DNA from: a virus
Taxonomy: Duplodnaviria; Caudoviricetes
DNA: 64,000 nucleotides
Direction: 5' to 3' (one strand)
Virus record (IMG/VR): IMGVR_UViG_2784746770_000001
Span: 1-64,000 of that record
Shown: piece after piece, positions 1 through 64,000 of the stretch
Position numbering within the stretch: the stretch's first letter is position 1
How the letters are laid out: every line of letters starts with the position of its first letter
Translations under genes and position numbers: made by a program
The notes under the pieces: generated by a model
The model's database searches: none
Told to the model about the DNA's origin: nothing
The model's input: only the letters and a program-made list of their open reading frames with translations

Positions 1-111
1 GGGGTCGGCGTCGAGGTCGAGTCCGCCTTCCTCGTCGTCGGCGTGGACGGTGAGGTGCATGTGCGGGCCCTCGACCCAGGTCAGGTGGGCGCGGCGCGGC
101 GCGGCAGGCAT
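1..111 (-). CDS. 5' end of a hypothetical protein running off the window (MPAAPRRAHLTWVEGPHMHLTVHADDEEGG...)
   Basis: ATG at 111-109 preceded by GAAGGGA; frame open to the window edge with GC-rich third positions. Confidence 0.55.
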   Translation of the reverse strand, partial: MPAAPRRAHLTWVEGPHMHLTVHADDEEGGLDLDADP

Positions 112-381
112 GGTGATTCCCTTCGTGACGGTACGGGCGTGCTCCGTACCCGCGTAAGCGGGAAGCAGCCAGCCTCGGGGCGCGAGGCCGGCCCGAGCCG
201 CATCCCCCGTCGCCGGGGTCCAAGCGGAAGGCGATGCCTCGGCCGTCCGCAGCTACCACGCTACCGCCTGAAGGCGGTTGATCGCCTTCGTTGTACCGGC
301 CGGAGTTCGACCGCTGCTGCCACCTGACGAACTGTGGTTGTGTAGGTAGGCTCGTAGCGCCCTACGGGTACAGATGCACGA

Positions 382-428
382 AGCGGCCCGGCTTCCCCCT
401 CATACGCCGTGGGGGAAGCCGGGCCGCT
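382..428 (-). terminator. 18-bp perfect stem-loop, probable terminator of the Xre-DUF397 operon
   Basis: AGCGGCCCGGCTTCCCCC / GGGGGAAGCCGGGCCGCT immediately downstream of the DUF397 stop. Confidence 0.7.
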
Positions 429-443
429 CGGCTATACGTTCGT

Positions 444-665
444 TCAGGCGGAGAAGGCACCCGCCGCGACGCCGGCCACGAATGCGGACCAGGCGGCCGA
501 CGAGCTCTCGAATGCCGGACCGTTGTCCTGCTTCGAGTCGCGGGTGCCGATGGTGCCGCGCTCGGTGAGGTCGGCGACCGACACGCAGTTGTTGCCGCTG
601 TCACCGCTGTAGGAGGACTTGAACCATGCGCGCTCGGGGGCGAGGTCCAGGGAGTTGAGGGCCAT
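444..665 (-). CDS. DUF397 family small protein
   Basis: WFKSSYSG..NNCVSVA...RDSK...W.AFV signature; directly downstream of an Xre gene. Confidence 0.93.
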   Translation of the reverse strand: MALNSLDLAPERAWFKSSYSGDSGNNCVSVADLTERGTIGTRDSKQDNGPAFESSSAAWSAFVAGVAAGAFSA

Positions 666-668
666 GTC

Positions 669-1532
669 TCAGATCTCTCGGGCTAGTTGTTGCAGGAAGT
701 TCGGTGTCTCCGTCTTCGGGCGAGCACCATCCCGCAAGGCTTCGAACCTGCGGGAAAACTGCCAGATGTCCGTCTGCTTGTCCGTGATGCTCGATCCGCC
801 GTCGATGGTGTCCATCTGGGTCACGACCGGCAGCGGTTCGGGGAACTCCATCAAGGTGAAGTCGTAGGCGCAGCGATAGGTCGCCTCCTTCGACGGCAGA
901 ATCTGGATGGCGACGTTCGGAAGCTCGTTCAGCCGGTTGATCTCGTCGTACTGCCCCAGCATCACGTCTCGGTCGCCCACCATGTTGCGAAGGGCGGCTT
1001 CGGCGAGGATCACCCGCAGCTCCAGGGGGTCCTCTCGGGTGAGTACCTGCTTGCGCTGCATCCTCACCTCCGCGCCCCCTTCCACCGACTCGGTGTTCTT
1101 CTCGTCGACCGGCTTCGCGACCGCGAGCTGGGCGCGGGCGTACTCCTTGGTCTGGAGCAGTCCGAAGACGAAGTGTGGCTGCCAGGCCCGTATGGCCTTG
1201 GCGCCGTCTTCGAGGCCGACGTAGAAGGCCATGCCCGACGGCATGATCCGTGAGTAGGGAGACCACCAGCCTCGATGGAGGCTCCCCTTGTGCATGTCCA
1301 GCAGGAAGTCGACGTCGGCCTTGTCGGTGATCTCAAGGCGTTCGAGGACCGCGATCAAGTCGGAGTTCTTGCGGAACGCCGATGTCCCGTTCGCCACGCG
1401 GCGGTACTGGGACTCGGAGATTCCCAGCCCGTCGATAATCTGTTCGACCGTCATTCCGCGCTGCTTGCGCAAGGTCTCAAGCTCCATGCCGAGCCGCATG
1501 CGCCGGACTGTCGGTCCGGTGGGAGCCGCCAC
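669..1532 (-). CDS. Xre-family HTH regulator with DUF5753-type C-terminal domain (WhiJ-like)
   Basis: PTVRRMRLGMELETLR N-terminus, GWW, GLLQTKEYARA, LAEAAL, VM.GQ motifs; GTG at 1532 with GGAGGA RBS preferred over the ORF-track start. Confidence 0.92.
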   Translation of the reverse strand: MAAPTGPTVRRMRLGMELETLRKQRGMTVEQIIDGLGISESQYRRVANGTSAFRKNSDLIAVLERLEITDKADVDFLLDMHKGSLHRGWWSPYSRIMPSGMAFYVGLEDGAKAIRAWQPHFVFGLLQTKEYARAQLAVAKPVDEKNTESVEGGAEVRMQRKQVLTREDPLELRVILAEAALRNMVGDRDVMLGQYDEINRLNELPNVAIQILPSKEATYRCAYDFTLMEFPEPLPVVTQMDTIDGGSSITDKQTDIWQFSRRFEALRDGARPKTETPNFLQQLAREI

Positions 1533-1682
1533 GTGCCGTCCTCCAGAGTCAGTTGCAGCAGTTTCACCCCCGAGTTCGGCGAACTCAGGTGGGAGTCCAC
1601 CGGTTTGGGGTGAGAGCCCCGAGTGTTTCACCTTGAGTCCCTCCTGCAAAGTCCGCGGCAAGGCATCCGGCATATGCCAATT

Positions 1683-1701
1683 CATGTGGAACTTCCACAT
1701 G
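1683..1701. promoter_or_regulatory. Palindromic operator candidate in the divergent promoter region
   Basis: CATGTGGAA-C-TTCCACATG in a relatively AT-rich stretch between divergent genes. Confidence 0.45.
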
Positions 1702-1882
1702 GGGTTGCACATGAACTGTCGCATGGAGGACCGTAGTTCTGCCACGGAAACCGCAGCAGTCGTAACGGGCGGTGACCAGCCGGTCGACGACGTTGGCCAG
1801 CCTGACAGCCGTGGTTACCCCGGGTTCGCGCCGTACCGGAGTAACCACGGCCCTCCCCTCCCCCGACTTGCCGAGGCAGATC

Positions 1883-2326
1883 ATGACGACGAGCCAGAGC
1901 CCCACCCCTGTCGTCCCGATGGGCGACGAGGCCCGCTCCTACTGGGCTAAGAAGGGGCTGGAGCGGTTACGCGAGACCCTGAACGCCGACGCCATCATCG
2001 GCAACACGGTGCGGGTGGTCCTGTACGTGAAGACCCTGCCCGGCGAGGACCCCACGCCGCACTTCAAGCAGCTGCGGGCCAAGGCCGTCGGACGCGGGTG
2101 GCGCGTGCACAGCGAGATCCACGACGACACCGGCAAGGTCCAGCCCGCCGACAGCCCGGCGTGGAACGACCTGATGCAGACACTGATCGGCGGCACTGCC
2201 CAGGGCGTACTGGCTCCCACCTTTCAGCACATCAGCTTGGACCATGCGTGCTACAGGGACGCGCTCTACGCGATCGCCGAGCACAGGTGCTTCACCTCGC
2301 TGCTCATCCCGGAGCCCTCGACTTGA
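1883..2326 (+). CDS. Resolvase/serine-recombinase catalytic-fold-like protein, probably inactive
   Basis: VVLYVKT...QLRA.A..RGW.V..EIHDD.G...PAWNDLM..L..G.AQGVL pattern resembles a resolvase N-domain, but YxRVS is replaced by YVKTL; in-frame TTA at 1967. Confidence 0.6.
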   Translation: MTTSQSPTPVVPMGDEARSYWAKKGLERLRETLNADAIIGNTVRVVLYVKTLPGEDPTPHFKQLRAKAVGRGWRVHSEIHDDTGKVQPADSPAWNDLMQTLIGGTAQGVLAPTFQHISLDHACYRDALYAIAEHRCFTSLLIPEPST

Positions 2327-2463
2327 AGGGCACCCGCCCGCTGGCTCGACGACCGAGGCGTGGGATGGCGGCAGATCACCGGCCAGCTCCTCTTCATCGT
2401 CCTCGTCAGCGGGCTCGTGGTCACGCTCGCTTGGTACGGAACGAACTCGTGAAGGAGAACTCG

Positions 2464-2658
2464 ATGAGCGCGCTCGACAGGCGCACGCCCGGCCGGGCCC
2501 TGGCCGCGATCGTCCCCGAACCCCGGCCGCCGGCCGAGGAGAACTTCTTCGGCGCACGGCTGGGCGACACCTTCGAGCGGCGCTTCGACCCTGCCCGCCT
2601 CCACCGCCGCGGCACTGGCACCTCCCCCGACGGCCGCGAGCAGGAGGCCACCTCGTGA
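2464..2658 (+). CDS. Small hypothetical protein (64 aa)
   Basis: ATG preceded by AAGGAG; stop overlaps the next GTG start (GTGA). Confidence 0.55.
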   Translation: MSALDRRTPGRALAAIVPEPRPPAEENFFGARLGDTFERRFDPARLHRRGTGTSPDGREQEATS

Positions 2659-3254
2659 CCATCGCCCCCCTCCAGCACCGGTCCGCCGCCTTCTGGGACG
2701 ACATCTACGCGCCCGCCAGTGCGACCTTCGAGCCGATCCCGGTGAACGAGATCCGCCTTCTCCGGGACCGCGCTGGCGCTGCTCTTGGGCAGGCCGCCCT
2801 GGACGTCGGTACCGGACTCGGCGAGTGGGCGTGCCAGATGGCGCAGGTCGGGATGCGCGTCACCGGCTATGACTACTCTCCCGTTGCGATCGAGCGCGCC
2901 CGTGAGCTCCACGGCAGCCACGGGGCCGCACTCCGCTTCGAGGTCCACGACTTCGACGCCGACGCGATACCCCGCCATCTCCAGACCGGCGCCATCGATC
3001 TGGTGTCCTGCCGTCACACGCTCCAGTTCCTGGAGATCCCGCGCTTCATCGCTGATGTCCGTCGGTGGCTGCATGAGGACGGCGTCCTGCATGTCACCAC
3101 GGCGGTCACCGAGAAGATGCGCGACGGACGGAAGGTCGGCATGCCGGAGGACCAGGTCCGCGCCCTCGCTCAGGGCTGGCGCGAGCATGACCGGCGCGAC
3201 CTCGTCCCCGACGGCTCCATTACGGCCGTGGTCCTCCGGGGCCCCTGGGGCTGA
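2655..3254 (+). CDS. Class I SAM-dependent methyltransferase
   Basis: ALDVGTGLG motif I, VTGYDYSPVAI motif II, DLVSCR; GGAGG RBS. Confidence 0.88.
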   Translation: MTIAPLQHRSAAFWDDIYAPASATFEPIPVNEIRLLRDRAGAALGQAALDVGTGLGEWACQMAQVGMRVTGYDYSPVAIERARELHGSHGAALRFEVHDFDADAIPRHLQTGAIDLVSCRHTLQFLEIPRFIADVRRWLHEDGVLHVTTAVTEKMRDGRKVGMPEDQVRALAQGWREHDRRDLVPDGSITAVVLRGPWG

Positions 3255-3505
3255 CGCGAAGCTCGCTCCCGGCCTGTGTTGAGCCCAACGCCTCCCCGCG
3301 AGCCACAGGCCGGGAGCGGTACCACCTCCCGGCACGAACTACCACGTCAGCCGTGTTTTTCCTTGGTGTCCGCGGCGTAAGACGGAGTGCCGAAGTTCGT
3401 GCCGGGAGCCCCCGTCCCCTCGCGTACGACAGAACTCCACATCCGTTGCCCATGCACCCCTCCGCATCGCAGGAGTGTTCGGCAATCGATCCCACGAAGG
3501 GCCCC

Positions 3506-3985
3506 ATGAAGACCTCCAACGCCATCCTCGCCGTCGCCGCCGTAGCGGCCACCAGCATCTGGCGTGCTGAGCGCCGGCACCACCAGCAGCTCAAGCTCGT
3601 CAAGCATCAGCACGAGCAGCGGATTCGCCTCGACACCGCTGCGCTCCATCAGCAGCTGCTCGAAGCCATCGCGACCGACCCCAAGCACTGGGAGATCTGG
3701 ACCTCCGGCGACCGGTCCCCTGAGCGGCTCAGCGAGCTGGTGAGGGTCAACCGTCAGGTCAGCTTCACCCAGCTCAAGTTCGAGCTGGGCCTGCTCGACC
3801 TGGACGAGCTGTACGTACAGGTCCGCAGCCTGATGAAGCGGGACGCGGTCCGGAGCTTCTGGAACGAAACCCGAGAGTTCCGGTCTGAGGAGTCGCGCGA
3901 CGACAAGAGCCGCGTGTTCGTCTCGGTCCTCGACCGCGAGTGCTCTGCCGCGTCCCTCAACTCCGCCGAGAGCGCCCCCGCCTAG
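3506..3985 (+). CDS. DUF6082-like hypothetical protein
   Basis: N-terminal hydrophobic stretch, H..LL..AI.DP...W, N......F.LG, R.FW...R pattern. Confidence 0.65.
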   Translation: MKTSNAILAVAAVAATSIWRAERRHHQQLKLVKHQHEQRIRLDTAALHQQLLEAIATDPKHWEIWTSGDRSPERLSELVRVNRQVSFTQLKFELGLLDLDELYVQVRSLMKRDAVRSFWNETREFRSEESRDDKSRVFVSVLDRECSAASLNSAESAPA

Positions 3986-4157
3986 AACCGCCCCCCGCCC
4001 GGCTGCCAGGCCGGGCTGAGAGAGCTTCCCGTCGCGGCTTCGCGTCGGGTTGGCCAGAACCTGGTCGACGGCATCAGCCTCCCGGCTACGCTCCGTCCGC
4101 CAGGCTGCTGGCAGCGTCACAAAGTCCGCAACACCCAACAGATCACGAGGAGTTGTC

Positions 4158-4331
4158 ATGACGCGCAACGTCGCACAGAGCACCACCCAGGTCCAGGAGC
4201 CCGCGCCCCAGGAGGACGGGTTCACCCTGAACGTCGGCCTGCTGGAGGTCTCCGACGCGGCCGGGCTGACCAACCTGACCGACGACGGCTGCGGCTCCAC
4301 CTGCGGCGCCTGCACCACCAACGTCGCCTGA
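4158..4331 (+). CDS. fxlA: FxLD-family lanthipeptide precursor (57 aa)
   Basis: Leader DGFTLNVGLLE (FxLN variant) and core TDDGCGSTCGACTTNVA; GAGGAG RBS; upstream of LanB. Confidence 0.93.
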   Translation: MTRNVAQSTTQVQEPAPQEDGFTLNVGLLEVSDAAGLTNLTDDGCGSTCGACTTNVA

Positions 4332-4355
4332 TCCAAGGCCGTCCGGCCTGAACCT

Positions 4356-4394
4356 GGCCGGTGCCGCCACGCCGATGGCGTGGCGGCACCGGCC
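4356..4394 (+). terminator. 18-bp stem-loop between precursor and lanB (attenuator or mRNA-stabilising hairpin)
   Basis: GGCCGGTGCCGCCACGCC-GAT-GGCGTGGCGGCACCGGCC. Confidence 0.65.
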
Positions 4395-4431
4395 GCCCTC
4401 TCCCCCTCCCGTCCGGCTCCAGGAGGCATCC

Positions 4432-7400
4432 GTGACTGCACCACCGGCGTTCCGGGCCGGCACGACCGCTCTCGTTCGCGCCGTTGCGCGTCCGGGCATG
4501 GCCGGGCTTCCCTTCCCGGACTTCGACGACCGCTCCTTCTCCGCCGCCGAGCGGGACGAGACCACCGCTGACCGCGTTGCCTGGGTGCGCGCGGTCTGGA
4601 GCGACCCCGCTCTGGCCGAGGCCGTACGACACGCCAGCCCGGACCTGGGATCCCAAATCGAGACACTGTGCGCGTCCGCCGCACCCCCCGCGCGTGACGT
4701 ACGGCGTATCGGGCTCTCCCTGACCCGGTACCTCCTTCGTGCCGGTTGCCGGGCCACCCCGTTCGGCCTGTTCGCCGGCGTCGCCACCGCTGCCTTCGGC
4801 GATCGGACGGACGTCACCTGGGGACAGGACCATGTGGTCGTCGCGCGGGCCAGTGCCGAGTGGCTGTCCAAGCTCGTTGAGCAGCTGGAGAAGAGCGGGG
4901 AGTTACTGCCGCTGCTGTCCGTTGCCGTCAACAGCACGGCCTTCGTACGGGACGGCCACCTGATCGTCCCGTACCAGGACGACGGACGGCCCGGACAGCG
5001 CAGAGCCGTGGAGGCCTCCGTCGAGCTGTCGACTCCGGTACGCAGCGTCCTCGCCGCGGCGGGCGCGCCGATCCGGTTCGAGGACCTGGGCGCGGAGCTG
5101 TCGTCGGAGTTCCCCGCCGTTCCGCCCGAGCGGGTACACGGGCTGCTGGCAGGGCTGATCCGCCGGCGCGTGCTCCTCACGAACCTCCAGGCGCCGGCCA
5201 CCGAGACCGATGCTCTCGGGTACGTCCTCGCGCAGCTCGACACGATACAAGCCGATACCCTCGCGCCGCTGGCCCGGACGATCCAGGACCTCCACGCCGT
5301 CCACACGGGCCTGCGGCAGTGCGACTCTGCCGGCGACCGCGAGGCGGTGGCCGCCCTGATGCGGGAGCTGGTGCCGGGCCTTCGCCGTCACCCCCTGGCG
5401 CTCGACCTCCGCCTCGATGCGCACCTCCGGCTCCCGAACGAGGTGGCGCGCGAAGTCGAGCGTGCCGCGACCGTGCTCACGCGGCTCAGCGCCCGCCCGT
5501 ACGGGACCCGCGGGTGGGGGGAGTATCACCAGCGGTTCTACGAGCGCTACGGCATCGGCACGATGGTGCCCCTGCTCGACGTCGTCGCCGACAGCGGGAT
5601 CGGCTACCCCGACGGCTACCCCGGGGCCCCGGCGGGCGCCCGCCGGCGACGTGTCTCTCCCCGCGACGACGTGCTGGTCCGGCTCGCCCAGGCCGCCGCG
5701 CTCGACGGCCACGACGAGGTGGTGCTCACCGACGAGATGATCGCCGCCCTGGACGTCGGGCCCGAGGAACCGAGGGTGCCACCGCACCTGGAGATCGGCG
5801 TGCGGCTGCACGCCACGAGCATCGAGGAGGCGCGGCGCGGCCGGTTCACCGTGGAGGTCGCGAGCGTGTCCCGTGGCGTCGGGGTGAGCACCGGCCGCTT
5901 CGCCAGCGTCCTGGGCCCCGCCGCGCGTGAAGCGCTGTGCGCGGAGCTGGCCGACCTGCCCACAGCCGACGCCGGTACCGACCCCGCCCAGCTCTCCTTC
6001 CCCCCGCTTCTGCCCGACACCGCGCACGTCACCCGAACCCCTCGTGTCCTGCCGCTCCTCATCAGCTTGCAGGAGCACCGGCCGCCGGCCGCCACCGTGC
6101 TCACCCCGGCCGATCTCGCGGTGGCCTGCGACGGCCGCCGGATGTACCTGGCCGCACCGGGTCTCGGCCGCCGCATCGAGGCCGTAGGTATGCACGCGTT
6201 GAACCTCACCGAACACACTCCGCCGCTGGCCCGTCTGCTCACGGAGCTCTCCCGCGCCCAGTGTTCCCAGGTGACGGTCTTCGACTGGGGTGCCGCCGCG
6301 GCGATGCCGTTCCTCCCGCGCCTGCGCTACGGCCGTACCGTGCTCGCCCCGGCCCGCTGGCGGCTGGACGCCTCCGACCTGCCCGGCCGGGACCGTCCCG
6401 CCGCAGAATGGAGCCTCGCCCTGTCCGGGTGGCGCAACCGCCGACGCTTGCCCCAGCACGTGCAGCTCGTCGAAGACGACCGGCTGCTCCCCCTCGACCT
6501 CGCCCAGGCCGCCCACCGGAGCCTGCTACGCCAGCACCTCGACCGCACCCCCTCCGCGGTGCTCACCGAGGCGCCCCGGCCGGAGGCGTACGGCTGGAGC
6601 CAGGGCCGCGCGCACGACATCGTCGTCCCCCTCAAGGCGACCGGGCGCCCCGCGTGGCCGCCGCTGCCCCAGCCGACCCCGGCCCGCACGCTCTCGCAGG
6701 AGCAGATGCAGACGCCGGCCGCGTCCTCGGTGCTGCTGGCCGCTCTGTACGGGGACCAGCGCCGCCAGGACGCCGTGCTGACCCGGCACGTCCCCGACCT
6801 CATCCGCCGGCTCGGTGCTCCGCCGTGGTGGTTCATCAGGTTCCGCGACCCCGGCCAGCACCTTCGCCTGCGCCTCGCGTTGACGGACCCGGACGACTTC
6901 GCCGACACCGCCCACACGGTGAGCGCGTGGGCCGACGAACTGCGCGCCGCCGGGCTGCTGACGGACCTGCGGTACCCCACCTCCTACCGGGAGATGGGCC
7001 GCTGGGGCTCCGGGCCCGCGTGGGACGCCGCCGAGACGGTGTTCCGGGCGGACTCGCGCGCCGTCGTCGCCCAGCTTGCCCAGCCGCGGCGCCCGCAGCA
7101 GCGCACGCTGGTGGCCGCGCACACGCTCGCGATCGCCTCGGCGTTCCTCGGCAGCGCGGAGGCCGGTACGCGCTGGCTGATCGACCACATCCCTCACCAG
7201 CCGCCCGGGGCGATCCCCCGGCCGCAGTTCGCGGAAGCCGTGCGCCTGGCCGATCCGCGCGACGACTGGGCAGCGCTGCGTGCGGCCCCCGGCGGCGAGG
7301 CGATCGTGACGGCGTGGGCCGACCGCGCCTTTGCCCTCGCCGCGTACCGAAAGCACCTCCCGGGCCCGGACACCGCGGGCATCGCCGTGGACGACGTCCT

Positions 7401-7527
7401 GACCTCCCTGCTGCACACCCACTTCGTGAGGAGCGTCGCGGTGAACTTCCCCGAGGAGGAGATGTGTCTCCACCTCGCCCGCGCCGCCGCCCTGGCCTTC
7501 CGCGCCCGCTCCGGGAGGACGCAGTGA
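4432..7527 (+). CDS. lanB: Class I lanthipeptide dehydratase
   Basis: RYLLRA..RATPFGLFAG, FLPRLRYG...LAPARW, EDDRLLPLDL, WWFIRFRDP..HLRLR, YRE..RWG; AGGAGG RBS; in-frame TTA at 4903. Confidence 0.95.
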   Translation: MTAPPAFRAGTTALVRAVARPGMAGLPFPDFDDRSFSAAERDETTADRVAWVRAVWSDPALAEAVRHASPDLGSQIETLCASAAPPARDVRRIGLSLTRYLLRAGCRATPFGLFAGVATAAFGDRTDVTWGQDHVVVARASAEWLSKLVEQLEKSGELLPLLSVAVNSTAFVRDGHLIVPYQDDGRPGQRRAVEASVELSTPVRSVLAAAGAPIRFEDLGAELSSEFPAVPPERVHGLLAGLIRRRVLLTNLQAPATETDALGYVLAQLDTIQADTLAPLARTIQDLHAVHTGLRQCDSAGDREAVAALMRELVPGLRRHPLALDLRLDAHLRLPNEVAREVERAATVLTRLSARPYGTRGWGEYHQRFYERYGIGTMVPLLDVVADSGIGYPDGYPGAPAGARRRRVSPRDDVLVRLAQAAALDGHDEVVLTDEMIAALDVGPEEPRVPPHLEIGVRLHATSIEEARRGRFTVEVASVSRGVGVSTGRFASVLGPAAREALCAELADLPTADAGTDPAQLSFPPLLPDTAHVTRTPRVLPLLISLQEHRPPAATVLTPADLAVACDGRRMYLAAPGLGRRIEAVGMHALNLTEHTPPLARLLTELSRAQCSQVTVFDWGAAAAMPFLPRLRYGRTVLAPARWRLDASDLPGRDRPAAEWSLALSGWRNRRRLPQHVQLVEDDRLLPLDLAQAAHRSLLRQHLDRTPSAVLTEAPRPEAYGWSQGRAHDIVVPLKATGRPAWPPLPQPTPARTLSQEQMQTPAASSVLLAALYGDQRRQDAVLTRHVPDLIRRLGAPPWWFIRFRDPGQHLRLRLALTDPDDFADTAHTVSAWADELRAAGLLTDLRYPTSYREMGRWGSGPAWDAAETVFRADSRAVVAQLAQPRRPQQRTLVAAHTLAIASAFLGSAEAGTRWLIDHIPHQPPGAIPRPQFAEAVRLADPRDDWAALRAAPGGEAIVTAWADRAFALAAYRKHLPGPDTAGIAVDDVLTSLLHTHFVRSVAVNFPEEEMCLHLARAAALAFRARSGRTQ

Positions 7528-8789
7528 ACGACGCCGCCCTCGCCGTGTCCGCGCACGTCGCGGAACTCCTCGCCCACCCCGACGCCACCTCCGCCACGAT
7601 GACCGCCGACGGCACTCGGCAGCATCTGGCTCTCGGACCGATCGGCGTCGCCCTGCTGCACATCGAGCGGGCTGCGGCCGGCCTCGGCCCCTGGCAGCGC
7701 GCCCACGAGTGGCTCGCGGCCGCCGCCCGTCGGCCGTTCACCAGCGGAGCCGACAGCCACCCCTTCTACGGCGCCCCCGCACTCGCCTACGTCCTGGCCT
7801 GCGCCGCCGCAGGACGCCCCGGCGCCTACCAGCGCGACCTCGACCTGCTCGACCGGCAGGTGCTCAGCGACGTACGCCGCCGCCTGGACGCCGCGCACCG
7901 CAGGATCGACAGCGGGCAACTCCCGGCGCTCGCCGAGTTCGACGCGATCCGGGGGCTGGCCGGCTTCGGCGGCTACCTCCTGCGCCGTGACCCGACAGGC
8001 CCGGCCCTGCGGGCGGTCCTCGACTACTGCGTGCGCCTGGTAGAACCGATCGCCCACGACGGGGACATGCTCCCGGGGTGGTGGACGCTCACCGGGCCCT
8101 CCGGGCGAATGGACGACCGCTTCCCCGGCGGCCACAGCAACACGGGCATGGCCCACGGCATCTGCTCCGTCCTGGCGCTGCTGGCGCTCTCCGCCCGGCG
8201 CGGCACCACCGTGACCGGTCACCACGAGGCCATCCGCACCATCCTCGCCTGGCTCGACCGCTGGGAGACGACCACCACAGGCGGCCGGACGTGGCCGTAC
8301 TGGGTCACCCGCAACGAGCTCCGCACCGGTCGGCTCGCGCCCGCCGCACCTCGGCGCCCGTCCTGGTGCTACGGCACCGCGGGCCTAGCGCGCGCCCAGC
8401 AGCTCGCCGCTCTCGCTCTCGGCGAGCCCGCCCGGCAGACAGCCGCCGAGAACGCCCTCCTGGACGCTCTCACCGACCCGGCCCAACTGCGCGCCACCAC
8501 CGACACCGGCCTTTGCCACGGCTTCGCCGGGCTCGTCCACCTCGCCACCCGTACCGCCGCCGACGCCTCCCCCGAGACCGCACAACAGCTCCGTGCCGTC
8601 CAGCCGTCCCTGCTCTCCACGCTGCTACCGCCGGAAACTGCACCCGAAGAAGCCAGCGCCGCGCTCGTGGACAGCTCCGCGGGCCCCGGTCTCCTGGACG
8701 GCGCCGCAGGCACCGCACTGGGGCTCCTCGCCACCTCCAGCGCCGGCCCGCCGCGCACCGCCTGGGACGCCTTCCTGCTCATCGCCTGA
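7524..8789 (+). CDS. lanC: Lanthionine cyclase
   Basis: EFDAIRGLAG, GMAHG, WCYG, GLCHG and GLLDG motifs; GTGA overlap with lanB. Confidence 0.95.
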   Translation: MNDAALAVSAHVAELLAHPDATSATMTADGTRQHLALGPIGVALLHIERAAAGLGPWQRAHEWLAAAARRPFTSGADSHPFYGAPALAYVLACAAAGRPGAYQRDLDLLDRQVLSDVRRRLDAAHRRIDSGQLPALAEFDAIRGLAGFGGYLLRRDPTGPALRAVLDYCVRLVEPIAHDGDMLPGWWTLTGPSGRMDDRFPGGHSNTGMAHGICSVLALLALSARRGTTVTGHHEAIRTILAWLDRWETTTTGGRTWPYWVTRNELRTGRLAPAAPRRPSWCYGTAGLARAQQLAALALGEPARQTAAENALLDALTDPAQLRATTDTGLCHGFAGLVHLATRTAADASPETAQQLRAVQPSLLSTLLPPETAPEEASAALVDSSAGPGLLDGAAGTALGLLATSSAGPPRTAWDAFLLIA

Positions 8790-8805
8790 CCCGAGAGGAC
8801 CCCGG

Positions 8806-10887
8806 ATGCCCGCCGACCAGTGGCAGCAGCACAACATCACCTTCCCCGACCGGGAGAGAGCGCGAGCGACCATCGCCGAACGCCTCGCGCCCGCACTGCG
8901 CCAGGCGGAAGCCGAACAGCAGCTCAGCCGCTGGTGGTTCATGAACAAACAGCCCTGGCCGCTCCGCTACATGGCCCAGCGTTCTGCCCCCGCCGTAGAG
9001 GCGCTGCTGGACGACCTGGTCGCGGACGGCATCGCGCGCTCCTGGACGAACGGCATCTACGAACCGGAGACGGACGCGTTCGGCGGCGGGGCCGCCATGA
9101 CGGCCGCCCACAACCTCTTCCACGAGGACAGCCGCCACCTCCTCGCCTACCAGCCCGGCCCCGGACGGCTGGGCCGCCCCGAGACCGCCGTACTGCTGGT
9201 GAGCAGCATGATGCGCGCCGCCAACCTCGACTGGTTCGAACAGGGGGACGTGTGGAGCAAGGTCGCCGCGCTGCGCCCCGAAACCGGCGGCCCGGCCACC
9301 GAGCGGTCCGCCGCCCTGCTGCCGGCGATGCAGAAGCTGATGACCACCGAGGCGCGCAGCCTGTCCCGCGCGGGCGGGCCGCTCGACGGCCACGCGGAGT
9401 GGATCGCCGCCTTCGAACGGGCAGGCACGACCCTCGCCTACCTCGCCGCGCAGGGCCAGCTGACCCGCGGCCTGCGCGCCGTCATCGCCCACCACGTGAT
9501 CTTCCACGCCAACCGTTCCGGCCTGCCCTCAGCAGACCAGCACGCCCTGTCCCACATCGCACGAGAGGTAGTCATGGGATCGAGTGACAACACCGCGTCC
9601 ACCACGGCGAACGGCCCCGCCGCCGATAGCGTCAGCGCGGTGAACACCGACACGCTCACCACGTCCGACGCCGACGCGGAACGCCTCCGCAACGCCCTGG
9701 TCGACCAGATCAAGGCCGAGGGCCACGCCCGAACCCCCGCCGTCGAGGACGCCTTGCGCACCGTCCCCAGGCATCGGTTCGTCCCCAACGCGCCACTCAC
9801 CGACGCCTACGCCAACGCGCCGGTGGACATCAAGTACGACACCGACGGCACGTCGATCTCCTGCGCCTCCCAGCCCAGCGTCGTCGCGCTCATGCTGGAC
9901 CAGCTCCAGGCCCAGCCCGGCGAGCGCATCCTCGAACTCGGCGCCGGCACCGGCTACAACGCCGCCGTGATGGGCCACCTCGTCGGCCCCGACGGACACG
10001 TCACGACCATCGACGTCGACGACGACCTGGTCGAAGGCGCCCGCGCGCACCTTGCCGACACCGGCTTCACCAACGTCGAGGCACTCACCCGCGACGGAGC
10101 CCTCGGCCACGCCGAGGGAGCACCGTACGACCGGATCATCGCCACCGTCGGCGCGCACGGCATCCCGCACGCCTGGCTCGAACAACTCGCCCCCGGCGGC
10201 CGGATCGTCACCCCGCAGCGACTCACCGGCAGCGTCTCGCGCTCCATCGTCTACGAGGAGCACGACGGCCGCTGGGTGTCCTCCGGCTCGCAGATGAACA
10301 CCTTCATGCCGCTCCGGCGCGGCATCGCCGACGACGACCGCCGCGTCATCCCCCTCTCCACACAGAGCACCGTGCGCCTCCAGGCCCCCGCCGGGCAGCA
10401 GATCGACGCCGACGCCCTCTCCGGCGTCCTGGAGCAGCCGAGGATCGAGGAGTGGACCGGGATGAAGGTCCGCGCCATGGAGAGCCCGGAGTGGATGGAG
10501 CTCTTCGTCTCCTGCTCCCTGCCCTCCGGCCTGATCCGCATGCTGTTCCCCCAGACCGCCAAGGGCACGGTCCTCACCGACGACCCGTATCCGTCGTGCA
10601 CGGCGGCCGTGGACAAGGGCGCGCTCACCTACCTCACCCGGCGTCTGCTGGACGAGAAGACGCCCGAGGGCGGCAAGCTCTGGGAGTTCGGCGTTATCGG
10701 CCACGGCCCCGGCAGCGAGGAGCTCGTCGCCAAGGTCGCCGACGCCGTCCGCACCTGGGACCGCGAGTACCGCGGCCGCGAGGCCACGTTCGAGATCGTT
10801 CCGCTCGACGCGCCCGCGATCGAGCAGCGGCCCGGAGTGTTCCTCCTCGACACACCGCTGAACCGCGTCCTCGTCACCTGGCAGTAA
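8806..10887 (+). CDS. fxlM: FxLD-system O-methyltransferase (PIMT-like) with N-terminal LanB elimination-like domain
   Basis: N-terminal WWFM.K..W.LR, YEPE..AFGG and HHVIFHANR; C-terminal VPRHRF, SQPSVVALML, ILELGAGTGYNAA, APYDRIIATVG. Confidence 0.92.
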   Translation: MPADQWQQHNITFPDRERARATIAERLAPALRQAEAEQQLSRWWFMNKQPWPLRYMAQRSAPAVEALLDDLVADGIARSWTNGIYEPETDAFGGGAAMTAAHNLFHEDSRHLLAYQPGPGRLGRPETAVLLVSSMMRAANLDWFEQGDVWSKVAALRPETGGPATERSAALLPAMQKLMTTEARSLSRAGGPLDGHAEWIAAFERAGTTLAYLAAQGQLTRGLRAVIAHHVIFHANRSGLPSADQHALSHIAREVVMGSSDNTASTTANGPAADSVSAVNTDTLTTSDADAERLRNALVDQIKAEGHARTPAVEDALRTVPRHRFVPNAPLTDAYANAPVDIKYDTDGTSISCASQPSVVALMLDQLQAQPGERILELGAGTGYNAAVMGHLVGPDGHVTTIDVDDDLVEGARAHLADTGFTNVEALTRDGALGHAEGAPYDRIIATVGAHGIPHAWLEQLAPGGRIVTPQRLTGSVSRSIVYEEHDGRWVSSGSQMNTFMPLRRGIADDDRRVIPLSTQSTVRLQAPAGQQIDADALSGVLEQPRIEEWTGMKVRAMESPEWMELFVSCSLPSGLIRMLFPQTAKGTVLTDDPYPSCTAAVDKGALTYLTRRLLDEKTPEGGKLWEFGVIGHGPGSEELVAKVADAVRTWDREYRGREATFEIVPLDAPAIEQRPGVFLLDTPLNRVLVTWQ

Positions 10888-10958
10888 CCCCTGGCGTGGG
10901 CCCGCCGCCCGGCGGGCCCACGTCGTACCCCCTTGCCGTTCCTCTCCGGGGAGACCTC

Positions 10959-12116
10959 ATGGACCCGCACGACCCCATAGCCCGGCGCTTCCCCCTCATC
11001 TCCCGCTTCCGCCCCGCCTGCCTGCCACTCCCGCAGCGCATCCGTGCCCTGGTCGACCTCTCCGGCACGGCGAAGGACAAGGCGGATCAGGGCCTGGCAT
11101 CCGCGGTCTACAACCAGGCGGCCCTCATCGCCTCCGACCTCGGACTTCCCGACCTCGCACGCGAATGGTGCCACCAGCACGCCGCCGCCTACCTGCACGC
11201 CACCCCCCTTCCCGGCATGACCGCGATCCGGGCCCTCGAACCCGTGGTCAACCTCGCCCGCCTCCAGATCCGCTCCGGCAACACCGACGACGGCCGCCAC
11301 CGCCTTCTTGCCCTCTTCAACGCCGTCAGCAACGCCACCAGCGCCCAGTTCGAGGGCATCCGCATCCCCGCAGACCTCACCGTCAGCGACGACGACCGCA
11401 ACGAGGTACGCGCCTGGCTATGGCGGGTGATCCTGGCGGACGGCACCCGCACCCTGACCACCGCCGGCCGCTGGAACGAGGCCAGGGCCCACATCGAAGA
11501 GCACAACGGCATCGGACTGCGGATGCTGGACGGCCGGCAGGTCGCCGTACTCGCCTCCCTCGGCAGCGACCCCGACCACGCCGTCAGCCTCGTGACCGAG
11601 ACGACCCCCGGCGAACCGTGGGAGAACGCCATCACGTCCTGCCTGACGGTGATGTGCCACCGGGCCCTCCACCACCCCGTCGACGACCTGCTCTCCAGAC
11701 TGGTAGACACGTACATGCACCGCGAGCCCGAGGACGGCACGACCGTCTTCGACACCCGGCTCGGGCTCACCATCCTGGATCTCCTCGATCCGGCCGACGG
11801 GCACGCGGCACATCTCGTTGCCGAGGAGCTGCACCGCCGGGCCACCGCCGCGACCGACGGCTACGCCGCCCGCGAATGCCTGGCCGACTCCCGCTTCACC
11901 AACCTGGTGTCCTCCAGGAAATCGAAGACGGCCCGCGACCTTGTCCACGCCTGCGCGCTGGAGAGCGGTGACCTGCCCGCGCCGTGGGCCGCCCGACTCG
12001 TTCGTGCGCTCCGGCTCAGCAGCGGGGTGATCCGCGAAAGCGTGACTCGTCCCCAGGCTGTCGAGGAACGGCCTGAGAATGAGGTCGGCACTGGCGTTCG
12101 GCCTCAAGCTGGGTGA
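10959..12116 (+). CDS. Hypothetical protein of the type found next to FxLD clusters
   Basis: RFPLI.R.RPAC..L..R, NQAALIASD.G...LAR.WC, LEP.VNLARL, G.RMLDGRQ; GGGGAG RBS. Confidence 0.75.
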   Translation: MDPHDPIARRFPLISRFRPACLPLPQRIRALVDLSGTAKDKADQGLASAVYNQAALIASDLGLPDLAREWCHQHAAAYLHATPLPGMTAIRALEPVVNLARLQIRSGNTDDGRHRLLALFNAVSNATSAQFEGIRIPADLTVSDDDRNEVRAWLWRVILADGTRTLTTAGRWNEARAHIEEHNGIGLRMLDGRQVAVLASLGSDPDHAVSLVTETTPGEPWENAITSCLTVMCHRALHHPVDDLLSRLVDTYMHREPEDGTTVFDTRLGLTILDLLDPADGHAAHLVAEELHRRATAATDGYAARECLADSRFTNLVSSRKSKTARDLVHACALESGDLPAPWAARLVRALRLSSGVIRESVTRPQAVEERPENEVGTGVRPQAG

Positions 12117-12308
12117 CAGGCCGAACTGCTCTGCCGAGTACGACGCGAGCCCGGTGTGCAAGGCATCGGGCCCCGGCGTCCGCTCACCCGGAAGGCGCCC
12201 GTCCCGTGGTGACGACATCGAACTACGAGACGTAGGCCAGTTGGCAGGTGTAACGGAATTTCAGGTCACTCCGTCCATAGAGGCGTCCCGAGCCTGGAGG
12301 ATCTGCAC

Positions 12309-12737
12309 GTGCCAACGCCTGTACTCGACCAACTCGAATTCGACCTCTTCGCTCCTGCGGAGCCGGCCTCCGTCCTGGAGCCCAAAGAGCCGGAAGACCT
12401 CTCCCACTCCTGGGTGGTTGCCGCCGAGATCTTGGTCAAGGAACGCATCGCCAAGATCGCCGACTTTCGCGGCTCGTTCACCACCGACGGCGGCACCCGG
12501 GTCGACGCCCTTGAGGTCTACTGCCGTGCGTGCCGTCGGCCGTACGAGGACGTTGCCGATATCGACTGCGAGGCGCTGATCGACAACCGCCACTTGATCG
12601 GCGGAGACCAGAGCGTGCGCGCGAAGAGGAAGCTGCCCACGCCGCCCCCGCCCAGCGCCACGATCATTCCCGGCGGCCGGATTCAGCGCCGCGGCCTCAA
12701 CGCGTACGTCGCCGGCGTCTCCCGCCCGGCCCGCTGA
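12309..12737 (+). CDS. Phage hypothetical protein with CxxC
   Basis: GGAGG RBS before GTG; YCRACRR..C...H possible zinc ligands. Confidence 0.7.
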   Translation: MPTPVLDQLEFDLFAPAEPASVLEPKEPEDLSHSWVVAAEILVKERIAKIADFRGSFTTDGGTRVDALEVYCRACRRPYEDVADIDCEALIDNRHLIGGDQSVRAKRKLPTPPPPSATIIPGGRIQRRGLNAYVAGVSRPAR

Positions 12738-12750
12738 CCGGCCAGCCCGC

Positions 12751-12778
12751 GACGTAAAGGAGTTTGTCTTCCTACGGT
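12751..12778 (+). promoter_or_regulatory. Late-type promoter motif copy (leaderless for 12786)
   Basis: GACGTAAAGG-N12-TACGGT, 7 nt before GTG; same layout at 13 other sites. Confidence 0.65.
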
Positions 12779-12785
12779 CCACCGC

Positions 12786-13145
12786 GTGAAGACGACGCCG
12801 AACCTCCCACCCCTCCCCCACGCGGCCCGCCGCCACGTGGCCCGCGAGCTCGCCGGGCTCTTCCTCATCGGAACCGGGACGGTCGGCCTGATGTGGGTCA
12901 CCGCCGCGGTCAACCCGCTGATCACCCTCCTCCTGAGCGGCACCGCCATGAGCGCGGGTGCCTTCGGACTCCTCTACAACGGCTCCCTCGCCTCCAATCC
13001 GATCCGCTCCCTCCTCGCCGGATACATCCCGCTCGGCATCGGCCTGACCTTGATCGCCTTCACCGCCTGGACCTTCTCCCCCTGGACCCTCGCCTGCGCC
13101 CTCGTCCTGTGCGGCGGCGTGTGGTTGAGCAGCAAGGGGGCGTGA
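12786..13145 (+). CDS. Small multi-pass membrane protein upstream of portal
   Basis: About four hydrophobic segments; abuts the portal start. Confidence 0.75.
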   Translation: MKTTPNLPPLPHAARRHVARELAGLFLIGTGTVGLMWVTAAVNPLITLLLSGTAMSAGAFGLLYNGSLASNPIRSLLAGYIPLGIGLTLIAFTAWTFSPWTLACALVLCGGVWLSSKGA

Positions 13146-13146
13146 C

Positions 13147-15573
13147 ATGGCGCGCCGCTGGTTCCCCGCTCTCCGATCGCTCATCACCCCCGGCCCGGGC
13201 CCGGCCGAGGCGAAAACCGTCACCTGGACCGGCGGCTACACCTCCACCAGCCATGCCGCCGTCACCTCGTGGGGCACCGAGGCCCGGGCCGACGGCTGGG
13301 ACCTCGACAAGGTCGTCACGGAGGGGTACGAGCGGAGCGTCTGGACGTTCAAGGCCATCGACACGATCGGCAAGCACGCCTCCCGCCTGCCTCTGGAGAT
13401 CGGCCGCGGCCTCACCGAGGACGGCGAGTTCGAGGAGACGTTCCCCGACCACCCGCTCCTGCGCGTCCTCAACGGGCAGGCGAACCCGCTGGAGACTGGC
13501 CCCGTCCTGCGCAAGCGCGCCTCCGGCCAGGTGCTCCTCTCCAAGCGTGGCACGTTCGTAGAGGTCACCCGGTCCAACCGGGGCACCATCACACGGCTCG
13601 ACCTACTGCCCCCGGACCGGGTCATCCCCGTGCCCAGCGAGAAGGGCGACTACCTCAGCCACTACGAATTCACGACCCTCTACGGCGAGGTCCGCGAGCT
13701 CGACCCCGAACGCGTCCGCTGGATCCGCGACCCGCACCCCACCGACCCCTTCTCCGGCATCACCCCGCTGGAAGCCGCCGGCATCTCGGTCGACCTCGAC
13801 CACCTCAGCCGCCTCTACAACGTCGCCTTCATCCGCAACGACGCCCGGCCCGGCGGCGTCCTTGCCGTGGACACCTCCACCCTGTCCGACCGGGACATGA
13901 ACCGGCTCGAAAACCGCTTCCTCCCCGGCGCCGAGTACGCCGGCCACCTGTCCGTCATCGGCTCCGGCCCCGGCGGCATCAACTATGTCGACCTCGCCGC
14001 CCGCCCCCGCGAGATGGCGTACGAGCACGCCGCCCAGAACGCCAAAGTCGAGATCCTGGCCGCCTTCGGCGTACCGGAGTCCGTCACCGGCAACGCCTCG
14101 GGACGCACCTTCGACAACGCCGAACAGGAGGAGTACGGCTTCTGGATCCACACAGCGCTACCCCACCTGGAGCTGATCGCCAACACCTTCGCCAGCGACC
14201 TCGCGGCGGAGGGCCTGGCCATCCGCTACGACACCTCCACCGTCGAAGCCCTCGAACTGCCACGCCGCAAACGCCGCGCCGAAGCCCGAGAGGAGTGGGA
14301 AGCCGGGCTGATCTCCATCGACGAGTACCGCAGGCGCGCAGGCCTCCCCGCCTACAACAACCCGCACAGCAGGGCCCTGTGGATCAGCCCGCAGAAGGCG
14401 CCCGTCCCGCAGCACCCCGCCGACGCCGCCGCCCTCGGGATCGCCAGCCCCGGCCAGCCACAGCCCAACGGCGGCGGCCCGCTCCCCGGCCCGGGCGGCG
14501 AGCTCCCGGCCCTCGACCCCGGCACGGAACCGTCCGGCGCGGCCGCGGCCGCCGTCGCCCAGGCCCGCCAGGACGAAGCCACCCCGGCCGGAGGCGGTGC
14601 AGCCGCGGCCGCCGTCGCCACAGCCCGGGCCCAGGACACCGACCTCGGGCCCGGACCGGCCACAGCCGCAGTCGAGCAGGCCCGGGCCGACGACGAGCGC
14701 GAACCCAGCGCGGCCGCGGCCGCAGTCGACGAAGCCCGCGGCATCCAGACGAAGGCCCTACCCGCCGGCCCCACAACCGGGTACACGGCCACCGACGACG
14801 ACTTCGACCGCGTGCTCCTCGCTGCGGCGGCCGCGCTCGACGCGCTCCTCGCCCGGCAGCAAGGCGTCACCCTCGCCCGGCTCCGCTCGCCCAAGGCCCG
14901 GAAGGGCACCCGGTTCTGGACAGCGGACGGTCCTCACGACACCCGGGGAGGAACCACCCGGCTCGACACCTCACGGATCGTGGACGCCAGCCGCTGGACG
15001 GAAGAGGCGGCCGACACCTTCGTTCCGATCCTCACCCGGGCCGCTGCCGCCGTCGCCCGCGACACCGCTGCCGCCCTCGGCGCCGGGACCGCCCCGACGG
15101 CCGCCCAGCCCGGGATCGCCACAGCCGTCCTCGCCGCGGTCGCCGCCGCCACCGCGACCCTCCAGGACTTCCTCGACGACGTCGCCGCCCTACTCGACCA
15201 GGCCCAGACCACCACCGACGATCTGGACGACCTCGCCGCCCTCGTCCGCGCCACCTTCTCCGAGCGCGCCGCCGAACTCGTGCAGCACATCGCCGAGGCC
15301 GCCGCCACCGCCACCGTCAACGGAGCCGCCGAAGCCACCGCCGCCGCCATCGGCCCCGGCATCGAACGCACCTGGATCACCCGCCGCGACGACCGCGTCC
15401 GCCCCGCCCACGCCGCCCAGGACGGCATCACGCTCCCCGTCACCGAGCCGTACGACGTCGCCGGATACCCCATGCGGTACCCCGGCGACCCCATCGCCCC
15501 CATCGCCCTCACCGCCAACTGCCGCTGCCGACTGCTCTACCGCACCACCGACACCGAGGAGACCTCCGCCTGA
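13147..15573 (+). CDS. Portal protein (HK97-like) fused to a C-terminal MuF/minor head domain
   Basis: FSGITPLEAA, F.RNDARPGG, EILAAFGVP, T..N.EQ, GLISIDEYR portal motifs; C-terminal TWITRRDDRVRPAH...RYPGDP...NCRC MuF motif. Confidence 0.9.
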   Translation: MARRWFPALRSLITPGPGPAEAKTVTWTGGYTSTSHAAVTSWGTEARADGWDLDKVVTEGYERSVWTFKAIDTIGKHASRLPLEIGRGLTEDGEFEETFPDHPLLRVLNGQANPLETGPVLRKRASGQVLLSKRGTFVEVTRSNRGTITRLDLLPPDRVIPVPSEKGDYLSHYEFTTLYGEVRELDPERVRWIRDPHPTDPFSGITPLEAAGISVDLDHLSRLYNVAFIRNDARPGGVLAVDTSTLSDRDMNRLENRFLPGAEYAGHLSVIGSGPGGINYVDLAARPREMAYEHAAQNAKVEILAAFGVPESVTGNASGRTFDNAEQEEYGFWIHTALPHLELIANTFASDLAAEGLAIRYDTSTVEALELPRRKRRAEAREEWEAGLISIDEYRRRAGLPAYNNPHSRALWISPQKAPVPQHPADAAALGIASPGQPQPNGGGPLPGPGGELPALDPGTEPSGAAAAAVAQARQDEATPAGGGAAAAAVATARAQDTDLGPGPATAAVEQARADDEREPSAAAAAVDEARGIQTKALPAGPTTGYTATDDDFDRVLLAAAAALDALLARQQGVTLARLRSPKARKGTRFWTADGPHDTRGGTTRLDTSRIVDASRWTEEAADTFVPILTRAAAAVARDTAAALGAGTAPTAAQPGIATAVLAAVAAATATLQDFLDDVAALLDQAQTTTDDLDDLAALVRATFSERAAELVQHIAEAAATATVNGAAEATAAAIGPGIERTWITRRDDRVRPAHAAQDGITLPVTEPYDVAGYPMRYPGDPIAPIALTANCRCRLLYRTTDTEETSA

Positions 15574-15785
15574 TGTGGCCCGCCATCTGGATCGCCTGGA
15601 CCTGCGCCTTCGCCGTCTTCGAGACCATCGCGCTCGCCAACCGCCGCGACAACGACACCCTGTCCGAGAACATCCGACGCCTTTTCCACACCCGCACATC
15701 CAAGGTTGGCCGCGCCGTCTTCGCCGTCGCCTGGTTCGGCTTCTCGGGGTGGTTCGCCCTGCACATCCTCACCGAGACGATGTAA
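15573..15785 (+). CDS. Small two-TM membrane protein (70 aa)
   Basis: TGATG coupling with portal; MWPAIWIAW...TLSEN...WFALHI. Confidence 0.7.
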   Translation: MWPAIWIAWTCAFAVFETIALANRRDNDTLSENIRRLFHTRTSKVGRAVFAVAWFGFSGWFALHILTETM

Positions 15786-15843
15786 CGCGCCGCCGGATCC
15801 CATGAAAGGAGGTCCTTTCCATCAGCCGGCGGAGGGAGGGCGC

Positions 15844-15871
15844 GACGTTAACCCCCCGCGGTGTGCATGGT
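15844..15871 (+). promoter_or_regulatory. Late-type promoter motif copy (leaderless for the giant gene)
   Basis: GACGTTAACC-N12-CATGGT, 7 nt before ATG 15879. Confidence 0.65.
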
Positions 15872-15878
15872 CCGCCGC

Positions 15879-18800
15879 ATGCAGATCGACAACGCCGCTG
15901 ACCGCCGCCTCGCCAGCATCGAGACCAAGCGTCTCCGCCGCCCCTGGAACCCTGATCTGCACCCGCGTGACTCCAAGGGGCGCTTCATCGAAACGGGCGG
16001 TATCGCTCGTCTCTGGGGCGGTGGCATGGCTCGCGTCCTCCGGGCTCTCGGCGGCCGCAACGTCCTTGTCGAGAACCTGGGCACGCACGAGCGCTCCACG
16101 GTCCACGCCTCCCGCCTGACGATGGTTGCCCGGCCCGACGGCACCGCTCCGACCCGCAGTAAGCGGAAGGTCCGCGACGAGGACGAGCGCCGCGCCAAGG
16201 ACCCCCAGCGCGGCGCTGGCCACCAGGACCAGGACGACGCCGGCGACAACGGCCAGACGCCCGACGACCCCCACGACAAGGACGACCAGGGCGACGACGT
16301 CGGCGAGGACGTCGAAGACGAGGACCAGGGCGAAGGCCCCGAGCCGGAGGATGACGACCCGCTTATCCACCAGGGCCGCGTCATGTCGAACGACAAGGAC
16401 GACAACGGCGAACTCCTCCCCGAGGCTGCCAAGACCAACCGGGCGACTCGCCACTACCCGAACCTGCTGCGCATCGACGGAGGGACCCGACGCTCCGACC
16501 ACGTCGCCGGCCGAGGCGACGCGCTGCGCGCCCGCGGCCCGAAGAGGACGAAGAACGACCCCGACCGCGAGGGGAAGTTCCACGACACCGACCATGCGCG
16601 CAACGCCGTCGAAGAGCTGAACACCGACTACCTCGCCGACCTCGAAGCGGTCTGGCCGCAGGACTGGGACAACCGTGAGGCGGAGGACGCGTACGGCTAC
16701 CTGTCCGACCTGGACGGGAACCTCCACCTCGACGACATGATCGACGGCGAGGTCCCGTACGAGACCGACAAGCCGAAGACCCAGCACTCGCCCGACGACC
16801 TCGACACCGTGCGGGACCTCGCCGAGGACGCCGAGCGACTTGCCGAGCTCGCCGAGGCCGACGGCCGTCCGGAAGTCGCCCGGTACGCGCAGAACCTCGC
16901 GGACGCCCTGAACCTGACTGTCCAGCGCTTCGAGGCACACGGCGGGAACAAGATCCCGAAGCCGAAGAAGAACGGCAAGCCCACCCCGCGTGCGTGGCAG
17001 GACGAGCCGGTCCTGCAGCCCAAGGCGACGGCCCCGCGGCGCGCGGCCGCGGCGAAGCCGGCGCCCGCCGACAACCGCCGCTTCAAGACCCTCGCCGACG
17101 TGCGGCAGCACTGGGCCAGCGGCAAGCTCACCCCCTTCACCGACGACCAGGAGCGCCAGGAACGGCACGCCGAAGCCGTCCGGAAGGTCTACGCCCAGCT
17201 CCAGGGCCCCCAGATGTCCAAGGGCGGCACCTTCGTCGTCGCCAAGGCCACGCTCCAGCGCGGCGACGGCACCCCCGAAGCCCGGTACGTCATCGACCAC
17301 ATCGCGACCGGCGGACAGCTGACCTCCTTCGGCCGGAAGGCCGAGGCGGTCGACTTCGCCAACCGGCTGGAGAACGCCCAGGTCGACGGCAAGCCGTTCG
17401 ACTGGGACAGCCCCGGGCTCAACGACCGCCTCCAGGAGGACGGCGCGAAGAAGGAGTTCGGCCGGCTCCTCGCCGAGACGCAGAAGGCGTACGACGACAA
17501 GGCCCGCAAGAAGCGCGGCGGCATGCGCCAGCAGCCGAACCCCGACAGCTCCGAGGCAGCGGCCGCCCAGCAGATCACCGAACGTACGGGCGCCCCCGAG
17601 GGCACCGTCGCCGTCGGACACGTCGGCCCGGACCAGGGCACCGAGCGTGCGGGCGCGCGCACGAAGCCGAACCCCGAGGACGAGCAGCGCGCCGGCGACG
17701 AGCAGCCGTCCCCGGAGCGCCCCGCCATCCCGGCAGGCGCGCTGACCAACGATGATGACAAGACGAAGCCGAAGGCCGAAGACCGGCCGGGCGACGAGCA
17801 GCAGGAGGAGCAGGGTGAATCCGTACGGCGAGCGGGCGAAGGCGTACTGGGAGACGTACAGGCCGACGGCGCTGGCGGCGATTCCGGAGACGGAGAGGGA
17901 CGCGCTCTTCACCAGGATCGGGGAGACGGTGGAGACGGAGATCGGCGAGACGTACATGGACTTCGTGCCGGATCCGGAGCCGGACGAGGAAGTGGACACG
18001 AGGGAGCGGGCCGGTCAGATCAACATGGCGAAGCTGATGGCGCGCGAGGACGCGATGAACGAGCACGTGTACCTGGAGAAGGAGCCGGGGACGGAGACGA
18101 AGGACATGCCGGCGACGACGCCGCTGCCGAAGATCACCGCGTAGCTTTCGGCTCCTCCCAGCAGGAGGAGACCGCCCCCGCCTTCACGCCGCCGGTGGAC
18201 GGTCGCTCGCTCGTCCCGTCCACCGTCCAGGCCCGCGTCCGCGCGAACATCGCCGCCATCGAGGTCCTTCGGACCCTGGAGGCCGAGAACCGCCCCGCGA
18301 CCCCCGCCGAGCAGGACATCCTGTCGCGCTGGTCCGGCTGGGGCGCCACCCCGCAGGTCTTCGTCGACTCCCCCAAGGAGGAGTTCGCCCCGCTCCAGGC
18401 CCGGCTCAAGGAGCTGCTGAGCGAGGACGAGTACGCGGCGGCGAAGGAGAACACCCTCAACGCCCACTACACCGACCCGACCATCGTCCAGGGCGTTTGG
18501 CAGGCCCTGCGCGACCTCGGCTTCGACGGCGGCGACGTGCTGGAGCCCGGCTCGGGCAGCGGCAACTTCATCGGCTACGCCCCGGACGGCGCCCGGATGA
18601 CGGGCGTCGAGCTGGACCCGATCACCGCGGGCATCTCCAAGGCGCTCTACCCGCACGCCGACATCCGCAACGAGGGCTTCGAGAAGACCCGGGTCCCCGA
18701 CGGCACCTTCGACATGGCCGTCGGCAACGTGCCCTTCGGCGACTACAAGGTCGTGGACCTCCGCCACAACAAGGGCGGGCACAACATCCACAACCACTTC

Positions 18801-21800
18801 ATCATCAAGAGCCTCGACCTGACGCGCCCGGGCGGCCTCGTCGCCGTCGTCACCTCCCGGTACACCATGGACGGCGCCACCGCCCGGGCCGAGGACGCCC
18901 GCATGGAGATGGCGCGCAAGGGCGAGCTCGTCGGCGCGATCCGCCTCCCCTCCGGCGCCCACCGTCGCACCGCAGGTACCGACGTCGTCACCGACCTGTT
19001 GATTTTCCGCCGCCGCGACAAGGACAAGGAGTTCACCACCGGACGCGACCGCAAGGGCGCGGTCAAGCTCGCCCGCGGCAAGGACGACCCGCCGGCGTGG
19101 GTCCACTCCATGAGGGTCACCGACCTCCCCGGCCAGTCCCCGGCGGACAAGGACAACCCCCAGGCCGAGAAGGTCTTCGTCAACCCGTACTTCCTCGCCA
19201 ACCGCGACCGCGTCCTCGGCGAACTCGCCGTCGGCTCCGGCATGTACCGCGACGGCGAGCTCCGCGTCGACGGCGACGGCCACCTGGCCCCCGCCCTCGA
19301 CAAGGCCCTCAAGAAGATCGTCGCCGACGCCAAGACGGACGGCCTGGCCTACAAGAAGGGCGACCGCGACCGCCCCAAGGCCCAGCTCCTCCCGGCCGGC
19401 TCCGACCGGATCGACGGGCACGTCCAGGCCGAAGACGACGGGGCCTTCACCCAGGTCCGGGACGGCCAGATCAAGCCCTACCAGGTGTCCGCCAAGCAGA
19501 CGGACGAGGTACGCCAGCTCCTGGGCCTGCGCGACGCGATGAAGGCCCTCATCGCGGAAGAGGCCCGCCCCGACGCCGACGAGCAGATCATCGCCATGCT
19601 CCGGGCCGACCTCAACGCCCGGTACGACAAGTACCACGGCAAGTACGGCTCCCTGAACCGCTACACCTGGGGCAAACGCAAGGTCACCGACCCGGTCACC
19701 GGCGAGACCGTCGAGAAGGCCACGAAGAGCCGCCCGCAGATGGGCGGCATCATGACCAAGGACCCGACCATGGCGGTCGTCCGGTCCCTCGACACCTTCG
19801 ACATCACCACGGGCCAGTCGAAGAAGTCGTCGGTCTTCACCAAGCGGCAGGCCGTCCACCGCACCATCTCCGACCGGGCGGACTCCCCCGAGGACGCCAT
19901 GGCGCTGGTCCTGGAGGAACACGGCCGCCTCGACGACGAGGCCCTGGGCAAGGTCCTCGGCCTGTCGCCCGCAGACGCCCGGGTCCGACTCCTCGAAGCC
20001 CGCTCCAAGGACCCCGACAGCGGCCGCGAGTGGCCGCTCGTCTTCGAGCCCCACAACGGCGGCGACCTGATCCCGGCCGCCGACTACCTCTCCGGCAACG
20101 TAAGGGCCAAGCTCGCCGAGGCCCAGCAGAAGGCCGGCGAGAACGCGGCCTTCGAGGTCAACGTCCGCCACCTCGAAGAAGTCCTCCCGCCCGAGATCTC
20201 CCCCGGCGAGATCGACGCCCCCATGGGCGCCGCATGGCTCGGCGCCGAACCCGTCCAGCAGTTCCTCCGCGAGACCCTGCGCGACCGCAACATCCGCGTG
20301 TACTACCACGGCGGCTCGATGTGGAAGGTCGAAGCGCCGGACGCCACGAAGAAGGGCCGCGCCGCCACAGCCCTGTGGGGCACCAAAGAGTGGAACGCGA
20401 TCAAGCTCGCCGAGGCGATCCTCACCAACGGCCGCATCCAGGTCCGCGTCAAGGACGACAACGGCGGCTCGTACATCGACGAGGAAGCGACCGGCGCCGC
20501 GCAGGCCAAGGCCGAGGAGATGCGCGAGCGCTTCCAGGACTGGCTGTGGGAGGAGCCGAAGCGCTCCGACGCGATCAAGAAGGCGTACAACGACACCCAC
20601 AACAACCTGGCACTGCGCTCCTACGACGGCCAGCGCCGGACGATGCCCGGCCTCGCCGACTGGTTCAAGCCGCACGCGCACCAGCACTCCGCCGTCGCGC
20701 GCATGGTCAACGAGCCCGCCGTCCTTCTCGCCCACGAGGTCGGCGCCGGCAAAACGGCCGAGATGACCATGGGCGTGATGGAGCTCCGCCGCCTCGGGCT
20801 CATCAACAAGGCCGCGATGGTCGTCCCGGGGCACATGCTGCAGCAGTTCCACGACGAGTTCGTGGAGCTCTACCCCCAGTCCGCCGGCCGGATCCTCACG
20901 GCCTCCAGCGACGACCTCCAGGGCCGCAAGCGCCGCGAGTTCATCGCGCGGGCCGCGACCGGCGACTGGGACGCCGTGATCATGACCCAGACCGCCTTCG
21001 AGTCGATCCAGATGCGGCCCGAGGCGCAGCTCGCCTACATCGAGCGCGAGAAGGCGTCCCTGGAGCGGGCGCTCAAGCGCCAGAAGGCCGCGGAGGAGAA
21101 GGAAGAAGGCCGCCGGGGGCGCTCCGAGTCCCGGATGGTCAAGGAGATCCAGAACCGGCTCAAGAAGCTCGAAGCCAAGATCGAATCCAAGATCGCGGCG
21201 TCCAAGGACACCGCCGGCCTCTACTTCGAGGACACCGGCATCGACTACGTGGTCGTCGACGAGGCGCACCACTACAAGAACCTCGCCACCGCCTCCTCCA
21301 TCCAGGGCGCCGCGATCGAGGGCTCCAACCGGGCCTCCGACCTCGACATGAAGCTGGAGTACCTGCGGTCCAAGACGTCGTCGGGCCGCGTGGTCACCTT
21401 CGCCACCGCCACCCCGATCTCGAACTCGGTCACCGAGGCGCACACGATGCTGCGCTACCTGCGGCCGGACCTCCTCGAAAAGGCGAAGATCCGCGACTTC
21501 GACGACTTCGCCTCCACCTACGGAAAGATCGTTTCCGGCGTCGAGCTCGCGGCGGACGGCTCCGGCTTCAAGGAAGTCTCCCGGTTCGCCGCGTTCCGCA
21601 ACATGCCGGAACTCATGAGGATCTGGCGCACCGTCGCGGACGTGAAGACCGCCGAGGACCTGCACCTCGACGTCCCGGACATCGCCGGCGGCAAGGCCGT
21701 CACCATCACCGTCGACCCCACCGACGCACAGATGGCCTACCAGCAGCAACTCGCTGCCCGCGCCCGCGCTGTGAAGAGCGGCGCCGTCGATCCGTCCGAA

Positions 21801-24800
21801 GACAACATGCTCAAGATCAGCTCGGACGGGCGAAAGGTTTCTCTCGACCCGCGGATGGTCGGCATCGATGAGGTCGGCAACAAGCTCCCTGCGGCCGCCG
21901 ACAACATCCAGCGGATCTACGAGCAGACCAAGGACGCGGTCTACCCCACTTCGAAGAACGACGACACGCCGCACGAGACGCCCGGCGCCCTTCAGATCGT
22001 GTTCCTCGACATGGGCACCCCGAAGGACCCGGGGCGCAAGAAGAAGGGGAAGAAGGGCGCGGCCCCGGCCGATCTGGAGGAGATGGCGGAGTCCAACTTC
22101 GCCGCCTACGACGAGCTCAAGTCCCTGCTGGTCGAGCGCGGCGTGCCCGCCGACAAGATCCGCTTCATCCACGAGGCGAAGAACGATGCCGAGAAGGCCC
22201 GGCTCTTCGACGACGCCCGTACCGGCAAGATCGCCGTCCTCGTCGGCTCCACCACCAAGATGGGCACGGGCACCAACGTCCAGCTGCGTGCGACCGCCCT
22301 GCACCACCTGGACTGTCCGTGGCGGCCCGCCGACCTGGAGCAGCGCAACGGACGCATCGTCCGGCAGGGCAACGCGAACCCCGAAGTGGCGATCTTCCAG
22401 TACGTCACCGAGCAGTCCTTCGACGGCTTCTCCTGGCAGACCGTGGCCCGGAAGGCGAAGTTCATCCGCCAGCTCATGAAGGGCAACCTCACCGACCGCA
22501 CCGTCGAGGACATCCCGGACGGCATCTTCAACCCCGAGCAGGTCACCGCCATGGCGACCGGCAACGCCTACCTCCTGGAGCAGGCGAACGTCCGGGCCTC
22601 CCTCGCCGTCCTCCAGCGGAAGTTCAAGGGCTACCTGCGGGCGCAGGAGGGCTTCCGATCCACGATCCGGAACGCCGAGCGACTGCGCGAGCACACCGAC
22701 AACCTCGTCGCGAAGCTCCAGGACGTTGCTGCACGGAAGAAGGACACGCGAGGCGACGCCTTCGAAGCCACCATCGGCTCGACGACTTTCACCAAGCGCC
22801 AGGAGGCCATGCAGGCCCTCGCCACTGCGGCGAAGGCCGTCATCCGCGCGGGAGACAAGAACCCGCACGCCCAGCATCCCGAGCACATCATCGGCAAGAT
22901 CGGCAACATCGACATTACCGCCGAGTACAAGCGGGACTGGAGCCGTCCGTACGGTCGGCAGGGCACGGTGATGATCTCCCTTCCCGACGTGCCCCAGAGC
23001 ACCCGCCTGTACGGCGAGGACGACTTCGACGAAGGCGCGACCGTCCCGCTCACCCGTCTGGAGGACTTCCTCGCCGGCGTCGAAACCGCCATCGCCCGCG
23101 CCCAGTCCGACCTCCGAGTCGAGGAACGCAACGCCGTAGATGCCCGGCTCCGCGTAGACAAGCCATTCGAACAGGCCGACGAGCTGGAGGCCGCCGAACG
23201 TCGCAGCAAGCTGGTCGCTGCAGCCATCCGCGAGCAGAGCCGCGAGGTCTCCAGCCCCGAAGCCGCCGCCGCCAAGCGGTCCCGCATGGAGGAGATCGAG
23301 CACAACCTCCGCGAGGCCCGCATAGCCGCCGGCGAAGACCCGGCCGACGCGGACGACCCCGCCCAGGCCCAGGACACCGACCTCCTGCCGCGCACCCCGG
23401 CGCCGCCGTCCATCACCACCGACGCCAAGGGCACCACCCGCATCCTGTGGCCGGACGCCGAAGAGCGGAAGAAGCGCCGCGCCCGCGAGAAGGCAGAACG
23501 CGACGGGACGCCCCTGCGCGAGGACAGCACAGAGTCGGGCGAGGGCGAGGAGCTGACGCCGGAGAAGGTCCGCTCCGACCTCAACTCGATCAAGCCCGAC
23601 GTGGCCCCGGAGCCGAAGCCGGACAGTGACGAGAACACGGCCCCCGGAGCCGCCGAGCCGGACGAGGGCGACGTGGAGTCGGGCGAGGGCGAGGAGCTGA
23701 CGCCGGAGAAGGTCCGCTCCGACCTCAACTCGATCAAGCCCGACGCGGCTCCGGAACCGGAGAGCACGGACACCAGCCAGGCCGCGGACGATAACAAGTC
23801 CGACACCACGAACGTCGGCCAGACGACGCCCGACCGCCTGGAGGCGAGCGAGGGCCAGCCCCTTGCTCCAACAGCGGACGACGAGTCCCGGGACGAGCAG
23901 CCGACGGGCACTTCCGCCCCTGCCAGCGCCGAGGCTCCGGCCCGCGACCTTCCTGCCGTGAACGATCCGGTCCTGAGCCCCGACGGCCCGGGCGAAGTCA
24001 TGGCCGTCAACCCCGACTCGAACTCCGTCCTCGTACGAGCTGAGCGCGGTACCCGCGTGCACAAGCTGGAGGACATTACCCGCCCGGACGGCACCCCGTT
24101 CGGCGGAGACCCCACCGCGAAGACCAAGGCCCGCGAGAACGCCGAGAAGATCGCCCAGGCGTCCACGCCCGAGGGACTGGAACTCTCCACCGGCAACCGC
24201 CTCCGTGACCTCGACATGGACGCCGGCCACGGCACCATCGTGGACTCCGAGGGCAACACCGTCGGATGGGTCCGTGCACGCACCGGCGACGACGGCCGCC
24301 GCTACTGGTGGGGCCAGGACGCCAACGGCGGCTCCCCCGCCGACATGCAGTGGCACGAGGAACTGCCCGACCAGGCCGGCGCACCCCCGGTCCGCGCCGC
24401 ATCGGTCATCCGCGACGGACTCGATGACCGTCGCGCCAAGTACACCGGCAACGATGACGAGAACGGAAAGCCGGAGCGGGAGAAGCGCAAGCTGATCACC
24501 CCCGATCGGGCCATCACCGAGATGACCCTCACCGAGGCGCAGGTACGGGAACTCGGCAAGCTCACCCTGTCCGGCCAGTACGCCGACGGCACCCCGATCG
24601 ACACCCTGCCGTGGAACCCCGGGCACCGCCGCTACAGCCCCTACTCCGCCCAGGCAGGAGCCATCGCCGCCGCTGCGCGCGAGGCCGCTGCACAGCAGCC
24701 CGACACTCCGGAGGGACGCCGGGTCCGCAAGGTGCTCCTGGGCGCCGCACGGAAGATGGAGTTCCAGCAGTACGACTCGGCACGTCGCGCCGCCACGATC

Positions 24801-27800
24801 CCCGCCGTCGGAAAGCCCGACCCGTACGACAAGCCGTACGTCCCCCGGCCCGAGGACGATGATGCGGAGGAATCCAGTACCCCCGCATCGCAGAACGACG
24901 ACACCCAGCCCGCCGACTCCGACGGAGAGGGCACGGAGCCGACCGAAAGCGAGAAGACTTCCGCAGACGGCGAACAGACGAACGTCTCTCCGGACGCCCT
25001 CACCCCTGGCGACTACGTTCGCGTCGAGACGCAGAACACGGCCGGCAACACCGTCGTACGCGAGGGCCACCTGCTCGCTGTGCCGAAGCAGGTCACCGCC
25101 ACCCGCAACAGGGAAAAGATCCAGGCTTGGCGCCTCCACCTCGGCCAGGAGGGGGAACAGCCGTCGACGCAAAACGGGATCACGATCCTGAGGGAGCAGC
25201 AGGTCGAACGCCTGACTCCGCCAGTACCGGAGACCCGCGACGAGGAGGAGCACACCAACACCCTCGGCTGGAAGGGACCGGAGGAGACGCGCGAGAAGGT
25301 TGGCCAGCACGACGGCAAGGACGTCGAGGTCGGCGAGCTGCACGTTGCCGGCTCCGAAGCCCACCGTGCCGTGTACCTGGACGGAAAGCGCATCGGCCGC
25401 CTCGACGCGGCCAACGGAGCGTGGCGGGCGCACCACGACGAGCACGGGGACGTCGGCAACCGCTTGTTCATGGGCTACAAGAACGACTGGGAGAACGGTT
25501 CGTACGAGCCGCACGACCCCACACGGGAGGCTGCGCTCACCGTCGCTCGGTCTCACGAGAACGGTCCGGAGGGCCCCCGGTTCTTCAGCCACGATGGTCG
25601 AGCAGTCCCCCAGAACGAAGCCGAGCAGATCGTGGCGGCGCACCTGGACCCGCGGCTGGGCGACCGTTGGAAGGTCTCCGACATCAAGCGTGGCCGAGCT
25701 GACGTCTACGTCGACCACAACCTTGCTGGCGAGATCGCCGGCGCGCGCGACCGCTGGCAGGTCGTGGGTGAGAACGGTCAGCCGGACGGCATCGTCTACC
25801 CGACCAAGGAGGCCGCCGCGCAGGCACTGGCGGCAAACTCGCCTCTGCTGGCCATCAAGCCGAGCCCTAACTTCCACTTCCCCGACTACCCGGACACGCT
25901 GACGGATCCCGAGCTCGACAACTGGATCGCCGCGTCGAAGAAGTGGCTGGTCGAGGATGCCCCGCACCTCCCGGCCGGCGCAGCCACCCCTGTCTGGGTG
26001 CGGAACAACCTGAGCAAGCTGGAAGGTCTCCGCGAGAAGCGCGACGCCCGCCGCACCGACGCCCCCCGAGAGTTTGCCACCGACGGGGAATGGCGCGACG
26101 CCATCAAGCCGATCGGCGACGTCGAGCTGGAGGTGTACACCGCCGCCCGCCATGCCTGGCCCGGCCGAGATGAGGTGCCCGCGACCGCCCACCGGCTCCA
26201 CGACGCCGTCATGAAGGCGATCGCAGCCCAGGAGGTCAACGACTTCGACGACGCGGCGACCTACCTGCGCAACGCAGTCGAGCACGCCAGCCGCCTCCGC
26301 GGCTCTCTCGACGACGAGCAGCGTGGCCACCTGGACGAGCCATTGACCAAGTTCACCGCGGCGGTCGAGAGCTATCTGCGGTCGCATGACGCGACGGCGA
26401 ACCGTCGACAGAGCTGGCGTGAGGAGGAGCGGGAGGTCAACGAGCGGTTCTCCGCTCAGGCCCGCGAGCAGACTGACCGGAACCGGGCCCCCGCCCCGGA
26501 GCACAGCAGCGAGGACGACTCGGCCAACACCGCAGAGAGCCAGACCGCTCCGACCGCGGAGCAGGAGGCGAGCAGTGGTGGCCACCGTTGGGGCAGCGGG
26601 GACGCCGTGATCACGCCGGGCGGAGAGCGTGGCACTCTGGCCAACCCTCCGATGTTCGGTACCGCGATGGTTCGTCTGGATGACGGCCGCTACGAATCTC
26701 ATCCGCTCGCAGAGCTGACGCCGGTCGGGCCGACGTCGGAAGAACCCACGGGTCTCCCGGATGACCTGGACGTGCAGTGGCAGGCTCTTGCCGACCTCGC
26801 ACCCGATGCGCCTGCTCTCATCGGCGCCAGGGGCAATCTGCGGCAGGCAGCGGAAGCTCTCGCCGCCGGAGACCAGGAAGCGGCATCCGACAATCTGGGC
26901 AAGGCCGCCCGCATCATGTGGCCGTTCAACGGCGGCGACTCCTCCGACTGGAATGCCGCTGCGCGTGACTTCTCCATAGCCGCGGACCACGCAGCCGCGC
27001 GCCTGACGCCGCTCCGAGAAGGCGAGCGTCTGGCGACGTACGGCGAGCTCAAGAAGGGCGACATCGTCCGCCGGCCGGATTTGGACGACTATTACCGCGT
27101 CGACGAGGACGCCCACTCTCGGGGCCGAGAGTGGGAGACGTGGTACGCGCAGAGCACTCTCGTCAACGATGGCCAGCACGGGGGCGGGTTCGGCTTCCAG
27201 CCGGCCGCCCACAGCATGATCGTGGCCGACGAGAACTCCCCCGCAGTCAGGGAGTACATCGCCAAGGAAGAGAGGAAGCTCGCCGACAAGCGGGCGGAGA
27301 AGGAGCAGATCGCCGCTGAACAGGAGTCGCGACGGCAGGAAGCCGCGCGGGCCCGCAACGACGAACTCCTGGCACAGGCCGACGGCGATGCGGTCGAGCC
27401 GGAGGCCCTGAGCAAGGGCGATCGGATCACCGTGCACGAGGGCCGCAACAACCGGGGCCAGACGGTCACCGTGTCCGGCCGGCTGCTTGCCGAGCCGGAA
27501 AAGGTCACCGCGACCCGCGCCGGCAAGAAGGTGCCGTCGTGGCGCCTGTACGTCGGTGAGGAGGGCGACGAACTGCGCCCCGGCACGATGTACACCGTCG
27601 AGCGCGGCGAGCGCGTGGAGCGCCACACTGACGCGACGCCCGCATCTGCGGCTGAGGAACAGAACCAGGACGGCGACGACAACCTGGAAGAGGCTCTCAC
27701 TGCCCAGGTCAGCAGCTTCCTCCGAGCGGTGCGCCGACGGGACAGGAAGCCACGGCGCGACCCGGTTGCGAACAGTTACGACTTCAACCGTGGTCGGATC

Positions 27801-30800
27801 GAGCAGGCGTACAGGAACAACGTGGACCGGCCCAGGCTGGACCCGGACATCAGCGACGCGCCGGACGCGGAGTTCGTGGACGTGGACCAGCTTCAGATCG
27901 GCGACCGAATCCGCTTCGAGACTGTGGAGTACCCCTCTCAGCGGCAGGTGACCCGGGAGGGCTATCTCCTTGCGCGGCCCCAGATCGGGCTGCACTACCG
28001 CGGAGAGGGCAGCACCCAGTACCCCGGATACCGGATCTGGCTCGGTGAGACCCCCGATGAGGAACCGGGCGACTTCAAGAACATGCGCGTGCTCCTGGTA
28101 GGCGACAAGGTGGCCCGCCTGCCGCACATCGACTCCGCGGATTCGGAGGAGCGAGACCCGAACCGGCCGGACGAGAACGGGGAGAACGAGGAATCGGACC
28201 GTCCAAACCGTGACGGCCGCCGCGACGACCGCAACGGCCCCAACGAGATCAGCGGCGGCAACGATGGCGACGGAGGCGGCGACGCTCCCGGCCCGGAAGG
28301 TGACGCCGACGCCGACGATGACCAAGGCGAGGAGGAGCCCGACTCCGATGAGCGTCGCCGCCGGCGCCGCGACCGGAACCGTGACCGGAATCGTGGGGGA
28401 CGAGACGGCGGTACGCCGAACGGCGGCCTGCCGGACATCCCCGGCCGCGATCGCGACCGGGACCGCAGCCGGGGCCGTGACGACCGCGACCGTTCCGGCA
28501 ATGCAGACGCGCCCGATCTGGACGGCCTGAGGAGCCGCTACCGCTCCGGTGACGCCCCTACTCCGTCCGGTGCGGACTCGCAGGAGCACGCCGCCTACCT
28601 GCGGCATCTCGCTGACAACGACACCCTGTCGCTCTCTCCCGGCGGCGGGCTCATCACCTGGTCCGACGACAGCGGTCGCACCTGGCAGTTCGGCCACGCC
28701 GTCAGCGGCACTCGCCTGACCGGTTGGGAAGCCGATGGCGAGCAGATCGGCGGCCGCGACGGCGCCGTCCGCCTTGCTGGCGAGTACGAGAACTTGCGGA
28801 ACGAGGACGGCGGTCTGATCAACTGGGCCGCTCCGGAGCTCGACCTGGAGGACCTGCGCGCCTGGGTAGACGCCGAGGGCAATCCCCTCAGCCTGGCCGT
28901 CGAGGAGACCCGCCAGAACGTCATCCGTACGCGGCCCCACGGCTCGACGGGGCAGCAGGAACGGCAGACCGGTGCGGACGTCCCCGGCAATGATGACGAC
29001 CGCAGCGCTTCAGAGCCGGCGGACAACAGGCAGCTGAACGCCGCTGACGGCAACCAGACCGGCAGCGACACCGAGGGTGTGGCGCCTGGCGCTGCTGACG
29101 CCGCGCAGTCCCAGTACGCCGTCAACGCCATCCATTGGGGCGACCCGGCGCAGCGCCGCGCCGGATTCGTGGACGGCCGTCGGATCCCTACGGCGACGGA
29201 CTTGAAGCAGTACGAGACCGGCGAGAGCAAGATCATCAGCGAGGAGGGTGAGCGCGTCCTGTTCGGGTCGCCCGAGCAGATGCGAGCGCTGGCGTCCGAA
29301 GGTCTTGTGCCCGGACCGGTCATGCGGAGTGACGGTGCTGGCCAGGTCTGGCGGAACGGCCGTCTGATCGGCACCCTGACGGCACCCCACCAAGTCTCGA
29401 ACTCGCAGAACCCCGAAGAGGTGTGGTGGAGCACGACCCCGTTCAGCGACGGTCCGCACTTCAGCACGCGGGAGGCGGCCATCGCCCACCTTGTGCTGCG
29501 CGACATCGAACGCGGTGAGCCGGACCTCGGCATCGTCCACCCCGACCTCGCCAGCAGGCTTGCCGGTGTGGATGAGCGTCTGGCGTTCCCGGACGACTTC
29601 CGGGGCCTGGAGACGCTGACCAACAACCCGGGCGACCTGGCGCGCTACGAGGCGCTGCGCAAACTGATGTCACAGCTCGGTCGAGGCATCACGCCGAGTG
29701 GCAACGTCGCGGAAGATTTGGCCCAGCTCCACGATGAGCTGCGCTGGCTGAACACCAAGCACTACAAGCACCAGCCGCCTAACCTGAAGGACCGGTACAT
29801 CCTCGGCCCCGGCTGGCTCGCCGACCAGATCAGCGAGTACCTGGACGTCTTGCGGCCGGAAGACCCGCGAGCGCAGCACCACGAGGCCCGCAAGAACCGC
29901 GCTGCCCAGCAGGTACTCGAAGAGCTGGCGACGCCCGGCTGGGAGGACAACGCCGAGCGTGTCCAGGCTCGGGACCTGCGGGAAGGCGACATCGTCTTCC
30001 TCGAAGGCCGCATCACGGGCCTGTACCCGGGCGCCACCGGCCGACAGCTCGGCTACGTCATCGGGGAGCCGAAGAAGGTCAAGTTCACCGCGGACAAGGT
30101 GCGCTACCAGGGGTACAAGATCGCAGTCGCCAAGCACCCCTTCGAGGCCACCCGGCACCCCGTGGACGGGAAGACCTTCCTGATCCCGGACGACCAGGGG
30201 CCCCTCCTTCGCCTCGCCCGAGCCGAAGACGTCCACTTCCCGCTCGATCAGCACGAGTACGGACGGCAGGTTGGCGAGACCCCGAGCATGGGCACGGATC
30301 CCCGAGGCGCTGCCCTGGGTGGCGTTCCGGGCACGGCGGACGCCGACGCGGCTCCGGCCCCTCGTGACATAGCCGGTGACGCCGACAGCGCGTCGCCGTC
30401 CTCGGCCGTGGACAGCGACGACGATGTGACGCCGTCCTCGACTGCGTCGACCCCGAGCACAGCCTCTACGAACGAGAACACCAGCACCCGGACGCGGCAG
30501 CGAACGAACGCCGCCCCGGTGGTTCCGGGCAACGACAGCGCTGGCGCCGGCCGCACAAACCAAGAGGAGGCAGAGAACGAACCCGACACCGAGGCGGAGT
30601 CCCAGGGCGCGCCCGAGCCGGTCGGCGGCCGCCGCGCCGAGTGGGTGAAGGTCTCCGACCTGGCCCTCGGCAACCTTGTACGCATCGACGGCATCACCAA
30701 GGCGCGGGGAACCGCCCGCACCTTGACCGGATTCGTCGTCGACGGCCCCAAGGAAGTCCCCACCGAGAAGGCCCGCCGCGTCCAGAACAAGCTGCGGCTG

Positions 30801-33800
30801 CTGATCTCCGACACCCCTGACGGCCGCGGAGGAACCCGTCAGTCGATCTGGGTTCCCAAGGACGCCACGGCCGCCCGTGCGACCGACGACGAGGCCGACG
30901 CCCCGGACGGCACGCCGCCCACCGGCGCCGACTCCGACGTGCTCACCGGCCGCATCGCCGACCGTGTCCCCACCGACAACTCCGGCCGCGGCCTGTTCCC
31001 CGGCTCGATCGTCACCGACAACCGCGGGAACGAAGGCACAGTCACCGGCGCGACCGACAGCACGGTCTCCGTCCGATGGGGCGACGACCGTGACGACGAG
31101 GACATGACCCCCTCGGCGCTCACCCTCACCGACGGCGGCGCGGCCCGTCCCTCCGGTTGGACCGAGGACGGCCACCGCGTGCGGCCCGGTCACGTCGTCA
31201 CCGACCGGGCCGGAACTCTCCTGGGCACGGTGGAAGAGGTCGACGGGGACACTGCGACCGTCGCCACCCCCGACGGCATGCGCGACACCCCGATCGCCGA
31301 CGTGCGCGTTGCCGGCGGTGTTGCCGACGCTCCCCAGCCGCCGGCGGCCGCCGTCCGGCTGGAGCGAGTTCCCGCCAGCGAATTGCGCGAGGGCGACGTG
31401 ATCCTCGTGGACGACGGCATCAACGGCCTCGCCCCGGTCACGGTGACGCAGAAGGAACAGGTCAGCGACAACCACGTCCGCATCACCGCCACAGACCCCG
31501 CCACCGGCCGTCAGCACACCCTGAACGGATCGCCCACCTCCCCCTACAGCCGGGTCGTAGACGAGAACGGCGCCGCTCCGGTGAACGCACCGGACGACTC
31601 CGAGGACAACAGCGAACTGACCAGCCACGAACCGGTGCCGCCCGTCACCCCGGTGGTCGGCCCCACCGTTGACCCGCAGCTGGCCCCGGAGGAGCGCGAC
31701 GCGGTCGACGGACTCGGCGAAGCACCGCTCGACGACCCCGACACTCAGCAGGGAGCCGCCCGTGTCGCCTCCGACCTGCCGCTCACGCCCGGACAGGCCA
31801 CCTCGCTGGCCGGAACCCTCCGCGAGCACGCAGACCCGGCCACCCCCGAGGGCCGCGCTGCGCAGCGAGCCGCCGACCACCTCGACGCCGCCGCCGGCCA
31901 GACCCCGGAGGCCACCACCGCGCCCGAACCCGGCACGATCGGCGCTGTCGGCGTCGGCGACCACATCACCCTCCCCGACGAGTTCGAGGCAGACAAGACC
32001 ACCTCCTACAAGGTCGTCGCCATCGCCGAGCTGCCCGACGGCATGCGGTACTTGACGCTGGAAGACGGCGACGGAATCCGGGTCCGACGGACCCTCGCCG
32101 CTTCCGACCCGCTGTGGCAGGTCCCCGACCCCTCCATCCCGGCATCGGACCTGGACGAAGAGCAGCGCGACCCCAACCCGGCGCCGGACCCGGACCGCAT
32201 CACCAGCGACTACCGCGACTCCGTCGTCCGCGCCGTCGTCGAGGCGGCTCTGGGAGGCACCAACGAGCCCGGCAGCATCCACAAGCTGCGCCAGGACGTC
32301 GCCGAACGCCTCACGCCGCAGGCCCTCACGCAGCCGATGAAGCACGCCCGCGAGGACGCCAAGCAGGCCATCGACGGCGCCGGCATCACCGGCGATGAGC
32401 GGGTCGCGCTGCTGCGCAGCCTTCGCCCGGAAGCGGCCCGGGCCCGCCAGGACGCCATCAAGGCCGCCCTGCGCACGCTCAACGACCTGGAACCGCTGGA
32501 CGGGGAGAGCGAGCAGGACACCGCGCGGCGTGCCGCCGACCTGCTCCGCCTCATCCCGGCCGCCCTGCGCGACCAGTACTCCCAGCAGGACACCGACACG
32601 GACACCAGCCCCGAGGTCGACGCCGCGGTCACCGAGCACGTCGACAGCGCCGTCGGTGAAGCCCTCGCGCAGGCCGCCGACGGCCAGCCCCTCACCGAGG
32701 AGCGCCGCGCGCAGATCGTCGCTCAGCTCGCTGAGCAGATGGCCGCGAACCGGGATGAGACCGCACAGCGGATCGCCGCCGCTCTGCCGCCCGGACAGCG
32801 CGCCGGCGTACTGCCGCACATCCTCGCCGCCCTTGTCTTCATCGCCCGGAAGATCGTCGCGATCGTGGCCGCTTTCCTGCGGGGTATCGCACGGGCCTGG
32901 CGGGGGAGCCGGGAAGCCCTGAGCAAGCTGAGGGAGAAGGCCGCCCGGTTCCGCCGTAGCCTCGCCGAGCGGGTGCGTTCCTGGCCCGAGAACCGGCGCC
33001 TTCGCCGCCTGGCTGCCAACGCGCTGCCGCAGCCCGACGACGGCGCCGACCTTGCCGACCGCATCGCGCACTGGACGCGGCTCCTGCCCGCGCCCGGCCG
33101 CTTCGGGCAGGTCTCCCGCCGCGCCCGCTGGTACAAGCCCGCCCGCCGGGCAACCCTGGAAGCCGGGCAGCTCCCGGAGATCCAGGACGGTCTGCGATGG
33201 CTCCCGGACCGGGCCGCCGACCGCGGCCCCGGCCGTGAAGCCCTGCGCCACCTGGCCGCGCTGCGGGCCGCCGGCGCGGATGTGGACGGCGACCTGACCG
33301 CCCGCCTTGCAGCCGCTCACCCGGAACTCGGCGCCGCCCCGCACAGCTCCGTCCGGGACGCGATGGACTACGCCGCCATCGCCGAGCGGCGCCTGCGGGA
33401 CCTCACCGCGGCCACCGCTGCAGGCACCGACACCGACGGCGAGCTCGAAGCCGCCCGGGTCGAAGCCGCGGGCGCCCGCCGGGACGCGGCGCGGCTCCGC
33501 GACCTGTACGCCGCCGCCCTGCCGGACGCAGTCCGCGACGTCCTGTCGCAGGTTCGGGAGATGGGACCCGGCGGCGCGTCCGCGCTCGTCGTCACCGACG
33601 ACAGCGACCGGGACGCCGCACGGATCCTCACGGACATCCAGCAGTTCATCCCCCGAGACTGGCTCACCCCCGCGAGCAGCCGCATGATCACAGCCCGGGA
33701 CGGCCAGGCCGGCGGGTACGACGCACACAGCCGGACGGCAACGATCGCCGACCTCGGCGATGACGGCCGAGTTACCGCCATCCACGCGCTGGTGACCCAC

Positions 33801-34049
33801 CTCCAGCGCGGCAACCCCGACATCCAGGCCGCCCAGGAGATGTACCACTTCACCCGGACCCACCGCGGGCGCGTGGGAGCGCGCCGCTCCTCGATCGACA
33901 TGCTCCTCGCCCGGCTCTTCCGGGACCAGGCCAGCACCGGGGACGCTGACGCCCTCGTGGCGCAGGGCGTGGCGACGCTGTTCTCCGGCGAGTGGTACCT
34001 CTCGGACGACCTGCGGGCCTTCCTCCTCGGCCTGCTCGCGACGCGGTAG
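15879..34049 (+). CDS. Giant polyvalent protein (~6056 aa): HPRD N-terminal motif, N6-adenine methyltransferase plus SNF2-type helicase (DarB-like), repeated SH3/KOW-like modules, degenerate C-terminal zincin-like domain
   Basis: VLEPGSGSGNF (~18540), AVGNVPF (~18720), AHEVGAGKT (~20730), VVDEAHHYKN (~21250), MGTGTNVQ and PWRPADLEQRNGRIVRQGN (~22260-22380); WNPDLHPRDSKGRF near the N-terminus. Confidence 0.88.
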   Translation: MQIDNAADRRLASIETKRLRRPWNPDLHPRDSKGRFIETGGIARLWGGGMARVLRALGGRNVLVENLGTHERSTVHASRLTMVARPDGTAPTRSKRKVRDEDERRAKDPQRGAGHQDQDDAGDNGQTPDDPHDKDDQGDDVGEDVEDEDQGEGPEPEDDDPLIHQGRVMSNDKDDNGELLPEAAKTNRATRHYPNLLRIDGGTRRSDHVAGRGDALRARGPKRTKNDPDREGKFHDTDHARNAVEELNTDYLADLEAVWPQDWDNREAEDAYGYLSDLDGNLHLDDMIDGEVPYETDKPKTQHSPDDLDTVRDLAEDAERLAELAEADGRPEVARYAQNLADALNLTVQRFEAHGGNKIPKPKKNGKPTPRAWQDEPVLQPKATAPRRAAAAKPAPADNRRFKTLADVRQHWASGKLTPFTDDQERQERHAEAVRKVYAQLQGPQMSKGGTFVVAKATLQRGDGTPEARYVIDHIATGGQLTSFGRKAEAVDFANRLENAQVDGKPFDWDSPGLNDRLQEDGAKKEFGRLLAETQKAYDDKARKKRGGMRQQPNPDSSEAAAAQQITERTGAPEGTVAVGHVGPDQGTERAGARTKPNPEDEQRAGDEQPSPERPAIPAGALTNDDDKTKPKAEDRPGDEQQEEQGESVRRAGEGVLGDVQADGAGGDSGDGEGRALHQDRGDGGDGDRRDVHGLRAGSGAGRGSGHEGAGRSDQHGEADGARGRDERARVPGEGAGDGDEGHAGDDAAAEDHRVAFGSSQQEETAPAFTPPVDGRSLVPSTVQARVRANIAAIEVLRTLEAENRPATPAEQDILSRWSGWGATPQVFVDSPKEEFAPLQARLKELLSEDEYAAAKENTLNAHYTDPTIVQGVWQALRDLGFDGGDVLEPGSGSGNFIGYAPDGARMTGVELDPITAGISKALYPHADIRNEGFEKTRVPDGTFDMAVGNVPFGDYKVVDLRHNKGGHNIHNHFIIKSLDLTRPGGLVAVVTSRYTMDGATARAEDARMEMARKGELVGAIRLPSGAHRRTAGTDVVTDLLIFRRRDKDKEFTTGRDRKGAVKLARGKDDPPAWVHSMRVTDLPGQSPADKDNPQAEKVFVNPYFLANRDRVLGELAVGSGMYRDGELRVDGDGHLAPALDKALKKIVADAKTDGLAYKKGDRDRPKAQLLPAGSDRIDGHVQAEDDGAFTQVRDGQIKPYQVSAKQTDEVRQLLGLRDAMKALIAEEARPDADEQIIAMLRADLNARYDKYHGKYGSLNRYTWGKRKVTDPVTGETVEKATKSRPQMGGIMTKDPTMAVVRSLDTFDITTGQSKKSSVFTKRQAVHRTISDRADSPEDAMALVLEEHGRLDDEALGKVLGLSPADARVRLLEARSKDPDSGREWPLVFEPHNGGDLIPAADYLSGNVRAKLAEAQQKAGENAAFEVNVRHLEEVLPPEISPGEIDAPMGAAWLGAEPVQQFLRETLRDRNIRVYYHGGSMWKVEAPDATKKGRAATALWGTKEWNAIKLAEAILTNGRIQVRVKDDNGGSYIDEEATGAAQAKAEEMRERFQDWLWEEPKRSDAIKKAYNDTHNNLALRSYDGQRRTMPGLADWFKPHAHQHSAVARMVNEPAVLLAHEVGAGKTAEMTMGVMELRRLGLINKAAMVVPGHMLQQFHDEFVELYPQSAGRILTASSDDLQGRKRREFIARAATGDWDAVIMTQTAFESIQMRPEAQLAYIEREKASLERALKRQKAAEEKEEGRRGRSESRMVKEIQNRLKKLEAKIESKIAASKDTAGLYFEDTGIDYVVVDEAHHYKNLATASSIQGAAIEGSNRASDLDMKLEYLRSKTSSGRVVTFATATPISNSVTEAHTMLRYLRPDLLEKAKIRDFDDFASTYGKIVSGVELAADGSGFKEVSRFAAFRNMPELMRIWRTVADVKTAEDLHLDVPDIAGGKAVTITVDPTDAQMAYQQQLAARARAVKSGAVDPSEDNMLKISSDGRKVSLDPRMVGIDEVGNKLPAAADNIQRIYEQTKDAVYPTSKNDDTPHETPGALQIVFLDMGTPKDPGRKKKGKKGAAPADLEEMAESNFAAYDELKSLLVERGVPADKIRFIHEAKNDAEKARLFDDARTGKIAVLVGSTTKMGTGTNVQLRATALHHLDCPWRPADLEQRNGRIVRQGNANPEVAIFQYVTEQSFDGFSWQTVARKAKFIRQLMKGNLTDRTVEDIPDGIFNPEQVTAMATGNAYLLEQANVRASLAVLQRKFKGYLRAQEGFRSTIRNAERLREHTDNLVAKLQDVAARKKDTRGDAFEATIGSTTFTKRQEAMQALATAAKAVIRAGDKNPHAQHPEHIIGKIGNIDITAEYKRDWSRPYGRQGTVMISLPDVPQSTRLYGEDDFDEGATVPLTRLEDFLAGVETAIARAQSDLRVEERNAVDARLRVDKPFEQADELEAAERRSKLVAAAIREQSREVSSPEAAAAKRSRMEEIEHNLREARIAAGEDPADADDPAQAQDTDLLPRTPAPPSITTDAKGTTRILWPDAEERKKRRAREKAERDGTPLREDSTESGEGEELTPEKVRSDLNSIKPDVAPEPKPDSDENTAPGAAEPDEGDVESGEGEELTPEKVRSDLNSIKPDAAPEPESTDTSQAADDNKSDTTNVGQTTPDRLEASEGQPLAPTADDESRDEQPTGTSAPASAEAPARDLPAVNDPVLSPDGPGEVMAVNPDSNSVLVRAERGTRVHKLEDITRPDGTPFGGDPTAKTKARENAEKIAQASTPEGLELSTGNRLRDLDMDAGHGTIVDSEGNTVGWVRARTGDDGRRYWWGQDANGGSPADMQWHEELPDQAGAPPVRAASVIRDGLDDRRAKYTGNDDENGKPEREKRKLITPDRAITEMTLTEAQVRELGKLTLSGQYADGTPIDTLPWNPGHRRYSPYSAQAGAIAAAAREAAAQQPDTPEGRRVRKVLLGAARKMEFQQYDSARRAATIPAVGKPDPYDKPYVPRPEDDDAEESSTPASQNDDTQPADSDGEGTEPTESEKTSADGEQTNVSPDALTPGDYVRVETQNTAGNTVVREGHLLAVPKQVTATRNREKIQAWRLHLGQEGEQPSTQNGITILREQQVERLTPPVPETRDEEEHTNTLGWKGPEETREKVGQHDGKDVEVGELHVAGSEAHRAVYLDGKRIGRLDAANGAWRAHHDEHGDVGNRLFMGYKNDWENGSYEPHDPTREAALTVARSHENGPEGPRFFSHDGRAVPQNEAEQIVAAHLDPRLGDRWKVSDIKRGRADVYVDHNLAGEIAGARDRWQVVGENGQPDGIVYPTKEAAAQALAANSPLLAIKPSPNFHFPDYPDTLTDPELDNWIAASKKWLVEDAPHLPAGAATPVWVRNNLSKLEGLREKRDARRTDAPREFATDGEWRDAIKPIGDVELEVYTAARHAWPGRDEVPATAHRLHDAVMKAIAAQEVNDFDDAATYLRNAVEHASRLRGSLDDEQRGHLDEPLTKFTAAVESYLRSHDATANRRQSWREEEREVNERFSAQAREQTDRNRAPAPEHSSEDDSANTAESQTAPTAEQEASSGGHRWGSGDAVITPGGERGTLANPPMFGTAMVRLDDGRYESHPLAELTPVGPTSEEPTGLPDDLDVQWQALADLAPDAPALIGARGNLRQAAEALAAGDQEAASDNLGKAARIMWPFNGGDSSDWNAAARDFSIAADHAAARLTPLREGERLATYGELKKGDIVRRPDLDDYYRVDEDAHSRGREWETWYAQSTLVNDGQHGGGFGFQPAAHSMIVADENSPAVREYIAKEERKLADKRAEKEQIAAEQESRRQEAARARNDELLAQADGDAVEPEALSKGDRITVHEGRNNRGQTVTVSGRLLAEPEKVTATRAGKKVPSWRLYVGEEGDELRPGTMYTVERGERVERHTDATPASAAEEQNQDGDDNLEEALTAQVSSFLRAVRRRDRKPRRDPVANSYDFNRGRIEQAYRNNVDRPRLDPDISDAPDAEFVDVDQLQIGDRIRFETVEYPSQRQVTREGYLLARPQIGLHYRGEGSTQYPGYRIWLGETPDEEPGDFKNMRVLLVGDKVARLPHIDSADSEERDPNRPDENGENEESDRPNRDGRRDDRNGPNEISGGNDGDGGGDAPGPEGDADADDDQGEEEPDSDERRRRRRDRNRDRNRGGRDGGTPNGGLPDIPGRDRDRDRSRGRDDRDRSGNADAPDLDGLRSRYRSGDAPTPSGADSQEHAAYLRHLADNDTLSLSPGGGLITWSDDSGRTWQFGHAVSGTRLTGWEADGEQIGGRDGAVRLAGEYENLRNEDGGLINWAAPELDLEDLRAWVDAEGNPLSLAVEETRQNVIRTRPHGSTGQQERQTGADVPGNDDDRSASEPADNRQLNAADGNQTGSDTEGVAPGAADAAQSQYAVNAIHWGDPAQRRAGFVDGRRIPTATDLKQYETGESKIISEEGERVLFGSPEQMRALASEGLVPGPVMRSDGAGQVWRNGRLIGTLTAPHQVSNSQNPEEVWWSTTPFSDGPHFSTREAAIAHLVLRDIERGEPDLGIVHPDLASRLAGVDERLAFPDDFRGLETLTNNPGDLARYEALRKLMSQLGRGITPSGNVAEDLAQLHDELRWLNTKHYKHQPPNLKDRYILGPGWLADQISEYLDVLRPEDPRAQHHEARKNRAAQQVLEELATPGWEDNAERVQARDLREGDIVFLEGRITGLYPGATGRQLGYVIGEPKKVKFTADKVRYQGYKIAVAKHPFEATRHPVDGKTFLIPDDQGPLLRLARAEDVHFPLDQHEYGRQVGETPSMGTDPRGAALGGVPGTADADAAPAPRDIAGDADSASPSSAVDSDDDVTPSSTASTPSTASTNENTSTRTRQRTNAAPVVPGNDSAGAGRTNQEEAENEPDTEAESQGAPEPVGGRRAEWVKVSDLALGNLVRIDGITKARGTARTLTGFVVDGPKEVPTEKARRVQNKLRLLISDTPDGRGGTRQSIWVPKDATAARATDDEADAPDGTPPTGADSDVLTGRIADRVPTDNSGRGLFPGSIVTDNRGNEGTVTGATDSTVSVRWGDDRDDEDMTPSALTLTDGGAARPSGWTEDGHRVRPGHVVTDRAGTLLGTVEEVDGDTATVATPDGMRDTPIADVRVAGGVADAPQPPAAAVRLERVPASELREGDVILVDDGINGLAPVTVTQKEQVSDNHVRITATDPATGRQHTLNGSPTSPYSRVVDENGAAPVNAPDDSEDNSELTSHEPVPPVTPVVGPTVDPQLAPEERDAVDGLGEAPLDDPDTQQGAARVASDLPLTPGQATSLAGTLREHADPATPEGRAAQRAADHLDAAAGQTPEATTAPEPGTIGAVGVGDHITLPDEFEADKTTSYKVVAIAELPDGMRYLTLEDGDGIRVRRTLAASDPLWQVPDPSIPASDLDEEQRDPNPAPDPDRITSDYRDSVVRAVVEAALGGTNEPGSIHKLRQDVAERLTPQALTQPMKHAREDAKQAIDGAGITGDERVALLRSLRPEAARARQDAIKAALRTLNDLEPLDGESEQDTARRAADLLRLIPAALRDQYSQQDTDTDTSPEVDAAVTEHVDSAVGEALAQAADGQPLTEERRAQIVAQLAEQMAANRDETAQRIAAALPPGQRAGVLPHILAALVFIARKIVAIVAAFLRGIARAWRGSREALSKLREKAARFRRSLAERVRSWPENRRLRRLAANALPQPDDGADLADRIAHWTRLLPAPGRFGQVSRRARWYKPARRATLEAGQLPEIQDGLRWLPDRAADRGPGREALRHLAALRAAGADVDGDLTARLAAAHPELGAAPHSSVRDAMDYAAIAERRLRDLTAATAAGTDTDGELEAARVEAAGARRDAARLRDLYAAALPDAVRDVLSQVREMGPGGASALVVTDDSDRDAARILTDIQQFIPRDWLTPASSRMITARDGQAGGYDAHSRTATIADLGDDGRVTAIHALVTHLQRGNPDIQAAQEMYHFTRTHRGRVGARRSSIDMLLARLFRDQASTGDADALVAQGVATLFSGEWYLSDDLRAFLLGLLATR
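17815..18144 (+). CDS. TnpV-like protein (109 aa) overprinted in the +1 frame inside the giant ORF
   Basis: AGGAGG 6 nt before GTG; almost all codons end in G/C in this frame; YG.RA..YW..YRP and GQINMAKLMAREDAMNEHVY resemble TnpV. Confidence 0.72.
   Translation: MNPYGERAKAYWETYRPTALAAIPETERDALFTRIGETVETEIGETYMDFVPDPEPDEEVDTRERAGQINMAKLMAREDAMNEHVYLEKEPGTETKDMPATTPLPKITA
23532..23745 (+). repeat. Exact 70-bp direct repeat (23532-23601, 23676-23745) encoding ESGEGEELTPEKVRSDLNSIKPD twice
   Basis: Identical nucleotide copies 144 bp apart, in frame. Confidence 0.9.
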
Positions 34050-34052
34050 GAG

Positions 34053-34301
34053 ATGAGCATGAGGGTGACGGGCACGTTCGAGGACGGGGCGGCCTACGAG
34101 GTAGAGATCACCGGCCGGTCCGACCGGCCGGTGATCGGCTCCCGCCGCATCGCGGCCCTCGTGGAGCAACGCACAGGCACCCCCATGGTGATGGCGCTGC
34201 TCGGGCCGGTCCGCGGCCTCGACCCGGCAGATGAAGAGGCGGTGCTCGCGCTGCTGCGTCAGGAGACGTACGTCGTGGAGACAGAACGCCGCCGAACCTA
34301 G
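34053..34301 (+). CDS. Small hypothetical protein directly after the giant protein (possible partner or immunity protein)
   Basis: AGGAG RBS overlapping the upstream stop; 82 aa. Confidence 0.7.
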   Translation: MSMRVTGTFEDGAAYEVEITGRSDRPVIGSRRIAALVEQRTGTPMVMALLGPVRGLDPADEEAVLALLRQETYVVETERRRT

Positions 34302-34335
34302 ACCGCTCGGCGTGAACGGCCCCTACGCTGACGGC

Positions 34336-34545
34336 ATGACGATGAAGCGGACTCCCGGCAAGACGACAACGACCGTCAACCTGCGCGCACTGCTCGGTGC
34401 GCGCGGGCACCAGGTGACGCTCGTCGACCTGGATTCGTCCGTCTCGATCCCGTCTCCGGTGGCCGCCGACGAGGTGGAGGAGCGCCCCGAGGTCCCGCTT
34501 CCGGGCCCGATGGTGTGGTCCCCGGACGGGTACCGCTCCATCTGA
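34336..34545 (+). CDS. 69-aa protein resembling a ParA N-terminal remnant
   Basis: PGKTTTTVNLRALLGARGHQVTLVDLD; TACGCT -10-like box 6 nt before ATG. Confidence 0.5.
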   Translation: MTMKRTPGKTTTTVNLRALLGARGHQVTLVDLDSSVSIPSPVAADEVEERPEVPLPGPMVWSPDGYRSI

Positions 34546-34592
34546 GAGGCGGGGAGGGGACACAAGGGCTGTCAGCCCTTCAACCTCCCCGC

Positions 34593-35162
34593 GTGGACTA
34601 CGCATACGCAGTGAAGGCCCTGCCCTCGGAAGGCAGCGAGGCGCCCGAGCCCGATACCGGCCAGCCCTCGGCCCCCGAACCGCAGGAGCGCACGGACGAC
34701 AGTCGGCCGTGGGCGGGAGACCCCTACGACGAGGGGGACGAAACCGACCCGACCGCAGCTCTGTTCGGCTTCGGCGGGCAGAACGGTGAGGAAGCCTGGC
34801 TCGACAAGGCGCCGGACGGCACCCTCACCGGGTGGGTCCGGGACGGCACCGGCCAGGTGTGGCGGTACTCGGACCCGGATGCCTGGGCGATCGACGTCGA
34901 CGACGCGGGCATGACCCAGACGCACGGCCCCGACGGCGGCACCGCGCCGGCCGCGCCCGGTGATGGCGACGCAGAGCAGGCCCCGGCGCCGGGTGCCCCG
35001 GACGCGTCTTCGGCCGATCAGGCCGACCCGTTCTCCATGGAGGTCGCCGCCGCGGGCGAGACCCCAGCCCCTGCTGACGAGGATGCCCCGGTCTCCGAGA
35101 CGGACGAGGACCTGGACGACGAGGACGACGAGGACGACGGAGCGAAGAAGCCGTGGGACTGA
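34593..35162 (+). CDS. Acidic head-region protein (189 aa)
   Basis: GTG 6 nt after the promoter motif at 34559-34586; begins MDYAYAVKA; D/E-rich. Confidence 0.72.
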   Translation: MDYAYAVKALPSEGSEAPEPDTGQPSAPEPQERTDDSRPWAGDPYDEGDETDPTAALFGFGGQNGEEAWLDKAPDGTLTGWVRDGTGQVWRYSDPDAWAIDVDDAGMTQTHGPDGGTAPAAPGDGDAEQAPAPGAPDASSADQADPFSMEVAAAGETPAPADEDAPVSETDEDLDDEDDEDDGAKKPWD

Positions 35163-35236
35163 TGAGCAGCGCGCGACGGTAGCCCCTGGCCGGGGGCACG
35201 GTGCGGCGATCACACCGCCGCCAGGAGGAACCCGCC

Positions 35237-37123
35237 GTGCCGAGCCCCCCGCCGCCCCGCAACCTGATACTGCCGCGCGGCGCTGCCCGCGCCATCTTCG
35301 CCGTGACCGGCGTCGTCGACGACGTCCAAGACCTGATCATTCCCGGCGCCTTCACCCGCACCCTGCAAAGCCGCAAGGTCAAAAGCGTCTGGCACCACGA
35401 ATGGAAGGACCCCATCGGTCGCGTCCTTGCCATCGAGGAGTGGATGCCCGGCGACCCGCGGTTCGCGACGATCCCCGGCGGCGCCGCCTGGCCCCGCGAG
35501 GCCGGCGCCCTCGTCGCCGTCGTGAAGTTCAACCTCCGCACCGTCCGCGGCCGCGACGCCTACGAGCAGGTGCGCGACTGGCACGACGCCAACGAGGCCC
35601 AGTTCTCCATCGGCTACAAGGTCCCGCCCGGTGGGGCCTCCAAGCGCCACGACGGCGTCAGGATCATCCACGACCTCGACCTGTACGAGGTCAGCCCGGT
35701 ACTGCACGGCGCGCATCCCCTGACCCGCAGTATCGAGGTCAAGTCCGGCCGCGCCGACGACCTGGAGCGCAAGGCCACCTGGTCCTCCATCGAGCTGGAG
35801 CAGAAAGCCGCCGAGACCCAGACGGGCAAGGGCGTAATGGTCGCCCTGTACCCGCCGCTGGACGTCGCGGAGCGGATCGCCCAGCCCAACGGCACCCCGG
35901 CCGAAGAACTCCACGTCACCCTCGCCTACCTCGGCGACGCCGCCGACCTCGGCGACGCTGCCGAGGATCTGCGCACCGTCGTCTCCGACGCGGTACGGGC
36001 CGCGACCCCGCTCAAGGGGACGATCGGCGGCATCGGGACTTTCCCCGACAGCGGCGACGGCGCTCCCACATGGGTGCCCGTGGACGTGCCGGGCCTCACC
36101 GAACTTCGCCAGGCCATCGCCACCGCACTCGCCACCTCCCCGTACGCCGAGGCCGTGCGCACGAACCACGGCTTCACCCCGCACCTCACCCTCGGCTACG
36201 ACATGCCCCCCATCGAGCCGGTGCCGGCCACCCCCGTCACCTTCGACCAGGTGTACGTCGTCTTCGGAGCCGACCGGATCCCGGTGCCGCTCGCCGGCCG
36301 CACTCCCGAGGTCTCCGCCCCGGAGCCCGTCGAGACCAAGACCGCGCGCACCGCCGTCATGGAGGCCAAGGCCGCCCGCCCGCGCATCGCCAAACCGGCC
36401 CACGCCGCCGTCCTCGAAGCCAAGTCCGCCCTGTCCTACCCGGAGGCTCCCGTGAGTGCGCCCATGCCCTACTCCTTCGAACAGCTCCGCACCCGCCTCG
36501 GCGACGCGGCCCGCGCCCTCCTCAACAGCGACGGCGACGGCTGCTTTGTGATGGTCGAGGCGACCTACCCGGACCGCGTCATCGTCTCCCACCACCAGGA
36601 CGGCGAGACGCGGACGTACGCCATCCCGTACACCGCCACCGGCCGGGACATCGACCTCGGCACCCCCCAGCCGGTCGAGCTGGCCACGATCGCCCTGCCC
36701 GCCGAGGGAACCCAGCGGCCTGTTGACGGCGACGAAGAGATCGACGCCCGCTACCTCCAGCCCGCTGTGGGCGCCATCGAAGACGCCACCGCCTCCGTGT
36801 ACCTGGCGCCCGCCACGCCGGCCTCCGTCGAACGGCTCCGCCCGACCGTGCGCAAGCTGCTCCACGCGATGTCGCAGAAGGGCGCCCCCATCGAGCCGGA
36901 TCTCTCCGCCACCTCGCCGGAGGGCGCCGGGGTTGAGCTGAACCTGTGGGACGACGGGTACGAGGTCACCGACGGCTGGGACGACGAGGACGAAGACGAG
37001 GAGAACGACACCCCTGCGCCCGCCGCCGCCCCGGACGACTCCCCGCCTCCGGCCGAAGACGACGACCAGGTCCTCCTCGACCCCGCCGAGGTGAAGGCCG
37101 CCCTCGCCGCCCTGACCTCCTGA
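35237..37123 (+). CDS. HK97-type prohead maturation protease fused to a 2H phosphoesterase domain and a C-terminal extension
   Basis: VVDDVQDLIIPGAF..., W.H....PIG, FSIGY, LYEVSPV..GA.P protease motifs; HVTLAYLG (35912) and PHLTLGY (36182) 2H motifs; GGAGG RBS. Confidence 0.88.
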   Translation: MPSPPPPRNLILPRGAARAIFAVTGVVDDVQDLIIPGAFTRTLQSRKVKSVWHHEWKDPIGRVLAIEEWMPGDPRFATIPGGAAWPREAGALVAVVKFNLRTVRGRDAYEQVRDWHDANEAQFSIGYKVPPGGASKRHDGVRIIHDLDLYEVSPVLHGAHPLTRSIEVKSGRADDLERKATWSSIELEQKAAETQTGKGVMVALYPPLDVAERIAQPNGTPAEELHVTLAYLGDAADLGDAAEDLRTVVSDAVRAATPLKGTIGGIGTFPDSGDGAPTWVPVDVPGLTELRQAIATALATSPYAEAVRTNHGFTPHLTLGYDMPPIEPVPATPVTFDQVYVVFGADRIPVPLAGRTPEVSAPEPVETKTARTAVMEAKAARPRIAKPAHAAVLEAKSALSYPEAPVSAPMPYSFEQLRTRLGDAARALLNSDGDGCFVMVEATYPDRVIVSHHQDGETRTYAIPYTATGRDIDLGTPQPVELATIALPAEGTQRPVDGDEEIDARYLQPAVGAIEDATASVYLAPATPASVERLRPTVRKLLHAMSQKGAPIEPDLSATSPEGAGVELNLWDDGYEVTDGWDDEDEDEENDTPAPAAAPDDSPPPAEDDDQVLLDPAEVKAALAALTS

Positions 37124-37139
37124 TCCAGCCTTCACGCCC

Positions 37140-37181
37140 CGTGCTCCCGGCCCCGCGAAGCTCCGCGGAACCGGGAGCACG
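37140..37181 (+). terminator. Stem-loop between the protease and capsid genes
   Basis: CGTGCTCCCGG...CCGGGAGCACG with inner CCGCG/CGCGG stem. Confidence 0.5.
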
Positions 37182-37295
37182 CGACGTTAACCACTTCGGT
37201 CCTCTCCAATGCGCCTCGCGTTGAGGCGTCCCGGTGCTGGCCGGGCGAGCGACGCACGCCATCGCCCAGCCCAGCACAGGGAGAAGACCCGCACC

Positions 37296-38603
37296 ATGGC
37301 CACCGCCACCGCCGACAAGAGCCTCCTCAAGTCGCTCAACGCACAGCTCGCGGAGAAGTCCGCCGAGGCCGAGCGCATCGCCGGCACCTTCAAGGAGGAG
37401 AACGGCGCCTTCGTCATCAGCACCGATCAGCGCAACGCCTACGTCAAGGCCGTACGCGACGCCCAGGAGATCAAGGGCCTGATCGACGCCGCCTCCGGTG
37501 CAGCCTCCATCGGCACCTACCTCGACGCCCCCGAGGGCGGCGCCCCGGCGGCCGCGCAGCACTACGGCAGCCCGCAGCCGGACGCCGAGTTCAAGTCCCT
37601 CGGCGACATGTTCGTCGAGTCCGACGCCTACAAGCGGGCCGCGGCCGCCGAGTTCAAGGACCGGCCGTTCATCCGTGCGGAGATGGAGGGCAAGAGCATC
37701 TTCTCGCTCTCCGCCGGCACCCAGACCCACCAGGCCCTCGGTACCGGCCAGGAGCTCCCGCTCACCGAGCTCCGGCGCCGGAAGATGCACATTCGGGACC
37801 TGTTCCCGAAGGCCCGCACCAAGGCCGCCTTCCTGATGGGTGTCCGCGAGACCGGCTGGGTGAACAACGCCGCGCAGGTCAAGGAACGTTACGCCGCCGA
37901 CGGCGTCTCCCCGGCCACCGGTGCCGACAGCGACGTCTTCGGCCGGGCCCCGCGCTCGAAGCTCACCCTTGAGCCCGTGATGTACCCGGTCGCAGAGATT
38001 GCCCACCTGATCGACTCCCACAAGTCGATCCTGTCGGACGACTCGCGGCTCAAGTCCTTCATCAACGGCCGCATGATCGAGGGCGTCAAGTTCGCGGAGG
38101 ACTACGATCTCCTCCACTCCGTCGGTGACGGCCAGAAGCTGACCGGCCTCTTCAACGTGCCGGGAGTTCAGCAGTACACCGGCGACGCCAAGGACAAGTA
38201 CTCCGTCCAGATCCGACGGGCGATCACCAAGTCCCTGCTCGCCGAGTACGAGCCCACCGGCATCGTGCTCAGCCCCACCATGTGGGAGCACGTCGAGGTC
38301 GAGGAGGACGACACCGGCGCCTTCCGCGTTGCCCTCCAGGTCGCCGTCGGCGCGACCAAGCAGGTCTGGCGGATCAACGTCGTCGAGACCACCGCCATGC
38401 CGGACGGCAAGTACCTCCTCGGAGCCTTCGGCATGGGCGCCCAGCTCTACGACCGCGAGAACGTCTCCGTCACCGTCTCCTCCGAGAACAGCGACAACTT
38501 CGAGCGGGGCGTCATCACGTTCCGCGCGGACGAAAGGCTGAGCCTCGAAGTACCGCGACCTGAGTCCTTCGTCCTGGGGACCTGGACCACGCCGGCCCCG
38601 TAA
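37296..38603 (+). CDS. Major capsid protein, HK97 fold with N-terminal delta domain
   Basis: Coiled N-terminus, KSLGDMFVES, IAH....K..L.D...L.S.I, G.G..LTG, F.R..IT.RA.ERL...V.RP..FV. Confidence 0.93.
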   Translation: MATATADKSLLKSLNAQLAEKSAEAERIAGTFKEENGAFVISTDQRNAYVKAVRDAQEIKGLIDAASGAASIGTYLDAPEGGAPAAAQHYGSPQPDAEFKSLGDMFVESDAYKRAAAAEFKDRPFIRAEMEGKSIFSLSAGTQTHQALGTGQELPLTELRRRKMHIRDLFPKARTKAAFLMGVRETGWVNNAAQVKERYAADGVSPATGADSDVFGRAPRSKLTLEPVMYPVAEIAHLIDSHKSILSDDSRLKSFINGRMIEGVKFAEDYDLLHSVGDGQKLTGLFNVPGVQQYTGDAKDKYSVQIRRAITKSLLAEYEPTGIVLSPTMWEHVEVEEDDTGAFRVALQVAVGATKQVWRINVVETTAMPDGKYLLGAFGMGAQLYDRENVSVTVSSENSDNFERGVITFRADERLSLEVPRPESFVLGTWTTPAP

Positions 38604-38643
38604 CAGGGCGAAGGCCCCCGCGCCTTCGACTCGGATTTTCCCA

Positions 38644-38673
38644 GCAGGGCCGGGCGACCACGCCCGGCCCTGC
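38644..38673 (+). terminator. 13-bp stem-loop after the capsid gene
   Basis: GCAGGGCCGGGCG-ACCA-CGCCCGGCCCTGC. Confidence 0.55.
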
Positions 38674-38698
38674 GTCCGACCACCAGAACGAGGACCCC

Positions 38699-38968
38699 TT
38701 GCCGGACACCAACAGCGGGCTCATCAACGATCTCGACGCCCTCGCCGCCGCGGCCCCGGTGCGCAAGGGCCCCCGGTGCACACTCGCCCTGATCCTGGAC
38801 GCCCTCGACGAGCCGGCCGCCGCCAAGCTCCGCGAAGTCCTCGACTCCCCGACCTCAGCCCCCCAGGTTGCCGACGCCCTGACCCGCAACGGCCACCCCG
38901 TCCAGGCCCCGGCCGTCGCACGACACCGCCGGCGCGGCACCAGCAGCGGATGCAGGTGCCCGCGATGA
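38699..38968 (+). CDS. Small HTH/zinc-like phage protein
   Basis: C...HRR...CRC pattern; TTG start with GAGGA RBS; ATGA overlap with the next gene. Confidence 0.7.
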   Translation: MPDTNSGLINDLDALAAAAPVRKGPRCTLALILDALDEPAAAKLREVLDSPTSAPQVADALTRNGHPVQAPAVARHRRRGTSSGCRCPR

Positions 38969-40212
38969 GCCTCGAAGACCACCTCGACGCTCTCCTGCGC
39001 CCCGCGGCCGACACACAGTCCGAACCGCCCCAGACCATTCGCCCCGCCGCCATGGCACCCAAGGGGTGGGAGCCCGGCGTCCGCTACGAGCCCGGCGGCT
39101 CGATGCTCGTCACGGCCCCGGCCGCCGAAGCGCCCCCTCAGGACGAGACCGGGTGGCGCGAACGCGTCGAAGCGCTCGGGCTCGCCGTCCCCGACGGCTA
39201 CCGCGTCCGCCTTGTCGAAGCCCGGCACGATCCGGCCGCCTGGCACCGCGACGCCCAAGGCGAGGACGCCGTCACCCGGCCCGTATGGCGCTGCCGGTAC
39301 CTCGTTGAGCCCGCCACCCCCGGCTGGGCTTCCACCGACGACCTGAACAGCCTGGTCCGCGACGCCATGCGCCGTCGCCGCAAGGCGCGCCCCGCCCCCG
39401 AGACCACCGCCCGCGCGCTGGGAGTGGTGTACGCCGACCCCCAGGCCGGGAAGGTCGGACGCGACGGCGGCACGAAGGAACTCGTCGGCCGCATCGCCGA
39501 CCGCTTCGACCGCCTCCAGGACCACCTCCGGGATCTCGGCAAGGTCGGCCGCGCCCCCGACTCCGCGTACTGGCTCGATGGCGGCGACTGCATCGAAGGA
39601 TTCGAGAACGTCACCAGCCAGGCGTTCACGAACGACCTGACCATGACGCAGATGGTCCGGATCCACCGTCGGCTCACCTTCGAGGGCCTGGACCGGCTGG
39701 CCGCCGCCTTCCCCCGCGTCGTCGCCGCGACCGTCGGCTCGAACCACGCCCGCGTCAGACGCGGCAAAGACCCGGTGGGACCGCCCGAGGACGACTGGGG
39801 CATTGAGGTCATGAGCCAGATCGCCGACGCCTACAGCCGGAATCCCAACACCTACGGCCACGTCAGCTTCGTCACCCCCGAACCCTGGCGCGACACGATC
39901 TCCCTCGACATGGCCGGCACCATCGTCGGCCTCGCGCACGGCCACCAATACCCCCGGCCCGAGAAGGCCGTGGACTGGTGGCGAGCCCAGACCTTCGGCC
40001 GCCAGCCGATCGCCGACGCCCGCGTGCTTCTCACCGCCCACTACCACCATTTCCGCGCCCAACAGCTCGGCAACGGACGGCTCTGGCTTCAGGCCCCCAC
40101 CCTCGACAACGGGAGCGACTGGTACGCGATGCGCTCCGGCGAGGTCTCCCAGCCCGGCCTCATGGTCTTCTCCACCACCGCCGACGGCTGGGACGACCTC
40201 CGCATTCTCTGA
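38965..40212 (+). CDS. Calcineurin-like metallophosphoesterase / Mre11-like nuclease
   Basis: ADPQ, GDCIE, SNH, AHGH and AHYH motifs in canonical order. Confidence 0.82.
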   Translation: MSLEDHLDALLRPAADTQSEPPQTIRPAAMAPKGWEPGVRYEPGGSMLVTAPAAEAPPQDETGWRERVEALGLAVPDGYRVRLVEARHDPAAWHRDAQGEDAVTRPVWRCRYLVEPATPGWASTDDLNSLVRDAMRRRRKARPAPETTARALGVVYADPQAGKVGRDGGTKELVGRIADRFDRLQDHLRDLGKVGRAPDSAYWLDGGDCIEGFENVTSQAFTNDLTMTQMVRIHRRLTFEGLDRLAAAFPRVVAATVGSNHARVRRGKDPVGPPEDDWGIEVMSQIADAYSRNPNTYGHVSFVTPEPWRDTISLDMAGTIVGLAHGHQYPRPEKAVDWWRAQTFGRQPIADARVLLTAHYHHFRAQQLGNGRLWLQAPTLDNGSDWYAMRSGEVSQPGLMVFSTTADGWDDLRIL

Positions 40213-40287
40213 CTGCCAGGGGGCGACCCAAGGCATCACGGTCCTGCACCCTTCGCCCGCCACACCGACGAGAGAAGGGACACCACC

Positions 40288-40770
40288 ATGGGTCTCTACA
40301 CGGAAGACAACACCCGGATCACCCGGGCCGCGTTCCCCGCGGTCAACACCACCGACCCGGAGATGACCGTCACCGCCGACGTCTACTCCACGAAGCCGTT
40401 CGACCTCGGCAGCCGCCCCTCCGACAGTCGCGACAGCGTCCCGCAGGGCTCCATCCGCACCCTCCTGTTCAAGGCCGGGGCCGTAGTGCGGAAGTCGCAG
40501 GTCGACAAGCTGTTCCCCGCCGCCACCATCAAGAGCATCACCCCGGCCACGGGCCCGGCCGCCGGCGGCACCGTCGTCACCATCACCGGCACGAACCTCG
40601 ACGGCATCGCCGACGTGAAGTTCGGCAACGCCACCGGCACCAACCTCAAGATCCTCTCCTCCGAGAAGATCCAGGTCACCAGTCCGGCAAACGCGGCAGG
40701 CGCCGTGAGCATCGTCCTCAACGACGACGCCGGCGCCCTCACCAAGACCACGGCCTTCACCTACGCCTGA
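40288..40770 (+). CDS. IPT/TIG (Ig-like) domain virion protein
   Basis: I.SITP.TGP.AGGT.VTITGTNL...V.FG...FTY. Confidence 0.85.
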   Translation: MGLYTEDNTRITRAAFPAVNTTDPEMTVTADVYSTKPFDLGSRPSDSRDSVPQGSIRTLLFKAGAVVRKSQVDKLFPAATIKSITPATGPAAGGTVVTITGTNLDGIADVKFGNATGTNLKILSSEKIQVTSPANAAGAVSIVLNDDAGALTKTTAFTYA

Positions 40771-40833
40771 CCTCCCAACCCCACGACGTAAGCCGCTGCG
40801 GCCCACCACAGTGCCGCGGCAACGCCCCCGAGC

Positions 40834-41361
<528 letters not shown>

Positions 41362-41375
41362 TAGGAGCAGCAGAG

Positions 41376-42245
41376 ATGACGGTGTACGACTACCGGCCCG
41401 TGTGGGCCGGAGCCCTGTGCGACCCGGCAACCGCGGGCGGCAGCGTCGACCGCATCGACCTGTACGCCGGGCCCGAGCGGACCGGCACGCCCGTGGCGAC
41501 CGCCGGGCCGGCCACCCGCCTCCGAGACTCCGTCTACCGCTTCGAGATCCCCGACTCGCTGCCGGACGGCCGGTACTGGTGCACCGTCACTCTCGCCCCC
41601 GCTAAGGACCAGAACGTCTCCACCGACCGCACAGTCCGCCTCGACCTCCCACGCGGAGGGGACCTGATCGCCTCTGCCGAACAGGTCGCCGACGCGCTGA
41701 ACATCCCCCTCCCGCTCACCGCCACCCAGCGCGAGCGGTACTGGCAGAAGATCCGCGAGGCCCAGGCCGACGTCCTCACCTACATCGGCCGCCCGCTCAT
41801 CCCCACACCGCAGCGCCTCCTGGCCGTGATGCCGATGTTCGGCTACTCCCTGGACGACCCGCAGGCATGGCCCATCCAGCAGTACGACGACGTGGTCACC
41901 GTCGTCTCCTACATCAGCAACCTGGACGGCACCTACGAGGTGCAGCTCCTCGTCGGCCTCGACGGCAGCACGGAAGAGCCCATCGTCCGGTACGTCGTCG
42001 CGCACGCCGCCGAGTCGCTGCGTAACGACCCCTCCTCGAACGCCGACGGCACGAGGCGCGTCTCCTCCGTCTCCGCCGAAGGACAGTCGATCTCGTACGA
42101 CACCGCCCCCGGCCCGGGCCAGCCCGGAGCCCTCCCCACCATCGACTCTCTCTCCGGCTACAAGCGCCGCATCTACCGCCCGCTGAACACCGCCCCCACC
42201 GCCCCCTGGCCGTACGGCGGCGGACGCCGCTACCGCCGCTGGTAG
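41376..42245 (+). CDS. Probable head-tail adaptor
   Basis: Position; AQADVLTYIGR and VSSVSAEGQSISY typical of adaptors; AGGAG RBS. Confidence 0.65.
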   Translation: MTVYDYRPVWAGALCDPATAGGSVDRIDLYAGPERTGTPVATAGPATRLRDSVYRFEIPDSLPDGRYWCTVTLAPAKDQNVSTDRTVRLDLPRGGDLIASAEQVADALNIPLPLTATQRERYWQKIREAQADVLTYIGRPLIPTPQRLLAVMPMFGYSLDDPQAWPIQQYDDVVTVVSYISNLDGTYEVQLLVGLDGSTEEPIVRYVVAHAAESLRNDPSSNADGTRRVSSVSAEGQSISYDTAPGPGQPGALPTIDSLSGYKRRIYRPLNTAPTAPWPYGGGRRYRRW

Positions 42246-42258
42246 ACCGGAGCACCAC

Positions 42259-42588
42259 ATGGCCGTCCTCCTGCCCGACCGAAACCTCACCGCCTACGTC
42301 CTGTCCCACCCATGGGCCCGAGACGCCCACGGCACGCCCGTCCCGCCGCCGCCGGGCACCACGCCAGCACCACGCGGCACCTGGCCGGGCGCGGCCGTCG
42401 AGCAGACCGACGGATCATGGACCCTGCGCGTCGCCCCGGAAGCCTGGCCTCTGCGCGCCGGCGACGTCCTCGGCGACGGCACCCGTACCTGGACCGTCAC
42501 CACCGCACTCCTCAAGAAGGTCCCCGGCTACGGAGCAGCCGACTACATCGCCGTCGTCGCAGCGCTCAACCCCCCCGAGACACCCTGA
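42259..42588 (+). CDS. Probable head-closure/stopper protein
   Basis: Position; RDAHG near the N-terminus, LRAGD..W.V pattern. Confidence 0.6.
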   Translation: MAVLLPDRNLTAYVLSHPWARDAHGTPVPPPPGTTPAPRGTWPGAAVEQTDGSWTLRVAPEAWPLRAGDVLGDGTRTWTVTTALLKKVPGYGAADYIAVVAALNPPETP

Positions 42589-43118
42589 TGGCGAAGTTCC
42601 GAGCCGCCCCCGGCCTGGAGCGGCAGCTCGCCGTGATGATCGCCCCCCACATCCACGAGATCGCGCGCGAGGTCGAGCGCGAGGCCAAGCGGCTGGCCCC
42701 GCCCACCAAGAAGTGGGTCACGGTCGCCGACGACCGCGTGCGCCCCACCCATGCGGCCGCGCACAACCAGGAGAAGCCCGCGAACCTCCGCTTCGAGATC
42801 AACTCGATGGACTGGGACCGCCGGCACCGCGGTGTCGGCCCCGTCACCTACATGAAGGCCCCCCGCGACGGGTCCTCCCGAGCCGTGGCCAACATCAAGA
42901 ACTGCCGCTGTATCGCCCGCACCATCCCCGACGGCATCGCACGGAACATCCGCACGCTCCCGCCCGTCATCACCGGCAGCACGGTCACCGCCAAGGTCGT
43001 CGCCAGTGGCGAGTTCGTCGTCGAGGCCGAGGTCGGCACCGTCTACCCCGGGAATATCGAAGCGGCCGGCACCTACTTCATGGCCCGGGCCGCCGCTGCG
43101 GTCGCTGCCCGCCGCTGA
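42588..43118 (+). CDS. Neck (HK97 gp10-like) protein with an inserted MuF-like motif
   Basis: EAKRLAP...EVGT.......YF frame around KWVTVADDRVRPTH...NCRC; TGATG coupling. Confidence 0.65.
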   Translation: MAKFRAAPGLERQLAVMIAPHIHEIAREVEREAKRLAPPTKKWVTVADDRVRPTHAAAHNQEKPANLRFEINSMDWDRRHRGVGPVTYMKAPRDGSSRAVANIKNCRCIARTIPDGIARNIRTLPPVITGSTVTAKVVASGEFVVEAEVGTVYPGNIEAAGTYFMARAAAAVAARR

Positions 43119-43163
43119 CGGACCCCGCGACACAAAGCCCCGCCGGTCTGCACCCTGCGCGGC

Positions 43164-43400
43164 ATGACCACGAACATCAAGAAGACCCCGGCCGCCGCCA
43201 GCATCAGCGAGGAACCGACCGACGGCGTCGCGATCGTCGGCCCGCCGCTGCGCCCGGGGCAGACGGCTGAGAAGGTCACCTTCGCCCACCACCTGCGCGT
43301 CGGCGGGAAGGAGGTCCGGCCCGGCGACACCGCCCACGTCTCACCGGACTACGCCCGCCAGCTCCGCAGCAGCGGATACATCGCCCGCACCCGCGGCTGA
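43164..43400 (+). CDS. Small virion-region protein
   Basis: Leaderless after the promoter motif at 43129-43156; PGD...V...AR.L..SGY. Confidence 0.7.
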   Translation: MTTNIKKTPAAASISEEPTDGVAIVGPPLRPGQTAEKVTFAHHLRVGGKEVRPGDTAHVSPDYARQLRSSGYIARTRG

Positions 43401-43404
43401 CCTC

Positions 43405-43848
43405 GTGGACACCGCCTACTCGGTCGCCGACGCCGATCCGGTCGCCGCCGTCCTGTCCTGGCTCACCAAGCACCCCAAGGTCCACGAAGCACTCGGCGGG
43501 CCGGGCCACGTCTCCGGCATCCGCGAGGCCCCCTGGCCCCACCTGCGCGTCACCTCCGGCCCCGGCGGCGACATGCGCACGCTGGAGTGGGCCACCGAGC
43601 CCGAGGTCACCCTGGAGGTCTACGGCGACCCAGGCGGCTGGCCCGGGCAGGCCGCCCTCCGCCGCATCGCCCTCATCGCCGCGCTCGCCGCGAAGGAACT
43701 CCCCGATGCCCCGGCAGAGCCCGGCCGGCCGGTCGTCAGCTCCGTCCGCCCCTCTGGCGCACTCATCGACTCGCCTCTCGCGGACGGCCAGCCCCGCCAT
43801 CTCTTCGGCCTGCTCGTGACCGTGCACCCGCCACTCACCCCCGCCTGA
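43405..43848 (+). CDS. Probable tail terminator/completion protein
   Basis: Position directly before the major tail gene; WPHLRVT..G, LEVYG. Confidence 0.65.
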   Translation: MDTAYSVADADPVAAVLSWLTKHPKVHEALGGPGHVSGIREAPWPHLRVTSGPGGDMRTLEWATEPEVTLEVYGDPGGWPGQAALRRIALIAALAAKELPDAPAEPGRPVVSSVRPSGALIDSPLADGQPRHLFGLLVTVHPPLTPA

Positions 43849-43937
43849 CCCCGAGGCCCCGACCACGCGACGTAAGCCCCACGGGCTCTCCATCGTGACC
43901 CGGCCCTAAGAACCCGGCCGCAAGGAGCAGCCCGCCC

Positions 43938-44531
43938 ATGACCGTCGAGATCACCAACGCCACACAGATCGTCACCCCCGCCCGCACCCGCGTCTGGCTC
44001 GCGCCGGTCGGCACCGCGGCCCCCGCCGATGCCCTCGTCGCGATGCCCACCGGCTGGTACAGCGTCGGCCTCACCACCCCCGACAGCCTCAAGTTCTCCG
44101 AGGAGCCCCAGTTCGAGGAGGTCCGATCCGCCCAGACCGACTTCCCCAGCCGGACCATCCAGACCTCGGACTCCGCCACCATCGAGGTCGACCTCCAGCA
44201 GTGGTCCGGCCGCAACTTCAAGGCCGTGTTCGGCGGCGGCAACATCGTCGAGATCACCCCGTCCGGTGGCACCGGCACGCCCAAGCACTACAAGTTCACC
44301 CCGCCCCGCATCGGCGGCCGCAGCGAGGTCGCCGCCGTCATCGAGGTCATCGACGGCGAGAAGGCGTACCGCTACGTCGCGCCCCGCGCCATGCAGATGG
44401 AGGGCGTCAGCACCGAGCTCCAGAAGGCGAAGGAGGCCGTGCTGCCCCTCCGACTCGCCATCCAGGGCGGCGACGACACCGACCCGTGGTACCTGCTCAC
44501 CAACGACCCGGCCTTCGCCCCGTCGGCCTGA
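43938..44531 (+). CDS. Major tail (tube) protein
   Basis: VWLAPVGTAAP, W.SVGLTT.D, V.S.Q....R motifs; AAGGAG RBS. Confidence 0.88.
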   Translation: MTVEITNATQIVTPARTRVWLAPVGTAAPADALVAMPTGWYSVGLTTPDSLKFSEEPQFEEVRSAQTDFPSRTIQTSDSATIEVDLQQWSGRNFKAVFGGGNIVEITPSGGTGTPKHYKFTPPRIGGRSEVAAVIEVIDGEKAYRYVAPRAMQMEGVSTELQKAKEAVLPLRLAIQGGDDTDPWYLLTNDPAFAPSA

Positions 44532-44537
44532 CGGCCG

Positions 44538-44613
44538 CCCGTGTCTCACATGTGAGACACGGGTCGAAGCGCCGTCTGGCGTGTCTCACATGTGAGACAC
44601 GCCAGACGGCGCT
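44538..44613. repeat. Two perfect palindromes (26 bp at 44538-44563, 46 bp at 44568-44613) sharing core GTGTCTCACATGTGAGACAC; parS/operator-like
   Basis: Directly visible; cores 40 bp apart, upstream of parA. Confidence 0.85.
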
Positions 44614-44717
44614 CTTCCTTCTCGGAGGTCTCTGCCCACTCATAATCGTCGGGCTGGCAGAATGCGAGCGAATTGTTCGCCGTGCCTTCGGAGGGCGCTG
44701 TTGTGGCCATCATCCCT

Positions 44718-45599
44718 ATGTCGGCTGTAGATATCGGCATCGACTACTCGCGGTTCACCCCTGTCTTCGCCTTCGCCAGCGGCAAGGGCGGCGTCGGAAA
44801 GACGACCCTGACCGGCAACAACGCCACCAAGACCGCGAGCAAGGGCATCCCGACGCTCGCGATCGACGCCAATGGGCAGGGCAACCTCCGCCGCGAGTTC
44901 GGGATAGGAGAAGGCGACGGGGGCAAGGCGTTCGTTCAGGCGCTGCGCGACGGCACCCCCCTCGTGCCCGTCAAGAACGTTCGGCCGAACCTGGACGTCG
45001 TGCTCGGCGGCAAGGAGCTGCGAGCGATCAACACCGTGTTCATGGAGATTGCGCAGGAGTCGGGGCCGATCGCGGCCTTCTGCCGCCTCGCACAGTGCTT
45101 GCAGCCGCTCCTGAACCAGTACGGCGTCGTCTGGATCGACGCGCCCCCGGAGAACCCCAACGTCCTCACTCTCTGCCTGTGCGCGAGCAGGTGGCTGGTG
45201 ACCCCCGTCAAGATGGACGTCTGCTCGCTGGAAGACGCCCTGAAAGACATCTCCGACACCTTCAAGGCCGCCAGGAGCGTAAACCCGCTCCTCCAACTCC
45301 TCGGAGTTGTCCACTTCGGCTCTCCCAGCGGTGCCACCAGCATCCACAGGGAAGTCGTTGCCGAGGCCCGAAAGCTCCTCGGCAAGAGCACCCACGTCTT
45401 CGAGGAGTCGATCCACGCCTCGCCCAAGACGGCGAAGCTGGCCCGCGAGCTCGGGCTCTCCGTGTGGGAGCTGGAGGCGAAGAGCCGCGAGGAAGACAAG
45501 CGCATGGCTGAGCAGATCAGCAACCTCGCCGGCGCTCACGACAAGCTGACGACCGCCCTCTTGCGCCAGATGCGCGCCCGAATGGAGATCACTGCATGA
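44718..45599 (+). CDS. parA: ParA-family partition ATPase
   Basis: FASGKGGVGKTT deviant Walker A, IDANGQGN, WIDAPP; start uncertain. Confidence 0.92.
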   Translation: MSAVDIGIDYSRFTPVFAFASGKGGVGKTTLTGNNATKTASKGIPTLAIDANGQGNLRREFGIGEGDGGKAFVQALRDGTPLVPVKNVRPNLDVVLGGKELRAINTVFMEIAQESGPIAAFCRLAQCLQPLLNQYGVVWIDAPPENPNVLTLCLCASRWLVTPVKMDVCSLEDALKDISDTFKAARSVNPLLQLLGVVHFGSPSGATSIHREVVAEARKLLGKSTHVFEESIHASPKTAKLARELGLSVWELEAKSREEDKRMAEQISNLAGAHDKLTTALLRQMRARMEITA

Positions 45600-46558
45600 C
45601 CGCCCCCACTCCGGAGACGGACAGTGTCGAAGAGGAGAGGGGCGAGCTCGAAGACGCATTCGGCGGCTCAGCCAGCCCTGATGACGCCTTCGACATCCTG
45701 CGCAACCTGAACCTTCCGCCGGGCGCCCAGGCCCTGCTGCCGGGGCCCCAGAAGGGGGAGGATGCCCAACCCGGGGCGGATGCTGGAGCGCCCGAAGCCG
45801 ATACCGGAGCATCCGAAGCCGAGCTGGAGATCCGCACGCTCCAGATGCCGGCCGCGACCGCGTCGCGAGCGGAGCAGCTGGCGTACTGGGAGCGCATCGT
45901 CGAAGAGGAGCGAGCCCTCTACCGCGACACGGTCGCGGCCGCCGACAAGCGCTTCGTTGAGAAGGCGAACCTGCCTCTCTACGTCATCCATCAGAACGGC
46001 CTGTACCTCGACATGGTCTCGCCGAGCACCGGGGCCCCCTACAAGACCTTCAAGGCGTACCTCCAGGAGCGATGGGGCATCTCCAGGGCGCACGGATACC
46101 GGGTTGTGAATGAGCACACAGTCCGCAGGGCACTGGGGGACTTGGCGCCGGAATCGCTGAGCGCGCGGCAGGTCCCGGTGCTCCTGGCCCTGCACCGCCT
46201 GGTCAGCAAGGAGCTCGCCGATAGCGATCTTGAGGCCGCGCAGAAGGCCGGCGATGAGGCCGTGCGGAAGGCGTGGGAGGAGTCCGAAGAGAAGACTCCG
46301 AACGCACTCCAGGCCACGATCAAGCGCCTGGGATGGTCTGTTCGTGCGGTCGAGGCTACAGACGACCTGAGCGACTCCGGAGAGGCTGCCCCGAGCCAGC
46401 TGGACCGCTGGGGCAAGGCGGCGAAGGCATTCGATCCTTCCAAGGCCACAGAACTCAGCGCGGCAGCCGCCCGCGAGCTGTACGAACAGCTCAAGCCATT
46501 CGTCGACGCTTTGGAGAGCGTGGCTCTTCCCAGCGGGAAGAAGACCAAGTCGTCCTGA
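45596..46558 (+). CDS. Putative centromere-binding partner of ParA (non-canonical, HTH)
   Basis: ATGA-coupled to parA; L.VIH...LY....YKTFKAYLQERWGISRAHGYRVV HTH-like segment; no ParB CTPase GxRR motif seen. Confidence 0.6.
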   Translation: MTAPTPETDSVEEERGELEDAFGGSASPDDAFDILRNLNLPPGAQALLPGPQKGEDAQPGADAGAPEADTGASEAELEIRTLQMPAATASRAEQLAYWERIVEEERALYRDTVAAADKRFVEKANLPLYVIHQNGLYLDMVSPSTGAPYKTFKAYLQERWGISRAHGYRVVNEHTVRRALGDLAPESLSARQVPVLLALHRLVSKELADSDLEAAQKAGDEAVRKAWEESEEKTPNALQATIKRLGWSVRAVEATDDLSDSGEAAPSQLDRWGKAAKAFDPSKATELSAAAARELYEQLKPFVDALESVALPSGKKTKSS

Positions 46559-46568
46559 CCTTCGAACC

Positions 46569-46612
46569 GTACGAGGGCCCGTGTCTCACATGTGAGACAC
46601 GGGCCCTCGTAC
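46569..46612. repeat. 44-bp perfect palindrome with the same 20-bp core, downstream of the par cassette
   Basis: GTACGAGGGCCC-GTGTCTCACATGTGAGACAC-GGGCCCTCGTAC. Confidence 0.88.
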
Positions 46613-46697
46613 ATGCGCAAGCGCAGCACGAGACGTAAGCGCGCGGCGTTCTCTACCTTCCGCGGGTCCGACACCGCCCCGGGAGGGAACCCGCACC

Positions 46698-47228
46698 ATG
46701 TCGTCCTACGCCATCGACCTCGACGCCCAGCGCCGCGAGGTCAAGCACCCCCACGGCATCCCCGTGAAGTTCTCCAGGAACCTCGACCTGCTCTTTCCGG
46801 CCGAGCTGCCGGCCGACGCCCTGGACCCGCTCCTCAGCGACGAGCTCGACCTCGTCGGCCTCCTCGCCGACATCATGCGCACGGACAGCGGCTCCGCCGT
46901 CGGCGAGGTCATCGAGGTCCTGTTCAAGCGCCCCCGCCTCCCGAAGCAGTTCCTCGCCGCGATCAGGGAGACGTACGCGCTGCTCCTCGACGAGGACCAG
47001 TACGCCCAGTTCATCGCCGCCCGCCCGTCGCTGTCCGACTACGTCCGGCTCAGCACCGCCCTGATCCGCCTGTACGGGGTGGACCTGGGAAAGCTTTTCG
47101 GGTCGGCCGACTCCTCCGCTCCCGATGGGGCGACGTCGAGTCCGACCTCCTCCGGTACTACGGACTCGACGCCCGAGGCATCTGGCTCCGCCCAGGACAG
47201 CCCGGCTTCCTCGGACTCCGCCGGCTGA
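46698..47228 (+). CDS. Tail assembly chaperone (gpG-like)
   Basis: Precedes tape measure; IDLDAQRRE N-terminus; LGK slippery site. Confidence 0.85.
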   Translation: MSSYAIDLDAQRREVKHPHGIPVKFSRNLDLLFPAELPADALDPLLSDELDLVGLLADIMRTDSGSAVGEVIEVLFKRPRLPKQFLAAIRETYALLLDEDQYAQFIAARPSLSDYVRLSTALIRLYGVDLGKLFGSADSSAPDGATSSPTSSGTTDSTPEASGSAQDSPASSDSAG

Positions 47229-47491
47229 TCGCGCTCCTCGACGGCCTGCCCGAGGAGTCCCGCGTCAGCTCGTCGCCCATCGGCGGCTGGACTGTCCGTA
47301 CCGAACTCCTGGCGCAGCTCGTGGAGGAAATCTCCCTGCTCGCCTCCGACCACCGCCGCAAGAAGCCGCGGACGATCAACCGTCCGTACGACACGACGGG
47401 CCCGGAGGCGCAGCAGTCCACCAAGCCGATGAACGGCCACCAGGCGATGCTGGCGGCCGCAGCCAGGAGAGGGATGGTCCGCAGTGTCTGA
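47087..47491 (+). CDS. -1 frameshift extension of the tail chaperone (gpGT-like) via G GGA AAG
   Basis: GGGAAAG at 47087-47093 in the correct phase; -1 frame reads GKAFRVGRLL..W.DVESDLLRYYGLD...LRRLIALLDGLP to 47491. Confidence 0.85.
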   Translation, partial: GKAFRVGRLLRSRWGDVESDLLRYYGLDARGIWLRPGQPGFLGLRRLIALLDGLPEESRVSSSPIGGWTVRTELLAQLVEEISLLASDHRRKKPRTINRPYDTTGPEAQQSTKPMNGHQAMLAAAARRGMVRSV

Positions 47492-50400
47492 GGGCATGCA
47501 GGCCGGCCGCCTTGAAGTGCCGGTGGTTGCCTCCCTCGCAGGGTTCGCCGAAGAGCTGCGGACCAAGGTGGAGGCAGCAGCCGAGGGCCTGGCCGTCAAG
47601 GTCAAGGTCAAGGTCGATACCACGGGTCTGCGCGAGCGGATCGAGAAGGCCGCCGAGGAGGCGTCCCGTGGTGTCACCGCCAAGGTCCGGGTCCGGGTCG
47701 ACCGCCGCGGCCTGCGCGGCGAGCTCAACGACGTGGCGCGAGAAGCCGCCGACAGCGACGTCCGTGTACCGGTCGACATCGACGAGGGGAGGCGTCGCGG
47801 CGGCAGCCTGATGGACCGGATCAGGTCCCTCCTGGGCGGCGCCCAGCGCGAGGTCGACCGGACACCCGTCGATGTCCCCTTCCAGTTCAAGATGCCGGGA
47901 GGCGGCCGGCGCTCCCTGCGGATGCTCGCGATCGGCGGCATCATCTCGATCTTGCAGCCCGCCATCGCTGCACTCACCCAGTACGGCGGTGCGGTCGTCG
48001 CCCTCGCCTCCTCGATGGCCCCGGCCGTCGGTGTTCTTGGCGCGGTCCCGGGGCTCATCGCGGCGGCCGGCACCGCGGCCATCGGCACGAAGGTTGCGTT
48101 CTCCGGCTTCGGCGAAGCGCTGAAGCAGAACCTGCGGATGTACGAGCAGACGGCCGCAGGTATGAAGCGGACCAAGGCCCAGGAGCAGCAACTCGCCTCC
48201 GCGATGGGCAAGCTGTCGGAGTCCGCACAAAAGGCTGTCGTTACGGTTGCTGACCTGGGTGACGAATGGCGCAAGATGCGCCAGTCTGTACAGGAGCGCT
48301 TCTTCTCGAATGTTGCGGACGACATCCAGCCGCTGTCGGACTCGGTGCTGCCGCTGCTGCAGGACTCCCTCGGGGACTCGGCCGCCCAGATGGGTGTGCT
48401 CGCCCAGCGCGGCGCCCGGTTCATGCAGACCGGGATCTTCAAGAGCGACTTCAAGAAGATCGCCGGGACCAACTCGAAGGTCATCGGCAACCTGACCGAT
48501 GGCCTGGGGAACCTCGGCCGGGCCTCCCTCGACTTCCTGGTGGCCTCTGGCCCCTTCGTCGAGAGGATCGGTGCGGCAGGCGAGCGCTTCACCCAGTGGG
48601 TGCGGGCATCGGCCGCCGCTGGACGCTCCACCGGCTCGCTCGGCAAGTTCCTGGACCACGCTGCCGAGAAGGCCAAGCAACTCGGTCGTACCACCCTGTA
48701 CCTCGGCCGTGGCCTCGCCGGCGTCGGCCGCGCCGGCATGGACGCGGGCAACGCGCTCTTCGACGGCCTCGAAGCCGCCATGCTCCGCTTCGACCGGTGG
48801 GCCAACAGCGCCAAGGGCAAGAAGTCGATGGAGAAGTTCTTCTCCGACGCCGCGCCCACGTTCCACGAGCTGAACGCACTCGTCGGCGACCTCGTCCGCG
48901 GACTCGGCCGGATGGCCAAGGACAACGGGATCACGGATCTCGTCCGGCAGATCCGCACCGAGCTGATGCCCGGCATCGGCGCCTTCCTCAACTCGATCGG
49001 CCGCAGCGTCGGACCCGCCGTCATCGGCATCATCTCCAACATCGCGCAAGCCATCGCCACCCTCTCCTCCGCGGGAACCGGGCTCGGCGTGCTCCTGACG
49101 TCCTTCAACGGCCTGCTGAACGTCTTCAACAAGCTGACGGACGTGATTCCTGGCCTCGGCACCGGCCTCGGGATCCTCCTCGGCACGATGCTCGCCTTCA
49201 AGGTCGTGCGCGGCATCTCCAGCGCCCTGAGCGGGATGGTCACCTCCGTCCGCAACCTCGGAACGGCAACCAGCGTTGCCAACGGCGCCATGGGCCCTCA
49301 GATCAGCGTGTGGCAGCGCATGCAGGGCGCCTACGCGGGGGCGGCCTCCGGCGCGGGCCGGGTGACTGGGGCGCTGCGGGCTGCAGGCGCGGCGGCCGGC
49401 GGGATGCGCGTCGGCATGACCGGGCTCCTCGGTGCGCTCGGCGGCCCATGGGGCGCGGCCATCGCCGCCGTCACCATCGGCATCGGCCTCCTCGCCAACC
49501 AGCACGAGAAAGCCGCCCGTGCTGCCGAAGCACAAGAGCAGCGGATCAGCTCCCTCACACAGGCGTTCCGTGACTCCAACGGCGCCATCGACGCCAACGT
49601 GAGGGCCCAGGCCGTACAGCTCTTGCAAGACGCCAAGCTGCACGACGGCAAGACCAAGCTCGTCGACAAGCTGCGCGACGTGGGAGTCAACCTCACCCAA
49701 CTCACCGACGCCTACCTGGACCAGGGCGACGGCCTGGACAAGCTCGAATCGAAGTTCCGGAACCTCGCCGACGCGAACCAGGAGTACATCGAGAAGGGGC
49801 GTGACGTCTGGGTCAAGGGCGACGGTGCCGAGTCCAAGCGGTATCGGTCGGCAGCCGATGCCCTGAGAAGCCTGAACGGCGAGCTGTCGGAGAGCATGCG
49901 CACAGCCCGTGAAGGCGCGGATGCGATGAACGGCGCCGGCAATGCAGGCACGGACTCGTTCAGCCGCCTCAAGACCGCTGTCGACGGCATGTCGAACTCC
50001 ACCGCCTCGGCAGACGACCGGGTCAACAGCCTCAAGCGGGCCCTCGACGCGCTCACCGGTGGAACGCAGTCGTTCCACGACGCCCAGACCCGCGTCAACT
50101 CGGCGATCATCTCCGTGAACGACGCGATGGAGGCCAACACCAGCAAGCTCAAGAACGCCTCCAAGGAGCTCATCCAGTACGACGGATCGGTCAACACCGC
50201 CACCAAGAGCGGCCAGCAGTTCAACAGCCACCTCACCGAACTACGGGACTCCGCTTCCGCGGCTGCGGTGGCTGCATTCGACATGGCGAAGAACAACGGC
50301 ACCCCGCTCGCTGACGCGCTCCGCACCGGGCAGAGCGAGATGACGAAGGCCCGCGAGGCGGCCATCGCGTACGGCCGAGACCTGGGGCTGACGAAGGAAC

Positions 50401-51509
50401 AGGCCGCAGGTCTCGCGGACAAGATGGGACTGATGCCCTCCACGGTGAGCATCCTGCTCAGTGCGAAGGGGATACCCGAGGCGAACGCACAGATCCTCGG
50501 GCTTCAGACACAGCTCGCGTCCCTGCCGCCCGGCAAGTCGGTCTCCGTCAAGGCCCCCAACGCCGAGGCCATCGCCGCGCTGCGCGCCGTCGGCTTCCAG
50601 GTCGCCACCCTCCCCGACGGGAAGAACGTGTCGATCACTGCACCGACCGGCGGCGCCCGCGGCCAGCTCGCCATGCTGATCGACTCGCTTGCCGCGACGC
50701 CGGCGAACAAGAACGTCTCGGTCAAGGCCCTGATCAAGACGGCCGCGGACGACCTCACTGCCGTCCGCGACAAGGTCGCGGCCCTGCCCGCCGGCAAGAC
50801 GCTCAAGATGGATGCCCCGACCAAGCTCGCGCAGGCAGAGCTTAAGGCCCTGGGCTTCAAGATCAAGGAAGTCCCTGGCACTAAGAAGGTCGAGATCATG
50901 GCCCCCACGGCGCCAGTGATCCAGAACGTCCGCGACATCCAGAGCCGCATCAACGCTCTGACCGGCAGGACGGTCCACGTGACCGTCCAGTACCACTCGG
51001 TCGGCAAGCCGACTGTCGTCAACCAGCAGGCGGACGGCGGGATCGTCCGGTTCGCCCAAGGCGGGATCCACCGAGTACGGAACCGTGTCCGGGCCTTCGC
51101 GAACGGCGTCGAGAAGCACATCGCCCAAATCGCGCGACCGGGCGAGTGGCGCCTGTGGGCTGAGCCGGAGACCGGCGGCGAGGCATACATTCCCCTCGCC
51201 CCGTCCAAGCGCAGGCGGTCCGCCGCGATCCTCGACGAGGTGGCCCAGATGTTCGGCGGCCGGGTCGTGTACTTCGCCAACGGGGCCTTGCGCCAGTACG
51301 CGGACGGTGCCACCCGACTACACCAGAGCACTGCCTCTTCTGCTGCACCGCGTCCCGCCGTTTCTCTGGGAAACGCCCGGGCCGCTCTCGTCGGCGGCGA
51401 CTTCAACCTGACGATGACGAGCCGTCCTATGTCACCGGGTGAAGCCGTCAGCGACGCGATGTTCGAGCTTCGACGGATCAAATTGGGAGGTTCCTATGCC
51501 GCCGGCTGA
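47484..51509 (+). CDS. Tape measure protein
   Basis: 1341 aa, Ala/Gly-rich and helical; AGRLEV.V N-terminus, GGPWG, C-terminal WAEPETGGEAYIPL. Confidence 0.93.
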   Translation: MSEGMQAGRLEVPVVASLAGFAEELRTKVEAAAEGLAVKVKVKVDTTGLRERIEKAAEEASRGVTAKVRVRVDRRGLRGELNDVAREAADSDVRVPVDIDEGRRRGGSLMDRIRSLLGGAQREVDRTPVDVPFQFKMPGGGRRSLRMLAIGGIISILQPAIAALTQYGGAVVALASSMAPAVGVLGAVPGLIAAAGTAAIGTKVAFSGFGEALKQNLRMYEQTAAGMKRTKAQEQQLASAMGKLSESAQKAVVTVADLGDEWRKMRQSVQERFFSNVADDIQPLSDSVLPLLQDSLGDSAAQMGVLAQRGARFMQTGIFKSDFKKIAGTNSKVIGNLTDGLGNLGRASLDFLVASGPFVERIGAAGERFTQWVRASAAAGRSTGSLGKFLDHAAEKAKQLGRTTLYLGRGLAGVGRAGMDAGNALFDGLEAAMLRFDRWANSAKGKKSMEKFFSDAAPTFHELNALVGDLVRGLGRMAKDNGITDLVRQIRTELMPGIGAFLNSIGRSVGPAVIGIISNIAQAIATLSSAGTGLGVLLTSFNGLLNVFNKLTDVIPGLGTGLGILLGTMLAFKVVRGISSALSGMVTSVRNLGTATSVANGAMGPQISVWQRMQGAYAGAASGAGRVTGALRAAGAAAGGMRVGMTGLLGALGGPWGAAIAAVTIGIGLLANQHEKAARAAEAQEQRISSLTQAFRDSNGAIDANVRAQAVQLLQDAKLHDGKTKLVDKLRDVGVNLTQLTDAYLDQGDGLDKLESKFRNLADANQEYIEKGRDVWVKGDGAESKRYRSAADALRSLNGELSESMRTAREGADAMNGAGNAGTDSFSRLKTAVDGMSNSTASADDRVNSLKRALDALTGGTQSFHDAQTRVNSAIISVNDAMEANTSKLKNASKELIQYDGSVNTATKSGQQFNSHLTELRDSASAAAVAAFDMAKNNGTPLADALRTGQSEMTKAREAAIAYGRDLGLTKEQAAGLADKMGLMPSTVSILLSAKGIPEANAQILGLQTQLASLPPGKSVSVKAPNAEAIAALRAVGFQVATLPDGKNVSITAPTGGARGQLAMLIDSLAATPANKNVSVKALIKTAADDLTAVRDKVAALPAGKTLKMDAPTKLAQAELKALGFKIKEVPGTKKVEIMAPTAPVIQNVRDIQSRINALTGRTVHVTVQYHSVGKPTVVNQQADGGIVRFAQGGIHRVRNRVRAFANGVEKHIAQIARPGEWRLWAEPETGGEAYIPLAPSKRRRSAAILDEVAQMFGGRVVYFANGALRQYADGATRLHQSTASSAAPRPAVSLGNARAALVGGDFNLTMTSRPMSPGEAVSDAMFELRRIKLGGSYAAG

Positions 51510-52525
51510 GGGCGAGTGGCGCCTGTGGTACTCCGCTTACAGGATGTACGCGGGGGCCGACTACACCTTCGGTACGCTCCACACAGGGTGCTACCTGACC
51601 GCGCCGTACGAGATCACCCTCGGGGACTCCGATGTGGGCGACTTCGAGCTGCCGCGCAACGACGGGATCCGCTTCGGCAGGGATCGGAGGGCGGCCAACA
51701 AGATCACCTTCGAGTTGGGCGTCGATGCGATTGGCGCCGCGACCACACGCCTGGGCCGCCATGGGGCCGGGCTCTCGAAGCTGTCTCAGTTCGCGCAGGC
51801 ATGGGATGCCGAGGCGCTGCGACTTCAGTACGGGCATTCGGCGGTGCTGTCGACCACCCAGGGCGGCCGAAGCCGCCGCTTCTACGGCCGCCCCCGCAAG
51901 TGGGCGGCGGCTGGCTCACGGCTGACCCGGCAGGGCTACACCCCGGTCGTCGCGGAATTTCAGTGTGTGGACGACACTGCGTACGACGACGTCGAGCAGG
52001 TCGAACGCGTGCCGCTGCGCTGGGTCCAGGCACCGCGCGGCATCAGCGGCCCGATCGCTCGCCGAATCTGGACACCTGGCACACCGAATCCGGACCGCTG
52101 GCACCCGGCGCCTCCCGCCCCCGGGCCGCCGGAGCCGCCCCCAGGGGATGTGGTCAACCGGGGCACGAAGCCAACGTGGCCAGTGATCACCATCTACGGG
52201 CAGATCACCAACCCCGTGGTCAAGCTGCAAGGCCGCTGGACGGTGAACCTCGACCTCTCCCTCAAGGCCGGCGAGAAGGTGACGATCGACACCAGGCCCT
52301 GGATCGCGACCGTCACCAGGGGCAGTGCGTCAGTGGCCGGCCTGATCCGCCGTGGCTCGCCCCGCCTGGACCAGATGCGCATGCCGCCCGGACGCTGCAT
52401 CTTCGACATCGACGGCAAGGGCGCACCAGACGCGTACATGACGGTGGCCTGGCGAGACGCCTACTCGTACTTGTAGCCGCCGAGGCCCAGCACGCCGAGA
52501 CACAAAGCGTTTCTCTGGGAAACGC
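51359..52525. repeat. Two copies of the near-palindrome CGTTTCTCTGGGAAACGC (51359-51376, 52508-52525)
   Basis: Identical 18-mers flanking the distal-tail gene. Confidence 0.7.
51496..52476 (+). CDS. Distal tail (Dit-like) protein
   Basis: Follows TMP; PRNDG..FGRD, YGRPR, N.G...TWPVITIYG..NP, WRDAY; GGAGG RBS. Confidence 0.8.
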   Translation: MPPAEGEWRLWYSAYRMYAGADYTFGTLHTGCYLTAPYEITLGDSDVGDFELPRNDGIRFGRDRRAANKITFELGVDAIGAATTRLGRHGAGLSKLSQFAQAWDAEALRLQYGHSAVLSTTQGGRSRRFYGRPRKWAAAGSRLTRQGYTPVVAEFQCVDDTAYDDVEQVERVPLRWVQAPRGISGPIARRIWTPGTPNPDRWHPAPPAPGPPEPPPGDVVNRGTKPTWPVITIYGQITNPVVKLQGRWTVNLDLSLKAGEKVTIDTRPWIATVTRGSASVAGLIRRGSPRLDQMRMPPGRCIFDIDGKGAPDAYMTVAWRDAYSYL

Positions 52526-52564
52526 TGCGCCCTTCCATCAGGTTGATCAACGAAGGGGCGCAGG

Positions 52565-53545
52565 ATGTGGGACGGGGTTCCCTGGTACATCGAGGGCGGA
52601 GCGCTGCATTCCGAGGCCACGCTGCGGCTGCTGGCGTTCGCTGCCTTCGGGGGCAACGAGGGAGTGGTCGGGGCGAAGGACCTGGCCGTGCGGGCGCTGA
52701 CGCAGCCCGACGCGAGCGTGCAGGCGCTCCCGGGGGCGTGCGCGGTCCTGAACCGGGCCGAGGGCTCCTCGTACCAGGCGTACGCCGGGCGGCTGCCGGT
52801 CGCAGACACGATCCCGATTGCGTCAACCGGGAGTCAGCCGCGCAGCGACCTGATCATCGCCCGCGTGGAGAACCCCTACTCGCCCGGAGAGGCATGGCCG
52901 CTGCCCGAGGACATCGAGGCAGGCCCGTACGTCTTCACCCGGGTCATCCCCGGGGTGCAGCCGACAACGGTCGCCCGTGACCTCGCGACGCTGGCGCCCC
53001 GGGACTCGGCGATCGCCCTGGCCCGCATCGACCTCCCCCCGAACACCACCAGCATCACCCAGGACATGATCACGGACCTCCGGTCGATCGCGAACCCGCG
53101 GCACGAGCGGATCCAGCGGAACGCGCAACTCAGCGCGGCCACGGTGCTGGGCTACCTAGACGGCTCCTGGCAGAACTGGCCGGGGGAGGTGACGAGCTGG
53201 AACCTGAACATCCCGCTGTGGGCCACGCACGCCAAGGTGAAGCTGACCTTGTCCGGCCTCCGGATGTCTGGCGGCGTCGTGGCCGGCTCCATGCGGCTGC
53301 TCCTGGGCGAAGGGCTCGGAGCGGAGGTTCCCATCGGCGACGAGCAGGCATCCGCCATCCGGCGCCGCGCGGTGTTGCTCTCGACCGAGTTCCCCATCGC
53401 CGACGACCTGCGGGCCACCACCCAGGCCCTGACCGTGCAGACCAAGATCAGTGCGGCAGGCGGGGACGTGCAGGTCGACGCCTCCACATGGATCACGCTC
53501 GACGTGGAGTTCTCCGAGGCCCCCGACGAGGTCGAGGCGGTGTGA
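52565..53545 (+). CDS. Minor tail protein
   Basis: PW.I.GGA.HS, RSDLIIARVENP, LARIDLP.NT..IT..MITDLR. Confidence 0.75.
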   Translation: MWDGVPWYIEGGALHSEATLRLLAFAAFGGNEGVVGAKDLAVRALTQPDASVQALPGACAVLNRAEGSSYQAYAGRLPVADTIPIASTGSQPRSDLIIARVENPYSPGEAWPLPEDIEAGPYVFTRVIPGVQPTTVARDLATLAPRDSAIALARIDLPPNTTSITQDMITDLRSIANPRHERIQRNAQLSAATVLGYLDGSWQNWPGEVTSWNLNIPLWATHAKVKLTLSGLRMSGGVVAGSMRLLLGEGLGAEVPIGDEQASAIRRRAVLLSTEFPIADDLRATTQALTVQTKISAAGGDVQVDASTWITLDVEFSEAPDEVEAV

Positions 53546-53546
53546 C

Positions 53547-54746
53547 GTGCAGGACTGGCGATTCATCGCTCAGAGGGCTCTGCCGGAGACGATCCTCGAC
53601 TGGGAAGTCCCCCTCTCCCTGACGTCCAACCCCCGCCGAGAGCTGTCCGGGCCTGGGTCGATGACGGGGGTGATCGAGCCGGAGTACCAGCGCATGATCG
53701 GCTCCGACGGCAAGCCGATCATCCAGGAGTGGGGCACCAAGCTCTACCTGGAGGTCAACGGGGCGATCAGGTGGGGAGGGATCGTCACCAAGACCTCCTA
53801 CGACAGCGGGAAGGCGACCATCCAGTGCGAGGGCTTCTCCTCGTACGCGCACGGCATCCCGTACGAGGACTACCGGATCTCCGGCCAGCTGATCACCCCG
53901 AAAGACCCGTACGCCGGCAAGGACAAAAACCACGATGGGTGGGTGGACGGGAAGAAGGGCAAACAGCGCATCCCCAAGCCCCCCAAGCCGTACGGCGGGC
54001 CGCGCTTTGACGTCTTCGACGCCTACCGGGAGATCTGGCGCCACATCCAGACCCGCTCGTACGGCAACATCGGGCTGGTCGTCGACCCACACGACCTCGG
54101 CGAGCCCCTGGGCGCAAAGGACGGATCAGACCCCTGGGAGCTCGCGTGGTGGGACAACCCCGACTGCGGACAGGTCCTCGACACCCTGACCCGGACCACC
54201 CCCTTTGACTGGCGCGAAGAGCACACCTGGGCCTCCCGCATCGGAAACAAGATCTCCCACCGGATCCGGCTCGGGAGGCCGCGCCTGGGCCGGCGTCGTA
54301 CCGATCTGCGTTTCGCCGACGGCGAGAACATCATCGCCATCGCGCGCCCCGAGGGGATGGGCGACGAGTACGCCAACGACATCGTCGTCCTGGGCAAGGG
54401 CGAGGGCCGCAAGATGGCGAGGGCGCAGGTCCACGCCTACGACGGCCGACTGCGCCGCGTCGCGACGGTGACGGACAAGACGCTCTCCTCCGCCTCCGCG
54501 CTCGCCACCCGCGGCCGCGCCGAACTTGCCGGACGCACACGCCAGCTCCAGATTCCGCAGATCCAGATCATCGACCACCCCAACGCGAGGTTCGGGTCGT
54601 GGGCGCTCGGCGACGACATCCGCGTCCAGGTCGAAGTCCCGTGGGTCGGAGTCGTCGACGTCTGGCACCGGATCATCGCCGACGAGGTCAGCGCCGACGG
54701 CATCCTGACCCTCTATCTGCGCCGCTCCGACAGCTTCCACTACTGA
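53547..54746 (+). CDS. Minor tail / baseplate hub protein
   Basis: ELSGPG, IRWGGI, RLGRRRTDLRF..GEN, LG.GEG, GDDIRV. Confidence 0.75.
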   Translation: MQDWRFIAQRALPETILDWEVPLSLTSNPRRELSGPGSMTGVIEPEYQRMIGSDGKPIIQEWGTKLYLEVNGAIRWGGIVTKTSYDSGKATIQCEGFSSYAHGIPYEDYRISGQLITPKDPYAGKDKNHDGWVDGKKGKQRIPKPPKPYGGPRFDVFDAYREIWRHIQTRSYGNIGLVVDPHDLGEPLGAKDGSDPWELAWWDNPDCGQVLDTLTRTTPFDWREEHTWASRIGNKISHRIRLGRPRLGRRRTDLRFADGENIIAIARPEGMGDEYANDIVVLGKGEGRKMARAQVHAYDGRLRRVATVTDKTLSSASALATRGRAELAGRTRQLQIPQIQIIDHPNARFGSWALGDDIRVQVEVPWVGVVDVWHRIIADEVSADGILTLYLRRSDSFHY

Positions 54747-54800
54747 CCGGCCCCGGCCAGCGGGCGACACTAACCCCAGCGATCCTCACCATGCCCGGCC

Positions 54801-57347
54801 ATGGTGAGGATTCTGGAGACGGCCACAGGGGCGCAGGGGCTCGCCCGCGCCCTGCACGACTTCGAGCTGCGGCTGCGGGCCGTCGAGCGCAGCACGCAGG
54901 CTTCGCACACGTCCATCGAGGGCGGTGCGATGGACATCTACGACGAGCAGGGCCAGCTCAAGGGCAGCGTGGGCGTGCAGCCCGACGGCGGCGTCGCCCT
55001 GGTCCCGGTCAACACCGACCCGCCGCCGACCCCCATGCCGCCGACCGTCGAACCGGTCCTCGCCGGGCTGGTCATCGGCTGGGACGGCACCTGGGACGAC
55101 GCCTACTCCAGTCCCAGCGACTTCTCCCTCGTCCAGGTCCACGTCGGCCCCACCGCCGACTTCACCCCCGACCTGTCCACGCACGTCGCCACGATCACCG
55201 CGCAGCTCGGCGGGACCGTCACCGTCGCGATCGAGGGCTACAGCCCGGTGTGGGCGCGGCTCGTCGCGCAGAACACCGCGCAGGTCACCGGGGTGCCGTC
55301 CGGCGCCACGCAGGGCACGCCCCGGCAGGCCGTAGGCCAGGACCTCATCGACGGGATCATCTCCGAGGTCAAGCTCGCCACCGACGCGGTCACCGCGGCG
55401 AAGATCGCCCTCGGCGCCGTCACCGAGGGCGCCATCGCCAACAACGCGGTCACCGCCGGGAAGATCCTCGCCGGGTCGGTCACCACCGCCCACCTGACCG
55501 CCCTCGCCGTGACCGCGGAGAAGATCGCCGCGCTCGCCATCACCACCGAGAAGATCGCCGCCCTGGCGATCACCGCGGACAAGCTCGCCGTGAACGCGGT
55601 GACGGCGACGAAGATTGCCGCCGGAACCATCGACGCCACCCACATCAAGACCGGCTCGCTCACCGCCGAGAAACTCGCCCTCGGCGTCGACGGCAACGTC
55701 ATCCCCGACCCCTCCTTCGAGGGCGCCATCTCCGCCCAGCGCGTGGCGGGCCTGCCCGACTGGACGATCGCCACCACCGGCAACGGCACCCCCCGCTCCC
55801 TGCGCACCGACCTCAGCGTGGACCCCAACCCGGGCAAGACGTTGCTCCTCGCCGAGCTGCCCGCGGTCCCCGGACAGAAGTTCTGGTTCGCTGCCGACTA
55901 CATGGTCCCCACGGACAGCACCGTCGAGAGCATCACCATGTGGGTCGAGTGGCGCGACCAGAACGGCAACTATGTCGAGGACTCCAGGATCCAGCTCACC
56001 GGCACCGCGGTTGTGAAGGGCGGGTGGAAACGGATCTCCGGGGTCCCGGACAAGGCCGCGGCCGCGAACACGACCACGGCCCGCATCTTCATCGGCGGGG
56101 TCGTACGGGCGGGCGCCCTGTACTTCGACAACGCGGCCGCCCGGGTGGTGCTTGCCTCCGGCTTCGCTGGGGCTCGCGCCGAGCTGAGCCCCCGCGGCTT
56201 GCAGCTCTTCGACGACGACGGCGAGGAGGCCGTCGCACTGGTCACCGGCCGCCCCAACTATCTGACTCTCTCGGACAACGGGCAGCCCGTCGCCACCATC
56301 GACCAGGGCGGGAACGCCGCCTTCGGCAACCTCGCCGTTGCCGGGACCCTCGAAGTCGGCGGCGACCCGCTGGAGAAGATCCTCGCCCAGTACCCCCGCG
56401 GCCTCGTCGCCCTCGACTACATGGCCACCGCGGTCCAGGCCGGGACCACCGAGTACGGATACGTGGAGCTCGCGTTCGACGCGGACCCCACCCGCATGTA
56501 CCGGATCGTCTTCGACGCCTACGCGGACCCGTCCGTAGGAGGAGGAGAGGTCGCGGTCGTCCTGCGCGACGGAGGCGCCTCCACCCCCTCGATCAACTCC
56601 ACCCAGATCCAGTCGATCACTCAGCCCCTGGTGTGGGCCGGATGGAACCGGGTCCACCTGGAGACCATCCGGTCCGGGGCTGCGTTCGGCGCAGGCCTCC
56701 ACCGCCTCCTGATCTCCTTCTGGGCTCAGGCGGGTCCGGCCGGCCAGACCGTCCGGCTCCTCGGCGCGGCCGGCTACCCCGGCATCTTCTACGTCGAGGA
56801 CGTCGGCCCCTACCTGGGGGAGACCGGCGTTTATAACTCCGGAGGCGGCACTGTCACCCAGCCGGTGAAGACCTACACCAAGACGTACGCCGCCTCATGG
56901 TCCGGCTCGTACTCCAACCGCTCCGCCTACAACTCCTTCTGGGGGAACTCCTGCTACCAGGGCTACTACAGCTCCACCAACGGCATGCAGGCGTCCCTGA
57001 TCGGATTCCCCGCCCAGCTCTCCACCGACCTCTCCGGCGCCAGTATCCAGAAGGCCGAGGTCTACCTCTACTTCGACCACTGGTACTCCAACTCGGGCGG
57101 CACCGCGGTCATCAAGGCCCACAAGCACGCCTCCCGGCCCGCGACCTTCTCCTGCGACGCCGAGTCCAAGGCCGTCACCTGGGCCCGCAATCAGGGTAAA
57201 TGGGTCGATATTACGTCGGTGTTCGATTCCACCTCGTGGCGCGGTATCGCGCTCGACCCGAATAGCTCCTCGCTCACCTACTACGGCCGCGCCCGTGGCG
57301 TCGGCCAGAGCTACCCCCCGCAGCTCAAAGTCACCTACACCAAGTAA
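54801..57347 (+). CDS. Tail fibre / receptor-binding protein with 10-aa VTA.KI repeats and a carbohydrate-binding-like domain
   Basis: FN3-like start (LVIGWDG), about ten AVTA.KIA repeats (~55360-55680), GNVIPDPSFE, Tyr/Trp-rich C-terminus ending P.L.VTY. Confidence 0.8.
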   Translation: MVRILETATGAQGLARALHDFELRLRAVERSTQASHTSIEGGAMDIYDEQGQLKGSVGVQPDGGVALVPVNTDPPPTPMPPTVEPVLAGLVIGWDGTWDDAYSSPSDFSLVQVHVGPTADFTPDLSTHVATITAQLGGTVTVAIEGYSPVWARLVAQNTAQVTGVPSGATQGTPRQAVGQDLIDGIISEVKLATDAVTAAKIALGAVTEGAIANNAVTAGKILAGSVTTAHLTALAVTAEKIAALAITTEKIAALAITADKLAVNAVTATKIAAGTIDATHIKTGSLTAEKLALGVDGNVIPDPSFEGAISAQRVAGLPDWTIATTGNGTPRSLRTDLSVDPNPGKTLLLAELPAVPGQKFWFAADYMVPTDSTVESITMWVEWRDQNGNYVEDSRIQLTGTAVVKGGWKRISGVPDKAAAANTTTARIFIGGVVRAGALYFDNAAARVVLASGFAGARAELSPRGLQLFDDDGEEAVALVTGRPNYLTLSDNGQPVATIDQGGNAAFGNLAVAGTLEVGGDPLEKILAQYPRGLVALDYMATAVQAGTTEYGYVELAFDADPTRMYRIVFDAYADPSVGGGEVAVVLRDGGASTPSINSTQIQSITQPLVWAGWNRVHLETIRSGAAFGAGLHRLLISFWAQAGPAGQTVRLLGAAGYPGIFYVEDVGPYLGETGVYNSGGGTVTQPVKTYTKTYAASWSGSYSNRSAYNSFWGNSCYQGYYSSTNGMQASLIGFPAQLSTDLSGASIQKAEVYLYFDHWYSNSGGTAVIKAHKHASRPATFSCDAESKAVTWARNQGKWVDITSVFDSTSWRGIALDPNSSSLTYYGRARGVGQSYPPQLKVTYTK

Positions 57348-57359
57348 CCGGAGGACCCC

Positions 57360-57710
57360 ATGCCCGTATCCACCCTCGTTGACGAGCACGCCCTCATGTC
57401 CAGCATCACCTTCGCCGCCCGCGTCCGCGCCGGGTACGCCCGCATCGCCCGCGAAGTCCTCGCCGAAGACCCCAGCACCGTCGGCCACCCCCTGCGCTCC
57501 GCGCTCGCCCGCGGCACCCTCAACCCCTCCGACCTCACCGGCCCCGGCTACGCCCCTGTCATCGCCACCGACCCCGTCATCTCCGCCGCGGCCGCCGCCG
57601 GCCACGTCGACGGCCAGCCCGACAGCGCCCAGGCCGCGGTCACCGACGAGATGATCCTCGACGCCGTCCGCCGCGCGTGGAACCTGAACGCCGGCGTCAC
57701 CGGAACGTAG
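57360..57710 (+). CDS. Small tail-associated protein
   Basis: GGAGG RBS; F.ARV...TD..I..AV...WN..AG. Confidence 0.7.
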   Translation: MPVSTLVDEHALMSSITFAARVRAGYARIAREVLAEDPSTVGHPLRSALARGTLNPSDLTGPGYAPVIATDPVISAAAAAGHVDGQPDSAQAAVTDEMILDAVRRAWNLNAGVTGT

Positions 57711-57826
57711 GCGCGCACGCCGCGACACAAGCCGACCGGTCGTGCACCGTACGGCAATGCGGGGAGCCGCGGGCCTCCAGGCCCCGGCTCCCGCGCACCC
57801 ATATCCACTTTCGAGGAGGGGCGCCC

Positions 57827-58327
57827 GTGGACTGGCTCACTTCCCTGGCGCCCGTCATCGGCCCCCTGGCAGGCGCGGGTGGCGTTGTCGCAGGAGCCTG
57901 GTTCAGCTACCGCCAGGTCAAGCGCCGAGGCGACGCCGACGAGCGGGTCGCCTCCGTGCAGGCCGCTACCTCGGCGCAGGCCGCCGAGGGGCAGACCTAC
58001 GTCGAGGCCATGAAGACGGTGACCGCCGGGTTCTCCTCCCTGCTCGACCAGCAGCGAGGGATGCTCGATCAGCAGAAGGTCGTCCTGGAGCAGGAGCGCG
58101 CGGTGCACGCCCAGACCATCGAGCGCGTCACCGTCCTGGAGGCCGGACAGCTCGAACTCCAGCGGGAGGTCCGGCACATGCGTGAGGAGCAGCGCAAGGA
58201 CCGTCGGTGGAAGGCCGCCGCGCTCGACTACATCCGCGTCCTGCTCGACAGCCTCCGCTCGCTGGGCCGCACCGCTCCCGCGCCACCCGACGAGATCGCC
58301 GAGGACATCAACCGGCCCGCCGAGTAG
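57827..58327 (+). CDS. Membrane-anchored coiled-coil protein in the lysis position
   Basis: GAGGAGG RBS; one N-terminal TM, coiled coil, Y...L.......P.PP ending. Confidence 0.7.
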   Translation: MDWLTSLAPVIGPLAGAGGVVAGAWFSYRQVKRRGDADERVASVQAATSAQAAEGQTYVEAMKTVTAGFSSLLDQQRGMLDQQKVVLEQERAVHAQTIERVTVLEAGQLELQREVRHMREEQRKDRRWKAAALDYIRVLLDSLRSLGRTAPAPPDEIAEDINRPAE

Positions 58328-58400
58328 CCACCGCGCGACGCAAGACCCCTGTGCCGTGCAGGGTCCAGTCCTCTCGTCCCCGACAGACAAGGACCCCACC

Positions 58401-58718
58401 ATGAACACCCTCAACACCCTCGCCTTTGCCTCGGGAGTTGGCGCCTTCCTGCCGCTCCTGACCGCGGTCGTGCAGCAGCCCTTCTGGTCGGCCCGGGCCA
58501 AGCGGATCGTGGCCGTCGTCGTCGCTCTGCTCGCCGGCGTCGTCACCGTCGCCAGCACGGGTGGCATCGAGCAGTTCACCCACGGCCTGCCCACGCTCGG
58601 CACGATCGCGGCGGTCCTGGCCGCCTCGCAGGCCGCGCACGACCTCGTCTGGAAGCCGAGCACGATTACGGCCAAGATCGAGTCCGTGACGAGCCCGAAG
58701 CCGGGCACAACGGCCTAA
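58401..58718 (+). CDS. Putative holin
   Basis: Three hydrophobic segments; LPLLTAVVQQP.WS...K; AAGGA RBS. Confidence 0.7.
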   Translation: MNTLNTLAFASGVGAFLPLLTAVVQQPFWSARAKRIVAVVVALLAGVVTVASTGGIEQFTHGLPTLGTIAAVLAASQAAHDLVWKPSTITAKIESVTSPKPGTTA

Positions 58719-58732
58719 TCGGTCCGCTGAGG

Positions 58733-58756
58733 CCCGCGCCCGGTCTCGGGCGCGGG
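58733..58756 (+). terminator. 10-bp stem-loop after the holin
   Basis: CCCGCGCCCG-GTCT-CGGGCGCGGG. Confidence 0.55.
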
Positions 58757-58765
58757 TATCATCCC

Positions 58766-58981
58766 CGCGAAGGTGAAGTGGCCTCGCTGCCGCCGATCCC
58801 GCCGTTGAAGACAGCGCCTCGTACCTTTCTGGGGGCCCTCCGGGGGCCCTGGCCGACGCGAGGAAGAGCGAATCGAGTCCACTCCGCGCCTAACCGGCGC
58901 CGAGGGCCGGGGAGCCAATCGCTCTGGCGATGAGCCGGCACACGGAGGGGTCGGTCGCAGCGGGGCCACTTCACCTTCGCG
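58766..58981 (+). ncRNA. Putative ~215-nt structured RNA or structured 5' leader
   Basis: 38-bp closing helix with three G.U pairs on the + strand; internal hairpins; TATCAT -10-like box at 58757-58762. Confidence 0.55.
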
Positions 58982-59028
58982 CACCGGCGTCCCGCCGGCA
59001 CACGCATGACTCAGGAGGACGCGCCGGA

Positions 59029-59655
59029 ATGGTGGCATCGCAAAAGGCCCTCCCCGCAGGCGAGGCGAGGCCGGACCACGGCGAGCGCCCGAAGCCCCGA
59101 CGGTGGAAAGACCCAGAGCCGGAGGCCGTTGCCGCCCGGACTGCCGAGCTGGTGCAGATCAGCAAGCACAAGGACCGTCTCAAGCAGGTCGAGCGCCTAG
59201 CGCCCCACCTTGTCCAGTTCCTCACTGTCACCGCCCTCCCGTGGGAGAAGCGGCCCGCCGACTATGAGGTTCAGGCCCTGGCCTTCCGCTCGCCCGAGCT
59301 TGCCCGGACGGTTCGTCCGACTCTCGCAGCCATCGCCCGAGAGCCGGAAAAGTACCTGCCGCAGGGGCCGGAGGAGCCCAGCAAGCGTCACCGCAACCGG
59401 ATCACCGAGCTGCGCAGTCGCGCCCTGGTGGAAGACCGGCTGGTGTACCGAGTGCAGGCTGCCGAAGCGGCCAAGCGCGGCGTCTTCTTGCCGGAGTTCA
59501 ACCCCCGAGGGCGCGCTCGCCAGCGACTCGCGGCCGAGCACCCGGAGCGCTTCCTCGAACTCGTCCGGGAAGAGGAAGCCGCCCAGGCGAAGAAGAACGA
59601 AGTCGAGCGCCGCGAGCGTGCGGCAGCTCGGCGGGTCGACCGAACGCCGTCCTGA
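59029..59655 (+). CDS. Hypothetical basic helical protein (~208 aa)
   Basis: AGGAGG RBS; no family recognised. Confidence 0.65.
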   Translation: MVASQKALPAGEARPDHGERPKPRRWKDPEPEAVAARTAELVQISKHKDRLKQVERLAPHLVQFLTVTALPWEKRPADYEVQALAFRSPELARTVRPTLAAIAREPEKYLPQGPEEPSKRHRNRITELRSRALVEDRLVYRVQAAEAAKRGVFLPEFNPRGRARQRLAAEHPERFLELVREEEAAQAKKNEVERRERAAARRVDRTPS

Positions 59656-59674
59656 TCGACCCGCACCCTCATGA

Positions 59675-60350
59675 AGGCGTACCCCCTACCGCGGGGGTAC
59701 GCCTTCGTCGTTCACGTACGGCTTCGCTTCTGGGTACGGCTTCGCTTCTGGGTACGGCTTCGCCTTCGGGTACGCCTTCGCCTCTGGGTACGGCTTCGCC
59801 CGCTGGTACCCCTTCGCCTTCGGGTACGGCTTCGCCTTCGGGTACGGCTTCGCCTTCGGGTACGGCTTCGCCTTCGGGTACGGCTTCGCCTTCGGGTACG
59901 GCTTCGCCCTCGGGTACGCCTTCGGCCTCGGTACGTCTTCGTCGTTCACGTACGCCTTCGCCTCCGGTCCGGGTACGGCTTCGCATATTCGCAGGTCAGA
60001 TGGGGCGTACCTCGATGTACGCCTTCGAAGCTATCTCCAGACGTACGCCCCGTACGGATGACTGCGGAGCCTGCCATGTACGCCGGCCTTCCCCCGTGAA
60101 GGCGTACCCGCACGGACAGCAAGGCGTACCCCTACGTCTGGCCTGCACCGGCGCCCCGTACGCCTTCACGTGCACGGGTACGCCTTGGGCTCGGGGCCAA
60201 GGCGTACCCGTACGTCTTCGGGGCGTACCTTCCGGGAGGGCATGTACGCCTTGAGGGCGCACCGAGTCGTACCTTGGCGGAGAGAGATGGGCGTACATAC
60301 GCCGGAGGTTCAGGGCGTACGTACGCCTTCCCGGCAGGCGTACGTACGCC
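59675..60350. repeat. GTAC-dense array: 18-bp tandem repeats (GGGTACGGCTTCGCCTTC consensus, ~59695-59985) followed by dispersed GTACGCC/GGCGTAC sites in both orientations
   Basis: About 36 GTAC counted by hand in ~670 bp between convergent genes. Confidence 0.9.
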
Positions 60351-60453
60351 CTGAGCTCTCCGACGGGCGACGTGACGTGACGTGACGGGGCCGGATCATC
60401 ACGTCCCCCGGCCGCCCCGGAGGGACGGTTGCCGGAGCGCGAGGTGCGTCACG

Positions 60454-61857
60454 TCATGAGGTGGTCGGGCTTGGCACGATGGCGGCCTCGATCGCCTCGA
60501 TGTTGCGCGCCGGGACGTACATGCCGACGCTGCCGTACAGCTCCGCGGCCGCTGTCTGCCCTCTGGTAGTCATCGCGTCGAGGGTGGCCTGGCGGTGCTC
60601 CGCGATCAGTTTCTGCAGCCTGACCTGAGAGGTGATCTGCTTCAGGTCGGTCACCCCCTTCGGCAGGACCGAAGCGAGGTGTTCGTGGATCTCCTTGCCG
60701 AGCATGTCGGCCTGGAGCCGCGCCTCGATGAGCATCCTCGCCCGCGCCCTGTCCTGGGGGGTTTCCCGTTTCGGCGGAGCCTTCGGCGTCTTGGCCTTGC
60801 CGATGTCTTCCAGGGCCAGGGCGACGGCGGAGTTGGCGTTGACCTGGCCCCACGGGGAGGTGACGACGATGCGCTCCAGGGCCGCCGCGCCGAACCGGTC
60901 GCGGATGCCGGTCAGGGCCTCCTTGTCGGTCCGGGCGTCGTCGAGGAGCTTCTGGACTAGGGCGGGATCGGGCAGAGACGGCTCCTCCGCCTCATCCTCG
61001 GCGTCCGGGCGATCGCCGGCGGGTTCCTCCTCGCCGAGGTCGTCCTCCGCGGGCTCTTCCTCGCTGAGGTCGCTCTCGGAGGGGTGCAGCGTCGGCGGTA
61101 CGGCCCACGGGTCGTTCTCCGGGTCCGGGGTCCGGTTCTCCAGAGTCATCTGCGCCAGGAAGGCTTCGTGTGCGTCCGCGCGTGCCTGCTCGCGTTCGGC
61201 GATCTCGTCGGCCAGTTCGCGGCCGCGCCGGAGGACGTACTTCTCCAGCGTGATCTCGGGCTCGTCGGGGATGCGCGCCTGGAGCATTCCGTTGTCGGCC
61301 GCGACGTTGAGCACTTCGTGCAGCGCCTCGCGGCTGTACCAGACGTCGGGCCGACGAAGCCTGGCGAGGTAGGTGTCGATCGGGGAGCTCACGGCCGTCG
61401 GGTGGTCGCGGTCTCCGTCGTCCAGGTCGCCGGGCCGGACCTCGATCTTGAACGCCTGGAGCAAGGCGTACTTCTCAGCAGCGGTCATCGCCTTGTTCGA
61501 CGCCTTGTCGGAGACGTCGAACGCCTCGCCCACCGTGACGATTCCGGTGTCCATGACGTCGCCGGACGGGCCGCGGACGGCCCATCGGACCTGGATGATC
61601 GTCACGTTCATCTTGCCGCGGCTCTGGTGCTCTCTGCTGATGATCTCGGCGGGGAAGATCCGCAGGCCGTACTTCCGCATCGGGCCGGAGCAGGCCCGGA
61701 TCACGTCCTCCGCTTGGCGGAAGTTGTACTTCTGGTCCTGGTTGGTGCCGTCCTTGCCGATCGGCGCGATCTCTCGCTGAGCGGCGATGAACGCCTTGTC
61801 GACCGACCACGACGTCAGCTCGTCGAGGTCCGGCATGTCGAGAGTGGATTCGGCCAC
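60454..61857 (-). CDS. ERF-family ssDNA-annealing protein with long C-terminal extension
   Basis: IGKDGTN..QKYNFR..EDV, GEAFD.SDKA.NKAMT.A.KYALLQ.F.I. Confidence 0.85.
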   Translation of the reverse strand: MAESTLDMPDLDELTSWSVDKAFIAAQREIAPIGKDGTNQDQKYNFRQAEDVIRACSGPMRKYGLRIFPAEIISREHQSRGKMNVTIIQVRWAVRGPSGDVMDTGIVTVGEAFDVSDKASNKAMTAAEKYALLQAFKIEVRPGDLDDGDRDHPTAVSSPIDTYLARLRRPDVWYSREALHEVLNVAADNGMLQARIPDEPEITLEKYVLRRGRELADEIAEREQARADAHEAFLAQMTLENRTPDPENDPWAVPPTLHPSESDLSEEEPAEDDLGEEEPAGDRPDAEDEAEEPSLPDPALVQKLLDDARTDKEALTGIRDRFGAAALERIVVTSPWGQVNANSAVALALEDIGKAKTPKAPPKRETPQDRARARMLIEARLQADMLGKEIHEHLASVLPKGVTDLKQITSQVRLQKLIAEHRQATLDAMTTRGQTAAAELYGSVGMYVPARNIEAIEAAIVPSPTTS

Positions 61858-61973
61858 GGGTGACCGCCTTCCTGGTTCTGGGGACCGAGCGTCCCGGCTC
61901 GCTCTTGCCGGGGCATGGTGCGCTGGGCGGACCCCTAAGATCGCGCCCTAACTCGGTGTACAGTTTACCACTC

Positions 61974-62405
61974 TTAACGGCTGTGAGGTGGGGTGAACAG
62001 GCCGCTGACGGGGGCTTCCTGCGCCGGGTCCAGCAGCTCCTCGGCGTGCCGCCGGTACCAGGCGTCCAGTGCGCCGGCCGCGTCCGCCTCGTCTTCGGCG
62101 GACTCCGGAAGGGCCTCTGCCCACTGGAGCGTTCCGGCCTCGTACTGGCGGCGCAGCGTCTCCGCGTCACGCTGCGTGTGGTCCGCCAGCTCCTCCCACG
62201 ACGTTCCGTTCAAGAACTCGGCCCGGATCGTCCAGTCGAGCGCTTCCATGGAGAGCACCCGCAGACGACGGGCTGCGCGGAGCCGATCCTTGGCGGACGC
62301 CGGCGATGAGGTCTCGCCGACCATGGCGCGGGCGAGATCTGCTGTGGCGCGGGCGGCCTGGGCTGCGGCGAGACGGGCTGCGGCAACCTGGCGGCTGGGG
62401 TTCAT
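61974..62405 (-). CDS. Hypothetical protein with HTH-like segment
   Basis: GTSWEELAD...DAETLRRQY; LD.WY.RH. Confidence 0.65.
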   Translation of the reverse strand: MNPSRQVAAARLAAAQAARATADLARAMVGETSSPASAKDRLRAARRLRVLSMEALDWTIRAEFLNGTSWEELADHTQRDAETLRRQYEAGTLQWAEALPESAEDEADAAGALDAWYRRHAEELLDPAQEAPVSGLFTPPHSR

Positions 62406-62492
62406 CGGTAGTGATCCGATCCGTGAGGAGAACGAAGCGGCGGGCGCCCCGAGGATACGGGGCGCCCGCCTTAGTGAATGGGAAGCCGCAGG

Positions 62493-63614
62493 TCAGCCGA
62501 CGCTTGCGAGCATCTTCTCGTCAGCGCCTTCGGCCGCCTGGCCCTCCTGTTGCTCTCGCGCGAAGCGCGCTTCGAACTCGGGCCGGATGTAGTTCCGGCC
62601 GCTCGCCGGGTTCTTGCCCAGGCGCAGGCCGAGCTTGGTGCCGTTGAGGTCGCCGCCCTGTCGGAAGCGGTGCTCCTCGCCCGCCAGCATGGCTTCGCGC
62701 CACTCCTTGTACAGGAGCTCCTTGCGCTCCTCGATGGGCAGGTCCGGACGCAGCTCCACTGTGCTGCCTTCCTTCGGCGCGGGCGGCTGCTGCGCGGGCA
62801 CAGGAACCGCGGCAGGAACACCCGTCGGCACAGGCCCCTCGGCAGGCGTGGCCTCCGCAGTCGACTGCTGCTCGGGAGACTGAGCGGGGGGAGGGGTGGG
62901 CGCCTTGGCCGGGACAGCCTCCAGGTTCGGCTGCTGCGCGGGAACTCCGCCCTGCCCGACCCACAGCGGCGTCCGCTTCCGGGGGGCGTCGGGCTTCCGG
63001 CGCCGGGCGGCCTCCTTGGTCTCGACCGGCACGGAGGGGACCACCGTGGCGCCCGAGGATACGACGGCGGCCGTGCCGGTGGAGTCGGACCAGTCGGATC
63101 CGGCGCCGTTCTTCCGGACGAAGCCGCTGATGTGGAGCCCGAAGGAGCCGCCGAGCGGGACCATGGCCGCCACGGCGCTGCCGACGCCGTACACCCACAT
63201 CTTGTGCTGGACCATCACGGCCGGCGCCTTGCCGGAGGCGAACCACTCGGAGAGCGCCACGACCGCGTGCCCGACGTTGGCGGCCACCGAGATGCACAGC
63301 AGGAACCCGAAGATCGCCCACAGGCTCCAGTAGTACCCGGCCTCCTGGCCGTCGGGGGTGCGCTTGCGGATCGAGGTGACGGCCCCGGCGTTGAAGGCGA
63401 GCAGTATCTCCAGCGACCCGGCCATCGCGGCGGCCGCGAACGAGGGGAAGCCGATCAGGGTTCCGGCCCAGTGGAGCTGGTACAGGGAGGCGAGCATCAT
63501 GCCGAAGCTCGCACCGGCCGCGCCGAGTCGGAGGTTGCGGTGCCAGTCACGCAGTTCGCGCTCGCCTTGCGTGATCTCCCGCAGAACGGTCTTCGGGTTC
63601 CTGGATGCGGCCAC
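62493..63614 (-). CDS. SpdB/DUF2637-like membrane protein with C-terminal HTH-like segment (plasmid spread type)
   Basis: About four TM helices (S...L..AG..GF, ISVAANV.HA, A.VP), Pro/Ala linker, NGTKLG.RLG; AGGAAGGA RBS. Confidence 0.6.
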   Translation of the reverse strand: MAASRNPKTVLREITQGERELRDWHRNLRLGAAGASFGMMLASLYQLHWAGTLIGFPSFAAAAMAGSLEILLAFNAGAVTSIRKRTPDGQEAGYYWSLWAIFGFLLCISVAANVGHAVVALSEWFASGKAPAVMVQHKMWVYGVGSAVAAMVPLGGSFGLHISGFVRKNGAGSDWSDSTGTAAVVSSGATVVPSVPVETKEAARRRKPDAPRKRTPLWVGQGGVPAQQPNLEAVPAKAPTPPPAQSPEQQSTAEATPAEGPVPTGVPAAVPVPAQQPPAPKEGSTVELRPDLPIEERKELLYKEWREAMLAGEEHRFRQGGDLNGTKLGLRLGKNPASGRNYIRPEFEARFAREQQEGQAAEGADEKMLASVG

Positions 63615-63771
63615 GGCGCAGAGTCCTTCCTGAGCGACTGCCAGAGCCCTCGCTCTTGAGCGTCTGGTCGCGCGCAGTCTAGATCAGATTGCCGGGTCTC
63701 TGCCGGAACACGGCATGCCGAACCGGGGCCCGGCGGCGAACTGCCCGCCGAGCCCCGTTCCGTTGCCGTCG

Positions 63772-64000
63772 TCACCAGCGGATCGGCTGCCGCCGGTCCT
63801 CTCCGACCATCTTGAAGTGGGCCGCCTGGCTGCCCATCCGGGACGCGAACCGTTCACCCAGGACCTCGGCAACCTGATCGAAGGACAGGTTCGTGGTGAA
63901 CAGGGTCGCCCGGCCGCTGTGCAGGCGGGCGTTCAGCAGCTCCGCCGTCTCGGTCCGCACGAAGGTCGTGGCGTACTCGTCCAGCTCGTTGCACAGGTCG
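63772..64000 (-). CDS. 3' part of a DnaC/IstB-like AAA+ ATPase
   Basis: DL..E, LLNAR...ATLFTTNL, LGER.ASRM, G.DRR. Confidence 0.82.
   Translation of the reverse strand, partial: DLCNELDEYATTFVRTETAELLNARLHSGRATLFTTNLSFDQVAEVLGERFASRMGSQAAHFKMVGEDRRQPIRW

Follow-up and report, generated by a model that had tools for sequence, protein, structure and literature searches.

A phi-E/Q-x-K motif at domain boundaries of head-module proteins in a Streptomyces phage-plasmid, probably a set of prohead protease sites around a putative cargo enzyme

The principle behind the scheme considered here has been established before, in T4, phiKZ/SPN3US and P1. The T4 prohead protease processes head cargo at a motif that its substrates have in common, and in HK97 the protease gp4 provides an analogy for entry into the procapsid through a C-terminal part. 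The same kind of head cargo processing is also described for phiKZ/SPN3US in part of a report (PMC10052503). Since this kind of processing is established in these phages, the initial annotation went too far in calling the present locus a candidate new system. Furthermore, 2H domains fused to MuF or portal proteins were already predicted to be injected in a section of Iyer et al. 2017 (PMC5512222), and the N-terminal targeting signal of P1 DarB is of the uncleaved type according to part of another paper (PMC9024508).

The window analysed here, 64,000 nucleotides long, covers the left half of a Streptomyces phage-plasmid of ~129 kb that has the cultured phage Gilgamesh as a relative; all features below are on the + strand. 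Motifs of this type had been listed in the portal protein, a giant protein, the protein at 34515, the protease and the capsid protein, and every one of them was found at its place. We counted a loose motif, [AILMVFYW][EQ].K, in 25 window proteins against 500 composition-preserving shuffles, and a strict motif, [AILMV]-E-x-K-[SAT], in 102 crudely called ORFs of the whole record (36,818 aa). We take phi-E/Q-x-K, which mostly has S, A or T after it, to be most likely the sequence recognised by the HK97-type (S78) prohead protease, with the cut expected directly behind the Lys (predicted cuts are marked by a slash).

The protease is encoded as a polyprotein of 640 aa (35201..37123; Pfam Peptidase_S78 46.6 bits, cut-off 21; 2_5_RNA_ligase2 54.8 bits, cut-off 27), and the AF2 domain map gives the order S78 protease, linker 1, 2H phosphoesterase, linker 2, C-terminal domain, acidic tail and terminal helix. 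The S78 domain (aa 28-180, 35282..35740) has a pLDDT of 82-95 at aa 21-160 and of 77-79 at aa 161-180. The 2H domain (aa 211-363, 35831..36289) was assigned with Pfam and Foldseek, the latter matching CPDase 5h7e (1.5e-6), LigT 5ldm (1e-5) and, at rank 30, Acb1 7t26 (2.7e-3). Because S136 of the protease and H238, T240 and H328 of the 2H domain are invariant in 58 sequences, both enzymes look active; H66 and T330 are kept in at least 90% of the same set. The C-terminal domain (aa 426-559, 36476..36877) is modelled confidently as a helix, a sheet and two long helices, and no known family or fold match was seen for it.

Linker 1 contains the sites IEVK/S, LERK/A and LEQK/A (starting at aa 178, 188 and 199; 35732..35806), and linker 2 contains VETK/T, MEAK/A and LEAK/S (aa 377, 387 and 405; 36329..36424). 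We found a seventh site that the initial annotation did not have, AEVK/A at aa 629 in the terminal helix (37085..37096), where 22 of 121 homologues carry the loose motif and Gilgamesh, NBC_00536 and S. zaomyceticus read DEVK/A. These 7 loose matches compare with 0.71 expected, and 0 of the 500 shuffles reached 7.

The 121 protease-2H homologues (44% identity and above) share ancestry, so the following numbers are not counts of independent events. They contain on average 6.06 loose motifs against 0.75 expected and, when Glu at P3 and S, A or T at P1' are demanded, 5.57 against 0.13. The sites are confined to the linkers, with 2.55 per protein in linker 1 and 3.20 in linker 2 (0.076 and 0.032 per aa), compared with 0.0005 per aa in the protease, 0.0001 in the 2H domain and 0.0002 in the C-terminal domain; only 2 homologues have any motif within the 2H domain. 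Thus, the motif does bracket the 2H domain as had been claimed. The motif occurs at K181 and at K191 in 121/121 homologues and at K202 in 65/121, and in linker 2 it is found at K380 in 96, K390 in 94, K398 in 80 and K408 in 113, K398 being a fourth site in most relatives. The mean frequency of the top residue was 0.95 at the E and K positions of the linkers (n=12) and 0.52 at the other linker positions (n=55).

In the AF2 model the sites fall in stretches with pLDDT <50 between confident domains, namely residues 183-202 in linker 1, and 368-383, 390-399 and 410-419 in linker 2, which also has two short helices. Two features of the model count against cleavage: K181 belongs to the final strand of the protease fold, and linker 2 is partly helical. 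Helices rich in A, L, E and K readily yield such words. The site clusters on both flanks nevertheless suggest that the 2H enzyme may be released within the capsid by cleavage.

In a sister clade of 44 proteins, the S78 domain and the same C-terminal domain, which is common to 87 proteins of the 2H and NUDIX forms, are combined with a NUDIX hydrolase in the slot of the 2H domain. The strict motif occurs here 3.89 times per protein against 0.15 expected: two sites before the NUDIX domain are each present in 44/44, and after it one site is present in 44/44 and another in 36/44. The cultured phage Gilgamesh is an example, its gp52 having LEVK/S and LEYK/S, then the Nudix box, then IEHK/S and IEAK/S. 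In a tree of the flanking domains (151 of 165 rows, 14 being dropped for lack of the anchor patterns) 2H versus NUDIX is one change, which indicates one old swap and not repeated exchange.

Regarding the major capsid protein (435 aa, 37296..38603; Pfam Phage_capsid 97.9 bits, cut-off 24.2), it has the HK97 fold and matches solved capsid proteins including HK97 gp5. Its homologues place the real start at Met30 of the 37209 ORF, at 37296, and among the matches listed they are mostly 427-442 aa long. The loose motif was found 4 times against 1.10 expected (p 0.012). At AEFK/S (aa 126 of the 37209 ORF, 37584..37595) the E and the K are each kept in 120/121 homologues, the S in 111/121 and a hydrophobic P4 in 73/121. 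At MEGK/S (aa 159 of that ORF, 37683..37694), the predicted boundary between delta region and mature protein, [M/I/L]-E-G-K is present in 121/121 and followed by S in 120. Of the 385 aa of HK97 gp5, 282 make up the solved mature chain, which therefore starts at S104, after K103. In the alignment, residue 27 of that chain falls on residue 162 of the present capsid protein, which makes residue 136 the equivalent of Ser104. Here the predicted neo-N-terminus, Ser134, is 2 residues before this equivalent. Therefore, the motif does lie at the end of the delta region, at most 2 residues from the HK97 cut K103/S104. The proposed link to the HK97 protease holds for this position and for Lys/Ser, the only residues that the two capsid sites have in common; the HK97 site itself, T-F-N-K/S, has no Glu at P3, which is particular to this actinobacterial protease clade, and the motif specificity proposed here is thus an extrapolation. 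HK97 gp3 and gp4 contain 0 loose motifs.

The portal gene (808 aa, 13147..15573) is a portal-MuF fusion, with Pfam Phage_portal at 136.9 bits (cut-off 39.1), Phage_Mu_F at 25.1, under its cut-off of 29.6, and PHROG matches to portal (2.3e-83) and head morphogenesis (1.2e-19). Its loose motif count, 2 against 0.51 expected, was not significant (p 0.094). The N-terminal site AEAK/T (aa 20-23, 13204..13215) is kept as E-x-K in 15/15 distinct relatives, for example as AETK in Gilgamesh, VETK in S. zaomyceticus and LETK/A in Thermobispora. Its P4 is hydrophobic (A) in 4/15 and otherwise T, D or P, which counts against cleavage. Between the two halves lies IQTK/A (aa 533-536, 14743..14754), just before the MuF half (aa 537-808, 14755..15570; Pfam and PHROG MuF/head-morphogenesis matches at aa 616-806). 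This site was indeed found as [ILV]-[QE]-x-K-A-L in 15/15 distinct relatives, with variable sequence downstream; it reads LETK/T in Gilgamesh, PETK/S in S. zaomyceticus and QETK/T in Thermobispora, and is also present in NBC_00536. The small acidic head-module protein (34515..35162, start codon uncertain; 61% identity to Gilgamesh gp50 by tblastn) has YAVK/ALP at 34605-34616 (YAVK/A at aa 31-35), and its relatives have FAIK/ALP (Gilgamesh, S. zaomyceticus) or VK/TLP (NBC_00536). K/ALP is common to this site and the portal site.

The giant protein is a DarB-like methylase-helicase of 15867..34049 (the ORF opens at GTG 15861, with ATG 15867 as the likely start, and relatives begin MVRRMQ). It matches PHROG 10089 'DarB-like antirestriction' (E 0, 1322 bits) and Pfam SNF2, Helicase_C and Eco57I methylase; its last 3062 aa had no PHROG or Pfam match. 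The loose motif is not enriched in its 6062 aa (10 observed, 9.43 expected, p 0.47) nor in 16 giant homologues (98 observed, ~113 expected). The only conserved site is IETK/R (aa 20-24 and K23 of the 15861 ORF; 15918..15929), present in 15/16 full-length homologues, and in this sense the motif marks the N-terminus of the giant as described. The idea that maturation frees the giant did not survive, since with one conserved site and no internal enrichment only a leader of ~20 residues could be removed. According to AF2, the site (its Lys given as K21) ends a low-confidence leader (pLDDT ~52) and a confident fold follows.

This site is 10 residues upstream of HPRD (15960-15971), the beginning of an HPRD-x-x-GRFIETGG motif and small beta-barrel module (15960..16196, pLDDT >=96 at aa 31-110) whose best VIA match is KOW/Tudor-like (Z 7.8), although not specific. 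The module was found in 173 representative clusters at E <=0.001, and within the first 80 residues in 120 of the 150 representatives listed, most of the listed proteins being 2,000-7,000 aa long. The motif is upstream of HPRD in 72 of these 120 (50% identity clusters), against 7.2 +/- 2.5 with a maximum of 16 in 1000 shuffles, and its density in giants is 0.0198 per aa upstream of HPRD versus 0.0004 in the next 200 aa. The distance to the HPRD His ranges from 9 to 37 residues, with 11 as the commonest K-to-His spacing (35/72); given this common spacing, the motif could be part of the module's structure. Furthermore, P1' in the giants is R, A, V or I, not S, A or T, which also counts against cleavage.

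In the whole record we found 14 strict matches against 5.3 expected, all within 13147-57347: 7 in the protease, 2 in the capsid protein and 1 in each of five other ORFs. The excess over chance is real for the protease and the capsid protein according to the shuffles; it is not significant for the portal, the giant and the 34515 protein, so the sites of these three rest on conservation in relatives. As a negative control we took nine motif matches in non-head proteins (p40834, ParA, four in the tape measure, mtp52547 and p54774) and compared them with three Streptomyces relatives: six were kept in 0/3, two in 1/3 and the tape-measure match LESK in 2/3, and the ParA match had no alignment. The main head-protein sites were kept in this comparison. 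Matches in tail proteins are thus mostly not conserved. Over the whole genome the loose motif shows hardly any enrichment (49 observed, 39.7 expected). Distant relatives with a related protease (a Thermobispora plasmid, Brevibacterium phage Cantare and Gordonia phage UBSmoodge) show the same head-protein pattern. The stand-alone 2H protein of Cantare (gp9) has no motif, which counts against the cleavage reading. Thus, with the protease linkers, the capsid sites, the pre-MuF site and the pre-HPRD site of the giants conserved in homologues, the head-module proteins do share a conserved motif signature that is not random, as the initial annotation had it. Our literature search found proteomic or N-terminal data for no member of the group.

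The reading that we hold with moderate confidence is that the S78 protease cuts head proteins at the motif and thereby frees the 2H or NUDIX domain in the head as cargo for the next host. We consider it unlikely, but worth keeping in mind, that the protease sites are real and the 2H/NUDIX enzyme acts in the producing cell, cleavage in the capsid being disposal or incidental. Fused to the protease, the enzyme would be made in step with it, and could degrade the nucleotide alarm signals which the prohead protease, through its own activity, can raise late in infection; according to part of a 2026 preprint, CBASS is activated when phage prohead proteases cut loops of CD-NTases (PMC12991175). Both 2H and NUDIX domains are nucleotide hydrolases, and in its fold the 2H domain is similar to phosphodiesterases of the cyclic-nucleotide and 2'-5' kinds, the anti-CBASS Acb1 among them, but LigT and CPDase are its best structural matches. 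A purely cytoplasmic role leaves the 5-7 conserved sites confined to both cargo flanks in 121 + 44 proteins unexplained, and a role in the producing cell is also compatible with delivery.

That the motif is an uncut docking or assembly element, the E-x-K peptides binding the capsid interior, delta region or portal and recruiting proteins, seems rather improbable to us. The tandem units do sit in a wider conserved context, A-x-x-A-V-[LM]-E-A-K, with predicted short helices, the linker of the portal protein has AAAAV-x-x-AR repeats that are similar, many giants have a fixed motif-HPRD spacing, and the uncleaved-type signal of P1 DarB would be a precedent. However, the capsid copy is next to a known HK97 cleavage point with the same Lys/Ser, the sites lie at the N-terminal edge of mature-type domains like propeptide junctions, and P1' is limited to small residues in the protease and the capsid protein. 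The results already disfavour a by-product of composition and shared ancestry, that is, Lys/Glu-rich helical or disordered segments inheriting such words without selection, and we give it very little credence. The weak genome-wide enrichment, the individually non-significant matches of three window proteins and the relatedness of all homologues counted would fit it, but not the shuffles of the protease, the near invariance of E and K among varying linker neighbours, the persistence of the flanking sites when the intervening domain was replaced, the motif kept by giants at variable distances from HPRD among representatives at <=50% identity, or the lack of conservation of most tail-protein matches.

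Returning to cleavage and delivery, the sequences and models show the domain layout, the intact catalytic motifs, the restriction of the motif to the linkers and its conservation, the domain swap and the agreement in position with HK97; from these we infer the cut itself, the packaging, the ejection and the substrates. The protease would be made as a polyprotein and enter the procapsid via its C-terminal part, by analogy with HK97 gp4. There it would cut the capsid protein at MEGK/S, and perhaps at AEFK/S too, removing the delta region, trim ~23 residues from the portal and split off the MuF half at IQTK/A, and take the ~20-residue leader off the giant and a short leader off the acidic gp50-like protein. 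By self-cleavage at 2-3 linker 1 sites and 3-4 linker 2 sites, it would free a folded nucleotide hydrolase of ~18 kDa, 2H in this clade and NUDIX in the sister clade, which is likely too large to exit the shell and would therefore stay in the head. Together with the MuF half and the giant, this domain may then enter the next host alongside the DNA. There the hydrolase, 2H or NUDIX, would act against host defence by destroying its nucleotide or RNA-end signals, and methylation or remodelling of the incoming DNA would be the task of the giant.

The virus record has a length of 129,292 bp and an estimated completeness of 94%, and the window, its bases 1-64000, has a G+C content of around 70%. All the genes listed here lie on the plus strand. 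Lanthipeptide-type dehydratase genes come first, followed by a portal-MuF fusion (13147-15573), a giant ORF of 6062 aa (15861-34049), small ORFs, an S78 protease fused to a 2H phosphoesterase (640 aa, 35201-37123), an HK97-fold capsid gene with its real start at 37296, and then an exonuclease, connector genes and a small MuF-like protein; the major tail protein, a ParA-like gene, the tape measure and minor tail proteins close the order. Regarding the relatives, Streptomyces contigs of 120-138 kb number in the dozens, and there are complete circular plasmids, 125-133 kb long, that encode ParA and in at least one case ParB as well. Gilgamesh, a cultured Streptomyces phage of 129,136 bp whose host is S. 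lividans, shares the gene order of the window: portal-MuF gp46, giant gp48, gp49-51, protease fusion gp52 and capsid gp53. A Thermobispora plasmid is a distant member. Circular plasmids on the one hand and a cultured phage on the other indicate a family of phage-plasmids that make virions. A portal-based scan of genome contigs gave 3 loci only, and an alignment-based scan of viral contigs gave 15. Our literature searches found no paper on Gilgamesh, and the search on Streptomyces phage-plasmids gave nothing on this family in the 10 titles listed.

No large terminase gene was seen beside the portal gene, and PF03354 and PF03237 had no match in the whole record; Gilgamesh encodes its large terminase in gene 1 (1-1758), 29 kb from the portal and adjoining a tyrosine integrase gene. 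The ParA-like gene lies within the tail module (44646-45599) and the plasmid of NBC_00536, a Streptomyces relative, has a ParA/ParB pair at the corresponding place on the opposite strand (31630-33998 of the locus sequence), which fits a plasmid lifestyle. Just upstream of the head module (3191-10887), this phage-plasmid record carries a lanthipeptide-type gene set, whose products are a DUF6082 protein, a LanB dehydratase (714 bits) and a fusion of a LanB C-terminal domain with a PCMT-type methyltransferase. The exonuclease (38776-40212; PHROG 284, 3e-56), located between the capsid and connector genes, has no matches to the motif treated below and could be another head-associated enzyme; the corresponding place in Gilgamesh is occupied by gp55, annotated as a metallophosphoesterase. 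The ORF at 34231-34545 has a weak CbiA/ParA-like Pfam match over about 35 residues, overlaps both the gp49-like gene and the gp50-like one, and is unlikely to be a real gene; Gilgamesh gp51 ("ribosome modulation factor") has no counterpart in the window.

The initial annotation had noticed phi-E/Q-x-K motifs at domain boundaries of the head proteins and had read them as marks of capsid cargo processed by the maturation protease. All the motifs it named were found at their positions. When the loose form ([AILMVFYW][EQ].K) was compared with 500 shuffles per protein, the protease had 7 matches against 0.71 expected, a number that none of the 500 shuffles reached, and the capsid had 4 against 1.10 (p 0.012); the portal had 2 against 0.51 (p 0.094) and the giant 10 against 9.43 (p 0.47). 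Therefore, the excess over chance is real for the protease and the capsid, and not significant for the portal and the giant. Over the whole record (102 crudely called ORFs), the strict form [AILMV]-E-x-K-[SAT] occurred 14 times against 5.3 expected, and all 14 matches fell within the structural module, where the protease has 7 and the capsid 2. The loose form showed hardly any enrichment (49 against 39.7). As a control, nine matches outside the head proteins were checked in Gilgamesh, NBC_00536 and S. zaomyceticus, another Streptomyces relative. Six were kept in none of the three and two in one of them, one tape-measure match was kept in two, and a ParA match gave no alignment. In the same comparison the main head sites were kept.

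The protease polyprotein (35201-37123) matches the S78 profile PF04586 with 46.6 bits (cut-off 21) and PHROG 80, head maturation protease, at 6.4e-18. All of the 58 sequences compared have S136, and at least 90% have H66; matched by eye, these residues correspond to Ser114 and His65 of HK97 gp4, the catalytic pair of that enzyme. A Foldseek search placed T4 gp21 (5jbl) at rank 50 (E 3e-2), the other listed matches being to the 2H domain. The AlphaFold model built from the 58 sequences (mean pLDDT 78.5) has a protease domain (aa 28-180), a disordered stretch (aa 183-202), the 2H domain (aa 211-363), a linker mostly of low confidence with two short helices (aa 368-419), a confident C-terminal domain (aa 426-559) and then an acidic disordered tail and a terminal helix.

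We took the query and the best 120 of 498 matches as a set of 121 homologues, all with at least 44% identity. The loose motif occurred 6.06 times per protein on average against 0.75 expected, and the narrower form, which requires Glu at P3 and S/A/T at P1', 5.57 times against 0.13. K181 and K191 carried the motif in all 121 proteins and K202 in 65; in the second linker it was present at K380 in 96, at K390 in 94, at K398 in 80 and at K408 in 113, and near the end of the protein at K632 in 22. Partitioning the sites by alignment column gave 2.55 sites per protein (0.076 per aa) for the first linker and 3.20 (0.032 per aa) for the second; the values were 0.07 (0.0005 per aa) for the protease domain, 0.02 (0.0001 per aa, in 2 of the 121 proteins) for the 2H domain and 0.03 (0.0002 per aa) for the C-terminal domain. 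The position and conservation of the motif suggest that the protease cuts both the capsid protein and itself during maturation.

The capsid protein matches PF05065 with 97.9 bits (cut-off 24.2) and mature HK97 gp5 chains at about 1e-29, with around 133 residues ahead of the aligned mature start. All 121 capsid homologues have [M/I/L]-E-G-K, followed by S in 120 of them, and 33 residues upstream there is an E-x-K-S, with the E present in 120, the K in 120 and the S in 111 of them. HK97 gp5 is 385 aa long and the mature chain in its solved structure 282 aa, so the latter begins at Ser104, after Lys103 (TFNK/SLGS, the slash marking the cut); in the alignment, residue 27 of the mature HK97 chain falls on residue 162 of our capsid protein, which places Ser104 at residue 136. 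Once cut, our capsid protein is predicted to begin at Ser134, no more than two residues from the aligned HK97 cut. The two systems are also alike in that the S78 protease gene adjoins an HK97-fold capsid gene with an N-terminal delta region, and in that there is no separate scaffold gene. However, they share Lys/Ser and not the Glu at P3, and the HK97 portal and protease have no motif. Furthermore, HK97 gp4 is a protein of 225 aa without an embedded enzyme, whereas the window protease has 640 aa with the 2H and an extra C-terminal domain, and HK97 has neither a portal-MuF fusion nor a giant cargo gene. Our literature searches gave nothing usable on the cleavage specificity of HK97 or T5, nor on phiC31 capsid processing.

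The portal half of the fusion (13147-15573) matches PF04860 with 136.9 bits (cut-off 39.1). The MuF profile PF04233 stayed under its cut-off (25.1 bits against 29.6); head-morphogenesis families in PHROG gave matches at 1.2e-19 and 3.7e-14, and Gilgamesh gp46 is annotated as a "portal and MuF-like fusion protein". In the 15 distinct sequences among 18 collected, [ILV]-[QE]-x-K-A-L always precedes the MuF half, the sequence downstream being variable, and the N-terminal E-x-K is also present in all 15, with Ala at P4 in only 4. The junction site is found in Gilgamesh, NBC_00536, S. zaomyceticus and Thermobispora as well. The small acidic protein starting at 34515 has YAVK/ALP where Gilgamesh gp50 and S. 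zaomyceticus have FAIK/ALP, and K/ALP is common to this protein and the portal junction. Conservation of the motif among homologues, which the initial annotation had named as a check, was found for the protease, the capsid and the portal, and for the N-terminal site of the giant. The portal-MuF linker (aa 465-531, window about 14540-14740) contains four Ala-rich repeats AAAAV-x-x-AR, conserved in a 12-sequence portal alignment. They look like the A-x-x-AV[LM]EAK units of the protease linkers, except for an Arg where those have Lys, and may be additional sites or serve in docking.

Regarding the enzyme between the protease linkers, it matches the 2H profile PF13563 with 54.8 bits (cut-off 27) and has two H-x-T motifs, H238-x-T240 and H328-x-T330. 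H238, T240 and H328 are invariant, like S136 of the protease, so both enzymes look intact; T330 is kept in at least 90%. In Foldseek the 2H fold matched the CPDase 5h7e at 1.5e-6 and LigT of E. coli (5ldm) at 1e-5; lower in the ranking were viral 2'-5' phosphodiesterases and also Acb1 (7t26), the latter at rank 30 with E 2.7e-3 and a TM of 0.61 on the target. PHROG 18402, "head maturation protease", already includes a 2H-like segment.

A search in which only the C-terminal domain served as query found 87 proteins, and 44 of them consist of S78, NUDIX and the same C-terminal domain, Gilgamesh gp52 being of this type. The strict motif occurs in these 44 proteins 3.89 times on average against 0.15 expected, with two sites upstream of NUDIX in all 44 and, downstream, one in all 44 and another in 36. 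We built a tree of the flanking domains from 151 of 165 rows, the other 14 lacking the anchor patterns, and on it the 2H/NUDIX label changed once, with 99% local support. This points to a single old replacement and not to frequent shuffling; repeated swapping was rejected because one change suffices. In the Thermobispora protease the slot holds a degenerate 2H-like segment and, in addition, a small domain, with K-sites around both. The small domain inserted there (W-G-T-P-G-D-F-[ND]-R-C-V; protease at 19899-22019 of the locus) is in the phage Cantare part of a separate head-module protein, gp12 (7579-8889). A literature search on maturation-protease/NUDIX fusions gave no matching title among those listed, and one on prohead proteases with 2H phosphoesterases gave only Iyer 2017 and a sponge-protein preprint.

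The pattern extends to other actinobacterial phages. The myophages Cantare (Brevibacterium) and UBSmoodge (Gordonia) have a related protease domain (43-48% identity) and the same motif in the capsid, the portal and the protease linkers; a head-module protein of 1040 aa also has it at its N-terminus, where a conserved module of another kind follows. The stand-alone 2H protein of Cantare is without the motif. In Cantare gp11 (4433-7555) and UBSmoodge gp35 (8110-10272) an N-terminal phi-E-x-K is followed by the module VRT-x-x-G-x4-GQPIG, and in UBSmoodge this module is fused ahead of the protease itself.

The giant gene comes after the portal gene and before the protease gene, and its product has a dyad of an N6-adenine methylase and an SNF2 helicase (PHROG 10089, "DarB-like antirestriction", E 0; Pfam Eco57I, SNF2, ResIII and Helicase_C). 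Its N-terminal site is the only conserved one, being kept in 15 of 16 full-length homologues. Added over the 16, the loose motif occurs 98 times against about 113 expected, and therefore the giants have no internal enrichment; internal chopping directed by the motif was rejected on this ground and because only K23 is conserved. Maturation could therefore take off a leader of about 20 residues at most. Some homologues fell below the composition expectation (3 against 10.0, 4 against 9.8 and 0 against 2.5), which could reflect avoidance of internal cuts, the effect being weak and the sequences not independent.

A profile-free search with giant residues 1-110 in 1.84 billion representatives found 173 clusters at E <=0.001. 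Among the 150 matches listed, most of which are proteins of 2,000-7,000 aa, the HPRD module (a small beta-barrel with an HPRD motif) lies within the first 80 residues in 120. The motif was upstream of the module in 72 of these 120 representatives, against 7.2 +/- 2.5 under shuffling (maximum 16 in 1000 shuffles), and in 47 of the 95 more distant ones against 6.0. Its density was 0.0198 per aa upstream and 0.0004 over the next 200 residues, and P1' was A, V, R or I. In the AlphaFold model the Lys ends a leader of low confidence (pLDDT around 52) and a confident small beta-barrel comes next (pLDDT at least 96). This N-terminal module had no match at E <=0.001 in BFVD, and a PDB-wide VIA search found only generic KOW/Tudor/SH3-like barrels (Z <=7.8). 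One conceivable docking partner of this module is the MuF half of the portal fusion.

On balance, phi-E/Q-x-K is probably the cleavage signal of this protease clade, to judge from the sequences. By cutting itself, the protease would then set free a folded nucleotide hydrolase within the head; it would also split the portal-MuF fusion and take short leaders off the giant and the gp50-like proteins. Delivery of the cargo to the next host is a further step, which we infer by analogy with MuF, DarB and T4 precedents. We found no virion proteomics of any family member in the literature.

Other explanations were weighed. That the pattern is a by-product of composition and ancestry seems very improbable: in the protease linkers E and K are near invariant and the flanking residues variable, the mean frequency of the top residue being 0.95 at the 12 E/K positions against 0.52 at the 55 other linker positions. 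The motif might also be a docking element and not a cut site, which we regard as improbable. At the giant N-terminus the pattern fits a cleaved leader, and the frequent fixed spacing between Lys and His (mode 11 in 35 of 72, range 9-37) also allows a structural role. Somewhat more weight, although still unlikely, is deserved by a fused hydrolase that acts late in the producing cell, countering nucleotide signalling triggered by prohead proteases. The available text of a preprint (PMC12991175) indicates that such proteases can trigger nucleotide signalling; a late-acting hydrolase is compatible with delivery too.

In T4, with its capsid-targeting sequences, the single prohead protease gp21 processes the capsid and portal proteins, cargo and also itself, always at a common motif, and the T4 gp21 group, including the phiKZ/SPN3US proteases, cuts after Glu, whereas the window enzyme is an HK97-type S78 protease with a predicted cut after Lys. 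As in those phages, the window has a short motif common to many head proteins; cargo leaders or linkers share it with the capsid protein, it is conserved in relatives, and the protease would cut there. According to the available text of PMC10052503, phiKZ/SPN3US gp245 cuts a shared short motif in the capsid, portal, internal/ejected proteins and the protease itself, several sites per propeptide being possible, and SPN3US has 14 sites in 9 substrates, with leaders of 20-24 residues and long ones and with Ser preferred at P1'. The T4 and SPN3US substrates lose propeptides, and that text does not describe a folded enzyme excised from the protease polypeptide.

The P1 Dar system (DarB, DarA, Hdf, Ulx, DdrA/B) likewise has a giant methylase-helicase antirestriction gene beside portal and protease. 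In the available part of PMC9024508, DarB is packaged via its N-terminal 30 residues and is described without an HPRD module or E-x-K leader, and the P1 capsid protein is cut after Glu120. Compared with DarB, the window giant has 6062 aa, the last 3062 without a PHROG or Pfam match. Iyer, Burroughs, Anand, de Souza and Aravind 2017 (PMC5512222), as far as its text is available, describes the methylase-helicase dyad and predicts that 2H domains fused to MuF/portal are packaged, injected and degrade defence nucleotides, and that assemblin-like peptidases process polyvalent proteins; these peptidases are "always at the C termini" and processing is mostly by zincin-like peptidases. In the window, by contrast, the protease is N-terminal and the cargo lies between two site clusters. 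The available main text mentions no cleavage motif, 2H/NUDIX alternation or HPRD leader, and the supplementary files may hold such architectures.

Thus, the principle of what had been called a candidate new system is already known from shared-motif processing (T4, SPN3US/phiKZ), packaged DarB (P1) and the predicted injection of 2H-MuF/portal proteins. New are the Lys-type motif for an HK97-type protease clade, the cargo enzyme bracketed by site clusters within the protease polypeptide, in 2H and NUDIX versions, and the leader motif ahead of the widespread HPRD module.

We tentatively propose, as a possible but doubtful whole, that in Streptomyces phage-plasmids and related actinobacterial phages a Lys-specific HK97-type code, phi-E-x-K/small, sets a cargo slot in the protease polyprotein. 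The 2H or NUDIX hydrolase would have as many copies per procapsid as the protease, would be excised in the capsid and injected before gene expression, and would disarm nucleotide-signalling defences, while the same code would trim the leaders of giant DarB-like effectors whose conserved HPRD/beta-barrel module would anchor them to the head. If this cargo slot is true, it would be a natural capsid-cargo tag, open to reuse. If the cuts are real, sequence specificity would be defined for a large clade of HK97-type proteases of actinobacterial phages, and there would be a testable leader code for the delivery of giant DarB-like proteins in more than 100 diverse sequence clusters. An excisable insert in the maturation protease would then also be a new route for pre-loading a defence-countering enzyme, with its copy number fixed and its packaging guaranteed. 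The cultured relative Gilgamesh on S. lividans makes direct testing possible, and the finding brings into view a Streptomyces phage-plasmid family that is widespread and has members of 125-137 kb.

What the first reader, a model, noticed from the sequence alone, without database searches (positions are those of the whole stretch)
58757..58981. Probable ~215-nt multi-branched RNA with its own promoter
Seen: 58766-58805 pairs with 58942-58981 over 38 bp with two 1x1 mismatches and three G.U pairs, which would be A.C on the minus strand. Inner helices are CCTCGT/GCGAGG enclosing GGGCCC/GGGCCC, and AGAGCGA/TCGCTCT enclosing GCGCC/GGCGC. A TATCAT -10-like box puts the TSS at the 5' end of the stem. 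Inference: an unannotated phage ncRNA (6S/Ms1-like decoy, RNA antitoxin or copy-control RNA) or the leader of the 59029 gene. The long closing stem recalls retron a1/a2 arms, but no reverse transcriptase is in the window.
Basis: partly seen in the sequence, partly recalled or inferred. Interest (0 to 1): 0.72.

Follow-up and report, generated by a model that had tools for sequence, protein, structure and literature searches.

The report
Conserved structured leader RNA, Streptomyces phages
A roughly 215-base RNA that folds into a four-armed structure sits, with its own promoter, in front of one uncharacterised gene in a group of Streptomyces phages and phage-like plasmids; it appears to be a new RNA family, and its job is still unknown.

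Summary
Arms 58766-58805 and 58942-58981 pair as 35 Watson-Crick pairs, 3 G.U pairs and 2 mismatches. The + strand fold has z = -5.4.

It is not chance and not a MITE. It is a member of a conserved RNA family with 48 full-length members (46 distinct) in Streptomyces/Kitasatospora phages, prophages and 125-130 kb plasmids, including phage Gilgamesh.
- 53 of 73 modelled pairs show compensatory changes.
- 88.5% of cells are paired, against 35-41% in slid controls.
- G.U outnumbers A.C by 243 to 66, so the + strand is the folded one.
- A TAnnnT box lies at a fixed 5-7 nt before the stem.
- The element is single-copy in every genome checked.
- Rfam 15 has no match.

The RNA always lies 37-76 nt upstream of one orphan all-helical protein family. 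All 35 loci found through the protein alone carry the RNA.

My best reading is that it is the structured 5' leader of a self-contained promoter-RNA-gene-terminator unit. I think it most likely controls the gene post-transcriptionally or serves as a binding platform for the gene's own product. That mechanism is inferred, not shown.

Retron, Y-RNA, 6S, tRNA-like and MITE readings failed their tests. Transcription was not shown, because no RNA run was available.

The parts
58728..58761 (+). G+C-rich hairpin right after the stop of the upstream small membrane-protein-like ORF (58398-58718). It is the likely end of the late-operon transcript. Its 3' half runs into the GGG before the -10 box.
   Evidence: I21: arms 58728-42/58747-61, 87%. 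Equivalent hairpins stand before the box in most relatives. It has no T-run, so the generic scan does not call it.
58754..58762 (+). GGGTATCAT: a -10-like box (TAnnnT) with conserved upstream G's. No -35 match.
   Evidence: A TAnnnT box (TACCAT/TATCAT/TAACAT/TAGCAT) lies 5-7 nt before the model start in 38 of 39 members. The window is at 11 nt because its stem is 8-10 bp longer. All 6 window-type relatives carry GGTATCAT. The motif is unique in the 129 kb record. It is not called by the sigma-70 scan, which needs a -35.
58766..58805 (+). P1, 5' arm of the closing stem
   Evidence: 11 of 17 modelled P1 pairs plus 6 of 6 inner P1 pairs show double changes. The outer extension CGAAGG/CCTTCG is shared with L256, with compensatory GAAG>GGGG / CTTC>CCCC next to it.
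58804..58812 (+). GTTGAAGAC: the conserved junction and foot of P2 (family consensus GUUGAGA)
58813..58871 (+). P2, the long variable arm (CCTCGT 58817-22/GCGAGG 58858-63; GGGCCC 58833-38/58844-49). Its tip carries C/U-rich stretches CCTTTCT (58824-30) and CCCTCC (58836-41).
   Evidence: the P2 helices show double changes in 8/8, 4/4 and 7/7 pairs. The C/U-rich tip is seen in all subgroups.
58872..58882 (+). ATCGAGTCCAC: the conserved 3' foot of P2 and the junction (family consensus AUCGAGACCAC)
58882..58904 (+). P3 hairpin CTCCGCGCC-TAACC-GGCGCCGAG
   Evidence: P3 is 95.3% paired and 6 of 8 pairs show double changes.
58905..58944 (+). P4: GCCGG/CCGGC around the GGAGC-loop-GCTCT hairpin and the bulge GGCGATGAG, then ACACG. 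This is the most conserved part of the family.
   Evidence: GGCCGG...CCGGCACACG is nearly invariant even in the 20 loci found through the protein alone. There is one compensatory C-G>U-A in L261.
58942..58981 (+). P1, 3' arm
58982..59028 (+). Spacer to the gene. It holds a short hairpin CCGGCG-TCC-CGCCGG, a second copy of GCCGGCACACG (58994-59004), and the Shine-Dalgarno AGGAGGA (59013-19).
   Evidence: (D8). Most relatives instead have a covarying hairpin with the loop GAGAGCA here.
59029..59655 (+). 208-aa orphan all-helical, Arg-rich protein. It is the constant partner of the RNA.
59673..59706 (+). Perfect 14-bp hairpin 18 nt after the stop codon. It is the likely end of the unit.
   Evidence: I17
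59670..60400 (.). Array of short repeats (18-nt tandem units and GGCGTAC-type palindromes) between this unit and the convergent Erf gene. It is a neighbour of the unit; whether it belongs to the unit is not shown.
   Evidence: (D1, D2, D4, I5, I12, I17)

Best explanation
The element is a conserved ~200-215 nt four-way-junction RNA. It has a long closing stem P1, a variable arm P2 with a C/U-rich tip, a hairpin P3, and a near-invariant P4/junction core. It is probably transcribed on the + strand from its own -10-type promoter, which would start the RNA at the foot of P1. It forms the 5' leader of a small self-contained unit: hairpin, promoter, RNA, 208-aa orphan helical protein, hairpin. The unit sits at the boundary between the late (tail/lysis) operon and the convergent recombination genes of a Streptomyces temperate phage or phage-plasmid. 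Shown here: the fold, its covariation, the folded strand, the conserved box and its spacing, one copy per genome, and strict linkage to the protein family. Inferred: the RNA works in cis on its own mRNA. The near-invariant junction core would be a recognition site, most plausibly for the encoded Arg-rich protein, which would give feedback control of its dose. The fully paired 5' end would stabilise the message, and the 30-40 bp P1 could be an RNase III site. The C/U-rich P2 tip may contact the ribosome-binding site. The confidence given is for the whole statement including the inferred cis mechanism. I would put the existence of a real, conserved structured RNA that forms this gene's leader at about 0.9.
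For: Fold and chance. Homology with Gilgamesh in the syntenic gp75/gp76 gap. Family: 14 of 14 strict-pattern loci, 2 more among 66 loose-pattern loci, 11 of 80 genome loci, and 48 aligned members. Covariation: 88.5% of 3133 cells are paired against 35.3-41.2% when slid, 53 of 73 pairs have double changes, and 0 of 500 shuffles reach any measure. On a MAFFT alignment not fitted to the model, 83.8% are paired against 34.9-43.2%, with 32 of 74 pairs changed on both sides. Strand: G.U/U.G 243 against A.C/C.A 66. Promoter box at fixed spacing. Linkage: 29 of 29 and 6 of 6 loci found through the protein alone carry the RNA upstream on the same strand. The gap to the start codon is 37-76 nt. I saw no TAnnnT box and no U-tract terminator in the printed spacers, and the scan found none in the window. 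A hairpin lies on each side of the unit (I21, I17). The core GGCCGG...CCGGCACACG is near-invariant in independently found members. P2 tip/RBS complementarity is better for cognate than non-cognate pairs in subgroups A (-2.1), B (-3.3), C (-4.7), H (-3.0) and D (-1.0 kcal/mol).
Against: No transcript was seen: no RNA run holds the stretch, which is no evidence either way. Nothing shows that the protein binds RNA. It has no Pfam, PHROG, PDB-sequence or fold match of use, and its one PADLOC hit is a single weak one. Two long relatives end in what looks by eye like a helix-turn-helix, which points to DNA rather than RNA. A 30-40 bp closing stem with its own promoter is more typical of stable non-coding RNAs than of translational operators (recalled knowledge). 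The anti-SD idea is weak. Cognate pairing is essentially no better in subgroups F (-0.4) and I, the window (-0.24), and worse in E, G and J. The mean z against shuffled arms is only -1.4, with 13 of 39 below -2. In nested folding the SD pairs with the interior of the element in 1 of 45 members. The generic scan calls neither a promoter nor a terminator here. The CM-based alignments lean towards the model's structure.
Confidence: 0.5

Rival explanations
1. A stable trans-acting non-coding RNA. The ~200 nt domain is released from the leader, for instance by cleavage in or after P1. It then acts as a free RNA or as a particle with the downstream protein or a host factor, on targets elsewhere.
For: It has its own promoter starting at the foot of a 30-40 bp terminal stem, a near-invariant core and peripheral variable arms. 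It co-inherits strictly with one protein family, as known RNA-protein modules do. Most relatives have a conserved extra hairpin with the loop GAGAGCA after P1, and it could end or process the RNA.
Against: No discrete RNA was seen. There is no U-tract terminator between the RNA and the gene in the window or in the printed spacers. No Rfam family matches. The partner protein has no recognisable RNA-binding fold. No target is known.
Confidence: 0.23
2. Part of the replication, copy-number or partition control of an extrachromosomal prophage. The RNA would prime or license replication, or tune the dose of a DNA-binding maintenance protein (the 59029 product) that acts on the repeat array just downstream.
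For: The carriers include three Streptomyces plasmids of 125-130 kb, of which I confirmed one as a circular complete record, and stand-alone ~126 kb contigs. The unit lies just after the virion genes. In cluster A mycobacteriophages, a non-coding RNA in that position is necessary and sufficient for prophage replication (PMC7157519, sections 7, 10, 11 and 15 read). An array of 5-32 copies of a short, often palindromic motif follows the gene in 9 of 10 subgroups, and the motif differs between subgroups. Long relatives of the protein end in an HTH-like tail (by eye).
Against: Some members lie inside chromosome-sized contigs, so they are integrated. Subgroup J has the RNA and gene but no array. 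[quoted passage not shown] No ParB_N hit exists in the record, and its ParA-like gene is 13 kb away. No test of replication was possible.
Confidence: 0.14
3. A riboswitch-like sensor of a small molecule or ion in the 5' UTR.
For: It has a 5' UTR position, a multi-stem junction with near-invariant unpaired nucleotides and variable peripheral arms.
Against: P1 is 30-40 bp and cannot plausibly switch (recalled property of known riboswitches). The regulated gene is a phage orphan, not a transporter or an enzyme. No known class matches. No alternative terminator or sequestering hairpin is conserved across subgroups.
Confidence: 0.05
4. A DNA-level or mobile element (MITE, cruciform, recombination site), a retron-type msr/msd, or a chance palindrome.
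Against: There is one copy in the own record, in Gilgamesh and in 3 of 3 whole host genomes, and one copy in each of the 8 positive genomes among 151 Streptomyces genomes. The genomic position is fixed. The strand bias of G.U over A.C is 243 to 66. No RVT_1 match exists in the 129 kb record. The covariation excludes chance.
Confidence: 0.02

Closest known systems
Leader of the phage lambda N gene (nutL plus an RNase III-sensitive stem before N). This comparison is recalled, not tested here.
   Same: In both, a phage promoter is followed at once by a structured leader that carries the binding site of the protein encoded just downstream, plus a long duplex that RNase III can cut. The leader sets the dose of that protein.
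   Different: There is no sequence or fold similarity. Here the fold is a ~200 nt four-way junction, the protein is an orphan with no shown RNA binding, and the unit sits at the end of the late operon rather than at the head of an early operon.
Non-coding 'ori' RNA of extrachromosomal cluster A mycobacteriophage prophages (Wetzel et al. 2020, PMC7157519; sections 7, 10, 11 and 15 read)
   Same: Both are unannotated RNAs of actinobacteriophages whose prophages can be plasmids. Both lie centrally, just downstream of the virion genes and next to maintenance-type repeats.
   Different: That RNA is read opposite to the structural genes, needs no ORF, lies beside parABS, and has no described conserved fold. 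Ours is co-directional, is always followed by one protein gene, and no replication role was tested.
Retron msr-msd RNA
   Same: Both have a promoter, then a ~150-250 nt RNA closed by pairing of its two ends, then an ORF a few tens of nt downstream.
   Different: The ORF is not a reverse transcriptase, and none is in the record. PADLOC gives only one weak RT_UG33 hit in 1 of 20 members.
P1 c4 / P4 CI immunity RNAs (recalled; Rfam holds a C4 family)
   Same: In both, an RNA encoded upstream in the same transcript as its target carries loops complementary to the ribosome-binding region of the next gene.
   Different: There is no Rfam match. Our RNA is three times larger, and the complementarity of the P2 tip to the RBS is only suggestive.
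6S RNA, Ms1 and bacterial Y RNA (YrlA)
   Same: All have a long terminal stem formed by the 5' and 3' ends and a structured interior of ~180-300 nt.
   Different: There is no Rfam match, no TROVE/Rsr gene in the record, and a four-way junction instead of a central bubble. It is tied to a phage orphan gene.

Membership tests
Any Rfam 15 family (6S, Ms1, Y RNA/YrlA, C4, riboswitches, ribozymes and the rest) | Match to the family covariance model | tested here: not met
   There was no match on the element at E<=10 in window 57500-61000, and none at E<=1 in four relatives' loci, 38 kb in all.
Retron msr/msd | Reverse transcriptase gene next to the RNA | tested here: not met
   PF00078 gave 0 matches at E<=1 in the 129,292-base record. 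The adjacent ORF is all-helical with no Pfam match.
Retron msr/msd | Terminal inverted repeats (a1/a2) closing the RNA | tested here: met
   The arms are 40 nt long. This feature alone is not diagnostic.
Bacterial Y RNA (YrlA) | Co-occurrence with Rsr (TROVE) and a tRNA-like module | tested here: not met
   PF05731 gave 0 matches in the record, and ARAGORN finds no tRNA-like gene in the window.
MITE or dispersed repeat | Several dispersed copies per genome | tested here: not met
   There is one copy in the own record, in Gilgamesh, in 3 of 3 whole host genomes, and in each of the 8 positive genomes among 151 Streptomyces genomes.
Cis-regulatory 5' leader | Constant position directly upstream of one gene family on the same strand, with no intervening promoter or terminator | tested here: met
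   35 of 35 protein-first loci carry it. The gap is 37-76 nt. I saw no TAnnnT box or U-tract terminator in the spacers printed, and the scan found none in the window.
Cis-regulatory 5' leader | Effect on expression of the downstream gene | not testable with these tools
   This needs reporter fusions. Nested folding leaves the SD partly free (median unpaired probability 0.40).
Riboswitch | Short ligand-dependent P1 and an expression platform | tested here: not met
   P1 is 30-40 bp. No alternative hairpin is conserved across subgroups.
Type III toxin-antitoxin (ToxIN-like) | Tandem repeats of the RNA and a ToxN-type endoribonuclease | tested here: not met
   The RNA is a single copy. PADLOC gave only RT_UG33 in 1 of 20 members at E 0.0043 and no ToxN model at E<=1. 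The model is all-helical.
RNA-based prophage replication origin (cluster A mycobacteriophages) | [quoted passage not shown] | not testable with these tools
   Only the context could be tested: plasmid carriers, the position after the virion genes and an adjacent repeat array.
HEPN RNase (considered for the partner protein) | Conserved Rx4-6H motif | tested here: not met
   The histidine is N in the close relatives P0011 and P0008 and F in subgroup J.

The most novel reading that the evidence does not exclude
The RNA and the orphan Arg-rich helical protein form a new kind of ribonucleoprotein module of Streptomyces phage-plasmids. The RNA would be a scaffold or guide, and the particle would act on the neighbouring palindromic repeat array to control replication, partition or immunity of the ~126 kb extrachromosomal prophage.
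Probability: 0.12. Interest if true: 0.85.

Novelty: new variant of a known kind. Interest (0 to 1): 0.62.

Why it matters
Well-supported structured RNAs of about 200 nt with tens of covarying pairs are rare finds, and most that were followed up turned out to have distinctive biochemistry. This one is tied to a single orphan protein family (82 clusters at 50% identity among 1.84 billion representatives). It occurs in large temperate Streptomyces phages, some of which are carried as circular plasmids. That gives a concrete, testable entry point into two things: how these phage-plasmids regulate a boundary module next to a large binding-site array, and what the orphan protein does. Phage Gilgamesh, recorded on S. 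lividans JI 1326, carries a copy, so a phage and host are on record for experiments.

Tried and rejected
1. A 17-nt piece of the stem searched in IMG/VR gave 9 loci, each with one arm only and no partner. I judged these chance hits.

2. The window's own 59029 protein as a single query in IMG/VR gave no relatives. Relatives came only through Gilgamesh and alignments.

3. blastn of the window element against the phage collection gave no match.

4. Rfam gave nothing.

5. The ARAGORN scan found no tRNA or tmRNA.

6. TROVE, RVT_1, ParB_N and large serine recombinase have no hit in the own record.

7. Partner protein: Pfam, PHROGs, PADLOC, a PDB sequence profile, Foldseek on PDB (best E 0.17), VIA-align wide (best Z 7.0, HEAT-like helices, within the noise stated for helical models) and the ESM Atlas gave no usable lead.

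8. The HEPN idea was rejected.

9. The alternative pseudoknot-type helix CAUCG/CGAUG has mixed support: one pair is UA 26, CG 3 and mismatch 11. This is weaker than the P2 foot it competes with.

10. The anti-SD hypothesis is suggestive only.

11. Sequencing runs: no RNA holder is listed, only 2 DNA rows from one study.

12. Phage-plasmid pZL12 has no copy.

13. The generic promoter/terminator scan calls nothing in 58300-60500. It requires a -35 and a T-run, and I recall that Streptomyces signals often lack both.

15. Literature searches:
- 'Gilgamesh' plus 'Streptomyces phage' gave 0 papers.
- 'actinobacteriophage', 'noncoding RNA' and 'Streptomyces' together gave 2 papers, neither on this RNA (listing only for the second).
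- A structured-RNA/covariation search listed nothing on it (listings only).
- The catalogue of 8,495 candidate structured RNAs from IMG/VR (PMC10690425; passages read) does not mention Streptomyces in its main text. Its supplementary tables could not be seen, so the motif may be listed there unnamed.
- The pZL12 paper PMC2897331 is not held.

Full report
**1. The observation.**
The stretch 58766-58805 pairs with 58942-58981 over all 40 positions: 35 Watson-Crick pairs, 3 G.U pairs and 2 mismatches (pair I1). The + strand of 58757-58990 folds at -138 kcal/mol, against -109.9 +/- 5.2 for 200 dinucleotide-preserving shuffles (z = -5.42). The - strand gives -130.8 (z = -3.82). TATCAT lies at 58757-58762.

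**2. Surroundings.**
- Upstream, on the same strand, lie an 848-aa tail-fibre-like gene (54801-57347; PHROG tail families), small ORFs, and a 106-aa ORF ending at 58718. By eye the last one looks like a membrane protein.
- A G+C-rich hairpin (58728-58761) follows (I21).
- After the element come a Shine-Dalgarno AGGAGGA (59013-19) and an ATG at 59029 that opens a 208-aa ORF ending at 59655.
- A perfect 14-bp hairpin follows at 59673-59706 (I17).
- Next comes about 700 bp of short repeats, and then a convergent Erf-family gene (60454-61857, - strand).
- The window is the first 64 kb of a 129,292-base IMG/VR virus record, with a CheckV completeness estimate of 94%.

**3. It has homologues.**
The tail-fibre protein is 50% identical to gp71 of Streptomyces phage Gilgamesh (129,136 bp). 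In Gilgamesh the syntenic gp75/gp76 gap (338 bp) holds a related sequence with a GGGTACCATC box, a long closing stem with different letters, and shared motifs. gp76 is 35% identical to the 59029 protein over 130 residues.

A strict pattern from the shared motifs found 14 IMG/VR contigs. I built a covariance model (R1: 214 positions, 73 pairs) from 16 sequences. The model gave the following:
- It scored these 16 sequences plus two new loci at 56-215 bits (the window scored 119). The remaining 64 of the 82 sources searched, which were noise from a loose pattern, stayed at 17 bits or less.
Of the 80 loci returned, 11 are true members, all Streptomyces or Kitasatospora.

**4. Independent route through the protein.**
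- An alignment of 20 downstream proteins (A4) was used to fetch loci by protein similarity alone. All 29 loci carry the RNA upstream on the same strand, and 14 of them were new.
- A second protein-first search used the window-type single-module proteins. All 6 loci carry the RNA (51-105 bits).
- Conversely, a homologous ORF follows the RNA in 37 of the 39 members examined. The other two run off their loci, and one of the 37 (L168) is truncated at 114 aa.
- The distance from the model end to the start codon is 37-76 nt.

**5. The fold is supported by covariation.**
| Alignment | Cells paired | Slid controls | Pairs with changes on both sides | Shuffles reaching the observed value |
|---|---|---|---|---|
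| 48 members, 46 distinct, fitted to R1 | 88.5% of 3133 | 35.3-41.2% | 53 of 73 | 0 of 500 |
| 16 sequences, MAFFT, not fitted | 83.8% | 34.9-43.2% | 32 of 74 | 0 of 500 |

- The shuffle control ignores relatedness and the fitted alignment leans towards the model, so the slid controls and the MAFFT result carry the argument.
- The architecture is a four-way junction with four parts:
  - P1 is the closing stem.
  - P2 is a long variable arm whose foot carries a tandem G-A internal loop.
  - P3 has 8 bp and a loop of mostly 7 nt.
  - P4 is GCCGG/CCGGC around a small hairpin and a 9-nt bulge.
- The core GGCCGG...CCGGCACACG is nearly invariant even in the 20 members found without using it. One compensatory C-G to U-A change occurs in L261.
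- G.U/U.G cells outnumber A.C/C.A by 243 to 66, so the + strand is the one that folds (on the 40 distinct rows of A5; the model itself favours G.U somewhat).
- The nearest relative, L256, shares the window's extra-long P1 and shows compensatory changes in P1 and P3.

**6. Promoter.**
A TAnnnT hexamer lies 5-7 nt before the model start in 38 of 39 members. The window is at 11 nt because its P1 is longer; measured from the true stem foot, the gap is 3 nt. All six window-type relatives have GGTATCAT. The motif occurs once in the record, so it is not a repeated phage-specific signal. The generic sigma-70 and terminator scan calls nothing here. From recalled knowledge, actinobacterial promoters often have only a -10 TAnnnT. 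Transcription itself was not shown: no RNA run is listed for this stretch.

**7. Not a mobile repeat, retron, Y RNA or known family.**
- There is one copy in the own record, in Gilgamesh and in 3 of 3 whole host genomes.
- Among 151 Streptomyces species representatives, 8 have the RNA, each with one copy. Some copies sit in chromosome-sized contigs.
- The record has no RVT_1 and no TROVE hit.
- ARAGORN finds no tRNA-like gene.
- Rfam 15 gives no match on the element or on four relatives' loci.

**8. The partner protein.**
- It is all-helical (AlphaFold2 mean pLDDT 83.8) and Arg-rich.
- It has no informative Pfam, PHROG, PADLOC, PDB or fold match.
- A profile search of 1.84 billion representatives finds 82 clusters at E <= 1e-3. 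Most are 160-230 aa, and the ~270-aa Gilgamesh-type form is an internal duplication.
- Two long relatives end in a stretch that looks by eye like a helix-turn-helix.
- A HEPN Rx4-6H reading fails, because the histidine is not conserved.

**9. Context.**
The RNA is found in three Streptomyces plasmids of 125-130 kb. I confirmed one as a circular complete record. No feature is annotated under the match in any of the three, and in the one I fetched the RNA lies in the gap between two hypothetical genes. It also occurs on several stand-alone ~126 kb contigs. Part of this phage group is therefore carried as plasmids.

In 9 of 10 subgroups the gene is followed by an array of a short motif that differs between subgroups:
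| Subgroup(s) | Array motif |
|---|---|
| Most | GGCGCGCCC |
| E | GATCGCCCC |
| F | CGCGCCACC |
| The window | AAGGCGTAC-type |
| J | none |

In subgroup J the order is still tail fibre, then small genes, then RNA and gene, then a convergent gene matching phrog_1366 (unknown function, E 9e-33) and, weakly, a Sak4-like annealing family (E 2.6e-5).

**10. How it may work.**
What is established is a compact unit: hairpin, box, RNA, gene, hairpin. I saw no second promoter-like box and no U-tract terminator in the printed spacers between the RNA and the gene, so the RNA is at least physically the leader of that mRNA.

I consider a cis-acting role most likely. In that reading the RNA is a recognition platform for the encoded protein, giving feedback, and it also stabilises the 5' end and may be processed by RNase III. 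This step is inferred.

The C/U-rich tip of P2 is complementary to the ribosome-binding region, and in the larger subgroups it matches the cognate site better than non-cognate sites. The effect is absent in the window and three other subgroups. The z-scores are modest, and nested folding does not pair the two (1 of 45). I treat it as a lead only.

**11. Rivals.**
- A released, stable trans-acting RNA or ribonucleoprotein.
- A role in prophage-plasmid replication or copy control, by analogy with the ori RNAs of cluster A mycobacteriophages (PMC7157519, sections read).
- A riboswitch-like sensor.

**12. Novelty.**
I found no paper describing this RNA. It is absent from Rfam 15. A catalogue of 8,495 candidate structured RNAs from IMG/VR exists (PMC10690425, passages read), and its supplementary tables could not be inspected. 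I class the element as a new RNA family of a known general kind, namely a phage structured leader or non-coding RNA, with unknown function.

Noticed in passing
window 59670-60400: A dense array of short repeats sits between the 59029 gene and the convergent Erf gene. It has 12 tandem 18-nt units plus inverted and palindromic copies, such as GGCGTACGTACGCC three times at 60290-60350. Relatives have an array at the same place but with other motifs (GGCGCGCCC up to 15 copies in 900 nt; GATCGCCCC 32; CGCGCCACC 23). It looks like a binding-site array (origin, centromere or operator cluster). Rfam's weak mir-938 hits there are artefacts of the palindromes.
   Followed up: partly
CP108533.1 (L265), NZ_CP107934.1, CP109288.1; contigs: Gilgamesh-like elements of 125-130 kb are deposited as Streptomyces plasmids. 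One checked record is a circular complete sequence, and others appear as stand-alone ~126 kb contigs. So this phage group includes phage-plasmids, while other carriers lie in chromosome-sized contigs.
   Followed up: partly
own record G000:C1:44763-45275 and 128149-128739: A ParA-like AAA_31 ATPase (68 bits) lies inside the window's late region, and a tyrosine recombinase (30.6 bits) lies at the far end of the record. There is no ParB_N hit.
   Followed up: no
window 58994-59004: A second copy of GCCGGCACACG, the most conserved motif of the RNA core (58934-58944), lies just after the 3' arm of P1. The printed spacer of the closest relative L256 does not contain it. It could allow an alternative pairing with GGCCGG (58905-10).
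   Followed up: no
relatives, e.g. L031 about 5945-5965; L137; L233: Most relatives have an extra covarying hairpin with the conserved loop GAGAGCA between P1 and the ribosome-binding site (GGCCCG/CGGGCC, GGUUCG/CGAACC, GGCUUG/CAAGUC). The window and subgroups D and J lack it.
   Followed up: partly
L168 (Streptomyces ardesiacus contig), gene after the RNA: The partner gene is open for only 114 aa there, against about 273 in its relatives. This could be a frameshift or a decaying copy, although the RNA scores 195 bits.
   Followed up: no
window 54599-56836 and many other frames: Very long spurious ORFs appear in alternative frames and on the opposite strand (for example 745 aa and 638 aa overlapping the tail-fibre gene). 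This is typical of 70% G+C DNA, so ORF lists here need care.
   Followed up: no
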